A stretch of DNA of 64,000 nt from Ginglymostoma cirratum (Eukaryota). The position numbers and the translations under genes were made by a program. The stretch is taken from positions 6,667,826-6,731,825 of the forward strand of contig JAHRHZ010000091.1 of assembly GCA_024137785.1 (NCBI GenBank), given 5' to 3'. Numbering within the stretch: the stretch's first letter is position 1; each line of letters opens with the position of its first letter. Of this stretch, positions 1-64,000 are shown piece by piece. The notes beneath the pieces are model-generated. The model had not been told where the DNA came from. It did no database searches and saw only the letters and a program-made list of their open reading frames with translations.

Positions 1-414
1 TCTACTATCATGTTTAAAGTGTCGTATTGCTGTTGATAATGGGCAGGTCCTTTATGTTGTTTGTGTTTTTGGATTTTTTCCTCTACTTATATGCAGCATC
101 CAGCTGATTAAAACAAAGGGGTCTGTTGTCGCAGCAAGGTAATTTACTTATAGAATTCAATGCTTGACAGTAACCTATTGGTCTTCCTGAGGTTTACTTC
201 CCAGCTTCAACTGAAATTGCCTACCGATGCCAATAGATGGAGCACTGGACTTGTGAGCAATGTGCCATTTTACAAATGGGGCCCGACTTAGGTTGGTTTT
301 AATAAGTGGCATTACCACTGAGCAAAAACTGTAGAAGATCAATAACAGCAGATCTTCAGATGTCTAGCATGAAACTAGTAGTCCTGGAAGGAAAAACAGC
401 ACGCCAAGAAGATA

Positions 415-588
415 ACACAGTGTGGAGCCGGAGGAATACAGCAGGCCAGGTAGCGTCAGAGGAGCAGGAAAGCTGACGTTTTGGGTCGGGACCCTTCTTC
501 AACCTGAATCATCAGCTTTCCTGCTCTCCTGATGCTTCCTGGCCTGCTGTGTTCCTCCAGCTCCAGCATCAGCAGTTCTTACTATCTC
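415..588. mobile_element. Fold-back PLE-related non-autonomous element (family A), degenerate hammerhead motif on - strand
   Basis: Left arm (cagcaggccagg..ggagcaggaaagctgacgttttgggtcgggacccttcttca) is inverted against the right arm (tcagctttcctgctc..ggcctgctgtgttcctccagctcc). Flanked by a 15-bp direct repeat cac(g/a)ccaagaagata at 400-414 and 589-603. Confidence 0.8.
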
Positions 589-1199
589 CACACCAAGAAG
601 ATAGTTCCCTGTAAACTAAAACAAAAATACAAAAGGTAACAGTTGCAATATTGTGCAAAGTCAAGTGATTTGCAAGTGTGGTATAATGGGCTAAAGCTTA
701 ATTATTGAGTTGCAAGAAAGTAATTCAACGAACATGTTAAGAAAATGACACAAACGGAAACTGCTACATTGCACAGTGCAGGCAGCTCACGCAACCAACA
801 GTAGGTGGGTGGGGATAAAATCTACATGGTCATAGTACAGGCTGTACAGTACGGTAGGGATCCTGCTAGTGAACAGATCTCAACAGGAACTGATTGCAGT
901 TGTTCCTACGAACTCTACATATTGGTATATCTGTGTGTCAGTGTACACACATATAATGGTCACGTGTTTTAGCATTAGAAGGAAGAACTTGGATATCTAT
1001 AGCACCCTTCCCAATCTCAGAACTTTCCAAAACACTCCATAACCAAAGGATTGAAATAAAGAAAATGAGGGTGGTCTACTTTTGCCTTTTTCCCTTTCAA
1101 CCAGAAGACAGCTTCTTTCAACCAGAAGAATGCACTCGCCATATGAAACTTAAATTCAGGTACAGAGCCCTTTTCCCTACCTGTGGAGAGGGCAAGACT

Positions 1200-1600
1200 G
1201 GGATTTGGGAAAGTCAGGCTTTGGGTAGGTTGGAGAATTGAGACAGACTGTGAAATGAGTGGTCAGGGAGAGACAAGAGACCAAGAACTGCAAGATCAGG
1301 ACTTGTGTGGATTGGACAGAGGGATATGTTTGGTGTAGGGCCCAGAAATTTCTACAGTATTGGAAGCAGCAACATGGTAATGAGGGAGAGGAGCAGCCAA
1401 TAAAGGGGTGAGTGAAACCCAGAAACATTACTCTGGGTAAAGAATGGAAAATGCTTGTGAATCTGTGAGTGAATCAATTAACAGGAGTACAGAGACTGAG
1501 GAGTCTCAGAGAAGAACCAAAGGGAAAATGAAAGCCTTGTATTTCTCAGCTGCTTCATAGCAGCAGTTGGTGTGAAACCATGAGCAAAGATGCTAAACTA
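1200..1600 (-). mobile_element. Degenerate L2-like LINE fragment
   Basis: Purine-rich degenerate sequence resembling the reverse complement of an L2 ORF2; no intact ORF; recognised by eye only. Confidence 0.35.
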
Positions 1601-2029
1601 CAGGAGACCAATCTTTATAATGTAAATGTACTAACATCTGCAGACACAACATTGATCAGAAAATCTCACGATCAAACCACCAACCACAGTCGGTAAACTT
1701 TGCTACTACTATTTTTGTGAGGAAAGGGTCAAATGAAAGCCAAAATCTTCCATTTGAAAAGACAAGAGTTGGAAGGGGAATGGTCATAGAGGGGAAGAGG
1801 CCCATTGTGACTGTGTTGGTCATCAAGCATCTGTATATTCTAGTTACATTTTCCAGCACTTGGCCCATTGCCTTGTATGCTAGTGTTTCAAATGATCATC
1901 TAAATATTTCTTAAATGTTGTGATGGTTCCTACCTCTACCCTCTTCCTGGCAATCACTCCCAGATACGCATCACACTTTTTCAGTAAAGAAGAATGCTTT
2001 CTTAAATCATGTCCAAACCTCCTGCTCTC

Positions 2030-3140
2030 CATCTTAAAAGTCCTAGTTATTCACCACAGATTCTTTCTATCTACCCTATCCTTCATAATTTTGGACACTA
2101 CATTCAGGAACCTCCTCCACCACCCCGCCCCCACCTTCACTGCATTAGGAAAATGACCCTGGCCCATCTAGTCTCTCTCCATAGCTGAGTGACTTTGGCC
2201 AATCAACATCTTGATGAATCTCCTCTGCACCTTCTCTGGTGCAACGACATCCTCCCTACAGTGTGGCGACCAGCGAACATTATGTACATCTTCATCATAA
2301 CCTCCTTGTTCTTGTATTCAATACCCTGAGTAATAATGACACATATCCCATATGTCTTCATACTCACTTTATCTACCTGTCCTGCTGTCTTTAAGGATCT
2401 GCAGACGTGCACACCAGGGCCCCTCTGATCTTCTGTACATCCTGGACCAATGCCAATCAACACAGAGTCATACTGGATGGAAACAGACCCTTCAGTCCAA
2501 TTTGTTCATTGCCAACCAGACAGCCCAATCTGACCTAGTCCTATTTTGCAAGCACATGGCCCTTATTCCTCTAAACCGTGCCTATTTGTATACCAATCCA
2601 GATGCCTTTTAAATGTTGTTATTGTAGCCACTTCCACCACTTCCTCTGGTAGCTCATTCCATACACTCTGCATGAAAAAGTCACACCTCAGGTCCTTTTG
2701 AAATCTTTCCCCGCTCATCTTAAACCTATGCCCTATAGTTTTGGACTCCACCACCCTAGAAAAAAGTCATTTGCCATTCACCCTATCCATGCCCCTCATG
2801 ATTTTATAAACCTCTATAAGGTCATCCCTCAGTCTCTGATGCTTGACCAAATAAAGTCCCAGCCTATTCAGCCTCTCCCTATAACTGACACCCTCCAGTC
2901 CCAGCACCATCCTTGTAAATCTTTTCTGCACCCTCTCAAGTTTAAGAATATCTTTTCTATAGAAGGGCGACCAGAATTGTACACAGTATTCTAAAGGTGA
3001 CCTCACCAACGTCTTGTACTCCTATAATCCATGTTCTGACCAATGAAGGCAAGCATGCCAAACACCTTTTCACTTCCGACTCCACTTTTAAAGAACCACA
3101 CGCCTGTACCCCTAGGTCTCTTTGTTTGGTAAGGGCCCTA
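2030..3140 (-). mobile_element. CR1-clade (HER1-like) LINE 3' fragments, at least two pieces
   Basis: Minus-strand ORFs give CR1 RT C-terminal motifs: LEYCVQFWSPFYRKDILKLERVQKRFTRM..RLNRLGLY..RLRDDLIEVYKIMRGMDRV (2767-3009), GHRFKMSGERF..VWNELPEEVVE..TFKRHLD (2563-2754), GIEYKNKEVM (2203-2463). Confidence 0.9.
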
Positions 3141-3229
3141 GTCTTGAGAGAACTTCAAAATGCATCATCTCAACTCTTCGGGTTTAAATTCTATTTGCCA
3201 CTGTTCAACCCATTTATATTGTCTTGTAA

Positions 3230-3990
3230 TCTAAGGCTTTCCTTCTCAGCATTTAACACACCATCAATTCTCACATCTTTTCTATCACATATCTCTGAAA
3301 CCTTAATTCACATTTGTGATCAAGTCAAGCGCTGCATTTCTGTAATTTGCTCCTTATTGGTCTTCCCATATCTGGAGACTATTGCAGCTGCCTGAACACT
3401 GTGACCTCTGCTCTACTAATACAATGACCCTATTGTTACTATCTCCATCAGTCTCTGGTCGTCAAGATCGTTTCTCTCACCTTCATGGCCTCAACCTCCT
3501 CTACACTATGATTTACTCTCACTTATGTGTTATTTTATTCAGTGTCTGCTGCTTAAATACTGGAGTACAATGAGTACATTTCAAAAGCACTTTATTGGCT
3601 GTAAAGCTCTCTGGGGATATCTGGGGTCATGCAGGATGCTAAATAAATGATTTTTTTTCTTTTGCTTCTTATTGCCCAATACTTCTCCAAATGTCAGCGA
3701 ACTCACTTTATTGTTTATGTCACTGTTCTTGAGAGAGTCTCACTTCATTGCCAGTTCACCAATATCACTCCCTCGTGTCCCAGCCATTATTTTTCCCATC
3801 AACATATAAAACAAATTATCTGGTCTTTATCACATTGCTGTTTGAGGTTGCTATGTGCAAATTTGCTGTTGCACTTCCTACACTACAACAATGGCCACAC
3901 TTTACAAAAACATCCTTCTTTGGCTGCAAAGTGCTTTGAATTGTGCGGTAGTCAGGAAAAGTGCCATAAATTGGAAGTGTAAGTCTTTTC
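3230..3990 (+). mobile_element. L2 fragment followed by DeuSINE/SacSINE1-like SINE tails
   Basis: Tail motifs acatttcaaaagcactttattggctgtaaagc (~3576-3608) and cacattgctgtttgaggttgctatgtgcaaatttgctg..ttggctgcaaagtgctttg (~3830-3940) resemble the AmnSINE1/SacSINE1 L2-derived 3' tail. Confidence 0.55.
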
Positions 3991-4124
3991 TTTAAAATTT
4001 GTTTGTTCCTCTTGAGCAGCATCCACTTTCTAAGGGATTTGGAAACATCAGTGTAATTAGACTGGACTCCGTGCTCGAAATAGGATCTGACCAAAACCCT
4101 CAGTGGTAACAAGGTTATCTCTAT

Positions 4125-4395
4125 CAGTTCTGATGAAAGGTTACACAGCTGAAAAAGTTAAGTCTATTTCTCTATCGACAGCCTGACTTGCTGGGTATTT
4201 CCAATAATTTGTTTTGATTTCAGATTTTCAACATCCACAGTGCAAGTATTTTTCTTTTGCAATCTCAGCCAGTCTATCTTCATTCAGCATAGTATTTACA
4301 ATTTCATAGCTCTGAAGAAGGGTCACTGCTTTTTCTCCACAGTTGCTGCCAGATTTGTTCAGATTCTTCAGCAATTTCTGTTTTTGTTTCAGATT
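4125..4395 (+). mobile_element. Two degenerate single arms of PLE-related family B
   Basis: cagttctgatgaaagg.. at ~4125 and ctgaagaagggtcactg..ttctccacagttgctgccaga..gcaatttctgtttttgtttcagattt at ~4312-4395 match the right arm of the element at 27995-28230. Confidence 0.7.
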
Positions 4396-4649
4396 TATAT
4401 TAAAACTGTTTGAGAGCACTGGGTTCACTAATTCATTGTGTTGGCAGAATAAATACAGAATTTATCTGATCAACACTTCCAGTTTAATATTTCTTTTCAA
4501 TACAATTTCCATTCAGTTAGCTTCATCTTTTGCATTAATTGTCCTATCCTGGTTACTTTTTAAGAGACCAAAAAGTGCAGATTGTGAACATATAAAACTG
4601 TTTCAATAGCATCGCTGCAAAAAAAAAGACAGGTTAACATTTTAGGTTT

Positions 4650-5750
4650 GTAAAATTATATGTTCCATCTTCTGATGGAATAAATCCAGATAGTAAAGGA
4701 AGCTAATAAAGAGGACATTAGGAGGCCCACAAAGGAATCTAAGTAGGTTGAGGGTCAGCAAGATCTAGTGAATAAAGTACAATGTGGGAATACATGAAAT
4801 TTTTTCATTTTGGTAAGATAAGAGTGGTGAGAGACTGCAGAGCCCTGGGATGCAGAGGGCTCTGGGTGTCCTCATGCATGAATCACAAGATTAGTATACA
4901 GGTACAGCAAGTAAAAATTAAGAAAGCTAACAGAATTGCAAATTTATTGCAAAGAAAATTGGATGCAAAACTTGGAAGGGTACACTTCAGTTATATAGGA
5001 CAGTGAGACTGCATTTGCAGTACTGTGCACAGTATCAGTCAGCTTATTTTAAGGAAGGATGTAAATGCATTAGAAGCAATTAAGAGAAGGTTTACCTTAA
5101 ATGTCTTATCAGGAAAGGTTACATTTGTATCTAAGATAACAAGGTGTAGAGCTGGATGAACACAACAGGCCAAGCAGCATCAAAGGAGCAGGAAGGCTGA
5201 CGTTTCAGGCCTAGACCCTTTGTATCTACTTGACTTTAGAACAGTAAGAGACAACTTGATTGAAACACGCAAGATCCCGAATGAGTGTTCTTGTGGTGCA
5301 ATGGTAGTGTCCTTGTTTCTGACCCCAGTGTCTCGATTCAAATCTCATCTGTTTCAGAAGTGAGTAATCACATCTTTGAACAGAAAATATCTATAAAACC
5401 CCAAGGAGTTTTCAGAGTGGATGTGGATAGGATATTTTTTCTTACAGAACTTGAGGTCACTGTTTAAAAATAAGGCATTGGTCATTTATAACACAGATGA
5501 GGCACAATTTTTTTTTCCCCTCCTCCAAGGGTGGACTCTGGAACTTCCTGAAAAGTTGTTGGGAACAGTGTCCTTGAATACATTTAAGGCAGAGGTGCAT
5601 AGATTCTTGTTAAATGAAGGAGGTGAAAATTTATCAGGGCTAGGTGGAAATGTGGGTTTGAGGTTACCATCAGATCCACCATGACCTTGTTGAATGGCAG
5701 AGCAGGCTTGAGAGACTACATCACCTACTCTAGCTCCTTGATTGTATGAA
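4650..5750 (+). mobile_element. CR1 LINE 3' fragment interrupted by later insertions
   Basis: Degenerate CR1 RT and 3' end (ggtacagcaagtaa..aaagctaac; gtactgtgcacagt; aggaaggatgtaaatgcattagaagca; tttaaggcagaggtgcatagattcttg; gaatggcagagcaggcttgag). Confidence 0.8.
5134..5218 (-). mobile_element. Single arm of PLE-related family A nested in CR1
   Basis: agataacaaggtgtagagctggatgaacac..ggctgacgtttcaggcctagaccc, flanked by a perfect 10-bp TSD tttgtatcta (5124-5133 and 5219-5228). Confidence 0.85.
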
Positions 5751-5899
5751 ACATCAAATGTAATAATGACCAGAATTTATTTCTTCTAATGTTGGTTGCA
5801 CAGACAAGCAAGAGGCCAGACCATTGGGCACTGTACCTGGAAGGGATACCATACAGATATGTGCACACTTATAATGTTTAAACTTTAACTGACACACAG

Positions 5900-6000
5900 G
5901 AAGGGAATGTTTGAAAAATTCAACAGGCCTAATAACATCTATGGAGACAGAAACAGAAACAGAGCTGACATTTCCAGTCTAGTAAGACTCTTCTTCAGAA
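5900..6000 (-). mobile_element. Degenerate arm of PLE-related family B with hammerhead-like motif
   Basis: Reverse complement reads ttCTGAAGAagagtcttactagactgGAAAtGTCagctc. Confidence 0.6.
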
Positions 6001-6065
6001 GGCTTAAACTTTAGCTGTTTTCCAAACACTGCAGAGCTCTTCCCAACTTGTCCATGTTCATGGTT

Positions 6066-6161
6066 AAAGACTGTGGATGCTGGAAATCAGAAACACAAAG
6101 TGAAATTTCTGGAAAGACTCAGCAGGTCTAGTACTATCTGTGGAGAGAAAACAAAGTGAAA
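6066..6161 (-). mobile_element. Left arm of family B element flanking the 28S fragment
   Basis: aaagactgtggatgctggaaatcagaaac..ctggaaagactcagcaggtctag..atctgtggagagaaaacaaagtgaa matches the left arms at 13543-13662 and 27995-28085. Confidence 0.8.
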
Positions 6162-6442
6162 GTGAACAACCCCCAAGGCTTGGTGAATTCTGCTTCACAT
6201 TGATAGCAACAGCCGACATCGAAGGAGCAAAAAGCCACTTATGCCGCCACAAGCCAGTCAGGCATCGCTGTAGTAACTTTCTGACACCTGCTGCTTAAAA
6301 CCCAAAAGGTCAGAAGGATCTGGAGGCTGTGCTTTCACGGCCTGCACTCGGACTGAAAACGAACATCAGGCTAGCTTCTGCATCATGGGAGGTTTCTGCC
6401 ACTTATGAGCTCGCCTTAAGACACCTGCGCGACGATGTGACA
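6162..6442 (-). pseudogene. 28S rRNA pseudogene fragment (large-subunit domain V, peptidyl-transferase region)
   Basis: The + strand matches the reverse complement of vertebrate 28S as recalled: gtgaacaa..gcttggtgaattctgcttcaca.tgatag.aa.agccgacatcgaagga.caaaaagc..gccgccacaagccagt..ctgacacct.ctgcttaaaacccaaaaggtcagaaggatc..gctttcacgg..actgaaaa..gggaggtttctg..tgagctcgcctta.gacacctgcg..tgaca. It has many substitutions and small deletions. Confidence 0.93.
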
Positions 6443-6490
6443 CTCTACCTTCACTCCATAGACCTCTGAAATTTTCCAGCAATTTCTTTT
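6443..6490 (+). mobile_element. Degenerate right arm of family B element flanking the 28S fragment
   Basis: ctctaccttcactccatagacctctgaaattttccagcaatttct resembles the right arm (aactc.gctttttctcca..agac..gctgag..tttccagcaatttctg), inverted relative to 6066-6161. Confidence 0.6.
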
Positions 6491-6590
6491 CATACCCACA
6501 ATTTGGATATTGCTGTTATAGCCCAAACGCAGTAAATACCTCCTACCTCGTCCCTATGAATCTACGAACGTACTAAACGGTCGACTGTAG

Positions 6591-6800
6591 CTCCGCCCAC
6601 ATTCATCACGCAGGCGCCTGGTTCCTGTTTGCCCCGCCCCCACGCACTCTCTGCGCAGGCGCATGGCGTCTGACTCGCCCCCTCGGTTCTCCGTACGGAC
6701 GCACCGACGGTCGCACACGGCCCCGCCCCCTCCTACTGAGCAGGCGCGCTGGTGGCACGTGACCGTCCGGGCTGGAGCCGCGCGGGGGAAATGGCCGCAG
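6591..6800 (+). promoter_or_regulatory. Promoter motif cluster: three GC boxes (Sp/KLF), NRF1 site, E-box, YY1-like site
   Basis: ctccgcccac 6591-6600, gccccgcccc 6631-6640, ggccccgccccc 6719-6730. TGCGCAGGCGCA 6652-6663 fits NRF1. CACGTGAC 6756-6763 is a USF/MYC-type E-box. AAATGGCCGC overlaps the ATG (YY1-like). Confidence 0.7.
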
Positions 6801-7272
6801 CCGCCGCTCCGTCCCTCAGCGCCGTCGCTAACGACACTCAGAGCCAGGCGGTGGCAGTGGCAGTGGCAGCAGGGGGGACTGGTAAGAGCTGCCGCTCGGA
6901 AGCCAAGTGCGGCGGTGCTGGTAACGCCGGCAGTGGTAGTAGCCGTTCCCAGGCCGTTTTGAGGCAGCAGCAACAACTCCGGCAGCGGCGAGACGAGGAG
7001 GAGAGTGAGCCCGAGGCTGGCGGCCCGCAAGCTTCAGGCTCCCCAAGTGGACACAGGGCCACGGGGGCTTCCAACTCTGGGCCGTCCCGCAACCTTCCTC
7101 AACAGCAGCAACAAGCGGCCAAAAGCTGCAGCGGGGCCCTCAGGAGCGGCCAGCAGCAGCAACAACGGGGCCGGGAGGAGGCGGCGGCTGCTGTGGCCGC
7201 TGGTAACAGGAGGCAGAGTCTGGAGAACTCGTCAGACGGGGAACCACTGAGCCGCATGGACTCGGAGGACAG
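6791..7272 (+). CDS. AEBP2: AEBP2 coding exon 1 (long-isoform low-complexity N-terminus)
   Basis: gaaATGG in good Kozak context. Translates MAAAAAPS...RRQSLENSSDGEPLSRMDSED, whose end matches vertebrate AEBP2 (SSDGEPLSRMDSEDSISST). Donor AG|gtgagg at 7273; 482 nt, phase 2. Confidence 0.93.
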
Positions 7273-8149
7273 GTGAGGGGGCGGCTGTTAGGCACTCTCC
7301 GGTCTCTCACTTTCCCCGGGGCTCAGGCTTCTCAGACGAAGCTGAAATGTAGACCTTTCTTCTCTTTTCTACCGTCTCCCTTCCAGCCGTGGTGCGATTC
7401 GGATTCTTCCCCACCCCCATGCTCTGAGTTATACCCCTTGCCCTTCTCCTGTCCCGTCCTCTGCTGCAAGAACCGAAATAGCTGTCCCCGATTCAAAAGC
7501 GTTCCTTTTTTATCTCCCCAGCCCTTGAGTTCAACTGCCGAAAAGTATTCGTTCTTTCAAACCAATGTCCTTTTGTCAGAAAGGGTACTTGTAGGTTTTG
7601 TCGTTGGGGGATACTATAAAGATAAAATAGAAAGCATATTCTTAGCCCTGCTTTTTATCGGAGTTTTTTGGGGAGCGGAGGTGGTGGTAGTGTTCTGTGA
7701 AATTTACACGACGCCCTCTCGGGAGTTTTGAGGTGTTCTCATCTTTGTTATGAGATGGCGCTTTCCGATTTTAAAAAAAAACACCTGGAAAAGCCCAACT
7801 CTATGTAACCGTAAACTCAGTTGACTTGGTCATACCGATGACTTTTAATGTCAGCCATTCAGTAAGCAAAAGATTAGTCATAGTCCAGAATAAATCATAC
7901 ATGCTCTCATTGTGTTTGTTTCAAATCCCCACGCAGATGTGATTTATTCATCGGTCTTTTAAGCTACAGCTTTTGCCGTAACATCGTGTCAGGTTCGTAA
8001 AATTGCAAATCAGTGATTATTAGCGATACGTTTGTCTTTTAATAGGGCAGATCTCCCCTTTAAAATAGTGTTTTCGCGCAGCTGACACTTTGGATCCGAG
8101 TTACTGATACTCAGCTTCGCGTTTTAAATATGAAAAGTTGACTCTGTCA

Positions 8150-8480
8150 TCGTGGCTTATTTGATAAACTTGGACCTGACTCAAGGTCGTGGGTTCAAAC
8201 CCCACACCAGTAATTAAGCATGTAATCTAAGGTGACACATCAGTGGGAACGCTGCATTGTCAAAACTGATCTCATTCAGATGATGTGAATTAAGGCATAA
8301 AAGATCTGGAACTCTGAAGAGGAGTGACTTCACGCAGCTTCTAAGCAATGATTCCTCCTTCATCTGATAACAGCATGAGCACATTAACTATTCGTCGAAT
8401 AAAATTTTAATTTGTTTATCTACATATGAGCGTTTCAAATTAATCGGACCGTGAAGTGCTTGGGGATGTCCTGAGAAGGT
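8150..8480 (+). mobile_element. Degenerate tRNA-headed DeuSINE/SacSINE1-like SINE
   Basis: B-box-like gggttcaaaccccac (~8191), taatctaaggtgacac, aaaagatct..tgaagaggag, tail aagtgcttggggatgtcctgag. Confidence 0.55.
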
Positions 8481-11094
8481 TGGTGCCGTCCAGGGGAATG
8501 TTCAGATTAATTAAACTAGATTTCAAAGCTGTTAGTTGTCCTCGGAACTTGATGAAGCATTAGTATCAATTTTGTTCATAAATCGTGGCTCTTATTTTGG
8601 GTCAAGTTACAGATCATTCTTGTCACAACACAATGTAAGTAACAAGTAATTGTATATTGTAATTTCTGTCGTGTAGGTGAACATACAAGGTTGATGTGTT
8701 GTGTTTTTGCCATCTTATGAGCAAAAATTGACCATTCTGGAAGGAGCTTAATGACTTGTTTCAGGCTGACAGACTGTTATTGCAATGCTATATAGTAAAT
8801 ATATTTTTAGTTTCCTGATGTCTCATGGTAGGAGTAATTCTTTGGATTTCTTTGCATTTTAAAGGCTGATTGCAATAAAATCAAACTGTCCAAAATTACC
8901 AGGGGTGATTAGTTTACGTTGCAATCAAAAATCAAGCTACAGTTGATTTAGTGATAGTAAAGAAGTCAATGAATTTATCAGGTGAGAGATGACAAAACAT
9001 TCATGTATTTAGCAGCTCTGTTTATTCGTGGCAATTTGTGGTATAATTATTTATTTTGAAATAAATTATATTTGGTTCATTTTCATGTTACTTATTGATC
9101 TTGTACGTCAGTGCTGCTGAATGTCTGCAACTGCATAAACAGGTAAAATGCTGTTCATGAGAGAATTTTACACCATTTTTTATATCTTGGTTTAATTTGA
9201 ATGTGACACGAGCTTTGAAATAAAAAGAACAAGATCTCGCTCAACTTGGATAATTTGTAAAAGTTCTTTTTAATGTTCAAAGATATTCTTGAAATCACAA
9301 TTACATACAAGACTTTGATTTGCAGCCAGCTTTAGAACTGAGGAATTGGTGAGATATCTACCTCATAGTCTTGAGTGTGCAAATACAGTTTAGTAATATG
9401 TTCAATGATATTGTATACATTACTGTTCCCTTTGTTTCTCAGTGCTTTGTGGCTGGTACTTGTTACTGTACTTTAGCTAAAGGTGAGGTAACCACTATTA
9501 ATCAGTCATGTTGATGTGACCAAACACTACTTGGTGTCAATTTTGTTCAGCATAATTATATGGTTTCCAAGTGGATGTGTGTGAAAGAGAACAATTGTAC
9601 TTTGGAACTGGACAGTAATGTGCAGCCTTGAGTCCCCAATGTTTCCCAGTCTCTTGTCTGTTTTTTGAGGTGGGAATGATCATGTTCTTCATCTAAGGTT
9701 TGTGATAGGGTTTTGATGGGCATACAGGTTACTGCTAAGACCAGCATGCAACCAGACAATTCTCTTGCAAATAATCCAGGACATTTGAGTTTTCGAAAAA
9801 TTGCTGGCCTGGCATTTTCCTTTCTTTACATCTAAAACCTTCCAAGGGGCAGAATTTGTAAATCTACCCATTAAACTTGTAAAATGTCAAATAATATACA
9901 GTGTTTCAGTTAGACCTTGAAAACACGCTTCATTTTGGGTTGCCAAAATACACGTTCTGAGGAGAGTACAGAGAGCCACAAGCTACCAATGAGAAAACAA
10001 GTGGGAAAAGACAATATACTTGGCCTATTCAGTTTTAAAAGTAAACAAGAGTAAATACTAAAACAATGTGAAGTATGCTGTTACAGAAAATCTCACATTT
10101 GAAATAGCGAGAAACCACTTTAGACCTTCTTTGACCACATTTCATCCAATAATGAACATACAGGATAGATTTTGAATAGTGATGGCTGCAAGATGATTTG
10201 ATTAATTGATGGTTCAAAGCTCCATGGTTTTTTCCTGATTTGGTGAGTCAAATGCCCTTCAATGTCTGTCTTGTAATTTTGGCACTTGTCTTTTGAATAA
10301 CTCTTCTGTTCCATTCATCCTGGAAAGTCCCCAAAATTAAAAATGTAGTTAACTTTTAATCTCGGAGCAAATTTAATATGGAGAATTGATTTTGTGTACT
10401 TGTATAGGAATCATTTAAAGCTAGTGATGCACATGTGTTACCATGTTTTAATTTTCATCTTCTGAATACTGGTTATATTTCATTGCAGCCTGTCTAGTTA
10501 ATTTGACACTGTAATCTGATTAAAAATTGCTTTACCAAAAATATTAGGTAATTTGAATTTAGTGGAAAAAATGAATTACAACTATCAAGTCTGTACTTCT
10601 ATGAAATTGAAAACCATGATCTAATTACCTCCCCACTGATAGTGATAATCGCAATAAAACTCAATTTATTTGTATGTTGTATTCAAGTAATTATTATGCT
10701 GGAATTTATACATGGTTCTCACCACCTCTTCTCTGTCTCTTCTTCCCCCTCCCATGCAGTGCTTTTGTCTCTTATAAAAGTATTTATTTTAGACATAACA
10801 GTTTTCTTCTCATCTGAGAATTGGTTGTCTACATGAAACAACAGTGACCTTTTCATATTACAAACTAAAAATGGCTTGAACAACTTTCAGGCAAGTTTGA
10901 AGTAATCATAGCACTCCCCTATTACATGAACCTAGCCACGCTCAAATCATCTAATCCAGCACTGACTGCCACTATCCCTCAGTAGTTAGTGTGACACAAT
11001 GACCTAGAAATTGACCATACAATTGCATGAATGACAAGACTGAAGGTTAAAATTATCAATGGTTTTGAGATGTTTTAGACTGATGTCATGAGTG

Positions 11095-11325
11095 TTATCC
11101 CTGATCTCCTCGTCAGTATTCCTAAGTCAACTTCACACACTCTCAGACTGTACTATATCGTTATTATAATGTTGCTGTTTATGGGAATTTGCTATGTGAA
11201 AATTGGCTGCTATGTTTCCCACATTACAATAGTGACAACTCTTGAAATATTTTATCAGCTTTAAAGGGCTTTGAGATACATGTTGATCATGAAAAGCACT
11301 GTATAAATGCAAGCTTTTCTTTTGT
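11095..11325 (+). mobile_element. DeuSINE/SacSINE1-like 3' part
   Basis: aaattggctgctatgtttcccacattacaatagtgac..aaagggctttgaga..tgaaaagcactgtataaatgcaagc tail. Confidence 0.65.
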
Positions 11326-13542
11326 GAATGTCCCAAAAAGACACTGATGCTTAAATAAGATTATATTAATCTGGTTGCATAAAATGCTTGTTTCATTTCA
11401 CAGATGTGTTCTCTTGGGAATTGTTACAAAGAATACTAGTCTGCACTTCAAACAGAACTTAAACATGTTATAAACATTGTTGCTTAAGATTTGTTCTCAA
11501 AGAAAAGTAAGATTACATGTGTAAATGATTGTGGGGGATAAAAGGATTTATATATTTCTCCTCCCTCGTCAAATGTGGCTATTGCAACTTGTATCACCTT
11601 GGTTTAAGGTCAAAAATTAATTCACCTTTTGGATTTGAGAAGAAATATGAACTGTTGCCTTCTGGTTCTGATATATTAGATGCACAGGAGCAAGTTAGGC
11701 ATGTTTTTATGTGATAAGTTATAGATTTCCCTTTAAAACAAATTAAGAGTGCATGATAATCCAGGATTATTTATGCGTATTTTTTTTTTGTGTGGCTGAG
11801 TTTAAACAGTGTAAACTTAAGATGAAAGAACTGGGAAAAATCCATCATGTTTTTTGTTTGGGAGAATGATTTTCAGAAAGCCCACATACAGTATGAGTAA
11901 ATCTTGAAACTGAATTTGAGTTTATTCATACCTGTGTGTTTGAATCCTGGACCTGACTTATGGGGAGTGGGTCATGGGATTGCAAATAGTGAGTGACTTC
12001 GGCCTTAAACCTAACTTGAATCTGTAGTTTTACTTTGAAAATTTATTAGGATACAACAGCCATAATTTTCTATTGGTTAAAAATACAGAAATAGTTCATA
12101 ATGGCATAATACAACAAGCAGACTGAATGCCTGAGCCCAGTTGAACTTCTTCCACAAGTAGACCTGGAGAAGGTGGAGGAATATGTATACATTGTTTCAT
12201 TTGGCCAGTTAGAATTTACCAGAAATTTAGAAGCTTTAATACTCTAATATTCAAGTAAAGGAACTTAAGATCTACCTTAAGCATCTATTGCATCCAGTTT
12301 TTAAAATAGTCAAGTGTAGGTCTGAGTCTTTTTCTTTTGGTCTGCTTTTCTTTATAGGAAGTTGTGGTGATCACCAGCTCAGTTTTCACTAGCTCCATTT
12401 CCTCTTGCTAGCTGCATGATATTCACCTGCTAGGAGCTGACAAAATACACAGCCAATGTAAAAACCAATATTTTCCCAAACAAGGTGGTAGTGACCATTT
12501 GTCAGATTGTTTGCCATCAAAACCTGAAGAATGGTAACTAAATTTGATTCGTGCAGTTGTTCAAACTTCATTTTAATCGGTGGCTACCTATCAGTTACTT
12601 GTGTTTTATCTTATTTAGCAGCCTGACTGCTGACAGTTGATCTAAAGTCAGACATGGTGAGTAGACTTTGGTTAGGAGATCACAATTAACATTGCATCTG
12701 ACATTGCTATCAGAAATATTTGAACAAAGAAAATGCATTCACTTAAGTATCCCCAAAATTTCCAGGACAGTCTGTCATCCATGAGGTGGAAATGGTTATC
12801 TTTTTACTCTGTTTTTAAATATTCCTAAATTCTTGGTTGCCTCAGACCTGGGGTGATACCTTATTAAGACACATGAATAGTTCATTCTTTGCAGTTGTGG
12901 TGCAGCAAGTACAAACCCTTCTACAGCCGGAGTTGGAAATGCATATGAAAAATTGTGAAATTTAAAAGGCCTGTTAGATTTCTATTTATAGTGTATATTG
13001 GGGTCATGACTTTGGAACTATCAGCCTGTTAGAGTCTACAGTGCTTTCAAAAATTGAACATCTGGTATTGTTCGGGGAGGTTTTCATTTGTGCTGATATT
13101 TGTTAATATGAATATTGTGTTGAAGTCTACGAGAAGAGAAGGTGCAGCCCTGAATATTCGTCATTTGTTATTTATTCACTTGCTTATCTATTGTGGGATG
13201 TGGGCAGAGTTAGTTGGAGGAGGAGGGTCGATTGCCGTGACAAGAGGAAGTTTTTAACGAACATCAGGTATTGTAGGTGAATCTAGAAAACAGTCACTTT
13301 GCCAAAGTTTGAATGCATGAAATTTATGCCCACTAGAGAATATCTACTCATTAATCAGAAAAATCTCAAGGCAGAAATGTGTAAGATGCCAATGTGAGCC
13401 GAGTGCATTTTGTATGGAATCATTGGACTGATTAAAGTTTCACTGCATATTTGGTCACAGTTGTGTGGCATTTTTCTACATTTGACAACAATTGTGAATG
13501 CAAGTTTTCCTCTTTCCACAATGAAGATGCACTGACTTGTTA

Positions 13543-13662
13543 AAAACAGAACTGCGGATGCTGTGAATCAGGAACAAAAGCAGAAGTTGCTGGAAAAGCT
13601 CAGCAGGTCCGGCAGCATCTGTGAAGAAAAATCAGAGGTAATGTTTCAGGTCCGGCAACCCT
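13543..13662 (-). mobile_element. Single arm of PLE-related family B
   Basis: aaaaacagaactgcggatgctg..gctggaaaagctcagcaggtccggcagcatctgtgaagaaaaatcagaggtaatgtttcaggtccggcaaccct; truncated before the CUGA box. Confidence 0.8.
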
Positions 13663-14419
13663 ACTGTATTTATGCAACTAGTGCTGCAGTGGAACAGATA
13701 GACCTAGTATGCAGAACGTGTATTGCTGCGAACATTCCTTACAAGGAAGGACTTGTGCTCACAAGAATTAATTTTTCTTCAGCTCGCTTTTGTCCATCAT
13801 TGATGTTTGATAAATAACTTTTGTGCAGTTGTGTGAACCTGTTTCAAGGCGAGCTTTGTGGAAAATTAACAAATCAATTCAACTAATATAAAAGATTAGT
13901 TAATTAGAATAAAATTTGGAAGTAGAAAGAAATGCTTCCCACCCTAACTATCCTGGAGATAAACGCACCCAATCAGACATACAGCTTTCAACATATAGGC
14001 ATAAAAGATAAGTATCCACACTTATTCCTTTGTTGCCGTCATTTCAGTTTTGTTTGTGTACTGCAAATGTTGCTACTTCCATCCCAAGCTGTGCTTGAAG
14101 TTATCTTCTCCGTTCACATAAAATAGAAAATTTTGTTTTTTTGGATTTCTTTGTTCTTCAATTTTTTGTTTTTGTGGTCTGTTATCTTCCCTTAATTCAT
14201 TGTTTTGCAAATGTTAATTTTCTAATTAATCTGGCTATCCAGTATTAATTCTGTTTGTATCTACCAATTATGCTGTTCATACAGATTAAAGTTAGTTTCT
14301 AAGCAATGTTTAAGTGTTACTAGATATATCAGTATTCTTTAAAAGCATATAGTTGGGCAGTAATTTAAAGTTTGTCGGTATTCAGTACTTTATTTTGAAT
14401 CATATGAAAGCAAGGGTTA

Positions 14420-14800
14420 ATTTTCACACTGATGTTGATGACACTCCAGACCTAGCCCATCACTACCTCTTTCAGCTCTGTCAGTGCTGGTTGAGCAGAA
14501 AGTTCCACCAATACAGTTTTGAGAAGACTAAATTTGTTGTTTTCGGCAGCTGCTTCAAATTCTAGCCCATAGCTACCAACTTCTTTCTTCTCTGTCGTAA
14601 CTGCCTGAAACTACATCAGCCTGTTTGCAACCTGGTGTCGCACTTAATCCTGGGATGAGCTTCCAAAATCCCAAAACTGCTTATTTTCACCTCCACAACT
14701 TTGCTTGATATTGCTTTAATTCACTGGCTAAAACTCTCATTCTTGCCTTAGTCATTTCTGGACGATTTTAAAATATTCCTTGCTAGTCCCCCATATTGGA
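14420..14800 (+). mobile_element. L2 LINE ORF2 fragment
   Basis: Degenerate RT motif in ORF 14353-14565 (VNFHTDVDDTPD ~ YADD; EKTKFVVFGS) followed by L2-like sequence. Confidence 0.65.
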
Positions 14801-14814
14801 CAATATGTAGGTGA

Positions 14815-15340
14815 TTAGAGATGGGGAGTCAGTTGCTGTGCTTGTGGTGTAGCTACATCTACAGTGTTTTGGGTGGAGAGACGGGAATCCAAGATGTTGA
14901 CACACAGTGAAAGAGAAGCAATATAGTTCCAAGTCAGGCTGGTGTGTGACTTCGAGGGAGACCTAGTTCTCGTTATTCTAGGTAATAGTTCCTTTAGTGT
15001 TGTTGAAAGAGCCTTACTGAATTGCAGTGCATCTTGCAATAATACATGCTGTATCCACTAGAGGAGGAGGGAATGAATGTTTAAGGTGGTGGATAAGGCC
15101 CTGATCAGTGGGCACCTTCTCTGTGATAGAGTTTCTTGTGAGTTGTTGGAGTCGCATTCATCCAGGCCAGTAGACTGTGTTCTCCTGTGTTTCTTACTTG
15201 TTCTTGGAGTTGATGGATGGGCTTCAGGAATTGGGAAATGAATTGTTTGCCACAGAATTCCCAGGCTCTGTCCTGCTGCAGTTTATATGGCATTGTCCAG
15301 CGTACTTTCTGGTGAATGGTAACCCTCGATGTTGAGGGAT
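14815..15340 (-). mobile_element. CR1/L2-group LINE 3' fragment (same family as 42512-43112)
   Basis: Shares blocks with 42512-43112 (aatgaatgtttaaggtggtggat; gttgttggagtcgcattcatccaggc; gaatggtaaccc). Confidence 0.7.
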
Positions 15341-15399
15341 TGAACTACGCTTGTACCTTTTTGATATGGTAAATAACCTTTTCCATTTTGAAAGTCGTA

Positions 15400-15870
15400 A
15401 TTAAAATTGCTTCTACCATCCTTGGGTGGACATTTCAGATGCTAACTATACAGTGTTCCCTCATTTTGCTGTTGGTTCTTGTGTCATTCACCTGAAATTT
15501 GGCATCCTAAGGTTCAGGGCCCTTCAGTAAATGGGACAGTTTCTCATCCACTTTGTCTAGTCCCCTCATTTTGAACCTATCCAATCTCTTAATATCCTCC
15601 AAAGAAGACAACCCCAACTTCTGTCCAATCTATCCAGGTAACTTAAGTCTTGTTCTTGGTCCAAGTTCTTGGACCATTCTCATCTTTTGCATCCCCTCTG
15701 CCTTCATTTCCAAATATGTTATCTGCAGAATTGGACATAGTACTCCAGTTAAGGTCAAACCAGTGTTCATTAAAGGTTCATCATAACTTCCTGGCTTTTC
15801 TACTCAGTGTCTATATTTATAATGCTCCAGCATCCTATTAACATGTTTTAACCTGCCTGCCACCTTCATT
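15400..15870 (-). mobile_element. Degenerate CR1 fragment
   Basis: Reverse-strand CR1 motifs (cagaattggacatagtactccag; cctgcctgccaccttca). Confidence 0.6.
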
Positions 15871-16149
15871 GCACCCTTTTATTTGTATCCTTTTGCTTTG
15901 CCAGTCTGTGTTCTGGAAGTCTATCACTATCTCCTCTTTATTCTGCACTTATTATTTATATGTGTATAGAAGATGGTTGATTGCCTTTTATGTTTGCTAA
16001 TAGTTTCTTCTATTCATCTTTCATTTCCTCTTTTACTGTATTTTATATTTTCAATCGTGATCAATTGTATTAGCAACCTCACAGCTCCCCCTTTTAACAC
16101 CTTCATTGTGCTCTGTTTCGATTGATTTTTACAAATTCTAATAACCATT

Positions 16150-16450
16150 TTGAAGGTCCTTTGTGTCTTATGCCCTCCCCATCTCTAATCACCTGCAGTC
16201 CGAAACTCCTCAATTATCTAATCTTAAAATTCTGGCCTCTTGAGCTACTCCTAATGTAATCACTGCATTGTTGGTTATGCCAAATTTCTGGAATTCCTTC
16301 CCTGCACCTCATTGCCTCTGTATGTCTCTTGGTTCTTTTAAGATACTCATTAAAACTTACTGTTTGGCCAAGCTTTTGGTTATCTGATTTGATCTTTTTA
16401 TTTTGGCTTGGCATTTTTTTTTATAATGCATCTGTTAAATGTTCTACATA
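16150..16450 (+). mobile_element. L2 LINE 3' end
   Basis: tctggaattccttccct..ctttaagatactcattaaaacttactgtttggccaagcttttgg; a similar copy lies at ~21540-21860. Confidence 0.6.
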
Positions 16451-19311
16451 AATATGACTTGTCTTACTCTGCTTAGGATTGCTCATCAGAAGACTGGAAG
16501 TGAGTTTTGCATTCATTTTGCAGAGCTGATGTTCCAGCAGCAAAAACACTGCATTACTATACAAAATGTATCTGGAAAATAATGTATTCAATCTTGCATT
16601 TCTGATCTTGGTGACAGTATCTATGTTAATACCTTGTATGATGCTTAAACTGACACCAGAATGTTCTTTGATCTGTCCTGCGTGTGTACAGACAACACAA
16701 CAGTACGGTCATTTTACCATGTTGGTGCTTGTTTGGATCTGTTTGTGTTTTGCTGTAGTTTCTTGTTGCTTAATTATAGAGGGAAATGGGCTGCAGCCTT
16801 CAGTGTTTTCTAATGTGCAAGACCCACGAGATAAGTTGTCTGCCTCCTAGACCATGTTTGTTGTTTCTACAAGAACCTTTTGAATTGTGTGCTTGCTTCA
16901 GACTACATAATGATTTGTTTTACATTGCATGTCTGCAAGAGCACCTAATGGTGCACAACTGAAACGCTGCTATTGTTGTTCTTCAAGATGTGGGAACAAT
17001 GATAAAGGCTAAAGCTTGCAATGTCATGGTCTTGTCAGTTTTATTCATACTCCCTACCATTCATTCTAAAGTTAGTTTGTGCAAAGCAAATGACATGTTT
17101 TATTAGCCCAATTCCTTTGACTATGTTGTAGCTGTCGTAAAACCCTGATTTTAGAGCTTCACTTTAATTCTAATGAGATGCATGGTGCCTGGTTTTAAAA
17201 TGGTCAGCCTGTATCTTTTCAGCTGCTAATGTTTTTCAGAGCTAAAATAAAACTTCTTTTCTCTCAACTATCGTGTTGGAAATACTGATGTGAAATGTTA
17301 AGTAGTTGAAAAGCTGTGTTCCTTTTACAAGTACTTAAGTCGTAGGACAAAATCGTTCATCGAACGAGCAGCAAAAATCTGTTGTCAAGGTTGTGAAAAG
17401 CCCTGTCAGACCATGTCTCTTTCAGTTGTTCCATTTTGGGATTCCCTTGGCTGGATACCATTCACGAGAGAAAAAGACAGCTGGTCAGGAAATAGCACAA
17501 ATCTAGTTGTGTGAATAGTAAACTCAATTCAGAATATTGACGTTGCAAAAAACAAATTCTAAAGCTTTCCAGGTGTTTTCTATCTTTGTTCTCTGTGGCA
17601 TCTTTCAGCAGAGTTTGTTTTAAATGAGGGTTAAAGTAGTCTTTACTAGCTTAGACCTACTTCTAATACCAATCATTTGGTGTTGATAATGTGTCCATCG
17701 TCCCCTTAACGGTAACTGGTAGCAAACTATGAGAAGCTAATTGATTACAAGTTTACGAAAGCCCAAGCTGCCTGAGCAATCATAAGACATCGCAATACAG
17801 TTACTATAGTGATAGCACCTACGATTGTTAATGATCCGAGAGCGGTTTTTGGAAGCTCATATTTGAAACGCATAAATCGGAAGTTTAAATGTGTTCACTT
17901 TATAGGTTTTATCTGTTGGTTTGACTCTGCAGCACACTTCCAAAGACACAACATTATAGATGTACAGAAAGATCCAGTTTCAGCACATAGTAGTTTAGGG
18001 AGTGATGCATTTTCAGAAGCTCTGTCATTTAGATGAAATCCCATTTCCTGACATACTTGAGCAAGCAAAAGACCCCTCGGCACTTCATGAAGCGCAAGGC
18101 ATTCTGCCAATATCCTGGCAAAGCTTAGCTTTCTCAGGCAACACTGAAAGCAGTTTATTCACAGCTGTGTTGTTTTTGGGGCCTTGCTGTGTAAAACTAG
18201 CTACTACATTTTTGGACGAAAGTACTTATTCAAGAAATAACTTGAATATGAGGCACTTGGGAATTTTGAATGTTTAATGAACTGCTGTATGGAAGTTCCT
18301 TTGCTTGTTGCAGAGAGCATTGTGATTAAATGCTGCTGGTTTTAATGCTGTAATAGAGCAAGCACTTTGAGGTGTAAACTCAGTAAGTTATTAGTCACCG
18401 TACATTACAGCATTTTGAGTATGAAAGCAAATGGATTTTCAAAGTCACTTTGTGTAGTCTGATAGTTTGCATAACCATGGTTTTGATTGGTGAATTGTAG
18501 GTCGTGTCTGACTGACCTCAAAATTTTTGCAAGATCACGAGCATAATGGACAGCTGTCTTGGGCTGATGTCTATATGCTTTCACAAAGTATTTCACAAGA
18601 AACCATTAGGAAAAATTTACAAAACATCAGTAACACCCTATCTGGAAAACCAAAACAGCAGTAGATCTGGGACCATGTGAACTGTAACTGTAACCAGTCA
18701 GAGTGTAGAATCCTTTGCAAGGTACACAGTTTGAACTCGCAAGTGTAAATTAGAATAATTCAATGTCACTTCAGCCGTAAAGCAAAATAGCGAGAGAGGA
18801 GGGTCGGAATTTTTCATGAAAGCCTTTGTGTTTCTACATTGCTGCACTGCAAATCAACTTTTACCAGAGGTTAATTGGCAGTAGTTAAGGCTTGCAATAT
18901 TGATAAATTACTTAGGTTAGGGCCAATCTATTCAAGTCTATCTTATTTGAAATTAGTAATCAAGCAAATACAGTAATTTCACATGTTTTTCAATATCAAG
19001 TTGATAGCATGCTGGTATATCAGAGCTCCTGGAGGAGCAGAGCAGACTCGTGCGTAACTGTGTATGTGTGAAAACTATTTCTAGTGCACGAGGTCATTAT
19101 GGTTGACAGTGATATGATGTGAATAGAAAAGCTATGAAAAATAAGCATTACAAGTTCTGTATTTAACCTTTTTTGAAATAGGTGATTATCATGGTTGTGA
19201 GATAAAACTATATTTCTCCAAGGTAGTTGTAGTTTGATCACAGCTATAAAATTAACTTTTTATTCCCATATACTAATCAGTGTGCAAAATAAAATCTGGT
19301 GGCCTTTAGGT

Positions 19312-19671
19312 TTTTTTTTATTCATTCACGGGAAGAGGGCGTAGCTGGCTAGGCAGCATTTATTGCCCATCCCTAATTGCCCAGATGGCAGTTCATAGTC
19401 AACCACATTGCTGTGGGTCTGGAGTCACATGTAGGCCAGACGAGGTAAGGATGACAGTTTCCTTCCCTAAAGGACGTTAGTGAACCAGATGGGATTTTCT
19501 TGACAATCGACAATGGATTCACGGTCATCATTAGATTGTTAATTCCAGGTATTTTATTGAATTCAAATTCCGCCATCTGCCATGGCGGGATTCGAACCCA
19601 GGTCCCCAGAACATTATCTGGGTCTCTGGATTAGCAGTCCAGTGATAATACCACTAGGCCATTGCCTCCCC
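19312..19671 (-). mobile_element. Near full-length tRNA-derived SINE (elasmobranch family, name uncertain)
   Basis: The - strand has A-box-like tggcctagtgg, B-box gggttcgaatccc, a central body and tail gggcaataaatgctgcctagccagctacgccc..gtgaatgaataaaaaaaaa. Confidence 0.85.
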
Positions 19672-20752
19672 GTGTCAGTCATTGGGTCTTATTCAGATTC
19701 TGTACTAAGAGCAAGGTTGTAATTTTTTTTTCCTCAAGAACTGAACTTATGTCAATTAACACAGGACTTTTTGGTCAAGTTTTATGTTTAGGGTGAATAC
19801 CCAATTCTTCCAGTGAAATTTCACCACCTGTGGGTTCTATATCCATGGAGCAAGGACTGAATCTGTAGGATTTCAGATGGCATTATAAAATTCACTTTAC
19901 ATCATTGATCAAATGTAGCCCTTGGTTTGTGTTGCATAACTATTTTGCTCACAGACTCGTATGAATGGGGAGAACCAAATCAGATTTGTTCTGCTTCAAT
20001 GCTTTTATCAGTTAGTGACTGTATACTTGCTGGAAAACATCTTATGACAGAGGCACTGAAAGTTTGAATAATCTTGTCAGTAATAAAGAAGCTATGAATT
20101 CTTCATAGCTTTAAGTGCAACTACTGGTCCATAAATTTGCTGGGATCAGGTTTAAATTTAAAATTAATTTGTTTCAAGTTCACTACTAACACTTTCACTA
20201 AATAATGGCTTATGCTGTCTTGTACTAAGATTTACTTAACGATCTATAAGTGTAGAAATTAGAAATTTCTATAGAAGTTAGAGATTAGGTTGCTGATATG
20301 CATTGAATTGCCCAATCCTGTTGAGTAGATTTAGTTCATTGTCACAAAACAGTAATAGGCATCCAGCCTTGGTCTTTTACTGTTCCAGACTCCAAGCAGG
20401 CCATATCAATTCAAGATATTCAGCAGCTAGGAAAAGAATGCTGCAAGCCATATGTTAAACAGCCAGGACTTGCTAAGATAGCTCATAACTCTTGGTAAGA
20501 TTTAGGTTTTCTGTCAGCCCGTGTCAAGCCTTGCGGCTTTGTTTGATTTGCAGCGAAAATGATGCTCAAGGAACCCAGCAGCATTCGTTTCTTTCTAATC
20601 AGAGGATATAAAAGAGCCAAATTTTTTTCATCGCCCAACAGAAATAGTCAGGTAGAATTGACACTAAAATTGTTAAATATGTTAAGATTTCAATGTTTCC
20701 ATAATGCTATATGGTAATGATGAAGACTATCCAGACAATTGACCTAGTCTCA

Positions 20753-20873
20753 GAGATAAAAGGTACTGCAGATGCTGGAGAATCTGAGATAACAAGGTGT
20801 GGGGCTGGATGAACACAGCAGGCCAAGCAGCAGCATAGGAGCAGGAAAGCTTGACGTTTCGGGCCTAGACCCT
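20753..20873 (-). mobile_element. Single arm of PLE-related family A
   Basis: gagataaaaggtactgcagatgctggagaatctgagataacaagg..ggagcaggaaagcttgacgtttcgggcctagaccct. Confidence 0.85.
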
Positions 20874-22238
20874 GATTTATACCTCAACTCAGAATTTTCA
20901 GTTGGAGTAAATCTAATATGTATTATTGATTAGGAAAGAATCATGTTTTACGTGTGAAATTTGTGGTTTTGAACTAACTGCATAACTGGACATTTAAATA
21001 GAGAAAGTGCTTGGCAGCAGCCTAATAGAGAATCTAAACAAGACAGGTGAGCGATTAGGTGGTTGGTTACATGATATACATTCAGGATCGTGTACTTTAT
21101 TCTAAAGCAGGAAACCTTGGAAATGGTCAGTGTAAAAACAAAACCAAAATCATTTCTGGGTCAAAATTATTAGTTAATCAGGGTAACTCAAAAGAAAAGG
21201 GCATAAACATCACCATTAAAAGATCTATCTAAATCTTTTGTTTTTAATGAAACAATGCTGGTTTTCCTTTCCTGCCAAATAACAATTGGCATCACTCTGC
21301 CCATGTCCCATTCATGAGTCAAGAGTAAGTACTGATACTAAAATTTGTAGACAGTGAACTTGCATTGTGTGACATGACAAAGTAGCTAAGATGGTTAAGT
21401 ACTTATCGCATCTAGTTACGTTTGTTCTGCCTTGGAGTCAGATTAACCAAAATTCTGCTACCCCTCTTGGCAACAAGTCCTAGTTCCCCGTTATCTGTTT
21501 TTGCTGATCTTTGTTAACTCCCAGTCAAGAAATATCTGGAGTTTATCATCCTGCCTGTCGCTATCTGTAATCTTCTCCAATCAACAGTACTCCAAGGTAT
21601 CTTTAGTCTCATTCTGGCCTCTTACAAATTCACATTTTGCATTTCGGCACTTCCCTTGTTTCTTCAGTTGTTTAGGCTTCAAACTATGGACTTACCTTCC
21701 TACACTTCTCCAAATATCTCCGGTTTTTCTCCTTTAAGATCCTCCTTAAAACCTATATCTATGACTAATGTTTTAGTCACCTGACCTAACCTAACCTAAA
21801 ACTTATGGCTCAGGATTATGGTTTATAATCTTCTTGCGAAGAGCCTTGGGCTTTCGTAACAATAATATTGGTGCATAAGTTGCATTCCTTTGTTCATTGA
21901 GTCCAAAAATTGATAAATTTTGATGTTGTGAACATACTTGATGACTGACCCTCTGCAGTGCTCTAGGGTAGAGAATTCTGAAGGTTTGTAGGCCTCAATT
22001 TAAAAAAAAAAATCCACTTCTCACTCGTACTAAGTGTGTCATTTGAGTATTTTTGTTACAGCATTATAGAATCCCTATAGTTACTGTGATCTTTCGTCAA
22101 GTGGGAACATTTAAAAGTAATTTCTATCCTGTCGAGTATCTGACACTGTATAAAGGAGAGAACTGACTTGGAGAGTTTTAGTTTTCAAAATGTTTGACTT
22201 TAATATTTTGTCTTGTGAAAGACCGCAGTTTGTTTCTA

Positions 22239-22290
22239 GATTGGCTTGTTTATTGGATGGCTTGATTGGCTTGTTTATTGGATGGCTTGA
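22239..22290. repeat. 25-bp tandem duplication (2 copies)
   Basis: gattggcttgtttattggatggctt repeated at 22239-22263 and 22264-22288. Confidence 0.9.
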
Positions 22291-24999
22291 GACTATTATA
22301 TAGAATATCCTTTTAATCCTCAACTGAGTACATGGTGTACAGAATGCACTACATGCTACTTGGGTATGAAAGTACATTAGAAATACTTAAATGCGTTGCT
22401 ATTTTCTTTTAAACTATAGGATAATCACCATAGGAACTATTTATTTGTTCACTAGGGTGTGATCACTGGAATTCGGGATCAAGGCAGGTAGGAAGTTTAT
22501 TTTATACCTAGGTGTACTGTAAATGACCACTGGGTGGGGCAAAAACTGTAATCCACTAAATGTCTCCAGTCCTAACACCGAAGTGAAAGAATTAATTCAT
22601 TTTTTCCTCAAATTGATATTAAATCTGTTTCGTGCACACATTTTAAAAGCAACTGAGCATTTGAACACAACCTATCAATACAGCAAAATAACAAATGGAT
22701 TGTATTGAATTTTTTGCTTACACACACATACTCCCAATTTTATAATAAATTGGCAACGCAGGTATGTTTTTAACATAAGCAAAATTGATGAATTGCTCAT
22801 CTGTCGTTGGAGCCAAACAACCAAGGGGCTTGGTAAATTTAGGATTTTAGTCTTGTTTGGCTCAGTGTAATATATTCCTGGTCTCCGCATCTAATCATAC
22901 CCATCCTTTAATAAAGATTTGTGATCACCTCAACGAAAATGTAAGCTTGCATTTGATTGTGCTATTGAAATGTTTAGAATTTTTCTGCAAGTATTTCACC
23001 AAGTAATTGCTTGTGAATATTTGATAATCCAAGTGCTAAGCAACTGAACTTTATTTGCATGAGAGTATGTATACATGGAAAATTTACACACACATGAGCT
23101 TTGAAACACTATATAAACAACAACCTCCAGTTTGAGAGAAAAATTAGCCCAGCAACAATTAGACTTTTTAATAATCCACTGATTCTATTTAAGACCTCTG
23201 CTCTGTCCAAAAGTCAAATTTTGGGAACAATTTTTGAGATTTTTCTTTCTGACCACCTTTTGAAGGACATGTGCTTTTGCTTGCCTTGCACCTGGATCAA
23301 GGTTGAGAGGATTTTCCACATCTCCCCAGTCGTCTGAAATTGTCAGAGACGATGGACTGGGTCTTTTATGATTCGGCTTTTGAAAGGTTAAGCAAATACA
23401 ACCAATGTGAAGCGCTGATGGTTTTTAAAATGTTTTTTCTTTGCCAACTTTGTATACACTACCAGATTTATAAATATACTTTTGTACTGGGGCATTTTAT
23501 AATTATGATAGATATTCTGCCAAACTTTCATTAATCTTAATGAAGGCACCTCCATCCTTTTCAAAATTGATTCTTGGTTAGGATTCATTCATTTACAAAT
23601 CCATATGAGGGTGACTGTTAGAAACTTTAATTGAAGTTGCTCATTCGCATTAGTGACAATAAATAGGCAGTATTCACTCTCCAAAATTATACTTTGAAAG
23701 TCTTGCTCTGAATTAAAACTGGGTTCATACTTAGAATGTTAGTTCAAACCTTGTTGTGTTGTGTGAATGTTTCGTTTAGTTTTTAACATCTTTTCTTCAG
23801 CTCACCAGGACTTATGTATTTTCTGCAGCTATCATTCTTGTTGGTCCTGTTCTTTTCTCTTTACAATTCCTTGGTCTACTATAATATCCAAATTATTTAA
23901 TTAAGTGGAGCTTAAAAACTGGTAAAGGAGAAGTCTTGCGAAACTTAGTTCAAAGTCTTGAATCAAATGCTGCTATAATCTTTAAAGCTTGCTATGCCTC
24001 ACTTACTGTTTTGTTCGTTTCTCCCACCGTGCACTCTGAAGTGTTTTAGGATATTCTCTAACGTTTAAAATAAGTTACATAAGACAGTTTAGGGAGATAT
24101 GGAGTTCAGTTGTATCTGTGTGGTCCAAATCCATGAAAACTGATGGCACTGCTATTCCGAGAAGTACTTGGGGCATTGATCCTCTCGAATGGAATAATGT
24201 AAGGTTTTTCCTTCAGTTGCGTTTCCATGATTTCCATGTTTCCAAGAGGCATGCTGTATTTCAGAGTTCACGCTGAATTACAGAAATAGTGTTTTACATG
24301 TAGTTTCAACTGTCTGTATGCTGTTACCCTTTAATAGGCGTCTTGGGTATTACTTTTGAACATTTATGTAAAGGAGGACCATTAGCCATCCATTGCTGAA
24401 CTAGTGGTATCAGCATGCTATGTGTCAGGGAACTGTATCTTGAAATTCAGAAAATTCTTATTACAATTGCCAGTACCTCCACAGTTAATGTCCCTTCAAG
24501 TATACAGAAATCTTACATTTTATTTCTTATTGTATACCAGCTGATTAACCTGGTTACTCAATAAATGGTGTCACGCAACATATACTGTTTCCTGCACTTG
24601 GACACGGAATTGAAATGAATGACTTCTAGGCTCCAACTATTTGAACTAACAGCTAAAATCCTGGGTGCATTTCTGAAAAAAAAAATGTTGTGCATAATGA
24701 TGCAGATTAAAATAGATAGCTTTATTGGCTAGGATGATGGGTGAAGGTCTGGTAATATGGGTTTCTGTGGCTTTTTCATCACTTGCCAAAATTGCAGTTA
24801 ATGTGGGACTGCAGAAAATCTCCCATAACAGATTTGTGCCATGTGTATATGCGTATTAAGAATCTTATCCCTCACTACTCAATTAGTGTATCATTGTTTC
24901 TTTCTCCCTCACTAACAAATCTTGGTCTTTGTTAACAACCACTAGTCAGTTTGTCCCACTCATTGCAGCTGTCACATTAGGTCTGCAGTTCCACATGCT

Positions 25000-25350
25000 C
25001 ACCAGTCTCCCAAATATAGAAACAGTAATAATCAACCCGTCCTATCCATAACCTAAAAAGAGCTATCCAGTTTATTCAACCTTCCAACTCTTGGTCCATA
25101 GGCATTTAGGGCATCTCAAGTACATTCCATCTTATTTTTTAAAGAAGGTGAGAGTTTCTGTCTCTACTACCCTTTCAGGTTGAAAACCCTATCACTTTTT
25201 GGATGAAAAGATTTTTTCTAATTTCCCCTCAGATCCTTCCAACAGTTACTTTAAATCTGTAGCCCCTGGATATTGATCTTTCTCCTAATAGAAATAGGCC
25301 TTCCTCTCTGCTCTATGCAGGCCCTTTATACATGCCAGCTAAATCTTTCT
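25000..25350 (-). mobile_element. Degenerate CR1 3' fragment
   Basis: gagtttctgtctctactaccctttcagg; ctttaaatctgtagcccctgg; similar to the piece at ~1850-2150. Confidence 0.55.
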
Positions 25351-25539
25351 TTAACCTAGTGACCCAGTATGGAGCTACAAGATTGAGGTATTGGATAAAG
25401 TGCAACAGAAAAGATTCTTACACAATGTAAGAACATATGGCACTGCCAGTGAATCATTATATGAAAGTGGAGTAACTAACAGGAAAAATATAGCTAATTG
25501 CTTGTAGCTGAGATCATTGGGAATTCAACTGTTTGGTTT

Positions 25540-26405
25540 TATAAATAACTTGGATGAAGGAACAAATTGTATTTTAGCCAAATTTGCTAACAATACAAAG
25601 TTAGTAGGATAGCAAGTTGTGAGGATGTGAATGGTCTGCCAAAGGATATTGATTACAAAAACTAAAATGGCAGATGGAGTCTAATGGGAAAAATGAGATG
25701 TTTTCTGTTTTTCCCCTTGGGCAGGAGATAAAGAATTTAATTTCAAAGAGAATTGCAGAATGTTGCATTTCAAAGGGATTTGGGTATTATGGAATATGAA
25801 TCACCATGTCAGCTTGCAGGGACAGCAAAAAAAGTCAACATTCATTTGCCTACATTGCAAGAGGACTGGAGTACAAAAATAGGGAAGTCTTGTATGTGTA
25901 ATCACACTTAGAGCACTGTGTACAGTATTGGCCTCCTTACTCAAGGAGTGAAATGTTATTAGAAACAGTTCAAAACAAAAAAAATCACTTCTCAGCTGAT
26001 TCTTGGAATGAAAAGATTTGCCTTCTGTGGGAAAGTTGAGCAGAATAGATCTGTAGTCACTGGAGTTCAGAAGAGGGGGCTTGACGGGTTCAGTGCTCGG
26101 AGGATGTTTCCTCTTGGGAGAACATAGGTCTAAAGGAGGATAGTTTAAAAATGGGGGTGGATGAAGATGAATTTATTCTGGTGGTAGGCTTTGAAATTCT
26201 CCTCAGCACAAAGCAGTGGAGACTCTGTCATTGATCATACTCAAGTCTGAGTTACACAGATTTTTGATGAACAAAGGGGTTGAGGGTTATGGAGGATAGG
26301 CAGGAAAGTGTAGTTGAGGCTGCAGTCAGATCAGCCAAGATTCTGTCAAATGAATGAACAGGTTTAATGGGCTGCATGATCTGCTATTTCTAATGATCCT
26401 ATGTA
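25540..26405 (+). mobile_element. CR1 LINE 3' fragment
   Basis: gccaaatttgctaacaatacaaag (AKFADDTK-like), aatggcagatggagt, ggagtacaaaaatagggaagtcttg, gagcactgtgtacagtattggcctcctta, 3' UTR ending ..tcctatgt. Confidence 0.85.
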
Positions 26406-27414
26406 CTGTAACAGAAATAAACTCCAGGTCACAAAATACACCGGTCAATCACAATTACATCATCAAGTCTCCCAGCTACATCCTCAGACAATTCAAACAA
26501 ATTACTTGGATATGACCTTCTCTTAAAATACATGCTGAGTGTTATTGATTAATTCATGCCTCCGTCAAAGAGACCACAATTTTTTCTGGCCAGGTGTTCT
26601 GTTTATTGATTATCGATGTAATATGTGACAGCACTTGTTGTGGTTTGACAGCAAAAAGAATATCTAAACAAAGCATTAGAGGAATCTGTTTTTTCGACAG
26701 TGTATGTTCGTTTGATTCATGCTGGAACCAATGCCAAGAACCAGTGCGTGGAACAGCTTGAAAATGTCTAGACTTGAATCTAGCTAGAATACCTGCTGAG
26801 AAGACATTTGAAATCTTTAACATCCAAGGCACCATTCAAAGGATCTTTGATTTAAAAAAAATTCCCCAAAGAGTGAAAGATATTATTGGCAACCATAACC
26901 ACAATTGTGGTTAGTGTCAAAATCTAGGGGACAAGCAGAAGTACTGAACACATCTGATTTGTGATGGGTGTCAGAGCTACTGAGCATGTAACTGCATTAG
27001 CTAATTATCAAGTTCACTTGGCAAGAATACTGATATTGGGCTGCTGCGGTTGATTAACATGCATGCACTGTTTAATGCAAGGTAACTCTGCTGTGAAATA
27101 GCATTGATAGCCTCAGATGATGATTGAGGTTCCACAAAGGGGATGTATGGCAACCCCTTTTAGAGTTGTGAGGCAAATTATAGAAGCTTTAAATTTTTTA
27201 AAAAATTGATCCTTGGAAGCCATTGACCCGATTTTGAGCAGTGAACCAAAAGCATGTACAATATCTTGGATTAGAGGAGATTCGAATGGAAAAATTTGGT
27301 CCCATGATTGCTAAGTTTTCAAGATAAATGAGAAAAGGTTTACTGCATATAATTAGCTTTCTAGGAATTGGATCCTACGTTTACGCCAATTGTTTTGCAT
27401 TGTAGGGATATGTC

Positions 27415-27625
27415 GAATCACAGAATCCCTACAGTGCAGAAGCAGGCCACTTGACCCATCAAGTCCGCACCAACCCTCTGTGGAGCATCCCATCCTGACC
27501 CACCCTTACCCTGTCCCCATAACCCTGCATTTCCCATAGTCAGTCCATCTAACCTACGTACCCCTGTACAGTATGGGCAATTTAGCATGGTCAGTCCATC
27601 TAACCTACACATTTGGATTGTGGGA
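27415..27625 (-). mobile_element. HE1-type V-SINE, 3' part
   Basis: Matches 44078-44405 (agaatccctacagtg; gggcaatttagcatgg; cacatttggattgtggga). Confidence 0.85.
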
Positions 27626-27994
27626 TAGTTAATATCATCATCAGTGTAAAAGTTGGTGACCTCCATTTTTGGTTTTTAGACCAATGATGACAAATCTAGT
27701 AGTTAGTTTGTGACTAGAGATTAATGTAGAAGTTGCCTGTTAAGTATCGTTCTCCCTCCAAGTTTTATCAGCTACATAAAGATTGACAAGTTGTAATCTT
27801 CCATTGGTTCTAAGAAGCTCTAATACTGTACTTTTGAATGAATATTGTTTTCCCTGTGCAGATCCTATTCTAATGCTATTTGTATCCTCAACATTTTGTA
27901 AAAGCTTGAAACAAAGACATGAATGACTTTTAGTTGACATCGCATAAATAGCTGAAATAATTCTTTATTTTCCAGACAGCTTTAATTTTCAGCA

Positions 27995-28230
27995 AAAATA
28001 AAAAGCTGTGGATGTTGGAAATCAGAAATTGGAAATTGCTGGAAAAATTTGGGTCTAGTCATCTGTGGAGAGAAAGCAGAGTCAACATTTCTAGTCCAGT
28101 GACCCTATCTTCAGAACTGGGTTGAGTGTCCTGAAGAAGGGTCACTGGACCACAACGCTAACTCAGCTTTTTCTCCATGTATGCTGGCAGACATGCTGAG
28201 TTTTCAAGAAATATCTGATGTTTTTGTTCT
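27995..28230. mobile_element. Fold-back PLE-related element (family B) with two divergently oriented hammerhead-like motifs
   Basis: Inverted arms around a ~15-nt spacer. The - strand reads agttCTGAAGAtagggtcactggactaGAAAtGTTgac (28081-28118). The + strand reads CTGAAGAagggtcactggaccacaacgctaac (28131-28162) with the GAAA box lost. Confidence 0.85.
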
Positions 28231-29016
28231 TTTTGGCTAGTCTAACATACTTCGTTGGAGCTGTGGGTGATGGGTTGTGCTGCGAATCTCTTCATGGATA
28301 GTGTTGAGCCAGTGATCATTTCTTGACTGTTAGTGACCCATAACAGGTCTTAACACCTGAGTATTTTACAAGAGGTAGTGTCAGTAAAAATAAAAATTCA
28401 GCAAATTTTAAATAGTCTCTTGAGCCTGGTAGCAGAAATTGAATCCTGCAACAATCAATTTGCACGGAAAGCCTAAAACTGAAATATTTCATTATATTAA
28501 CTTATTCTTGATAACTCCTAATGAGCATTGTGTATTCTAAACTATATAGAAATTATAACATTGCAATGGATTTTTGTCCCAATCAGTCTACATTGGTATT
28601 GTTCTCCATACAGAATAGTCCAAATCCCCTATGCTTGCCTTTCTTTCATCTAGGTAAGCTTAAAACTTGAAGTCATCTCTGCCACACAGTCTAACGGTAC
28701 AGCCTTCTGAGAGAGAGAAACTTTTTCTCAAGTTTTCATACTTTCTTAATATAAGAATATTTTACTCCGTTTATGCTATGGCCTCCTACATCCCCTCAAT
28801 GGAGTGCAAATTTACCCATAATGCTCTAGCTCTGATTTTTTTTATCATTTTCCTCATTGTTTTTGTTCTTATATTCTGTACTTGCCATGAAATACATTAT
28901 CTAAATGCTTATATTTAGTGACCATGTGAAGTTCCTTTATTCATATAATATTTCATTGTATTTTGTAAATTGATGTTATCGTGCACTCAATTAAAATGGC
29001 TGCTTTTTCTTCAAAG

Positions 29017-29224
29017 TATCAGCAGCACCTTAATGGATATGGACAGTACTATCTCCAGTGGACGCTCTACTCCTGCGCTGATAAATGGTCACGGAAGTAC
29101 TACTTCATCAGGAAAGAATATCACATACAACTGCTGCTGGGACCAATGCCATACCAGTTTCAGCTCCAGTCCAGATTTGGCAGATCACATCCGTTCAATA
29201 CATGTGGATGGGCAACGTGGAGGG
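29017..29224 (+). CDS. AEBP2: AEBP2 coding exon 2 (Ser-rich linker and C2H2 zinc finger 1)
   Basis: Acceptor tttttcttcaaag|. Translates (S)[69 protein letters not shown]. Donor GGG|gtctgt; 208 nt, in frame with exons 1 and 3. Confidence 0.96.
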
Positions 29225-32216
29225 GTCTGTTTTTTTTTTCTCTCTTCCTTTGCCTTTAGATGGCACTGCCAATGTAAAGTATCATTAACGAGCTCTAGTG
29301 GTTACTTCAGTACTCATCAACAAAAATTGTGCTTTTGAATAAAATTACTTTTAGCTGTTTAAATAGCAGCAGATTAGATTGTTGATTGCGTGTATTTGTT
29401 TTTGATTTAATCATGGTGACACAAGTATATTTGTGCTGCATGAAATCTTACCATTCTTCCCTGGTTTGGGTAAATATTAAATAATCCGGTGAGGCTGAGG
29501 CTACTTTCTCCTCCTTCCTCCTTCCCCCTTCCTCCGATAGCATTTATCCTTCTGAAGTAATGAAGCCATTTGTGTTGGCTTGATGAATCCCATGCTCTGA
29601 CTACTTTGACTTTTCTCCTTTGAAGAAGCTGCCAGGTAGTGTGGTGTATATTAGCAGGCAAAATATTGGAGGATTGAACTTCTCATAGGTGGAAAAATAT
29701 CAATATTGTATTTGTAATGCATTTACTTTCGTCCTCCATACTACCTGTTCTAAATTCCTTTACATTTTACATTCTAACTTTCTTGCATCATTAGCCATGA
29801 TGGTGTACTCCTTGCTACTGCATGAAGTGCGACTTGAAAGCTTGGTGACTGTGATTCTACTTCCCAATTTTTGTTGCTACATGCACAGAGGTATTTTTTC
29901 CCTAAAACGAATAGTAAGGATCTGAATTGCTTTTAATTATGTCGAATTATTGAGGATGAAGTCAGGTGTAGGCTTTTGAGACTTCTTGCACAGCACACAA
30001 GGAAACTTGCTGCTTTTGTTTAGACTGGAGATGAACTTAATTCTGGTTTTTAAATTTGACAGAGTATGGTTTTGTTGAAAATAGTTGAATTAGTAAATTG
30101 GATATGTTTTCAGGTATCTTTTCCCCGTACAACAGTGCAGCAGTTCTGTTTAATACGGTCTATTTCACGTGTCAACATAGAACAACATCAAGCATGTAGC
30201 TTGCAAGAGTTACGAAATTAGATTTTTGTGCAAATAACATTTTCTTTTTGGCATAGTTAATCTAATTTCAATTATCATCTGTTTTATTGCTTAACTTGCA
30301 GGTATATTTTTAAATGTCCATCTTTTCTCGCCAATACCTGTGTCTTGAAATAACTTTTTTGTATCTTCAGTGGTTTCTGTCTAGCTTCTTGCCCAGTTTC
30401 TGTGTCACCATCTTTGTACTGCCCACAGCCCAGTGTTCCATCAAGGTTCAATTACTCAAATCACAAGAAGTATAATGCTGCCTGCAATTCACCTTCGTTT
30501 TACAATAGCTTGTTGTGACTTGACATTTGAGAAAATCTAACAGATCCCTAATGATCTTACTAATCAATTGTCTGGAACTTAGAATAGCCTAAATGAAGTT
30601 GTGATTCATATGTTGTCTCATGCAATAAATTTATGTAAAGGTATTTGATTTGAAATATAGGTATTGGGTATTTCACTGCTCCTGAAGATATAGTCAAAGC
30701 ACAAGATATGTAATTGCAAGACTTGCACACCAGTTCACAGAACTTGCTGAAGTTGCAAGGAGCTTTGTATGTCTGAGTTCAAACACCCCTCATCTTACAG
30801 CGCTGCCTTCCTTTTTGTTGTATTTCATGACTATGGATTATTTCCATTCTTGCTCTTTCAATGCTAATTTTTAGGAGTTTTTAGCATTATTGTTGTGGCC
30901 CTACACACTCAAATGCAAAAGGGATTAAACTTAAATCTCTAGAGGCAGACGCCTAAATGTGGTTTATTTGCCATGTGTTGGATCTGGTTGACAGTGTCTG
31001 CAATGTCTAGTTCGCGTCAGTTCCTTCAATATTCTCTTGATTTATATTGCGTCAATTGAATATACATTTGGCAATGATTTTCAGCCACTTGCTGGTTTTT
31101 GACCTGAAGATATGTGTTCCAAATAAGTGCCTCCCTAGACTCGCTTGAGCTTGAAAGTTGGCAAAAAACTCAAACCATAGTTCATTGAATTTAAACTCTG
31201 TATCGTTTATTTATCATGTTAGTTTTAACTTTCACGTAAAATTATCTCCAGCTTGCCATATGCACCTTTGGCTTGACCGTTCCGCTCCAGTACTTTGTTT
31301 AGTGAAATTTGCCCAAACCAGCACAGGAGGTTGCAGGAATTTAACACAAATTACATTCAACATTGGTTTAAAATATTTCATGTTAGGAGTGAATCCTGCC
31401 CACGTAAGTGGCCAGGATGAATTAACTGCCATTGCTATTTTCGTCCTGTGGTCCTTTTGAAGAGGCAGTAAAAATGAAGGCAATTTTTTTCTTTTTGGAG
31501 GGTTTTGAAATCTTAAAGTTATATGACTAATTACTGCAATAACCTAATTAATGGTTATTATTCAAGATGGTTTAATAAGAGGTGGTGGATTGACACCAAC
31601 TTAAATTTTTTTTGTGATTAAATCTAATATCAGCAGTAATTCAATTGTATCAAGTTGCCTTTCTCAAATGTGGCGAGGATATTTTAAAACTTATTTATAA
31701 TTTTATTTTTAGGCAAAAATGTTGTAAAATACCAAATTGCACTGGCTCAAGGCAGATTATACATTTTGGTGATATCCAGATGAGCTTAACATCTGTTTTG
31801 CCAGTGATGCCCAAAGCAGGCCACACTACAACTGATTATCCCACAGTTTTCTTTAAATTCGTATTCCAGTGAGAAAGTTTCAGGCTAAGATTCCATTAGA
31901 ATACCATGTGGAGTGCTTTTCTGAAAAATAATGGGTTGGTGTAAATATGTGAAAATAAACTTGAAATTTAAAACTTTCTGGTGAAAAATGAACATTCAAT
32001 TTGTCAAAATTGTTACCCTTTTCCAGAATGCAGTTCATAAATTCTATTGAAACAAACATTGGTGCACGATTTGAAATTGTTTTACCGCAGTAATCTTTCA
32101 TTTTCAGAATGTTGAATAATTGCATGTCGATTAATGCGCTGATTTTGTTCCTGGATTTGACTTTTTATATATCACACCCTCTTTGTCTTTGTGTTCAATT
32201 TGTGAAATGTAGTATG

Positions 32217-32255
32217 TTCCTTCCTTCCGTCCGTCCGTCCTTCCTTCCTTCCTTC
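32217..32255. repeat. Compound microsatellite (TTCC)n/(TCCG)n
   Basis: ttccttccttccgtccgtccgtccttccttccttccttc. Confidence 0.9.
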
Positions 32256-35200
32256 TGTAATCCCACAAAGTTATGAGAAGTAAGAGAAGAGATACAGAGG
32301 ATTTGATTTACCTCCATTTCCCTGCTTTTTCTCACCAGGGTTGCAGACTTGTTACTACTGCTTTCCAGGTTATAATCATTTAAGATGTAAATAATATTGT
32401 GATAATTTGTGACTTGACGTTTTTTTTAAATAAATTTCTGCTTATGGTGGATTCCCATTAAGAATCCAAGTAAAGGTGCATGCAGCAGAAATACAACGTG
32501 CTACTGTTGAACATAAACATCACATGACCCAATGCGCCATCAGTCAGTGGTATGATTTATATGGAAACCTGGGTCAGATTGATTTAATTTAGTAATTTAA
32601 ATTTATTTTGAAAGTACTGATTTGAGTTATCAAATAGGAGGTGAATTTAGGCTGTGTTGAGACAGCCCTTTGAGGTATGTAGCAAAAGGTGAAGTGGTGG
32701 TGGAAAGTATTGTTGGTGACTTGTATTAAAATTCAGTCATGTTCTGACTTGAGAATTTTTCCCTCTGTACTGAAACTCAGTGTACTAACAGATTGAGTAA
32801 TTTATTTCATTGTTAGTTTGAAGCCTCTTTTGGACATTCCAGTCTCTGGTGTATGGGTTAATGTGGTGATGCAACATATTACAGGACAAAGAAGAAAGCA
32901 TGCACCTTGCCAACAAAAAAAAGTCCTTGTTGAAAATGATCTAATTAAAGAATGTGAAACATGAGATTTGTTAAGTCTCAGCTGTAGAATTGAGCACGTT
33001 GTGGTACATTGAGCATTTAACTGACGGGTCAACGGTGTTTCAGGCTTGATTATACTTGGATAATCAATTTTTTTTAGCTGACTGATGTAAGGAATCCTTG
33101 AATTTTTCAACTGAGTCCTAAGGATAAGATGGTTGTTGCAGAAAAGTTGATACAAATTTTCACTTAGCAATACAAAGGGCCAAAATCATTTCTAGGGTGG
33201 GGGGGTGGGGAGCGGGAAAGGAGCCAGTGCCGAGTTAAGTTAATTTTACTATGTTCAATAAGTATTTGATCCCAACCCAGAAAGCAACTACTCAATTACC
33301 ACAGGTCCAGATCAATCCCCAAGTTAACCACCCATGCAAACTCTTCAGTTTTGCAGCAAGCACAATGAACAGGGGACAGTTTTGTGTTCCGAGGCTGTCA
33401 GTCACGACTGTTCTAGCTGGCAGTGGCTGCTAAATTCAAACTCTGGCCTGGAACATGAATGGTCATGTGGCAATCCAACTAACCATTTAGTTTCTACTAA
33501 ATGGAGTGTATTCAGACATTAAACCATGCTTTTCTTGAGTTTGTAAAGCTTACATATGACTGATCAGTGAAAGGATCTCCGTTATCAAGTCTGTTCAGAT
33601 TGAGGAGCCAGTGATCTGCTAATGTGCCCTCCCCTAGGAATCGTAAGGCAGTGGTTCACTGGAATGTTTCTCATAGGCAAGTTTCTGACCTCCGCTAGTT
33701 ACTTGTGAGGCAGGTGTCTTCATAGAAGGAATGGAAAAACTTGATGATTCATACCTGACACGCTGGGCAAGCCTATTATTGTCCTCCATGTCATTTTGTT
33801 CCATTTCAGAAAGATGATTGCCTGTCACCATTTCACTTAAAAATTAGAATTACATGAATCAGTTCTTCCCACTCTAGTCATTCACAAAATTGCTAGTCAC
33901 TTTGCGCTCTTTGGAAAGAAGTTAATTCCAGGTGATTGCAAGATAACTTTGGCTGTCAGAATCCCTTGATTTGTTTAAGATTTTAGAATATGAACCTCAA
34001 TGCAGCATCTATCTGGTTCTTAAACATGCATTGTCTGACATTTGTTACTCTCCTTGGTGATTATTCCATCATACTTTGTACACAGAATTACTTGGCACTT
34101 ATTGGAATTTTGTTCTTTACAAAGCAATTAATTTCACCCTGACACATTTAAAAGCCTGTCCAAAGTCTTTGTTTCTCTCTTCAGGCAGCTTGTCGGCATT
34201 CTAAGGCCCCCAAGTCAAATATGAGCCTTAAATTCATCCCTTTAAATTGGATCAGCCTCATTATTGATATGTGTGGTGCCTCGAAGCTGGATAATTTTTT
34301 GTATTTTTAGTTGCAGTGCGACCAGGTCGCAATTTCAGAGTAATGTCCTGTGATTTGTTCTGAATTGATCTGATACTATAATCAGGCGTTCTGTTACCTT
34401 CCTTTATTGCTCTTTTAGCGGACATGCTGAGCAACCTTTTGGCTAATATCTCTGGATCCCTTTCAACTTGGCGAGTTCTGTCACATGATTAAGAGTGCCT
34501 CCTATTTTTCTTATTCCCAATGCTTTGTGGTTTGTATTTGTTCTTCGTGTGACGCTAGCCAACTCAAGATGATATCCTGTTGAGTTCTCTGTGTAAGGTC
34601 TTGCTGCCTCTGTGTCTGTCGCTCTTTTCTCTGTTGTTCATCTATATCAGCATGGTGAACGTTACTTAGCAAGCTTATAATCTATGCCCTGGTCGTTGAC
34701 CTGAAATGTAAATTTGTGCATAAAAGATTTCTCTCCTATTGCCTGCCTTAAAATATAGCAGATTAAGTAAAAGACCTGGTATTCACACTTAAATGTGAAG
34801 CATTCTGCTAATTTGAATTCAGAGTTTGAGATAACTGGCTTGAATCAGAAAAGTGTGTGCTGTTTTTTGTATGACTTGCAAATAGTTGCTTATAGAAAGA
34901 ATAAATATTATAAAGATCAATCTCAAAAGCAGCCCAGATTGATAAGATAAAAGCTCTCCCCTCCCAGCTGCGTGAACTTCCTTGTGAAATTATTAGTAAG
35001 TCTCAATTTTGCATGAACAGTACATTGGCTATTCACATCTGAGGGCTCATAACATAAAAATATCAAATTGGTGCAGTACGAGTGCATGTCTGCCTTTGAA
35101 CATGTTGGAACAGTGCAAATGGAACTTTTACTTTGTAGCTGTAGTAAATCGCGTGTTACGATTCAGATGTTATAATGGGAGCCCAGAAGAGAGGGAGTTG

Positions 35201-35351
35201 CTCAGCTGCGAAGTTCTAGCATTCCTTATCTTCTGTTTAATATAAACTGAAATATTTAGTTTTTACTAAAGGACGTAAAGTTGTTCTTGGAATCTTGAAT
35301 GGTGTTCCCTTAAAGTAGTATTTCAAACGTTTGCCAAATTTATATTTTCAG

Positions 35352-35459
35352 GTATTTGTCTGTCTATGGAAAGGGTGCAAAGTGTACAATACGCCATCTA
35401 CTAGTCAGAGCTGGCTGCAGAGGCATATGCTTACGCATAGTGGAGACAAACCCTTTAAG
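35352..35459 (+). CDS. AEBP2: AEBP2 coding exon 3 (zinc finger 2)
   Basis: Acceptor tattttcag|. Translates [36 protein letters not shown]. Donor AAG|gtacgt; 108 nt. Confidence 0.97.
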
Positions 35460-35492
35460 GTACGTGTGAAAACATCCATTCCAAATTCTATC

Positions 35493-35536
35493 AGAGATAA
35501 TAGGAACTGCAGATGCTGGAGAATGAGATAACAAGG
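35493..35536 (-). mobile_element. Short terminal piece of PLE-related family A
   Basis: agagataataggaactgcagatgctggagaatgagataacaagg matches ~20752-20797. Confidence 0.75.
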
Positions 35537-37419
35537 TAGTTGTGGCTTCCGAAGAATGTGGGTGAAATTTTGTATGAAATGAGTCAAAAGTCATGGGTTT
35601 CAAATGAATGGCGATACAGATTTCTCAAAATGCCTAACCTTCTGTTTGGCTTAAGTGAAAGACCGTATTGGAAACCAGTTATTTTAGATTTGGGCTAAAT
35701 ATACAGCTGTGTAGCAATGCATAATTGGCAGACCAATGCTGCTTGCTGCACATCTGTCAAGGTCATTGGATGACCCACAAAGCAATTCTCTATCTGAACA
35801 TTTGTTGCATAGAAAGCAGAGCAGCTTTATATAATTCACTTGAGCATCTGGGTCACTTTGAAAATACTCCTTTTACACCAGCTTCAAATTATACTGAAAA
35901 CTTCATAGCTTAGTATGCTGCAGGACTGTCTGTTGGCAGGATCTGTCATTATTTGACTTGCATGGCATGAGACATCAAGTTAGAATCATAACTTTCACAG
36001 TGTTACAACTACTGATACCTTTTTAAAACAAAAAGGCAGAATAACAGCACCTGAATGCAAAGGTATAAAAACGTGACATTAACTACAGAGGGGATATTAT
36101 GTAGGACTAGTATTTTCACTGCTTCCAATTGAGAGTTAGAACCTAATATGTTATTAAGACAGTCTATTGTTAGAAACCTGACATTTTAATAAAATTTAGT
36201 TTTCTTCTGGATTTGTTTCTCATAAATAATTGATATACTTGAAGCTTTGCTAGTCAAATCCTGCTGGAGTTTGGATATGAAAATGTATTTTGAAATTCAT
36301 ATTAACTATAATTAGTCATTAATAATATCCACATAACACACAAGATCAATTAGTAACTCATTTTAATAAACTAGAATTAATTGTGTTGTCTGCTCTGAGT
36401 AGTGAGTTGCTTCTTGAAAGCTAAGGTTCAGAGGAGGAAGAAAAGCCCAAACAGGCAGCAGCTGAAACTTATCAGGTAGCAAAAATGGATTGTGTATTGT
36501 ACTGTGGAACTGAGGGGATATGTGGGTGAGACTGGTTTCAGATCTCCTTCAGGTCACCCTTCTCATCTACAGTAGGCACTTTCCTAATGTTGCTCTCCCA
36601 ACTTTTTTTAAATAGAACTTTGGGGACAAGAATAGATCATTTAGTTCCACAAAGCGTCTTAATGTTCTATTTGATCGTTAATAGTTTCAATTAGCTCAGT
36701 TGGCTGGTTAACAATGCAGTGACACCACAGCATAGTTTCAGTTCCCAAACTAGCTGAGGCATGATGACTCTCAGGATGAACTCACCATCAATCATGTCTC
36801 CCTAATGAAACAGCACCTTAGGGTCCTACGGAACTTTAATTCCATGGCTTAGTGTTCTTCAACTCAATCTGCTTATTGCTCCAAACCATACAATACACTT
36901 GAATGACAAACTTATCTGAGCTCATTTTTCTTTATTTTCAATTGACTCAGCAACTTTGAGCCATTAATAAGAGTTCCAGATTTTCACTGTGCTTTGTGAA
37001 AATGTTTCCAGACTTCAGTCTTGAATGACCTACCTCTGATTTGAAGTTCTAGATTGTTGATGGTTTCCATGCATCTCTGCTATTGAATGTCTTTATCTTT
37101 TTGATCATAAGTCAATCACTGTCAACTGTCTAATCAAGTGAATACAAGTAAAGTTTATGTTCATATTTCATAATTTAACTCTTGAAATTCTATATTTTGG
37201 GGACTATCCCTCCAATGCTGACATATATTTCCCTGAAAATGTTCGGTGGAAAGATGTACTAAGTTCTTGATTTTCACCAAAGCTAGCGCACATTTCCATT
37301 AACACTGGATGGGTATATAGTTTGTACTTCTTTGGTTTTAATGCTACGATTTTATGACGTCTTGATGAATTTTCAAACTAACTAATGAATTCCATTTCCA
37401 TTTCGTTTCAAAGAAAGCT

Positions 37420-37806
37420 TTGCATTTATATAATGCTTTTTGTTGAAAGTACTCCATATAAATGAGAGACATTTTGAGGTGTAGCATTGTTGTAAAGTTA
37501 GAAACATGACAGTCCATTTGCGTTTAATAAACTCCTTCACACAGTAATGTGATAGTGATCATAATATGTTTGTGTTGAGTAATAAATTTTAGCAAGGACA
37601 TGGACACTTCCTTTAATCTAGGTAGTGTCTTGGGGGATGTTTAATGTCTAAAAGAGCAGTCAGGTGGGGCCTTGGTTTCATGTCTCATTCAAAAAACTGG
37701 GTTCCCAACAGTGCAGTACTTCAGTACTTATGCATACTGGATTGGGACTTGAATCTGGAGCCTTGTCATTCAGAGGTGAGTGTTTTATCCACTGAGCCCT
37801 GGCTGA
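37420..37806 (-). mobile_element. Degenerate DeuSINE/SacSINE1-like SINE
   Basis: Reverse tail ttgcatttatataatgcttt.. and reverse tRNA head tgggacttgaatc..cagaggtgagtg..ccactgagcc. Confidence 0.65.
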
Positions 37807-38153
37807 TATCAAGGTTTTTGAAATATTCTTCACTTTTGTTCTGTATAAAGTAGCTGATTTGTTGCTATTTTCAAGAAAATGAATGAACATTCTGCCACAG
37901 TATCTTGCGTCTTCGATTCAAAAGTATGTTCTAAGTGATTACGTCAACAATCTGCTTCTTTGAAGATCTGAAATGTTTAATTTGAAAATAAAAATTGTTT
38001 ATGATGGTGTGCTGTACTTCAGTTCTTTGGTTTGTTTGTGTAACTGCAGATTTGTGCATTACTCAGCTTGTTGTACAATATTGATTTTTTTTATAGTGGT
38101 TTGTTTTTGATGTTGCAAAGTGAAATGTGACTTTTTTTGCTGTTTCCTTTCAG

Positions 38154-38340
38154 TGTGTTGTTGGTGGGTGTACTGCCAGCTTTGCATCACAAGGTGGCCT
38201 TGCTCGTCATGTACCTACACACTTCAGCCAACAGAACTCCGCAAAAGTCACTAGTCAGCCGAAGGTTAAGGAGGAGTCACCTTCTAAAGCTGTTATGAAC
38301 AAACGAAGAAGGCTAAAGAATAAACGACGGCGTTCACTAC
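38154..38340 (+). CDS. AEBP2: AEBP2 coding exon 4 (zinc finger 3 and KR-rich basic motif)
   Basis: Acceptor tttcctttcag|. Translates [62 protein letters not shown]. Donor C|gtaagt; 187 nt, phase 1. Confidence 0.97.
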
Positions 38341-41030
38341 GTAAGTTCTCATATTTCTGATTGTTACACTGACTTATCTGCAACCAGTGTTTCTAGCTCT
38401 GGCTTCTATTGGTTTAAAATAAGCAATATGCTACTGTGTCCTTGGATCAACAGTTGATATTTAGTTCATCTCATCTCTGGAATGTACTCGACTTAATTAG
38501 CTTCAGCTTTATTTGTGTTCAGGGTGATGGTTTTTATTTCGCTGGTGGCTATGCACGATTGGTCCCAGTTACTTTTGGATGTAGCATTGCTTGTAATTGA
38601 CTTTTTTTCTTTAAAAAAAAAATGTTGTAAATGGGTACTTCAGTACCATTTAAGACAGATAAAGCAAAGATTATTTAGCGCGGATAAGAGTGATGTTGGC
38701 CTGACAATTTCACTTTCCCTCTTGTCAACCCCAGTCTCCTTATTAAATATTAGTAAATACCCAAAGGGTTATTGATGCCCTTTCGGAAATTGAATTTCAA
38801 CTTTTACGTACTTTAGCCTGTGTACAGTTGAAAACTTGCTTCATGTGGTTTACTCTTAATGCCTTCCTTCTGAAGTGTCCTGTGCAGGCACTCAAATGGA
38901 CAAACACAAGAATATCTCAGCTGTCAAGATGGTTTTAACATTGTCTTCATTTGCCCAGTGAAGTGGTGAGACGTTTGGTTAGCTCAGTAATCTGAACACA
39001 TGATTGTAGTTCATTCTAATTCCAAACAGATATTTGACTATGGGCTTAACACTCTTTCCTGAGACAGATTTTAAGGCATTGAACAAAATTCTGCCAGTAG
39101 AATACAATAATTGTTAGTCAACATGAAACCTGATTGGATTAAAAATGACCTATTTACTTTCAGTGGGCTTCAGGAGGTTGTTGGGCAAAGGCTGCCTGTT
39201 ATGAACATATCCAGGGATCCACAAATGTATTATTGCGGATGAGCTTCCTAGCAACCACGCCACTTTTTTCAACAGTCACAGTGCCCTTTTGTTGTGATTT
39301 CAATGTCTAGCAGCACAGCTGGGCACTTCGACAGTTCCTGTGAAAATGTAAATGAGTTAAGTTGTTAACATGGCCCTTAGTTGAGTGGTTGAAGTGCAAG
39401 GTTTGGAGTTCGAAGGTGGTGGGGATAGATGTGTGGTGGTTAGGCCTTTGATGTTTATGGGTCTGGGAGCAATGTCGTTTGGAGGGACAGCTTACTATTG
39501 TTACTGATGACTTAAAATAGGTGTTTAAGCTCCTAACTTCACTTAAGTACCTATTAATCTTTGAGTCACATCTTCTGAATTCTGTGCCGTTGGGCTGTCT
39601 TGGAGGCTTTCAGATGCAGGGGAAACGCCCACTGGGAAATTCAATTTTCTGTGCAATTCCCATGAAGCCGACTGTTTCGGGGATTCTGTATGAAACCGAC
39701 ATGTACCTCAATGTACGTTGCTGCAATAACTCACTGACCATTGGAATATCTGCGACTATGTAACCACATGTCAAATATTCAAAGCACAGAGATGCCATTT
39801 AGTGGATGATACTTTCACAAAGCTTGAATGATTACCACTTAACTTCACTATGGTTTAATTGTCTTCCTCGATTGAAACATTGGCTCACAGGGTTACTACT
39901 ATTAAGCTTTATAGAGCGGCATGTTTGCATAAATAAGAGTGAAGTGCTATTTGTTTTGTTCTTTCATGATATACGAACAGGGAAGAGTTTATCTGAAGGT
40001 TTGGCAATGACTCCAGCATTAGTTGCTCCAAGGTGAGGCTGAGCACCAAAACTCAGTGGTTCAGGCTGCTTTGTCATGGTAAGCAGAAGGAGTTTTGCTA
40101 TTAATCAAGATCATTTTGATGAGCAAATAATTGAGAGGCATGATTCATGCATGTGTACCGATCAGGACTCTTTGCCTCTGTCATCCCTACTGCTTAGTGG
40201 AAGTGCTCTGTTCTGAGATCACAATAACAAATGTGTGAAATAGGAGTAAAATGTAGGTGGGCATTACTGTAGGCAGTTTGTCACTGTCTGATACGTACCA
40301 ATAATTTGACTTTGCAGCCTAAACTGAGCATGAAAAAAAGCAGTGCACAAAATGTTTTACTGTAGTTGAATCACCAGATTGATTGTCCCTCAAGAGAGCA
40401 CAACCAGTGTTCACTGACATAACGTATGTAATATTTGTAGTATCAACAAGAGGACTACTTTAATCTGAACCATTTACAGTGCAATAAAATTTCTGTCCTT
40501 TTATTGAAGTAACCATTTAGAATTTGAAAACAGCTTTAATTTCTGATGTACATGAATGACTTTGAGAAGGGTTTCCATATTTCTACTGGTTTTCGTGGTT
40601 GCAGAAACTTTACTTTTGGAAGACAAGATATAATCTACAACCCAGCCCATACTGGTTATTTCTTTGTAATTGCAACACCTTTACAATCAAACACCTGTTG
40701 GTGACAGATGGAGCAGAGATACGTTACAGGTAGTGTAACAGATGAATTGTACTGTGGTCAGGACTGTAAGAAAAGCAAGCTATCATGTTTGGCCAGTGTC
40801 AGTGACACTTAAGTTTATGTAGCTGTCAGAAATTGGGGTAGAGTTACTTTGCAGCCAAGTGCTATTTTTGGATGCTATGTATAAAAGTAAATTTGTTCAG
40901 TTCCAACTATATTTGGAACTGAGGAAACCTTTTTTTATGAGGAAGAATTGAATATGCTTTCTGAATCTTTGAGACCTGCTTTAGATCCTCTGTCATATTG
41001 TATGTAGCATAAGATGAAACCTCAGACACC

Positions 41031-41207
41031 CAATGATTTTGCATCTGGCTACACACTAGGTAACCTGTCATGTTGTAAAGCTTTATAGTTTAAGCACTTT
41101 TTATCCTTTCAGCCAACTTGAAATGGTGTGTTTAATGTTTACCACCAGAATTTGTTTGCCTTTAATACTAAGCGTGTTTTGCCTAAAATATGTAAGTGTA
41201 ATTTCAG
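41031..41207 (+). repeat. Copy 1 of a ~170-bp diverged direct repeat flanking exon 5
   Basis: Colinear with 42341-42510: caatg.ttttgcatc, taggtaacctgtcatgt.gtaaagcttt, taagcacttt, tttaatgtt, tgttttgcctaaaat.tgt. Confidence 0.85.
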
Positions 41208-41404
41208 TTGAAATTCTGACTGACTGATAATGGTACCAAAATTAAAAAACTTTTACTGTTTTTGCATTTTATCTTGAGAGCAGATTTTATTTAGTTGTTT
41301 TTTGATCTATCCTCTCGTAACCCACTTTCAAAAATAATGGTAATTCAAGTGAAGTTAAACCCACTGGTGAACTGCCCCTTTGATATCTTTCTCTTATTTT
41401 GCAG

Positions 41405-41529
41405 CAAGACCGCATGACTTCTTTGATGCACAAACAATGGATGCAATACGACATCGGGCCATCTGCTTTAACCTGTCGACACGTATTGAAAGCCATGGAA
41501 ATGGGCATAGTGTTGTGTTCCATAGCACA
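41405..41529 (+). CDS. AEBP2: AEBP2 coding exon 5
   Basis: Acceptor ctcttattttgcag|. Translates (P)[41 protein letters not shown]. Donor ACA|gtgagt; 125 nt. Confidence 0.97.
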
Positions 41530-42091
41530 GTGAGTAAAACTTTCCCAGTGGTCTGCTGTTCTACCTGCAGTACTGTTAACTTTCAAGCGTGAAAATAAGT
41601 CTTAGTATCATAATATCTTTTCAACTCAATATACTGGAAACTGTAAATATTGACTGGAAATACATAGGATAAAAGATTGAGACAGATCTGTCTGTCAGGT
41701 GAGAACATACATAGCTCATTTCTTGCTAGATTAAATGTGCAGCGACTTTAAGTATGCTGTCAAGACAACCACATCTGGAGCAGTATCACATTTTACTCTG
41801 GCCATATTCCCCTGTTTGCATATTCTGGCATTGATTTGTACCAGTTGATGATTGGATGCTTTGTACAAAAAAGGTCTTCTGCAGTGACTGTTTTGAATCA
41901 ACTGGATAAGCATATGAAATTATTAATTAATGTTGAGTTTGTTGATGACTGCTATGTTGAGACCAGTTGGGATTCTATTTTGGCTTTCGTACCTTGGACT
42001 AGCATGCAGTAAAATCAACTACCAAAGATTACTGCACACAGATATAATCTTGAACTTACTAAAATCCCAAAACAGGTTGTCTGTGCATGTA

Positions 42092-42305
42092 AGATAACAA
42101 ACGTGGGGCTGGATGAACACAGCAGGTCAAGCAGCATCATAGGAGCAGGAAAACTTGACGTTTCGGACCTAGACGCTTATTTCTGATGAAGGGTCTCGGC
42201 CTGAAACGTCAAATTTTCCTGCTCCTATGATGCTGCTTGACCTGCTGTGTTCATCCAGCCCCACGCTTGTTATCTCGGATTCTCCAGCATCTGCAGTACC
42301 TTTTA
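42092..42305. mobile_element. Fold-back PLE-related element (family A)
   Basis: Near-perfect ~85-bp inverted repeat (42092-42177 against 42190-42275) plus an unpaired tail to 42305. 14-bp TSD tgtctgtg(c/t)atgta at 42078-42091 and 42306-42319. Confidence 0.92.
42179..42214 (+). ncRNA. Putative minimal type I hammerhead ribozyme, sense to AEBP2
   Basis: AUUU-CUGAUGA-A-GGGU(CUCG)GCCU-GAAA-C-GUC-AAAU: both conserved boxes, GUC triplet, weak 4-bp stems I and II. Activity untested. Confidence 0.55.
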
Positions 42306-42340
42306 TGTCTGTGTATGTACTTGTGTTTCATGTAGAGACT

Positions 42341-42510
42341 CAATGGTTTTGCATCCAGATACGTTAGGTAACCTGTCATGTCGTAAAGCTTTTGTGTAAG
42401 CACTTTCCACCCTTTCAATCAATTTGAGATGACGTATTTAATGTTAACCACTCAGCTTTATTTGCTGTTATATTGTGCATGTTTTGCCTAAAATCTGTGA
42501 AATGTATCAG
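42341..42510 (+). repeat. Copy 2 of the ~170-bp direct repeat flanking exon 5
   Basis: See 41031-41207. Confidence 0.85.
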
Positions 42511-42511
42511 G

Positions 42512-43112
42512 ATTTTGACCCAGCGACAATGAAGGAATAGTGATATTTCAGAGTCATTTGGTGAGTGAGCTTCATGGTGGTGGTGTTCCCATATGTCTGC
42601 TGCCCTTGTCCTTCTCGATTGAAATGGTCGTGGGTTTGAAAGGTGCTGTCTGCAGATCTTTAAATTTCTGCAGTGCATCTTGTAGATAATAGTACACATT
42701 GCTGCGACAGAGTGTTGGTGGTGGAGGGCGTGGATGCTTGTTGATGCAGTGCCAGTCGAGCAGGCTGCTTTGTCCTGGATGGTGTCAAGCTTTTTGTGTT
42801 GTTGATGCTGGATCCATCCAGGCAAGTGGGAAGTATTCCATCACTCTCCTGACTTGTGCCTTGTAGATGGTGGACAGGCTTTGGAGAATCAAGAGTGATT
42901 TACTCGCCGCAGTATTCCTATCCTTTGACCCGCTCTTGTAGCCACTGCATTTATGTGGTGAGTCCAGTTGAGTTTCTGATCAATGGTAACTCCCAGGATG
43001 TTGACAGTAGGGGATTCAGTCATGGTCACACCATTGAATGTGATGGGGTACTGGTTAGATTGTCTCTTATTGATGATGGTCAAAGCCTGGCATTTGTGTG
43101 TTGCGAATGTTA
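42512..43112 (-). mobile_element. CR1/L2-group LINE RT 3' fragment
   Basis: ORFs: QVTFATHKCQALTIINKRQSNQYPITFNGVTMTESPTVNILGVTIDQKLNWTHHINAVATRAGQRIGILRRV and KKLDTIQDKAAC..SIHALHHQHSVAAMCTIIYKMHCRN. Confidence 0.88.
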
Positions 43113-44077
43113 CTTGGTTGATACATGCCATAATCTACAGTACATATCAATTCCCATGTTAGTTTCTGTATATGCACATTGGGTAAGGATTGGATTATAG
43201 TATGATTGCCTCAGTTCAAAGAATCATCAGAAGCTCCTGTTGAGAATTATGTGCAGTTCCATTTGAGCAAAGCAATATAGCTGCACTTGCCACTGTGTAC
43301 CTAGGTGAAGGAATAGGGAAACATTGGTCAATAAGCAAAATCCAGCTGGATAGGAAACTTGCACAATGCAGGGTAGTTTGCATTTTTCAATGTCAAATCA
43401 GGGTGTTCAGTTTAGCTAACTCCTGCGATTGTGCAGAAGTTTGTTAGTCCTCTGAATGAGATGACCTTGTCTGTCTTGTTCAGGTAGCATAGCTATGTGC
43501 AAACAATATTAAACTTGTTTCTACTAGCTGAACTTGTGATGCTTCATAAAAATCAAAAATGCAGCACAAGGCTTGGTTTGGAAAAAGGCTAAATGCCTGA
43601 GCGAAGTATAGACAGGAAGCAACCACAAAACAAGTTAAATTTCTTGAGCGGTTTCTGAGTTAACTCAGATTCCATTACTTGGAGGCATGGTGTCCTGACG
43701 CCCCTCAAGGCTAATACCCGTGTAACTTCCAGATGGTTTAAACAGCTGTCTTCTGTCATCCATTCCACAGTCTTTGAGAAGATCAATAAGCTTGACTGGT
43801 AGAGGACTGGAGGGTGCCATTTTTTGTATGAGGTATTATACCAGGGCCTAGTCAAGGTGCTCAGTGGACACTTAAAAATCTCTGGTACTATTTCAACTAA
43901 GGGCCAGAATTTAACCCTCAAATGTATATTGCGTAGGGCTTTGTGGGCATGATCAAATTGCTGCTGGGAATTTGTGCTCAATTGGCTGCTATATTTCTTG
44001 CATTTTGATAGGTACTACTTTTGAAAAGTGATTTATACAAATTTCCCAAAAGCACTACATAAATGCATACCTGTCTT

Positions 44078-44405
44078 TTAGAATTTAGAATCCCTACAGT
44101 GTGGAAACAGGACCTTCGGCCCAACAAGTCCACACCGAACCTCTCAGCATCCCACCCGGACCCCCCCCCCCCAACAACCCACCTAACCTACACCTCCGTG
44201 AACACTACGGGCAATTTAGCATGGCCAATCCACCTAACCTGCACATCTTTGGACTGTGGGAGGAAACCGGAGCACTCGGAGGAAACCCACGCAGACACTG
44301 GGACAACGTGCAAACTCCACACAGACAGACGCCCGAGGCTGGAATCAAACCCGGGTCCCTGGCGCTGTGAGGCAGCAGTGCTAACCACTGAGCCACCGTG
44401 CCGCC
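44078..44405 (-). mobile_element. Full-length HE1-type V-SINE
   Basis: The - strand has a tRNA head ggcggcacggtggctcagtggttagcactgctgcctcacagcgccagggacccgggtttgattcc, V domain gtctgtgtggagtttgcacg..gtgtctgcgtgggtttcctccgagtgctccggtttcctcccacagtccaaagatgtgcagg, and CR1-type tail ggccgaaggtcctgtttccacactgtagggattcta. Confidence 0.93.
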
Positions 44406-44759
44406 TAATTACATGAAAGTGTTGACCTGGTATGCATTCACCTTGCGCAGTAAAATTCAGAGCACGAACATCCAAGCTACTGCTGAAAGGTTTCACAATA
44501 TACAGTGAAGTCCATCTTTTTCTTTAACTACTGAGGGCCATTAGGAAATTCTGATACTTGAAATGATTCCCATTTTTTGCAAAGTTGATATAGTACATGT
44601 GGATTGGAAGGCAGGGCATTAGAATTTGTTTGTAAAATGATAAGGGGATGTGTGGTCCCTTTAAGGTTTCTTTTAAGGCAGATGCGCAGAGTTCTTGAAA
44701 TTGAAACATTGTATCATAGGCTATACTGTTAGTAGGCAAAGCAAGCAGCATTTTTACCA

Positions 44760-45820
44760 AGACAACAGATTTTTGAATTCAGCCAAATAATTTAAACCAG
44801 GCCCTAGATACCAGAGCCCAGTTATATTTAACTCTGATCATTTTGACAAGCTCAGACCAATTCTATTCTAAGAAATTAATAGGTCATCATGGGTGTAAAA
44901 GAAGAGGCCATTTGAAAATCAGTGTGAGAGTCACCTGTTGTCTACCAAGAGAATAGCTCTCAGCCATAAAACACGACCATTAGCTCTCTCAGAATATCTA
45001 AGTTCTGAGTAAGCACCATCCAAATAAGGGTACTACGGCACTCTTAACTAATATTCCGGACACACGAATTCAACAGAAGAAGGCATTCCTGACAGGAGGA
45101 CAGTAGAGAAGACAAAGAATATTCCAGAACACTCATCCTGGCTGTAATTTTGAGACTAATTTTTATTTTTAAAGTTCAGTTTATTTAAGTGGGATTTGTA
45201 TTTATTGGAACAGCATACCATTAGAATTCTGTTTTATTCAGGAATAGTTAGTGGTTAAGGGGGAATTGTTCAGTTTGTTAGTAGTTCTGCTAATTTGTTA
45301 ATTTAGATAAATAAATTATTACTTATTGATTGTAGAGTGACTGTCAGGAGTTCATTTTATTTCACTTCACCTCTCGTCCATTGTGCTGAAATTTCTAAGA
45401 AGTGACAATGATACTCAGGTTGCCATTTCACTCCTTTATTATGTTACAGGTGAGCTCGGTCTATCGGGCAGGAGATTCCAAGCAGGGGTCCTTCAGAAAT
45501 GCAGACCAGTACTTTAATTCTGGCAGGTCCCTCATAGTGCAGAATAATTGCGGGAGGACAAACCATATACCCCTTTTCAAAGCAGTCTGTTGCCATATTT
45601 GGTGATTTAAGGATCCAGCATCACAAACAGCCAGTTTCACAGGTCCTTTGATAGGGTAATTACACAAGACGAACATGAAGCTATGGTGCCAGGAGGATAG
45701 TGTGATTTGTAAATAAGGTGCCAAAATGCAAGTGTTTGAGTCTGGAAATGGCTCCCGGGTGTAAATGGGGTCAGTTTTGGGACGGCAATGCATGTGGAAC
45801 ATTGGGGCCATCGGGTTATA
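44760..45820. mobile_element. Possible solo LTR or unclassified interspersed repeat
   Basis: Compositionally distinct block with an AT-rich segment and AATAAA (~45309); no coding similarity, termini or TSD identified. Confidence 0.25.
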
Positions 45821-47414
45821 ATTGCTGAGGAGTTAGTGTTTAATGGTCTTCACTTTTCCTGAGTAACTGCTTATCTAACTGCAGCAAAACTCTTTGAATT
45901 GGACAATTTAAAGCATACTTTTGAGAGTTCTAGGTGTAGAGACTTGTCCATCAGAATCTTCAGTTTCCTGGACCATTCCCTCAGACTGCTGCAGAAATGA
46001 TCTTGCCCATCAGAAAATCCATGCAGCTGTGCTATATGTGACTGACTAAATTTTGAAGTCTTTTATTGCAATAAGAAACGCTTTGCCCATCTTTGAAATT
46101 TTGATATAAGCTCTGAACACTGCTTTCACTTGTTCAAAGGCAGCTGAGCATGATTGGCTGTAACTGCCTGTACGTGGACTTCATGATGAGAGTTCAGGGA
46201 TTCTGGAACTATTTTTGAGTGCCAAATTTTGCAGGAGAAGTTATCCTAATTGCCAATAATCTTTAAAAGGCACACATTGTGAGCTTGTGTGAAATGCCAC
46301 CATGATAAATTACAGATGTTCTGGTGGTGGGGTGGATGGTGGTGGTTGAACTATCAAATTAATGTGCCTAATTTCATTTTAATCTTCTGGGGAAGGACTG
46401 AAATGCCTTTGCTTGTATAGAATTTATATGACATTGGTACATCTGTAATTTTATACTCATTTAACAGCACTTCATTTTTAAATGTCAGCTCTCATAATTG
46501 AAGGTAATTTCTTTAATAAAGACAAGTGGTTCCTTCTAAACATCAGACTCTTCAAAAGAAATAGTTTGTATACTGATGTAAATCACTCCTGTGATTTCTT
46601 TATAATATAAAGATGATGTTGCCAACAACATGTATGTAACTTTGTTTTGGGAGTTTTCTTAACTTTCGAAATTGTCTAACCTTGATCCAAATATTTGGCT
46701 GAAGATTATTATCTCTGATATTTGCAAGCAGATAAGAGAATTCTGTACAAGTTTTCTTTAATGAACATGACAAAATTAAACCCAGTCAGTTAAGATTGGT
46801 GTTTCAACCCCAAGTACAGGTTTTATTATGAAGTTTATCAAAGAGGAGCTGGAACAAAGGAACCAGTAGAGGAATGCGCTCGGCAGTTACTTGCAAGCTG
46901 CAAAGGTTTTTCTTTGTTGTTATATGCACCAGCACCTCAGCATAAGTTACTCAAGATGCTAAGTTAGTGAAGAGAATGATATAGCTCCACAGTAAATTGC
47001 CATACCCTTATTTTTATAAGACTGTTTCCACATTTATTATCCTTTCATTTTGGTGGATAGGCTCATGATAGCTTTGATTCCTACAGTTGTTTGGAACACA
47101 AGCCATTGTTTTGACCTAACTGGGGTGTTCTGTATCCAATCAAAGAAATAACTGGGAGCCATCTAGGAGTGACACTTTTTAAGTCTCTATCCCTTCTGTT
47201 CTTAAAAAAAGGACCTGCAGTTGGTGGAAATCAGAAACCTTTTCTTAGCTACAGTCAGTTTTGAAGCAGGCTCACTGGACTCAACATTAACTGTTTTTGT
47301 TCTGTTTATGGATTAACCAGAAGCTCTGCTGTGGGGTCAGGGACCCAATCCATGCTTTATAGATTAGATATTACATGGAGCATGTGTTCTGACAGATGTA
47401 ATTGGGAAGGCTTG

Positions 47415-48330
47415 TAACTCAGGTTGTGGATGAGGTTGTAGACTTGCTCGCCGAGCTGGTGTGATTGCAAACGTTTCATCATTCTGCTAGGTAACATAGT
47501 CAGTGCGCTCCCAGCGAAGTGCTGGTGTTCTGTCCTGCTTGTTATTTATATGCATTGGCTTGCTGGGGTGGTTGGTATTACTTCCAGTTCTGTTTTTCAG
47601 TGGTTTGTATATCAGATCCAGTTCAATGTGTTTGTTGCACAACCCGGAATTGCGCAAAGCAGAACAAGAGCACTTATATGGAGTTTTTAAAAGGAATGGA
47701 TACCCAAAAAGCGCAATCCACCATTACCTCCATGACTGACTGGAACAAGAAGACACAACACGACCAGACACCGTACCGTACATCAGAGATGACCACAAGA
47801 TTACTCAGACCCTGCGATATCAGGGTAGCCCACAAACCAGTAACCACCCCGCAATAGCTACTGACGAATGTAAAGGATCCCATACCCACAACCAATAAGA
47901 CCATTATATATAAATAAATTACCATGCAAGGACTGTGAGAAATATTATATACGCCAAACTGGAAGAAAACTGACATTAAGGATACACAAACACCAGCAGT
48001 ACACCAAGATACTAGCAATTCTCACTGTCCTCAATACACATGGACAAAGATGGACATGAATTTGACTGGAACAACACGCACGTAATACACAAGCCAAACA
48101 GAGACATACCAGAAAATTCCTGGATGCCTAGCATTTCAACTGGAACTCTATCAACAAACACTTTGAACTGGACCCGATATACAAACGGCTTAAAAACAGA
48201 ATCGGAAGTGATGCCAACCGCCCCAGCAAACCGCGGCGCATAAATAACAAGTGGGACAGAATACCAACGTTTCACCGGAGGCGCGATGACAAAACGTCTG
48301 CAATCAAACACGCTGGCTTGGCGAGTGAGT
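47415..48330 (+). mobile_element. 5'-truncated Penelope-like retroelement (RT C-terminus and GIY-YIG endonuclease remnant) with inverted terminal copy
   Basis: Frameshifted peptides PELRKAEQEHLYGVFKRNGYPK, SEMTTRLLRPCDIRVAHKP, IY..PCKDCEKYYIRQTGRKL (GIY-YIG), HMDKDGHEFDWNNTHVI, NSINKHFELDPIY. 47415-47637 is an inverted copy of the 3' end (~48150-48330) and holds a degenerate hammerhead motif on the - strand. Confidence 0.9.
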
Positions 48331-50223
48331 ATATGTCCTCGGGCGGAATTGGCTTGTTTTATTTCTTTCCATTTTTATAATTGCATCCCTGTTTTTAATA
48401 CTGTTTGTTTCCCACCTCAATATATACTAACCTGTAACATGGGGCATTTTTTCAGACTCTTTTCCAGGGGTTTTACCCATTGCTGGTCTTTCTGTTTCTG
48501 ACTAATGCACCACAAAATGTTGCTAAATTAGCAAATTCTTGAGTTAGGATGGCTTGTGCAAGCAATGAAAATTGTCATGACTGGATGAGAGTGAGGAGTA
48601 TTATTGGAACAGAATAGATGGGGTTATGCTGTTTGTCAGATAAACTGTGCTTTACCTTTGTTGAATATTTAATTTTGGGTACAACTGAATAAAGTACCAT
48701 GTGTACACAAATCAGAGAAAATGTTTAAACATCCTGCATTGTTACTGATCTTCAGGGACAACTGTTATAATTTTTAGTGTGGAGATATTTGGTTAAAGAG
48801 AACACAGCAATTGCAGAAGTACAAAACCTCATCCTGCCAACCTGAAATCGCTCTAAATTTGATCTCTAAAGTGTTTGTAGTAGCTTGAACTTGCCCTTCC
48901 AATTGAAGTTAGACCCTGCATGTCAATGAAAGTGTTGAATTGGACCCTGTTTAGGAAGTTCCTTTGATCAGAGGGAGAAGTGAGTTTCTTTGGGTTGTAA
49001 TGTTGCTGTTCATCCCATCAGTGCTTGTCACAGCAACTACCTCGAGGATATGACATGATGCCGAACATATGGACCCCTTCCTTTTGATCCTCAGTATATA
49101 AACTTGTCCTTAACTGTGATAATGTGGATTTAAAATAGACCTAATGTTCGCCACATCAAGTTGGGGAACAGGTGTGGAGGAAGCCATTATAGATGCTAAT
49201 TCTGTGATAATCATAGAAAGACTAGCCTTGTTAGACAACAGAGAGGTAAATCAATGCTTTAAGAAATTATTCTCATTCAAGCTGCTTTTTGATCATTTAA
49301 TTTTTTTTCCCCTTTCTTCCTTGGCCCTTCATTTCTCTTGTAAATCTCTAAGACTTTGTACTGGATGCTTTAACATCCATTATATAATATTACCTGCAGG
49401 GCAAAGGAGACTTTTGGAGGAAATACAAGTAATTATATCTCGGGAACTTGACATTCTTGTCCATAAGTACATCTGGAGCTTGTTTTCTATTCGACTCCCA
49501 AAGTAAAGTTAGCTTCAAAAGGGGTCAGTGGGGGAAATGAAATATTTCCAATAGAAAGATGGCAAAACCTTCACTGATTAAGAATATAGTTAGAGCAGGA
49601 AGAACACTCCTTTGTTCCATTCTCTCAAAAAGCATGGGAGGATTCTGTATCATATTTAACCCACTGCCCATTAACCCCATTTAATGGAAACATTTCAAGT
49701 AGTTAAATGTTTCACCCAATCTAGTGGAGTTCAGTAGATTTCCTTGTTTCATTGGCATGATAGGCCTGTACAGGAAATACCCCAGTTTTATTGCGGTCGA
49801 GTACATCACAGTGCAAGTTACACTCCTGTTTGGTTTCAGACCAGTACCAATCTGGTGATCACCATTTTTGGGCACATGCAGAATGCCAATCTTATCTGAT
49901 TCTTGTGAATGATAACTGCCTTTGAAAAGATTGCCAGTTGCCTTTTGTACACAACAAACTCATCCTACAATCAGGATTTTGCCTAAATTGGTGAGGTTGG
50001 CAAATAATGGAGTTTCAAGACTCCTTTAATATTTGGCAATCTAATTTCTCTCTTACATTGATTCTCATTAACATTATTTTAGATTTTGCTAATCATAGCA
50101 AGTCTAAGAATGCAGTGACTAGATTAATGTAAGATTTTTTATTAGTATAAAATAGTGTACAAAATAAAGAACTTCTCTAAACGTTTGCTGTAGAATGGGG
50201 TAATCTGATCTGTTGTAGCATTT

Positions 50224-50240
50224 GTCCACAAGAGGGCAGC
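50224..50240 (+). promoter_or_regulatory. Candidate CTCF site
   Basis: gtCCACAAGAGGGCAGc closely matches the CTCF core CCASYAGRKGGCRS; motif match only. Confidence 0.45.
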
Positions 50241-51791
50241 CAACACTCACTCACTTCGTAAAGAAGCCAAATTTCTTTAAACGTCCATTACCCTTTAGAA
50301 AATTGTGACAGTATTTGGCCTCGGTTGTTTTTCTGCTGTGTTTGAAATTTGGATACAAATTGACAAAGTGCATAGCACTTTTATTTTTAAATAATTTTAG
50401 GCCATCCAAAGTCAAGAACATTGTGAAATGTTATCACTATTGTAACATAATAAAATATACAAGCTGACTTCCAGTTTCCTTTAAAAGCAGAGAGCTCAGT
50501 AAGCATATAAACTCTTAGTACTCTCCTGTTTTTAAGTGGCTTCATGGAATCTCTTGAATGCACACGTGAAGGTTGAAGTTTTTGCTTAATATTCTACCTG
50601 ACGTTTGCACCTGTGTCACTGGAGTGTAGCCTTAGTTGCATAACCTCGAGCTTAACCCCCGCCTCAATCCTATGACTGGCACGAATGCTGCCAGTTGAAC
50701 AATGTCACTGTTCTGAAAAACTGCCAGTTTCATCCATGCAGGGATGCTTTAATTGCACTGCACAGCCACGGAACCAGAAGTAGTGTTTTTGATCTGGATG
50801 ATTGGGACATACAGTGTACATCTCATGACGTTTGATTGTTAAAACCTTTACCTATTTGAACCCAGTGAAAGCAGGCTACGTTTGGAATATTTAAATCCAA
50901 TGAGGTTTGGAACTGGTCTTTTCTAATTTATTATAACTAAATTTATTATAACTAAGTTGTGTTTCTGGGCAGAGATGGTATATATGCATGTCATTCAGTC
51001 AGGTGAATCATCATTGTATAATTGATACTTAATACGTGAACAGTCTCAGCTTCTAGAGAGTAAAAATATTGGATTTGAACATTCAGATATATTTTGGGGA
51101 AAGTACAGCCTATCCTCAGTCTATGCTGAATATCATTATTTATCCATTATTGTTATTGTATCAGAGGTTTTGTAACACTTTCAATTTCAGATTTGATAGC
51201 CTAATATAGTTTCTTGAAATGAAGTTACAAGATTAGTTTGTTCCAATTTACAGACAATTGCCTCAGTTTCTGCAACTCTTAATAAAACTGCCATAAATAC
51301 ATTACAGTGATGGTAACCTCTGGGACAAAAGCATGTTTGGGACCCTTAGGGTGTTGAGGTATTATGTTGATGTTGGAGAAAGGGATTTGATTGCAAAAAT
51401 CAAAGATTTGCCCTTGGTTTGCCTTTGTCTACAAACTCTCCTCCACTTTTTACAAGATGGAGGACAGTAAATGGTGATTGAAGGATGAGGTGTGGAAGTG
51501 AGCTGCAGGTGCAGGAAAAGAAAGTTCCTTCTAAAAGAATCTTGCTCTCAAAACATTTTTTGGTTTAAAATTGATGTGGATGCTGTTTAATCTTTGTCAT
51601 TTGAATTTGACGTGTAAGCACTAACCATATGTTAATTTGGATATCTATTTCTGGGAAGCATTCCAATATAAACCAGGATTGCAAAACATAAAATGTATTT
51701 GTAGCTTTATTGAAATAGTTCATCAATGAATGTGGTTTATTTCATTGTAGAATTATATCATTTTTCCTTAGTTTTGCTTTTAATTCATTAG

Positions 51792-51859
51792 GTAATAGCA
51801 CGGAGGAGGGAGGATTCTGGGAAGGTGAAAGTGCTGCTCCACTGGACACCAGAAGACAT
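51792..51859 (+). CDS. AEBP2: AEBP2 coding exon 6
   Basis: Acceptor ttttgctttaattcattag|. Translates VIARRREDSGKVKVLLHWTPED(I) (human as recalled: [23 protein letters not shown]). Donor AT|gtaagt; 68 nt. Too short for the ORF track. Confidence 0.95.
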
Positions 51860-52469
51860 GTAAGTTTTTGCACCTGATGTGCCACTGTCTTTTTCCAGGT
51901 CAAGAGTTGATCAGTTCATGTTCAAATGTGTTAAGGCTCTACCCAGTGTGTCTGTGAAGGTACTACACTAAAGTTAGTTATAAGCATATTTAGTTGCTCA
52001 GCAATTGCTTTACACCTGAAGTTGGAGTATTTTTTTCCTTCAAGACTAAGGAAATAGTTTTGGACGATGAAGCAGTGAATGTCTTGAATGTGCTTTTGAA
52101 CCTCTTGTAGGGCTAGCAGTAAAATATCTGTAGTATCAGCCCAGGCTTAACAGTAACACTGGTGCCTGAATCAAAAGACTGAGGGCTTGCATCACACAGT
52201 GAGGAGCTCTGCAGCAGTGTTAGATGTTGGAAGGTTTTGTATAAATGCATGTTGTTTCCTTTTGTGGAATAAAATGTTCTGACAATGAATGATTTGGTTG
52301 ACCAGTATGCACTAGTGTAAGATACATAATCTAATTCCAATTCCTCCTTGTATTATGCAGGTACTGTACTGTTTTCTGTTCAAGCAGTGATCAAATGTTA
52401 ATTTATGTACACATTGGTTAATTTTTTTGGCTGAGCATTTCACATTCTTGTATAACCTTATAAGTTTGT

Positions 52470-52960
52470 ATAAGGTTGGTCACCGCACTTTGGGAAGGAG
52501 GATCTATTGACCCTAGGGAATGTAGTATAGGTTTGCCAGCATGGTACCTGGACTCCAGTGGTTAAACTGTGCTGAGATGTAACAACATAGAGTTGTATTC
52601 CTTGGAATTTAAAAGGCTTAGGGTGACTTGATTTAAGGTTTCAAGGTATTAAGGGGAACAGACTGGGAAATGAGAGGAACAATTTCTATTAGGAAAACCA
52701 AGGACTAGTGAGAAGAGTCATTGCCTAAACATTTGAAACCTTTTAGTGAACTTGGGAAACAGACAAAGAATGTAGAAGCTTGGCGTTCTCTGCCAATGAG
52801 TGTTAATGCTTGTTGCATTAATTTTAAAACTCATTTTTTAAAGTCTATTTTATAACCAGTTATATGCAAATGCAGATATATATGGACTAGTGTGTGGATT
52901 AGCCTCGATCTCATTGAAATGAATGGGTTTGAGATGCTATGTTGCTAACTGCTTCCATGG
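52470..52960 (+). mobile_element. Degenerate CR1 3' fragment
   Basis: ggtcaccgcactttgggaaggaggat; ttccttggaatttaaaaggcttagggtgacttgat..aaggtattaaggggaacaga. Confidence 0.7.
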
Positions 52961-54499
52961 GTTTATTGCTTGCTGTCTGAAGTATTATTTCAGCATTATA
53001 ATTTTAGCCAAGACTGTCCGCATTGTTTCTGTTATGCTAAGTATATCACAACTCCTGGACTGTTTAGGGTGGATATTAAAACCTTTCTGGCTGAAACTGT
53101 GCATTTTGAAACAAGTGAATACATGATCCACAAAGCTGTGTCAATTTCTATCCTTTCCTGTCTGGCCATTAAATCTGTTTGGGAGCTGAAAACTCATCGT
53201 CTGACTTGCTACTTTGCAGTCCTCGTTCCAAGCGCAGTTATGCTGCAGTGGATGAATTGCCGTAACTTAATCTAACTGCACTCTGAAAGACCAGATTTGT
53301 TTCATTGCCCAATTATTTTAAGGACTCAGTTTGTTTCTGTCAGACCTCCCAACTGTTAATCCCTGATCTATGACAACATGTTTTAGATTGTAACAGCTTA
53401 TCCTGAAGATATAGATCTCTGATTTCTCTGGCTGAGGAGAGTGGCCAACCTTACCTCATGTTAAGGTTACAACTAGAGCAGGAGTTGGCCTTCCAACCCT
53501 TGGACCTGCTCATAATTCAATATCATGACTGGTATTATGACTCAACTCCATCTTCCTGCCTTTCCCCTTACATTTGCATACGAACGAAAAGATATCATGC
53601 TCTGTCTGGCATCTACTCACTAACTGCATCTACCACTCTTTTGGATTGCCCCTCATTCCAAACCCTATTCCTAGCAATTAATTACCTCCTACATACCGAC
53701 AGTAATTCTTCTGCCAGATACCAAGTGTTTAGACTTGTACAGTTTACACTGTCATCAAGAATACCCAACTTGTATAATGTAAAAGATGTTACGAACATAA
53801 TGAGAGCTTCTAAGAGGAAAAATCATTGACTTCTTCTAGAGATAATTCAGTTGTCCAACATTAGAGTAGAATTGTAAGCATTCCACCAGGGATCTGTGAA
53901 GGACCTGCTTCCCTACTTCAACCCTCACCTGAGGTATGACGGCCCCCAGGTTAAACTCATGACAACTTGTTTCTCTCTAATGGATGAGTGGCCTCTGGCT
54001 GGGACGCACTATGACCATATAAAATTTGTAGCACAGAAGCTATTCAACCCATCCTGTCTGAACCAACTGTGAATAGGCTATGCACCATTCTGATCCCATT
54101 TGTGAGCACTTGAAGAAAAGCGCTTATTGCCTTTGTCTATCAGAAAAGAGGTTACTTTTGCCATGCGCTTTCTTTGGTTGATAGGAAAGCCATCCAGTTT
54201 CTAAGTTCTGCCAGTCCGTTGGAAAAAAATGTAAAACAGTCATCTTGGCTACTAGTTAGCTGAAGTAATTGTGTAAGATAGTTGTTTAGTGAAAGTGTAT
54301 TGGGTGCAGAAATTGATGAATCTTACTGAGGTGCAGTAATTCATTTTTGCTTCTATTACATGGCTATCGATCATAGATTTTGGAGAATTGTACATCAGTG
54401 CTTTTTCTCATCTCCCCTCTTTGAATCAAAAGGCTGAACTTTTGCACTGATCCCCTAATGTTGGAGACAGTATTTTGTGCAAAATATTACAATACTTTG

Positions 54500-55600
54500 G
54501 AACATACCATTTGGTCCTTAATTTTGTAGGAAGGATAAGTTCGCATTCTCGGAAATTGTTTCCAAATGGAGTAGGGAGACAGCTGCCTGGGTCGAGATAC
54601 GCCAGTCTCTAGTGGGAATGTGGGTTAACAAGGTCATTTCTCAAAAAATATTGTTAGAATATCGAGCTTCATTTTCCTAGAAAGAGAGGCTGGCAAATAA
54701 AGAAATTGTGTTAAACTTGTATGGAACCTCATTTTTCACTGTTGCAGTATCTTGAATTATTTGGTTTTCATATTATAAGTACTTAAATAGATGCATAAAT
54801 AGGCTGATCATTTGCTTCAACTCTTGTTTCCTGCCTATTTCACATAACTCTTAATTTCCTGAGATCAGAAGCCTGTATCTTCACTGGAAGTCTACTCAAT
54901 AATAAAAGAGAGTAGAGCAAAAAAGTTTTGCGAAAATAATATTAAAACTGCAGAGTTCAACTTATTAGGGAAAAATTTATCTGACTGGGGATGTTCCTTT
55001 CAGACAATAGAAGACTGAAGAATGACCTGTTAGTTCTTCAAAGTAATGTAAGGGTTAGACAGGTTCACTTCACGTTTGCCACTGAGGTGAGACCTGAACT
55101 ACGGACCCTAAAAGGCAAAGACAGTGTAGAGAAACAAGTTTAATATTTCAAGTTAATGTCATTTCTTCAACACTGGAAGAAGTAAAAAAAATCTAATAGG
55201 CTTTAAGTACAGAGGAAAGGAAGAGAGGGAGGAATAAATGACAAAAGAGATGATGGTACAAGGCACTGAAAGTGGAACAAATCCAAAATAACACAGAATG
55301 AGGTTAGATGGGGTATAAATGAGAATAGTAGAATTACCAACAGCTGCTACTCAAAAAAAGTGTGGTGGTGGTAGTGGTGATGATCTGAAAGTGAATTCAT
55401 TGTTTAGTCTGGAAGATTGTAAACTGCTGTATTGAAAGACAAGTTGTTGTTTCTTGAGCTTAAATTGCATTCTTTGGATTGATTGCGAAAGCCAAGGACT
55501 GCAAAGTTGGAATGGGGCAGACAATTAAATTGATTCAAGTACCTGTTTTGAGACTTGGGTTTTTCAGAAAGCAGTCACCCAATCTAGTTGAATTATTAAG
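54500..55600. mobile_element. Mixed degenerate CR1 pieces (+) and an old PLE-like fragment (~55110-55600)
   Basis: CR1-like agaagactgaagaatgacct..gtaatgtaagggttagacagg. Then gagaaacaagtttaatatttcaagt..ttcttcaacactggaa, resembling a decayed family B arm, followed by purine-rich PLE-like sequence. Confidence 0.45.
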
Positions 55601-55710
55601 CAGAAAGCGTGGGGCATGAAACAGTGTTACCTGTATTATTCTCTGTTAAGGTGAGGAACCTCCTGTCAGGTCATTTGAAGTCTTTAGGAGCAGAGCTGTT
55701 TGCTACTGAT

Positions 55711-55730
55711 TGACTGACTGACTGACTGAC
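55711..55730. repeat. (TGAC)5 microsatellite
   Basis: tgactgactgactgactgac. Confidence 0.9.
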
Positions 55731-56500
55731 AGGTTCCCTTTCCACATTAAGGAACAGCTCCTGCAAACAATCGTATAGCACTGGAAAACCTGATCTATCA
55801 TCTTAGAGCCCTTCTCCTTATCCAGTCAAGCTGGATACAGATTTAAGTGTCAATTCAGACCAGTTCCCTGCTGGAAAATAGTGTGGGTGCTATAAACGAA
55901 CTTTGAGGCCAATTTGCTTTTTTCAAAAAAACTCATATAATCTTATCAATCGTAGTTTCACTGAGGGTGCAAATGGAAATGCTGATGGTGAGCACACATG
56001 ACATGTTCGTCAGTGTGTGGTGTATTATAGTTTGTGTTGACGTGTTTTTTTGTCCATTTGTCTGGGTTCTGAGGATATAAATGCTTGAGTTATGAGCCAG
56101 TGAATAGGAGATATCAGCCAGAAGAACGATTGATAAATTGGTTGTTCCAATCCAAGCTAACTGTGCCAGCAAAAGCGCAACAGTGATAGTGAATGAAGAA
56201 AATGATATGCTACAGGCACTAATCCTGTTGTCAAATTCCTGTAGTTGATAAATGAGTAATTGAGATTTTAATGTTTGTCTTAATTTGTTGGACAGCTTTT
56301 CATTTAAACTTTGAAGAAAGGGTTTTGTGAACATTCTACTGTATAATTTTTGAGACCTCAAATTAATCAAAATGCAATTTTGTGGAATTTTAAAATCTGC
56401 TGTGACTTCTAATAAAGTAAGAGTGAATCATTTCTAAATCTAACTGGGTGAAACGTAAATGTTCTTTTTTGAAGTAATGTCTTGATGTTTCCTTTTGCAG

Positions 56501-56614
56501 CCTTCCTGATGTGTGGGTGAATGAAAATGACAGATCTCAACTGAGGACAAAAGCAGTTCATTTGTCTAAACTACCACAAGACGCTGCTTTGCTCCTTGAC
56601 CCAAACATATACCG
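56501..56614 (+). CDS. AEBP2: AEBP2 coding exon 7
   Basis: Acceptor tttccttttgcag|. Translates (I)[37 protein letters not shown](R). Donor CG|gtacag; 114 nt, phase 2. Confidence 0.95.
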
Positions 56615-58245
56615 GTACAGTTGAGGTTTATCTTATCAACTTAGTTTATTTTTAGAGTAGTGCATGTTCTCTCATTTTTTACTTGCATGAGAAAACTACA
56701 GCAAGATTCTGGTGATGATTTATGTTTAAAGAAAGCAATTGTTAGTTCCCCTGCACCATACGTGCTGACCTGTTTCTCTGCTGAAGGAGTCATTGACTCA
56801 GATAAATGTCCTAGAGTTGCTTTATCAATGTCATGCTTTCCCCCCGCCTCCCAAACCACCACCACCACATGTGAAGTCTTAATTATGTTTTAACACTTTT
56901 TAATATTAACTGCTTTATCTTGTATCCATTTCGTTAAAACTGTGCCTGGGTTAAATGTTAGAAGGCATTATCCTTTGAGGTGTTTCATTTAATCCATTAA
57001 ATGCAAACATCACTGAAAATAATGGTAATTTCCTATTTTATGATAGGTAAAGGACAGAAGGGTTGCCTGTTCGATAATGAGGGTTATTGGCTGAATCTTT
57101 ATTTAAGTTGCTGCATGTTGAGGCATTGCCCTTTTGTCAAATTGGCATTGTTGTGGTTTAAATTTTTCCTAATATTGGAAGGTAACTATTTGCATTGAAG
57201 TATTTTTGTTTGGTTAGGAGTCCAGGTATGGAAAGTTGCTATGATTTCTGAAATGTCCATATTCTCTAGTGAAAGGGACTTCAACTTTAGTCCTAACGTA
57301 AGTCAACTGGTGCCCCATCATCCAGGAAAAGTATAATTAAGGAGACCCCGAAGAAATCATGATCTGAGACTTTTTCTACTCCTTTTTCACATTGTTAATT
57401 TCCAATACTCAAGTTGCTTTTACTTGCTACAATATTTGGCCACACTCAAACACCCTCAATCACCCTGTTCACATCTTGATCCACTGTTTTGCAGTTCCTG
57501 AGTGCAGTGCTCACTCGCGCTTTCCCACTAGGTCATTTCAGCAAACACTGTTCTTCTCCCTTGAAATAGCCATCATAGCACCCTGCCACTGACTTTGGAA
57601 AAGTGCACTGTGATCCTGTTTCAGCTTTATTTCTGCATCCTCGTTGGCAATGCATCTGCCTAAGCCTGTTCCCAGTGTCACCATCAGCTATCATTTCATT
57701 TCCAAATTAGCAAATCAGTGATGATTGCAATTTTTTGCCACCTACGAACAATCAAACTATGACTTTTTGAAAAGGTCTTTTGGCTGGCTAAAATTAAATT
57801 TAAGTTGATTTTAGTCCAGTTTTGTTTTTGGTTGAGAAAATGGCACCTACTTGAGTATATTTTAAGTTGACATTCTGTGGCAGGATTTGCTTTTTTTTCT
57901 TCCAGCTTCCATTTTCCTTCTAGTTATTGGTTAGCTATAGATTTTGGAGATTTCATTTATAAAGCTGCGATTGATCACAGTTTTGTTTTTGAAACACTGG
58001 TATGCGAAATTTGTCCGAACTTTGATTCGGATGGTGGGCATGCATTAGGGCGTGTTGAATTGCATTTGGAATAGGAAAGAGCTGCTTGTCATAATGTGAC
58101 TTTAAGTTTCTTGATCTGTTATTGTATTTGTGTTTTTAAAGCCATCCGCATGCACTTTGCTGAAGGAAGAATTGATAATGTAGGAAAGTGTTTCTTTTCT
58201 TGTTCAAGGCACTTGGTACAAAATGCCACTTAACCAGGTACCACG

Positions 58246-58555
58246 TAGAAATATAGAAGCCCTGCAGTGTGGAAGCAGGCCAGTTGGCCTGTCGAGTCTA
58301 CACTACCCTCCGAAGAGCATTTACCCACCACCATATAATCCTGCATTTTCCATGGCTAATCCACCCTGCCTGCACGTCCCTGGACTCTGCGGGTAATTTA
58401 GTATGGTCAATCCACCTAATCAACACATCTTTGACTGTGGGAGGAAAGCGGAGCACTCGGAGGAGACCCACGCAGTCACAGGGAGGATGTGCAAACTCCA
58501 CAAAGACAATCGCCTGAAGTGGAATTGAACACGGGTCCCTGGCACTGTGAGGCAG
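58246..58555 (-). mobile_element. HE1-type V-SINE, head slightly truncated
   Basis: Aligns with 44078-44405 (gactgtgggaggaaa.cggagcactcggagga.acccacgcag; gtgcaaactccaca; gggtccctggc.ctgtgaggcag). Confidence 0.9.
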
Positions 58556-59584
58556 GATTTTTCTCAGTCTTGCATTATGCTTATGTGCTAATTTAGTTCC
58601 AACTTCAAGAAGTGCCCAAAACTATTTTCTGACTTATTAGCTTTCTTCCTTTGGATCTTGATTTTGACATTTGAAAGTAGATTTCTGTCCTCTGTAAAAA
58701 GGATTAAGACTGCTTGAGGCCATCAGTTATACCAACCAAAAGCCATCACAGAGAGAAGCTTTTATCACAACTACTTTTGTGCAGATTTAAGTGCAGAATC
58801 TATTGTGAAACACCATTAATATTCCTATGGCTCTATATTGTTCTGTCCTTGTATAGTTGAAAGAAAAATATTGGCAATAACTAAGTACAGCTGGGATGGA
58901 AACTGAGGGAGGACGCTCACATGTGAACTTGCGTCCTTGGCAACTTTCAGCTTTTTATCACAGCAGAAATTGCTCGTCAGTGTAAGTGGTCAGAGTTTTG
59001 AAAGCTACTTTCAAATGGTTGGAGTATCATCAGTAACATTTAATACGGAGAGCATCAACATTACAAAATCTTAAATTATTACAGACGAGCTTTCCATTCC
59101 ACTCATTGCTACAAGTATGTGACTTTCCGTAGTGAAGCTACTGGGGTCATGAGCTAAGCATTTGATGGATTTTGGTTAAAGCTTGTTTTCTCAATACTGT
59201 GGTGCCAGAATCGTCCAGTATAATGACTTTTTGTTGTGAACTTTCAAAAACCCATCTTTTGCCTTAAGATATTCTCATTAATCATTGAGCGAAAGCTAGA
59301 AGTAATGTAAACTTAGTGAAGTACAGCTGGAACTGAGGAAAAGATATTTTCTTTTTCTTGGACACAATTTCCATTTGAGTGTGTTGTTGAGACAGCATAT
59401 TGATCCTTGGTGTCGCAAAGAATGCAGTTCAACCACACTTGGGAGTCACCAAGCAGGAGGCTAATCTTGAAATTTTAATGCATCATACTCACCAGCTGCA
59501 CAGATTGAATTTTTGGAGTGCAAATTGCTGCTTAATCTAGGAGTGTCTTTAATAGATTCCAGGCTAAGAATTGTTTGGTTCAAC

Positions 59585-60760
59585 ATAAGATTGTAACTTG
59601 TAGGAATTGAAGTAGGTAATTCAGTCCATCTAGCCTGCTATGCCATTGGTGACATTGTGGCTGGTCTGATCATCCTTATCTGATAATTGCTCTGCTTTTT
59701 TTTAAAAAGAGTCTTTGATTCCTTACCTGATTAAAATCTGTCTGTCTCAGCCTCAAATATACTTAACGATCCAGCCGTGACAGTCCTCTGTGGTAAAGAA
59801 TTCCGCAGATTTAATATCCCCTCTGAACAAATTTCTCCTCTTCACTGAGATATGAGACTTTGAAATAAAGGACAGCATTCCATTTGCTTTCCCTATTACG
59901 TGGGACTATCACTAACTAGGATGCTAGATTTATGACTCATGGACGAAGATTTCCAGATCGCTCTTCCATAACTTTCTGCAGTCTCCCTCCATTTAAATAA
60001 TATTCAGCTGCTGTATTCTTCCTGCCCAAGTGCATAATTTCTCTCCATGTTGTAAATTTTCCCACGTTGTATTCCATCTGTTGAGTATTTTGTCTGCTTA
60101 CTTAATCTGTGTATATGCCTCTGCCAAGTATCATCCTTACCACTTGCCTTTCCACTTATTGTTGTCCACAAACTTGTCTATAGTGCATTCACTTTTCTCA
60201 TCTAAACCATTCATATGTAGTGTAAACAACTGCAGCCCCAGTTCTTGATCATTGTGCTGTGCCATTAGTTACAAGTTGCCAGCCTGAAAATTACCCCTTA
60301 TCCCAATTCTGTTAGCCAATACTCTCTCCATGCAAATATGCTACCTCCAACACCATTGGTTCTTATCTTAAATAGCCCAATGTATGCTACCTTATCAAAC
60401 ATCTTCTGAAAATCCAAATGTATTGCATTCATCGCTGTTCCATTCCCTATCCTGCTTGTTACCTCCTCTAAAGAATTGTAGTAAATCTCAGGCATAGTTT
60501 TCCCTTCATAAATCCATGCTGACGCTGCTTAATCATATATTATGTCTAAATGTTCTGCTATTACATCTTTTATTATAGACTAACATATTCCTAGTAACAG
60601 CTGTTAAGCTAACTTGCATATAGCTACTTGGTATTTTTTGTCTCCTTCCCTTTTCAAATAAAGGTGTTCCATTGGCAGTTTTCCATTTCTCTGGCAATTC
60701 TCCAAACCTTAAATATTCTTGGGAGATTACTACCAAATGCATCTGCTATCTCTGTATGCT
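59585..60760 (-). mobile_element. CR1 LINE fragments (RT core and 3' end, internally deleted)
   Basis: ORFs EEVTSRIGNGTAMNAIHLDFQKMFDKV and LPEKWKTANGTPLFEKGRRQK..SYMQVSLT; reverse 3' tail cataaga..taggaattgaagtagg. Confidence 0.88.
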
Positions 60761-61611
60761 ATCATTTTCATGGTCCTATTGTAAAGAAGACAAAGGGCTA
60801 ATTATGCTTTATTTGTACAGGCAACAAAAAGACATGCTGTGATGAATCTTGTGTGGTTTTGCAATGGCTTAGCATTTCGGAGTAAAGAGACTGAGTGAGA
60901 AATGGATCATCATGTAAGAGACTCGCAGCCAGGCAACATTTGGTCTGATACTGAAGGCTGAGTTGTAGACGGATGAGCCTGTAATTATTGTGCAAGTTGT
61001 TGGATAACAGGTGAAAAGAATAGTTAAAATGCTGGCATAATTTAATGCCTGCAAGAGGTAAATGAGCATATTTTGGAATTGCTAGTGTGTTTCCTTTGTA
61101 GCTGACTTTTGGGGTGAATACTGCTATGGAAGGAGCCCAAAGATAGAACTAGAGATTGTGACTGTATGACAAAACCTCAATTCATGTGTCAGTGGGTTGC
61201 AAAGTGTTAGTGTTGATGACATGTCCTGCTTGTCAGTGGAGTGGTTATGACTGTAATCGGTTCATCAATCTTACACAGTCTGAAGTGAGCAGCAATACTT
61301 GTGTGCCAGCAAATAAGGAAAGAAAGGAAAAATCAGATGCGGACTGAAACAAAACTGAAAATATGGGTTTTGGCAGAGTAGCAGATTAGACTGATTGTTC
61401 ATTGATGCTAACATTTCTTGATCAAGTGGTTTCCTGTGAAACCAAATCCCTCACCAAGCCTGTAGACATGACAAAGTAAACAATCAATTACACACTGTTC
61501 TTTTGAATACTTGACCTGATCCAGAGTGGTCTGTATTTCATTCTGGCAATGTTTAGTTTTATTGTTCTAATTTATTAGAAAAATGTATGTCCTGCTAGAT
61601 CAGTACTGGTA

Positions 61612-61836
61612 TCTAAGGTTTTTGGAGTAGATTTGTAGCTTGGGTTGTGGGTGTTGAGGTTGGTTGGCTCGCCGAACTGATTTGTTGTTCCGCAGACGTT
61701 TCATTACCATGCTGGGTAACATCATCAGTGCAGCCTCCAATGAAGCTTCATCAGTGCAGCCTCCGATAATGTTACCCAGCAGGGTAATGAAACGTCTGCG
61801 GAACAGCAAATCAGCTCAGTGAGCCAACCTACCTCA
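61612..61836. mobile_element. Fold-back Penelope terminal-repeat element (family C, related to 47415-48330)
   Basis: Inverted arms ~61655-61725 and ~61765-61837, with an internal direct repeat tcatcagtgcagcctcc (61722-61738, 61748-61764). Perfect 13-bp TSD atcagtactggta at 61599-61611 and 61837-61849. Confidence 0.92.
61690..61733 (-). ncRNA. Putative intact minimal type I hammerhead ribozyme, antisense to AEBP2
   Basis: The - strand RNA reads CUGCA-CUGAUGA-U-GUUACC(CAGCAU)GGUAAU-GAAA-C-GUC-UGCGG: 5-bp stem I, 6-bp stem II, palindromic ACGU in place of stem III. Predicted cut between 61695 and 61694. Confidence 0.75.
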
Positions 61837-61974
61837 ATCAGTACTGGTAATTTTGAAACACCACAGTTCATGCGTTTTAGTCTTGGTCTTCCTCGTCAAA
61901 CTAAACTGCTAGGTAATGTGATGGGCGGTCTGTGCCTGCTATCTCTAATCTAGGACTTTTGTTCTGGGAACATA

Positions 61975-62370
61975 AACAGTTTTGATTACTAGGCTAATGA
62001 TCCAGAGACTGAAGTTCAAATCCTGCTACGGCTGCTGAGAAATTTAAATTCAGTACAATAAACCTGCACAAAAAAAAACAATATTGGTATTTTGAGGTAA
62101 CAAGGTGTAGAGCTGGATGAACATAACAGGCCCAGCAGCATCAGAGGAGCAGGAAGGCTGACGTTTCGGGCCTAGACCCTTCTTCTGAAATACCAGTATC
62201 GGTATTTTGATGATTGTAAAACTGCTAGATTGCTATTAAAGTTCAGGTTTATTGATATCCTTCAGGGAAGGCAATCTTTTCTTACCTGAGCTAACCTCCA
62301 TGTGATCCCAGAGCCGTACAATGTGGATGCCTTGTCACTACCCTCTGCAATTGTCTAACATAGTGCGTCC
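61975..62370 (+). mobile_element. tRNA-derived SINE (same family as 19312-19671) interrupted by a family A arm
   Basis: taatgatccagaga..gttcaaatcc..aatttaaattca; resumes after 62210 with tccttcagggaaggcaatct..catgtgatcccagagcc..caatgtgg. Confidence 0.75.
62096..62196 (-). mobile_element. Single arm of PLE-related family A nested in a SINE
   Basis: ggtaacaaggtgtagagctggatgaac..ggctgacgtttcgggcctagacccttcttc; 14-bp TSD tat(t/c)ggtattttga at 62082-62095 and 62197-62210. Confidence 0.88.
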
Positions 62371-62559
62371 CAAACTTTCTCACTATAACCCCGTAATGGT
62401 ATGTGAGAAAATTGTTGAGATTCCCGATAAGAATTGAGAGAGAAGAGTAGGATGCTGTTAAATCAAGGGCACAGCTATTAAATCTTATTCGGCGTTGCCT
62501 CATTTTCTCAACTTGGGACCCCATAATCTTAGCTTACATCCCTTTTGGGGACCCAACGC

Positions 62560-62700
62560 CAATTTGGGAAGCTCTGGTCTTGCAAATCATTAGATTATAT
62601 TCACTGTGGCAGGCCACCATATCTATTTAGAGGGCAGTAGAGTGGGCAATAAAGGCCGACCTTGCCAGTGTCACCACCTTTCCCTGAGTCAAAAAAAAAA
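62560..62700 (+). mobile_element. LINE/SINE 3' end with poly(A)
   Basis: gggcaataaaggccgaccttgccagtg..aaaaaaaaaa; same tail type as the SINE at 19312. Confidence 0.55.
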
Positions 62701-63294
62701 GGTGAATTTAAATATTGGTGTCAAAGCAATCTTTGGAAAACAGCATCTTAACATAGTAAATAGATATAGATTGACATTGTAAAGAGATATCAATGTTCCA
62801 AATAATCTCTCAATTCTTGCAAGATGGTAGGTAAAGAATGTTGCTAGAGATGGCTGCAGTTTTTCTACTTACTGAATTACGCTTGGGACAAAGCAGTTTA
62901 TATTTTGGGAATTTTATGATGTTCAGCCATTACGCATAGCTGCAAAGAGAGTAAAGCAGCATGCATTCCTAATGGGCTTTGAATGTCACTTCCTGTTCTG
63001 CACATTACATGATATTTCAGGTGAAGTTGAATAGCCTTTTTTTGAGGCTGTATATGTCAATACAAAGTGAACATACCTGTGTAATTAAAATCTAATTATC
63101 TACACATTTTTAAAAAATAAATTATCATGCTAGTTTTCTACAAGGCCTTCCTTCTTGGCAGTATGTTCCTTGTTGCACCTTTTTGTACCAGCTTTTCAAT
63201 TATAGCTGATGTCGGTAAGCTTTTACTCGCAATATACCAGTGGTGGTTTTGCAGATCTCCACTCCTCGGTTTGTATTAAAGCTAGATAGTGATA

Positions 63295-63690
63295 ATAGGT
63301 TTGTTAAATGAAGAGAGATTGGATTGACTGGACCTGTAATTTCTGCAGTTTAGAAGGATGAGCGAGTTCTCATTGAAACACACAATTCCAACTGGATACA
63401 GGAATGATGCTCCCCCTAACCTTAAAATCCAGAGCAAGAGGTTAACAGTCTCTGGATGTGCAGTAGACTATTTTGGACTGAGATGAGTTGAGAACAGTTG
63501 TGAATCTGTTGAATTCTCTAACAAAGAAGGCTATGGGGCTAAGTTTTCAAGAATGATATGTAGATTTCTAGAAGTTAAAGTTACCAAAGCGTATGGGGAG
63601 GAACTAGGAGTATGGCATTGAGATAAGGGATGAGCCTGGTTTATTGAATGGCATTGTGGGCTCAATAGGTTTAATGGCTTATGGGTTGCC
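63295..63690 (+). mobile_element. Degenerate CR1 3' fragment
   Basis: gagagattgg..ctggacctgta..agtttagaaggatgag..ctcattgaaacac; gtgaatctgttgaattctct; attgaatggc. Confidence 0.75.
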
Positions 63691-64000
63691 CCGGGATTGC
63701 ATAAGCAAGTCAATGTGTTGTGACGTGCAAACAAAATGTAGGACCGTCTAAACCATCTTTTCATAATTACAGCAAATGTTTGTGTCGGGTCTTTAGAGTT
63801 ACACCCCTGTATTGGATCACTTAATTAAGATGATTCATAAGCTGGACTTCCGGACCGCCTGTACCCTTGACTCAATTTCCAATATTTGTAAACGGTAATT
63901 CCTAAATTCCAACTGTCTAGATTCCCAAACTTGCCGTGAGCCATGCTAGCTAGCTAATATTAACGTATTTATAAAACTGTCTGTAATCTGAAACTGGAAA

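Follow-up and report, generated by a model that had tools for sequence, protein, structure and literature searches.

Are the short hammerhead-bearing repeats in and around AEBP2 of the shark Ginglymostoma cirratum elements in their own right, processed by their own ribozymes, or are they fragments of Penelope-like elements (PLEs)? The window is the whole stretch that was analyzed (64,000 nucleotides; GCA_024137785.1 JAHRHZ010000091.1:6667826-6731825). The initial annotation described three families (A, B, and C) of ORF-less, ribozyme-processed retroelements, either retrozyme or MITE-like. We recovered 15 insertions with 22 arms, and 7 insertions were two-armed. The copies are mostly decayed, very short PLE ends.

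Inventory of the copies

Lineages A and B make up 13 of the 15 insertions, none with ORF sequence. Family C makes up the remaining two. All 14 loci listed earlier were present close to where they had been placed, and one additional B insertion was retrieved (47201-47300). In self-BLAST, E values ran from 1e-16 to 1e-64 among the A copies and from 2e-3 to 6e-10 among several B copies. The nhmmer arm matches are partly circular because the profiles were made from the window's own arms; the best match in the reversed-window control had an E value of 4.4. The features are as follows (TSD, target-site duplication; two-armed insertions are unstranded).

415..588, unstranded: lineage A, two-armed, head to head; TSD 400-414 / 589-603
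~415-501, hammerhead-sense strand minus: left arm of the 415 insertion
~503-588, plus: right arm of the 415 insertion; tail present, internal deletion
4125..4241, plus: lineage B single arm with tail; hammerhead decayed; no TSD found
4308..4396, plus: lineage B single arm; lacks stem III and the 3' half of stem II; no TSD found
5134..5218, minus: lineage A single arm without tail; begins at stem II; exact 10-bp TSD 5124-5133 / 5219-5228
5892..6003, minus: lineage B single arm without tail; 14-bp TSD 5878-5891 / 6004-6017
6060..6163, minus: lineage B left arm with tail; starts 1 to 5 nt upstream of the predicted scissile bond; abuts the 28S piece
6164..6435, minus: captured 28S rRNA fragment, decayed; oriented like the left arm; right edge +/- ~10 nt
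6435..6490, plus: lineage B right arm without tail; starts ~5 nt upstream of the predicted scissile bond
13541..13665, minus: lineage B single arm with tail; no TSD found
20750..20873, minus: lineage A single arm with tail; begins at stem II; no TSD found
27995..28230, unstranded: lineage B, two-armed; left arm 27995-28119 (minus) with tail, right arm 28128-28230 (plus) without
35491..35537, minus: lineage A tail-end fragment only, without hammerhead
42092..42305, unstranded: lineage A, two-armed; arms 93% complementary; left without tail, right with tail; 14-bp TSD 42078-42091 / 42306-42319
42179..42214, plus: intact minimal type I hammerhead; stem II 4 bp, stem I 4 bp; descriptor match at 42183, plus
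47201..47300, unstranded: lineage B, asymmetric two-armed; tail end only (minus) and hammerhead end only (plus); marginal 7-bp TSD
47400..47637, minus: family C inverted pLTR arm with tail; last PLE ORF codons; one core position of the hammerhead changed; left edge between 47400 and 47415
47638..48200, plus: PLE ORF remnant, frameshifted and with stops; RT thumb region and GIY-YIG endonuclease
48146..48330, plus: family C direct pLTR arm without tail; 5' half of the hammerhead deleted
61612..61836, unstranded: family C, two-armed; turning point a short palindrome (61740-61749); tail on the left arm; a 16-nt micro-inversion (61751-61766) wrecks the right hammerhead; exact 13-bp TSD 61599-61611 / 61837-61849
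61689..61733, minus: second of the two intact minimal type I hammerheads; stem II 6 bp, stem I 5 bp; descriptor match at 61728, minus
62096..62200, minus: lineage A single arm without tail (62096-62188), then ~12 nt inverting the left flank; 10-bp TSD 62086-62095 / 62201-62210

Family C

Family C is the ordinary pLTR of a truncated coding PLE, because the 47415 insertion holds thumb and GIY-YIG sequence and the 61612 insertion has an N-terminal coding match. The tblastn matches with PLE proteins span 47605-48302, and one protein (P0025) gave E values of 1e-14 and 1e-22. P0025 runs from the endonuclease straight into the family C hammerhead. The 47415-48330 element is matched by 26 of 27 long RT-type relatives, and its top cluster in the atlas search was GIY-YIG (score 0.95). 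HMMER with the GIY-YIG piece returned 21 matches, and the relatives carry RVT_1 and GIY-YIG; one of the 21 (P0034) was an unrelated repetitive protein and was excluded from the tblastn set. When six ORF pieces of 47415-48330 were scanned directly against Pfam, none matched, and a word-based protein search with the GIY-YIG piece gave 5 candidates, none significant.

The segment 61722-61627 matches the N-terminus of an 824-amino-acid RT and GIY-YIG protein at 50% (E value of 3e-4; alignment score 85, maximum of 5,000 shuffles 57). The hammerhead at 61689..61733 overlaps these first ORF codons, which run from 61722 downwards. The term ORF-less therefore does not fit family C, in which one insertion keeps a frameshifted thumb and GIY-YIG region and an arm of the other codes for a PLE N-terminus. 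Compared with EN+ PLEs, family C contains the thumb, the GIY-YIG endonuclease, and a pLTR hammerhead overlapping the ORF start; the RT core is truncated away. Inspection of family C by eye showed no Zn-finger linker motif separating RT from EN, which makes it a candidate member of the Penelope/Poseidon clade. Of the further EN+ PLE marks, the one-end tail of 30 to 40 nt and the inverted terminal copy are present in the 7 two-armed insertions and TSDs in 6 of 15 insertions.

Lineage A/B

The A and B consensuses align over ~120 nt with a score of 70 (maximum of 1,000 shuffles, 31). They are one lineage, which with C gives two PLE lineages in total. The division into three families, differing in sequence and sharing a single motif, is not retained.

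Measured against a consensus from the same copies, in one window and with 9 of 15 insertions lacking a secure TSD, 13 of 18 A/B inner ends fall within 14 nt (-5 to +8) of the hammerhead core start. None of 200,000 simulations under four uniform-truncation nulls was as tight. On the earlier question of fixed or random breakpoints, the A/B inner ends are thus non-random. No arm (0/18) extends more than ~5 nt upstream of the core. Seven of eight single A/B arms end at the common inner place without any fold-back. Three B arms have a common initiator-like pentamer at -5. RT stalling before stem II was considered as the cause of the inner ends and was rejected because most of them lie beyond stem II.

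State of the hammerheads

The consensus motif agrees with the minimal type I hammerhead as published, and the initial annotation was correct at this level. The same is not true of the individual copies. A descriptor scan matched 2 of 22 arms perfectly and 4 when one core mismatch was allowed (0 in reversed controls at either setting), and no B arm passed even with two mismatches. Rfam hammerhead models gave no match, either over the full window or in two scans focused on parts of it. Rfam microRNA matches in the window were hairpin noise under gathering scores. Both intact hammerheads are sequestered in arm hairpins, with a stem II pairing probability of 0.0 in the folded insertions. Stem I of A is only 2 to 4 bp, unlike the minimal type I hammerheads of metazoan PLEs in Cervera and de la Pena 2014 (PMC4209133).

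There is no evidence in these copies for the selection on cleavage proposed earlier, because stem II covariation lies within shuffles and the core is not significantly better kept than the body. In the stem II alignment of 12 A/B arms, in which stem I was out of register, 79 of 500 shuffles reached the covariation score and one pair showed a two-sided change. Changes in the core and the body numbered 2/49 and 38/391 for A (p 0.29) and 9/62 and 123/538 for B (p 0.15). The pooled value (p 0.057) leans toward the earlier claim and is confounded by subfamily differences and CpG content.

In a retrozyme, dimeric hammerheads would cut monomers that are circularized and reinserted. This origin is very improbable here. 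It would fit the consensus motif, and pLTR-derived non-LTR retrozymes are present in a chondrichthyan. The hammerheads of a fold-back sit on opposite strands, so the proposed dimeric action of stem III is excluded in cis. Of the 18 A/B 5' ends, at most 1 comes as close as 3 nt to where a cleavage product would begin, and none of the 3' ends is placed there; the ends therefore cannot be called ribozyme-processed. No permuted copies were found. Tandem arrays are absent for every arm in the window, and the copies are therefore not non-LTR retrozymes. The same-strand neighbors at 4125 and 4308 have upstream sequences that do not match. The scarcity of intact hammerheads, their sequestration, and the shuffled covariation scores also count against this origin. 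Minimal PLE hammerheads cleave poorly and are dispensable for insertion in vitro.

Captured 28S rRNA

The 6066/6443 locus had been listed as a simple pair. It holds ~270 nt of 28S rRNA between its B arms (RF02543, 6164..6435; 111.6 bits, E value of 8.4e-26). Both flanking arms start within ~5 nt of the scissile bond, a position that would also suit a retrozyme. The junctions lie 1 to 5 nt upstream of that bond with a 2-nt microhomology, and the piece is 20% decayed. Because the junctions are off the scissile bond and share this microhomology, we lean, tentatively in view of the decay, to template switching over ligation of a cleaved 5'-OH end. Described 28S-retroelement joins have a median of 269 nt and are 83% sense; the piece here is similar in length, sense, and 5' of the element. 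It differs in that its partner is a PLE-type arm pair and its junctions are in hammerhead stem III.

Target sites and arm geometry

TSDs of 10 to 15 bp with 0 or 1 mismatch were found for 6 of 15 insertions (415, 5134, 5892, 42092, 61612, and 62096), one more than the five noted earlier. Each had p<=0.003 against 1,500 random site pairs; that of 62096 is an exact 10-mer within a 23-nt best match with 4 mismatches. The 47201 insertion has a 7-mer candidate (p 0.047; 0.15 in a wider search). The remaining 8 insertions have no TSD, and the wider search over nine insertions gave nothing significant.

Inverted arms had been reported for four copies; the arms are real and the number is seven. The tail is on one arm only in all 7. 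Outer ends fall into two classes, ~90 and ~125 nt downstream of the hammerhead core; the ~35 nt between them are the PLE tail. Four A arms end near +90 and 4 near +125 to +130, and B has the same pattern. Terminal inverted repeats of MITE-like DNA transposons are a barely conceivable source of this geometry. Seven inverted pairs and six TSDs resemble them, but the outer ends are unequal in 7/7, TSDs are anywhere from 10 to 15 bp long, single arms account for 8 of 15 insertions (three with their own TSD), and the C arms are PLE coding ends.

The turning points of two-armed copies are palindromic or nearly so. A single cDNA may have stalled or folded back at the near-palindromic hammerhead start and self-primed the second arm, as proposed in PMC3846280, with template length playing no part. 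In the 61612 insertion, the turning point is a palindrome that lies 17 nt upstream of the core. One arm is nested inside the other in 42092 and 27995; these arms are equally explained by self-priming and count against twin priming. As the general cause of the ends, self-priming is unlikely. It does not account for the single A/B arms that share the inner end without a fold-back, and it leaves unexplained why the second arm halts at the other RT start site. The arms of 47415 and 415 are not nested. At 47415, the tail is in one arm and the ORF in the other; each has sequence missing from its partner, so neither was copied from the other.

Search for a coding parent of A/B

No A/B ORF was found in the window copies. 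A peptide search with the A arm returned 20 matches, none with RT or GIY-YIG. All 20 read as host gene models with an exonized repeat. Among the 20, eleven models from other genome data share the two codons at which they enter the repeat, and two continue across fold-backs whose turning point is the hammerhead core. None of the 48 proteins from the PLE search contains the A/B peptide (best score 43). The atlas search with the A peptide gave no useful match (best score 0.84), and a 23-nt A pattern had 0 matches in bacterial and archaeal genome contigs. These parent searches are weak (short query, 932 candidates, repeats usually masked in annotations).

A/B may instead be an ORF-less, SINE-like PLE derivative, with C ordinary. 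Its master RNA would start ~5 nt upstream of the core, be mobilized in trans by PLE protein, and keep a downstream protein-binding segment. We regard this as possible and distinctly the less probable reading. It would account for the fixed inner ends, the predominance of A/B without ORF sequence, the missing parent, and the shared gene-model entry and fold-backs. It has a precedent in Chlamys MRC1, and pLTRs act in trans. Against it, the searches are weak and the entry point may be a splice artifact. In several copies, no stop interrupts the frame of the A arm between the core ATG and the tail end, which suits an ORF start (by simple arithmetic, ~1 in eight by chance). The short copies also stop at RT start sites and, if the rules of the anole element hold, cannot be masters.

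Proposed origin

On balance, all 15 insertions are probably dead, short products of PLE target-primed reverse transcription, from two lineages, with a coding parent for A/B. The missing RT and GIY-YIG matches count against such a parent, as does the lack of any A/B arm reaching more than ~5 nt upstream of the core. Insertion by PLE RT/GIY-YIG, as the initial annotation proposed, is most likely; protein homology shows it for C, and the tail, TSDs, and head-to-head arms suggest it for A/B.

The PLE RNA bears a minimal hammerhead at the pLTR-ORF junction, seen for C and presumed for A/B. The PLE protein would nick the target with a stagger of 10 to 15 nt, in agreement with the TSDs. Reverse transcription would begin at one of two internal sites, ~90 or ~125 nt downstream of the core. 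Both target strands would be primed, one per site, and the cDNAs would join head to head (twin priming). The hammerhead would be copied uncleaved, as a passenger. The C template would have continued upstream into the ORF and given an ordinary 5' truncation. The A/B cDNA almost always ends at -5 to +8, probably because synthesis ran off the 5' end of the RNA of a coding PLE (run-off). This transcript would start just upstream of the hammerhead, and a few bases would be lost on joining. The short copies lack downstream sequence required in anole and would therefore not be expected to move again.

The internal starts are modeled on the Anolis Poseidon element PAc (Frangieh 2024, PMC11167929). In the experiments described there, a 30- to 40-nt tail is tied to two RT start sites, both strands are extended, the minimal template is +20 to +172, and cleavage is not needed. 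Solo and opposite-strand minimal hammerheads have been described as probable truncated PLEs. Drosophila virilis Penelope has a LINE-like internal promoter and starts 46 nt upstream of an intron ending at the hammerhead. That start lies further out than -5 and counts against run-off.

Comparison with known elements

The copies as found are ordinary PLE debris of the kind described from 2013 to 2024, and the ribozyme motif is a known feature. EN+ PLEs (PMC3846280 and PMC8557442) likewise have head-to-head pLTRs, a tail at one end, TSDs of ~10 bp, a pLTR with the first ORF codons, a palindrome at the inverted junction, solo pLTRs, and unrelated DNA caught between pLTRs. The A/B copies differ from these: all are ~90 to 130 nt long, their inner ends cluster, and the searches gave them no coding parent. 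TSDs here reach 13 to 15 bp. The minimal hammerheads of PMC4209133 share the core consensus, the extra nucleotide before stem II, the G-C closing pair, and the two-base palindromic stem III. They are mostly solo, with some opposite-strand pairs 100 to 700 bp apart. The text of its supplementary file 2 includes no shark family.

PAc, within the results cited above, also has an ORF start inside the hammerhead (shown here for C), two outer end classes one tail apart, and a hammerhead copied uncleaved. Its outer ends lie 111 to 118 nt into the ORF, unlike those here (~+90 and ~+125 from the core), and those results draw no link between inverted arms and the priming of both strands. Non-LTR retrozymes (PMC7229834; bioRxiv 10.64898/2026.07.22.740005) share a type I hammerhead and pLTR ancestry and, with A/B, the lack of an ORF. 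The copies here differ in having no tandem units, no canonical loop-loop hammerhead, and no cleavage-site ends, and they are intronic.

Only the uniform A/B inner ends and the captured 28S piece merit a further look. It is conceivable, and rather doubtful, that A/B is a long-lived, very abundant, ~130-nt non-autonomous PLE-dependent shark "SINE" whose RNA starts at an initiator doubling as stem I. It would be inserted by twin priming from the two RT start sites, which would account for head-to-head arms with a one-sided tail, and its ribozyme center would be a hot spot for junctions with 28S fragments and other cellular RNAs. Should A/B lack a coding parent, it would count as a non-autonomous PLE family of vertebrates and not as a tandem retrozyme. 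Thousands of such shark copies would be a natural data set on PLE RT start and stop sites. They could be used to test pre-insertion cleavage and twin versus self-priming, an open question in PMC3846280. The long hairpins within introns, which reach 87 bp at 93%, may be candidate editing or small-RNA substrates in AEBP2 pre-mRNA. The single intronic arms are oriented against AEBP2 in 3/3 cases (4/4 if 62096 is intragenic), a sample too small to judge a bias.

Inventory of insertions

We recovered 15 insertions with 22 arms from the window by self-comparison and profile searches. Each arm is one end-copy (pLTR) of a Penelope-like element (PLE). Family A contained 6 loci with 8 arms, family B contained 7 loci with 10 arms, and family C contained 2 loci with 4 arms. 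One B insertion, at 47201-47300, was a new locus absent from the initial annotation. Because the profiles derive from these same arms, the independent evidence for the arms is the self-BLAST together with the reversed control (best E value, 4.4).

TSDs of 10-15 bp were present in 6 of the 15 insertions (p<=0.003 by comparison with 1500 random site pairs). A wider TSD search of the remaining nine returned nothing significant. Seven insertions contained two head-to-head arms. In six of these, the two arms could be aligned beyond a handful of bases and were 78-93% complementary. The 10-15 bp TSDs and inverted-arm hairpins of the initial annotation are both real; its counts are replaced by these six and seven. 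At 62096, about 12 nt at the A copy's inner end (62189-62200) repeat its left flank in inverted orientation, which suggests that synthesis switched briefly to target DNA as its template.

Families A and B form one lineage. Their consensus alignment runs from the conserved hammerhead core to the tail at the outer end (score, 70; best of 1000 shuffles, 31), and their profiles cross-match with E values down to 6e-7. In stem II, the two are distinguished by a single added pair and by changes in the loop. Three independent families had been proposed, each with its own stem II. Since A and B align from core to tail, the number of independent stems is two.

Family C

Family C is a terminal remnant of a coding EN+ PLE. 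It had been described as ORF-less. That description fails on three-frame translation, in which a broken thumb region and a GIY-YIG motif lie between the arms of 47415-48330. The 61-aa GIY-YIG piece matched a GIY-YIG cluster in the atlas (0.95), with a Pfam share of only 20%. It had 21 HMMER matches; 13 were scanned, GIY-YIG was listed in 6 of these, and 2 of the 6 also listed RVT_1. The 47415-48330 element was matched by 26 of 27 long relatives.

Two proteins from the homology searches reach into the arms. P0025 covers 47605-48302 and has a second alignment, to the inverted arm, that runs straight through the hammerhead. P0050 is an RT protein of 824 aa whose named source is Dicrocoelium; its first 32 residues match 61722-61627 at 50% (E value, 3e-4), with a score reached in 0 of 5000 shuffles. 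Because these matches reach them, the C arm contains the hammerhead plus the first ORF codons, as in PAc, the Poseidon PLE of Anolis, whose ORF is reported to begin at stem II of the hammerhead (PMC11167929).

Protein homology searches retrieved no further PLE ORF piece from the window. Among P0046-P0071, every full-length ORF relative of family C with a named source came from a parasitic flatworm (Dicrocoelium, Spirometra, or Sparganum). These names may reflect merely which genomes have unmasked PLE ORFs, and no transfer is claimed.

Inner ends and source RNA of A and B

End positions are numbered from the first core base. The A inner ends were at +2, +7, +8, +82, +7, 0, 0, and +18. The B inner ends were at -4, -1, +29, +5, -4, -2, -3, +26, +94, and -4. 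Read against a consensus built from the same copies, 13 of the 18 fall within -5 to +8, a count reached in 0 of 200000 simulations under four uniform nulls. The hammerhead cut is predicted after +28 (A) or +30 (B), and 1 of the 18 arms starts within 3 nt of it. Ribozyme processing had been proposed, with shared fixed ends as one check. The fixed ends stand, but because they cluster away from the predicted cut, the ribozyme does not fix them. The cDNA of A and B would instead run off at the RNA 5' end, which fits the inner ends. Three B arms share an initiator-like pentamer at their start, and this pentamer doubles as the 5' strand of stem I.

The template of A and B may have been an ORF-less master RNA or a coding PLE transcript. 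No coding parent was found in peptide, atlas, and PLE-protein searches, which are weak searches. The coding transcript is favored and the ORF-less master less so, because the A arm has a frame that stays open from the core ATG and because short copies lack the RNA downstream of the RT start sites that the anole protein is reported to need (PMC11167929). In gene models from other genome data, 11 of 20 matches enter the A repeat at the same two codons, which could reflect splicing, and 2 of 20 read through fold-backs that turn at the core.

The A/B lineage works like a terminal remnant of an EN+ PLE. Non-LTR retrozymes consist of tandem units, whereas no tandem units of any arm were present in the window, and the retrozyme reading fails. 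The insertions of all three families also fail MITE tests. Minimal hammerheads, solo or on opposite strands, have been reported by the thousand as probable truncated PLEs (Cervera and de la Pena, PMC4209133). Introns of the whale shark are reported to contain PLEs (bioRxiv 10.1101/443036), and a 2026 retrozyme preprint includes one chondrichthyan (bioRxiv 10.64898/2026.07.22.740005). A literature search, with most subscription papers outside its scope, found no description of these shark families.

Outer ends and origin of the two arms

TSDs were used to place outer ends where present. The A outer ends were near +90 in 4 arms and at +125-130 in 4 arms. Those of B were near +91-103 or +117-121, with a shorter right arm at 47204. 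The C left arms exceed the right arms by about 35-40 nt. The extra outer segment on the longer arms is the PLE tail, which has been tied to two internal RT start sites (PMC11167929). It was on one arm only in all seven two-armed insertions, 47204 being a weak case; by our own arithmetic, the chance of this is 1 in 128 under free choice per arm. A one-sided tail has already been described for PLEs (PMC8557442, PMC3846280).

At 47415, the tail arm has no ORF and the ORF arm has no tail. Because each contains sequence missing in its partner, neither was copied from the other. The anole protein is reported to cut and extend both target strands (PMC11167929). Under twin priming, both target strands would be primed, one at each RT start site, giving head-to-head arms with one tail. 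This is the simplest account of the arms. Self-priming, as proposed in PMC3846280, is a possible source of the second arm at 42092, 27995, and 61612. Twin priming of PLE arms was not described in the literature searched, which left most subscription papers outside its scope.

Captured 28S rRNA fragment

About 270 nt of 28S rRNA lies between the B arms at 6066 and 6443 (6164-6435, minus strand; E value, 8e-26). It shares the sense of the left arm and lies 5' to it. The start of each flanking arm is 1-5 nt upstream of the predicted cut, and the left junction contains 2-nt microhomology. Template switching is the likelier cause of the capture. Capture of unrelated sequence between pLTRs is known (PMC3846280), as are sense 28S/LINE-1 chimeras of similar size (PMC13174262). 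No TSD was found around this insertion, so a single insertion event is argued from geometry only. The fragment lies about 300 nt upstream of the GC-rich first exon region of AEBP2, and both junctions fall within hammerhead stem III.

Hammerhead motif

The consensus motif of the arms fits the metazoan PLE minimal type I hammerhead as published (PMC4209133). A descriptor scan retrieved an exact hammerhead from 2 of the 22 arms (42183, plus strand; 61728, minus strand) and a match from 4 arms when one core change was allowed. No B arm passed the descriptor, even at two changes. Reversed controls gave 0 matches at the exact and one-change settings and 3 and 7 at two changes. The Rfam hammerhead models gave no match in the window.

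When the motif was folded alone, the predicted stem II probability was 0.95-0.99 in C and only about 0.1 in A. It was 0.0 for both in the whole-insertion fold, because the arms pair with each other. The two motifs of a fold-back sit on opposite strands and therefore cannot form a dimer within one RNA. Covariation of stem II across 12 A/B arms was not above shuffles (score reached in 79 of 500), with one two-sided change. The pairing register is supported by slid controls (85.5% paired against 11-61%). Core positions were somewhat better kept than the body, though not significantly (pooled changes, 11/111 against 161/929; p 0.057). In the hairpin loop of the C insertion at 61612, a 16-nt micro-inversion (61751-61766) sits between short inverted repeats and destroys the right-arm hammerhead.

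Host gene setting

The window contains AEBP2 on the plus strand:
about 6.8-7.2 kb, plus strand, exon 1 (read by eye)
28949-29335, plus strand, frame matching AEBP2 chains (E value, 2e-37)
near 35.35, 38.15, 41.4, and 56.5 kb, plus strand, further exons (motif scans)

In every single-arm copy 3' of the AEBP2 start (13541, 20750, 35491, and 62096; 4 of 4), the hammerhead strand runs antisense to AEBP2; four copies are too small a number for a test. A shark is the probable host: the A repeat occurs within a protein model of Stegostoma tigrinum (a named isoform), and the SINE-like repeat described below points the same way. The A arm is frequently exonised into predicted host proteins (P0005-P0024), this isoform included. 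Pyrimidine-rich acceptor-like sites occur within lineage B arms.

A 179-nt local duplication (41024-41200 and 42334-42506; 78% identical, 1.3 kb apart) flanks an AEBP2 exon, and its second copy begins just past the 42092 insertion. A repeat with three copies (27412-27625, 44077-44400, and 58245-58555) is SINE-like and presumably resembles elasmobranch V-SINE/HE1. Open frames at 42415-43200 (minus strand) resemble the 3'-terminal part of a CR1/L2-type LINE. ARAGORN called a tRNA-Ser(GCT) at 19578-19665 (minus strand), which may represent a SINE head of tRNA origin. Three small tandem repeats (22239-22290, 32217-32255, and 50925-50955) are unrelated to the arms.

Follow-up and report, generated by a model that had tools for sequence, protein, structure and literature searches.

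How did a piece of 28S ribosomal RNA come to lie between the two inverted arms of a retroelement in the genome of the shark Ginglymostoma cirratum, and why do both arms stop where the ribozyme of that element is predicted to cut its own RNA? The locus lies in a stretch of 64,000 nucleotides, hereafter the window. The answer proposed here, and considered somewhat more probable than its negation, is that the 28S locus is a single old insertion, copied from ribozyme-cut RNA of a Penelope-like element (PLE) to which a 28S fragment had been attached, either by RtcB-type ligation or by an end-to-end jump of the reverse transcriptase (RT). The parts of the locus and its surroundings are as follows.

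5908 to 6000, minus strand: separate, older PLE arm keeping the hammerhead region (25.7 bits, model positions -51 to +32), outside the composite
6051 to 6065, plus strand: putative left half of a degraded target-site duplication (TSD) of 15 nt, borderline against random controls
6066 to 6161, minus strand: left PLE arm (family B, long tail form), from a profile match; the part of the RNA that lies 3' of the predicted cleavage site of the hammerhead
6155 to 6166, plus strand: 6-nt tandem duplication across the junction of left arm and 28S
6162 to 6442, minus strand: 28S rRNA fragment, from Rfam and alignment to the genome's own rDNA, in the same sense as the left arm
6442 to 6488, plus strand: decayed right PLE arm (short form), beginning about one base past the predicted cut
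6489 to 6503, plus strand: putative right copy of the decayed target-site duplication, borderline against random controls
6631 to 6793, plus strand: GC boxes and probable start codon of AEBP2, inside a CpG island, given as context

Arms were detected with a family profile built from 13 family segments. The left arm, which the initial annotation had placed at 6066-6161, matches this profile at 6068-6162 (60.5 bits, E 3e-18) and reaches from its long outer end as far as +4 in the model, counted from the predicted cut, which falls between 6158 and 6159. The motif AGTGAA stands twice at the junction (6155-6160 and 6161-6166), a duplication already recognised at the outset, and the true left junction must accordingly lie between -1 and +3. 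The stretch first described as about 280 nt of 28S rRNA is indeed recovered by the Rfam model LSU_rRNA_eukarya on the minus strand (111.6 bits, E 8e-26), and its match to the rDNA of the same genome covers exactly 6162-6442 (281 nt) at 78% identity; it shows deletions of about 13 nt and about 8 nt relative to rDNA and represents 297 nt of rRNA (Rfam model ~2640-2935). Its 3' end lies just past what is presumably the A-loop of the peptidyl-transferase centre, as the hairpin loop is labelled here. Fragment and left arm both read on the minus strand, the 3' end of the cellular RNA adjoining the 5' end of the element.

The right arm is real but weak. Of this arm the profile recovers 6460-6489 only (9.3 bits, E 0.01 in the window); an inner piece, 6442-6458, agrees with the family start at 14 of 17 positions, its first base being the one after the cut, and is followed by a deletion of about 10 nt. 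In a pool of random window sequences that includes real family copies, 137 of 20,000 40-mers score as well as the inner piece, and 9 of 3,000 70-mers as well as the whole arm. A gappier alternative also aligns 6443-6465 to the continuing 28S sequence, for which reason the left junction is the more secure of the two; the decayed right arm of the initial annotation is retained with this reservation. Left long and right short, the arms have the layout of family insertions, and each ends within about 3 nt of the predicted cut, as had been claimed; the hammerhead core is absent from the locus itself. The three parts have accumulated similar proportions of substitutions (17% in the left arm, 13% in the 28S and 16% in the right arm). 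The statement that there was no TSD needs refinement, in that 6051-6065 and 6489-6503 form a decayed candidate pair with 8 of 15 identities and 7 transitions, a score equalled by 61 and 93 of 1,500 random controls and hence borderline. Around the junctions, the cut-site palindrome of the left arm shares five of six bases with the 28S end, and a 5-nt match of 28S to the arm start lies about 20 nt beyond the right junction. The left 28S junction is one base short of an exact ligation, the precision of the join being blurred by decay and by the 6-nt duplication.

Genome searches suggest that the composite is a single-copy, dead one-off. With the composite as query there was no second copy among 44 matches (the best 40 of 1,571 candidates scored), and with the 3' 792 nt of 28S no other copy sharing the same ends and arms (44 matches, the best 40 of 116 candidates). 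Neither TSD nor poly(A) belongs to the 28S piece alone. The composite itself carries no evidence of function. The proximity of AEBP2 holds as well: its identity follows from a downstream exon (E 2e-34), and about 140 nt separate the end of the right arm from the first GC box. The fragment sits at the edge of the AEBP2 CpG island, retains 8 of 13 CpG, and has 23 transversions vs 15 transitions, ends included. A retrotransposon-derived Aebp2 promoter has been reported in mammals (PMC4411029).

The arms had been ascribed to a hammerhead-type element, and they prove to be PLE arms with a minimal type I hammerhead. A long family B copy (L268) has an RT-coding unit flanked by two direct terminal repeats; RVT_1 is detected in two of four family fragments (E 3e-4 and 1e-4, under the curated cut-off), a DKG-type motif is seen in another copy (L269), and a GIY-YIG-like motif with CxxC is visible by eye beside a terminal repeat, Pfam giving no match for the GIY-YIG endonuclease fragments. 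A census of 125 hammerhead motifs, taken from the loci retrieved without separating families, has stem I paired at positions 1 to 4 in 102, 108, 80 and 70 motifs and at position 5 in 35, and stem II paired in 97-105; it shows a hammerhead of the minimal type I, with 4 bp in stem I and 5 bp in stem II. Rfam recorded no hammerhead in the window nor on five loci, and single-strand folding of four copies did not yield the ribozyme fold. Fold-back pairs of the family are single insertions, because a 10-15-nt TSD flanks 18 of 43 pairs vs 1 of 166 mismatched pairs, and because one arm is long and the other short. Further family B arms in the window (5908-6000, 4121-4244, 4308-4397, 13546-13664 and 27995-28228) all extend beyond the cut.

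How unusual, then, is a double stop at the cut? The exact family B arm motif is followed by the expected next base 5,382 times and by another base 485 times, mostly through point changes. The inner ends of 66 of 118 incidental arms fall at +28 to +40, that is, in the 5' strand of stem I; most arms of family B and of its sister family C end 28-40 nt past the cut, a genome-wide preference. Eight of the 118 end at -3 to +4; once six of these were set aside, being the 28S locus itself or partners or duplicates of arms chosen by pattern, 2 of the remaining 112, all unselected, end in this zone; if ends are independent, the chance of a double stop at the cut is about 0.1-0.2% or less. The double stop at the 28S locus is thus unusual but proves nothing alone.

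It had further been predicted that the junctions of chimeras would cluster at the cut, and family B offers no such clustering. In a test that left out 30 arms picked on the base after the cut, end-pattern matches numbered 172 at the cut, 35 for arms falling short of it by 1 nt and 137 for arms falling short by 6 nt (98, 35 and 30 examined), with 44, 26 and 17 auto-called true ends; corrected for detection, there were about 85-100 ends at the cut vs about 57 at -1 and 115-160 at -6, no excess at the cut in these pattern sets. Many family B ends at the cut are joins with a 4-nt stem-I microhomology. No rRNA occurred in 87 junction sequences at family B arm ends, and a search of family B for U6 chimeras had 0 matches. 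One family B fold-back (L104, G000:C4:30774775) has both arms at the cut with 153 nt between them; it was rejected as a second double-cut case, the cargo being the element's own downstream sequence and the left join having 4-nt microhomology. At L206 (G000:C38:4079881-4082374) and other mirrored matches, identical junctions occur twice, inverted, about 0.45-2.5 kb apart, either as nested palindromic insertions or as assembly palindromes.

The initial annotation had also suggested that other fold-back copies be surveyed for RNA cargo, and in family C such a survey found U6 at the exact predicted cut. Among 48 U6 loci read, one alone (L373) had U6 on a family C tail at the first base past the cut, inside a TSD. 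Pattern searches then gave ten U6-family C loci with unrelated flanks, the U6 3' end standing exactly at the predicted cut:

U6-PLE cut chimeras: L393, L416-L420, L422-L424 and L464 (e.g. G000:C99:563897, C106:646699, C144:76469079)

The U6 portion measures 16-100 nt and always ends in five T, with a precise, gap-free join that shows neither microhomology nor extra bases; the weakest of the ten, L416, has 16 nt of U6 only (E 0.004). L421 fits the pattern and was rejected as a U6 chimera, its sequence not being U6. When the offset was left free (0-30 nt), seven of seven U6 matches lay exactly at the cut. No U6 join was found within 30 nt ahead of the ribozyme GAAA, the region ahead of GAAA being where most family C arms end (98 of 121 at +19 or beyond). 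Two of 39 U6-like 3' ends (5 control matches) are directly followed by a PLE tail, both at the cut. TSDs of 13-16 nt flank four of the ten loci, and the second arm stops near the cut in three of four readable cases (0, -3 and -5). L420 reproduces the layout of the 28S locus with U6 instead of 28S, and in L422 each of the two arms meets U6 at the cut. Three of the ten loci hold an extra inverted piece of U6.

Family C as a whole gives 922 pattern matches for cut junctions among 103,423 arms vs 242 at one control offset, a second control having been dropped after it matched a subfamily variant (13,130 hits). With classes assigned by eye in the first 100 matches each, the excess at the cut is about 2-fold for all and about 4-fold for foreign sequence. 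At 39 family C cut-junction loci (37 foreign-joined and 2 head-to-head) there was no rRNA and no Rfam match. At L421, L431, L444, L449, L451 and L460 solo family C tails start at the predicted cut and have a TSD directly adjoining or no more than 7 nt away; the TSD abuts in L421, L431, L451 and L460. Such tails may be insertions of cut RNA alone. In the fold-backs L455, L462 and L463 the arms meet at or beside the cut, the gap measuring 19, 0 and 3 nt respectively. Self-cleavage in family C is deduced solely from the position of these junctions, and in this light U6 at the cut in ten loci suggests that PLE ribozymes likely cut in germ cells and that the cut RNA is likely joined to host RNAs. 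GUC, the triplet of family C, presumably cleaves better than GUU, that of family B, which would explain the difference between the two families.

Capture of cellular RNA in this genome does not depend on the cut. Among at least 300 candidate rRNA-like segments (113, 95 and 116 candidates), 78 dispersed rRNA loci include four in which the inner end of an arm lies at rRNA or spacer, namely the 28S locus, L172, L340 and L341. In L172 the arm lies inside an 18S pseudogene. L341 (G000:C145:89431213) is a TSD-flanked family C fold-back holding the 28S 3' end and 93 nt of 3' spacer, that is, precursor rRNA 95% identical to rDNA, and both its arms reach about +34. L340 (28S), L370 and L385 (both U6) have a single arm and the 3' end of the cellular RNA joined to the target with microhomology, a 13-15-nt TSD surrounding the whole; they fit cellular RNA primed from the second DNA end. 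Neither of the two clear PLE-rRNA chimeras besides the 28S locus (L340 and L341, among the 78 rRNA loci) joins at the cut, which also speaks against the predicted clustering. From the layouts of L340, L341, L370 and L385 it follows that the cut is no prerequisite for the copying of cellular RNAs by the PLE machinery in this genome.

Other fusions accompany these. In many full-length U6 copies the terminal T stretch leads directly into the 5' end of a tRNA-type SINE, at least three kinds of SINE being involved, and these fusions make up roughly half of the dispersed U6 copies read:

U6-SINE fusions: L369, L371, L372, L374, L378, L383, L387, L389, L391, L398, L406, L407 and others

At L013, L162, L164, L167, L337, L339, L344 and L355 an rRNA fragment is followed by an A-rich linker and a SINE 5' end, several of the fragments stopping where 28S or 18S naturally terminates on the 3' side; they may have arisen by jumps to decay products of rRNA that bore poly(A). 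At L169 (G000:C4:36773452) an 18S fragment, 98% identical, adjoins a telomere-type hexamer repeat at an internal-looking site.

How might the 28S locus have formed? The element protein would have cut both DNA strands and primed cDNA from each end, as the protein of an anole PLE does in vitro, where both strands are cleaved and extended (PMC11167929). The hammerhead would have cut the element RNAs, leaving 5'-OH ends of the kind that hammerhead products carry (PMC7761336). The 3' end of a 28S fragment would then have been joined to the cut 5' end, through RtcB-type ligation before copying or through a jump of the RT off the end of its template, and the 28S-extended cDNA would finally have been sealed to the second cDNA. 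The double stop is likely the result of both templates having been self-cleaved, one of them joined to broken 28S RNA. Reverse transcription in the anole PLE begins some 85-92 nt beyond the cut, a distance similar to the 96 nt of the left arm here; in vitro this PLE used mainly uncut RNA as template, and none of the RNA-seq reads terminated at the cut (PMC11167929).

The initial annotation had proposed a jump of the RT from cut RNA to an abundant cellular RNA. The chimera of cut RNA is supported by the in-line orientation of the 28S, the like divergence of the parts and the recurrent U6 joins at the cut; the jump is less secure, for the U6 cases are accounted for no less well by ligation of a 2',3'-cyclic-phosphate end to the ribozyme 5'-OH. 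RtcB is known to join U6>P to 5'-OH RNA (PMC6789731), and RtcB-type ligation is slightly favoured because the U6 joins are uniform, five-T and gap-free. Jumping keeps a place since U6 is also fused to SINE 5' ends, which normally cannot be ligated, and the decayed 28S junction cannot separate the two routes. Against the cut-RNA origin count the lack of a cut excess and of a U6 chimera in family B, the joins of L340 and L341 away from the cut, the absence of rRNA from the 39 family C cut-junction loci, the predominance of uncut template in the anole PLE, the microhomology to 28S at both junctions, the weakness of the right arm and the borderline TSD.

The chief rival is a single PLE insertion from uncut RNA, in which the RT switched to 28S at microhomologies that happen to coincide with the cut-site palindrome and the cDNAs were sealed likewise. 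The five-of-six microhomology on the left and the 5-nt match about 20 nt beyond the right junction would serve such a switch; L341, with arms running to about +34, demonstrates that capture without cutting occurs; and no hotspot exists at the cut in family B, where 4-nt stem-I microhomology joins make up many of the ends at that site. Both arms would nevertheless have to stop in a zone used by 2 of 112 unselected arms, and the U6 chimeras reveal a route specific to the cut, so that this account is held to be unlikely, if credible. Rather more doubtful is a history in which the fold-back came first and 28S cDNA or rDNA was used later to repair a break in the middle of its palindrome, with loss of the ribozyme core of about 70 nt. 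With at least 300 rRNA-like candidates and thousands of arms, chance adjacency is to be expected, as the arm within the 18S pseudogene at L172 illustrates, and the resolution of ages is coarse. This history has against it that the three parts are similarly diverged, that the 28S piece lacks a TSD or poly(A), that a near-symmetric deletion to the cut would be needed on both sides, and that the orientation of the 28S fits in-line copying.

The possibility raised initially of a 28S-derived, SINE-like family, taken here as one that the PLE would have spread and that the locus would have founded or belonged to, draws on the listing of 28S-derived SINEs (SINE28) for mammals (PMC10946416); with neither a second composite nor a 28S copy sharing ends and arms among the matches scored above, it is very improbable. 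An assembly chimera is more improbable still, to the point of being negligible: the fragment is 22% diverged from rDNA and has its own deletions, and hence does not come from mis-joined rDNA reads, and the locus lies inside a 13.3-Mb contig.

To return to cut RNA joined to a cellular RNA, the ten independent U6 insertions at one base would constitute genomic evidence of cutting, in at least one family and for a minority of templates. A broader proposition, given about even chances on these genomic junctions, is that minimal PLE hammerheads cleave in the shark germline, that host RtcB ligates the 5'-OH ends to RNAs with a cyclic phosphate (U6, broken rRNA), and that the element copies the chimera. 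If true, it would amount to a ribozyme-addressed capture of cellular RNA and to a fossil record of the in vivo cut to the base; if the RtcB route is correct, the 28S locus would be an old, double-cut example. RT-PCR across the join of U6 and tail offers a simple assay for cutting, and U6 joins allow cut sites to be mapped in silico in any genome. RNA capture, known for LINE-1, is extended to PLEs by at least three routes in this genome, and the 28S locus has its value as the lead to the U6 cut-junction class.

Among known systems, the nearest are the U6/LINE-1 pseudogenes attributed to RtcB ligation, in which a cellular RNA likewise lies in the same sense on the 5' end of a retroelement RNA; in these and in the U6-PLE loci alike, U6 ends in a T run and the join is precise (PMC6789731). 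Here, unlike there, a PLE serves as carrier, its own hammerhead would supply the 5'-OH, and the joins fall at one fixed base vs the scattered breaks of L1 (PMC6789731). Human 28S rRNA/LINE-1 chimeras (n=18, median 269 nt, 83% sense) resemble the 28S locus in having a 28S piece of similar size (281 nt here), in the same sense and as a one-off, and differ from it in that the 28S locus has PLE arms on both sides and junctions at a predicted ribozyme cut (PMC13174262). SINE28 of mammals and the 28S locus are both 28S-derived retrocopies, the latter, unlike SINE28, being single-copy and without a family (PMC10946416).

As for PLEs themselves, insertions with an inverted 5'-truncated copy, a one-sided tail and a TSD have been described, and the 28S locus shares the overall layout of unequal inverted arms, its TSD candidate being borderline; capture of host sequence between pLTRs is on record in Adineta, where the cargo consists of host genes or non-coding DNA, the passages compared here mentioning no rRNA, no U6 and no link to a cut (PMC3846280, PMC8557442). 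With the minimal type I hammerheads of PLEs the present motifs share the core, the extra base between positions 9 and 10.1, the G10.1-C11.1 pair and the palindromic 15.2-16.2 (PMC4209133), as well as a tail that extends about 60-100 nt beyond the cut and has two alternative ends (PMC4209133; PAc in PMC11167929). These two papers give cleavage in vitro and no evidence in vivo (PMC4209133, PMC11167929), whereas here genomic junctions mark the predicted cut base. In a literature covered incompletely (few subscription papers and Repbase notes), no rRNA or U6 at a PLE ribozyme cut was found reported. To sum up, U6/L1 and 28S/L1 chimeras and cargo between pLTRs are already known; what appears to be new is the placement of such junctions at the predicted cut of a PLE ribozyme.
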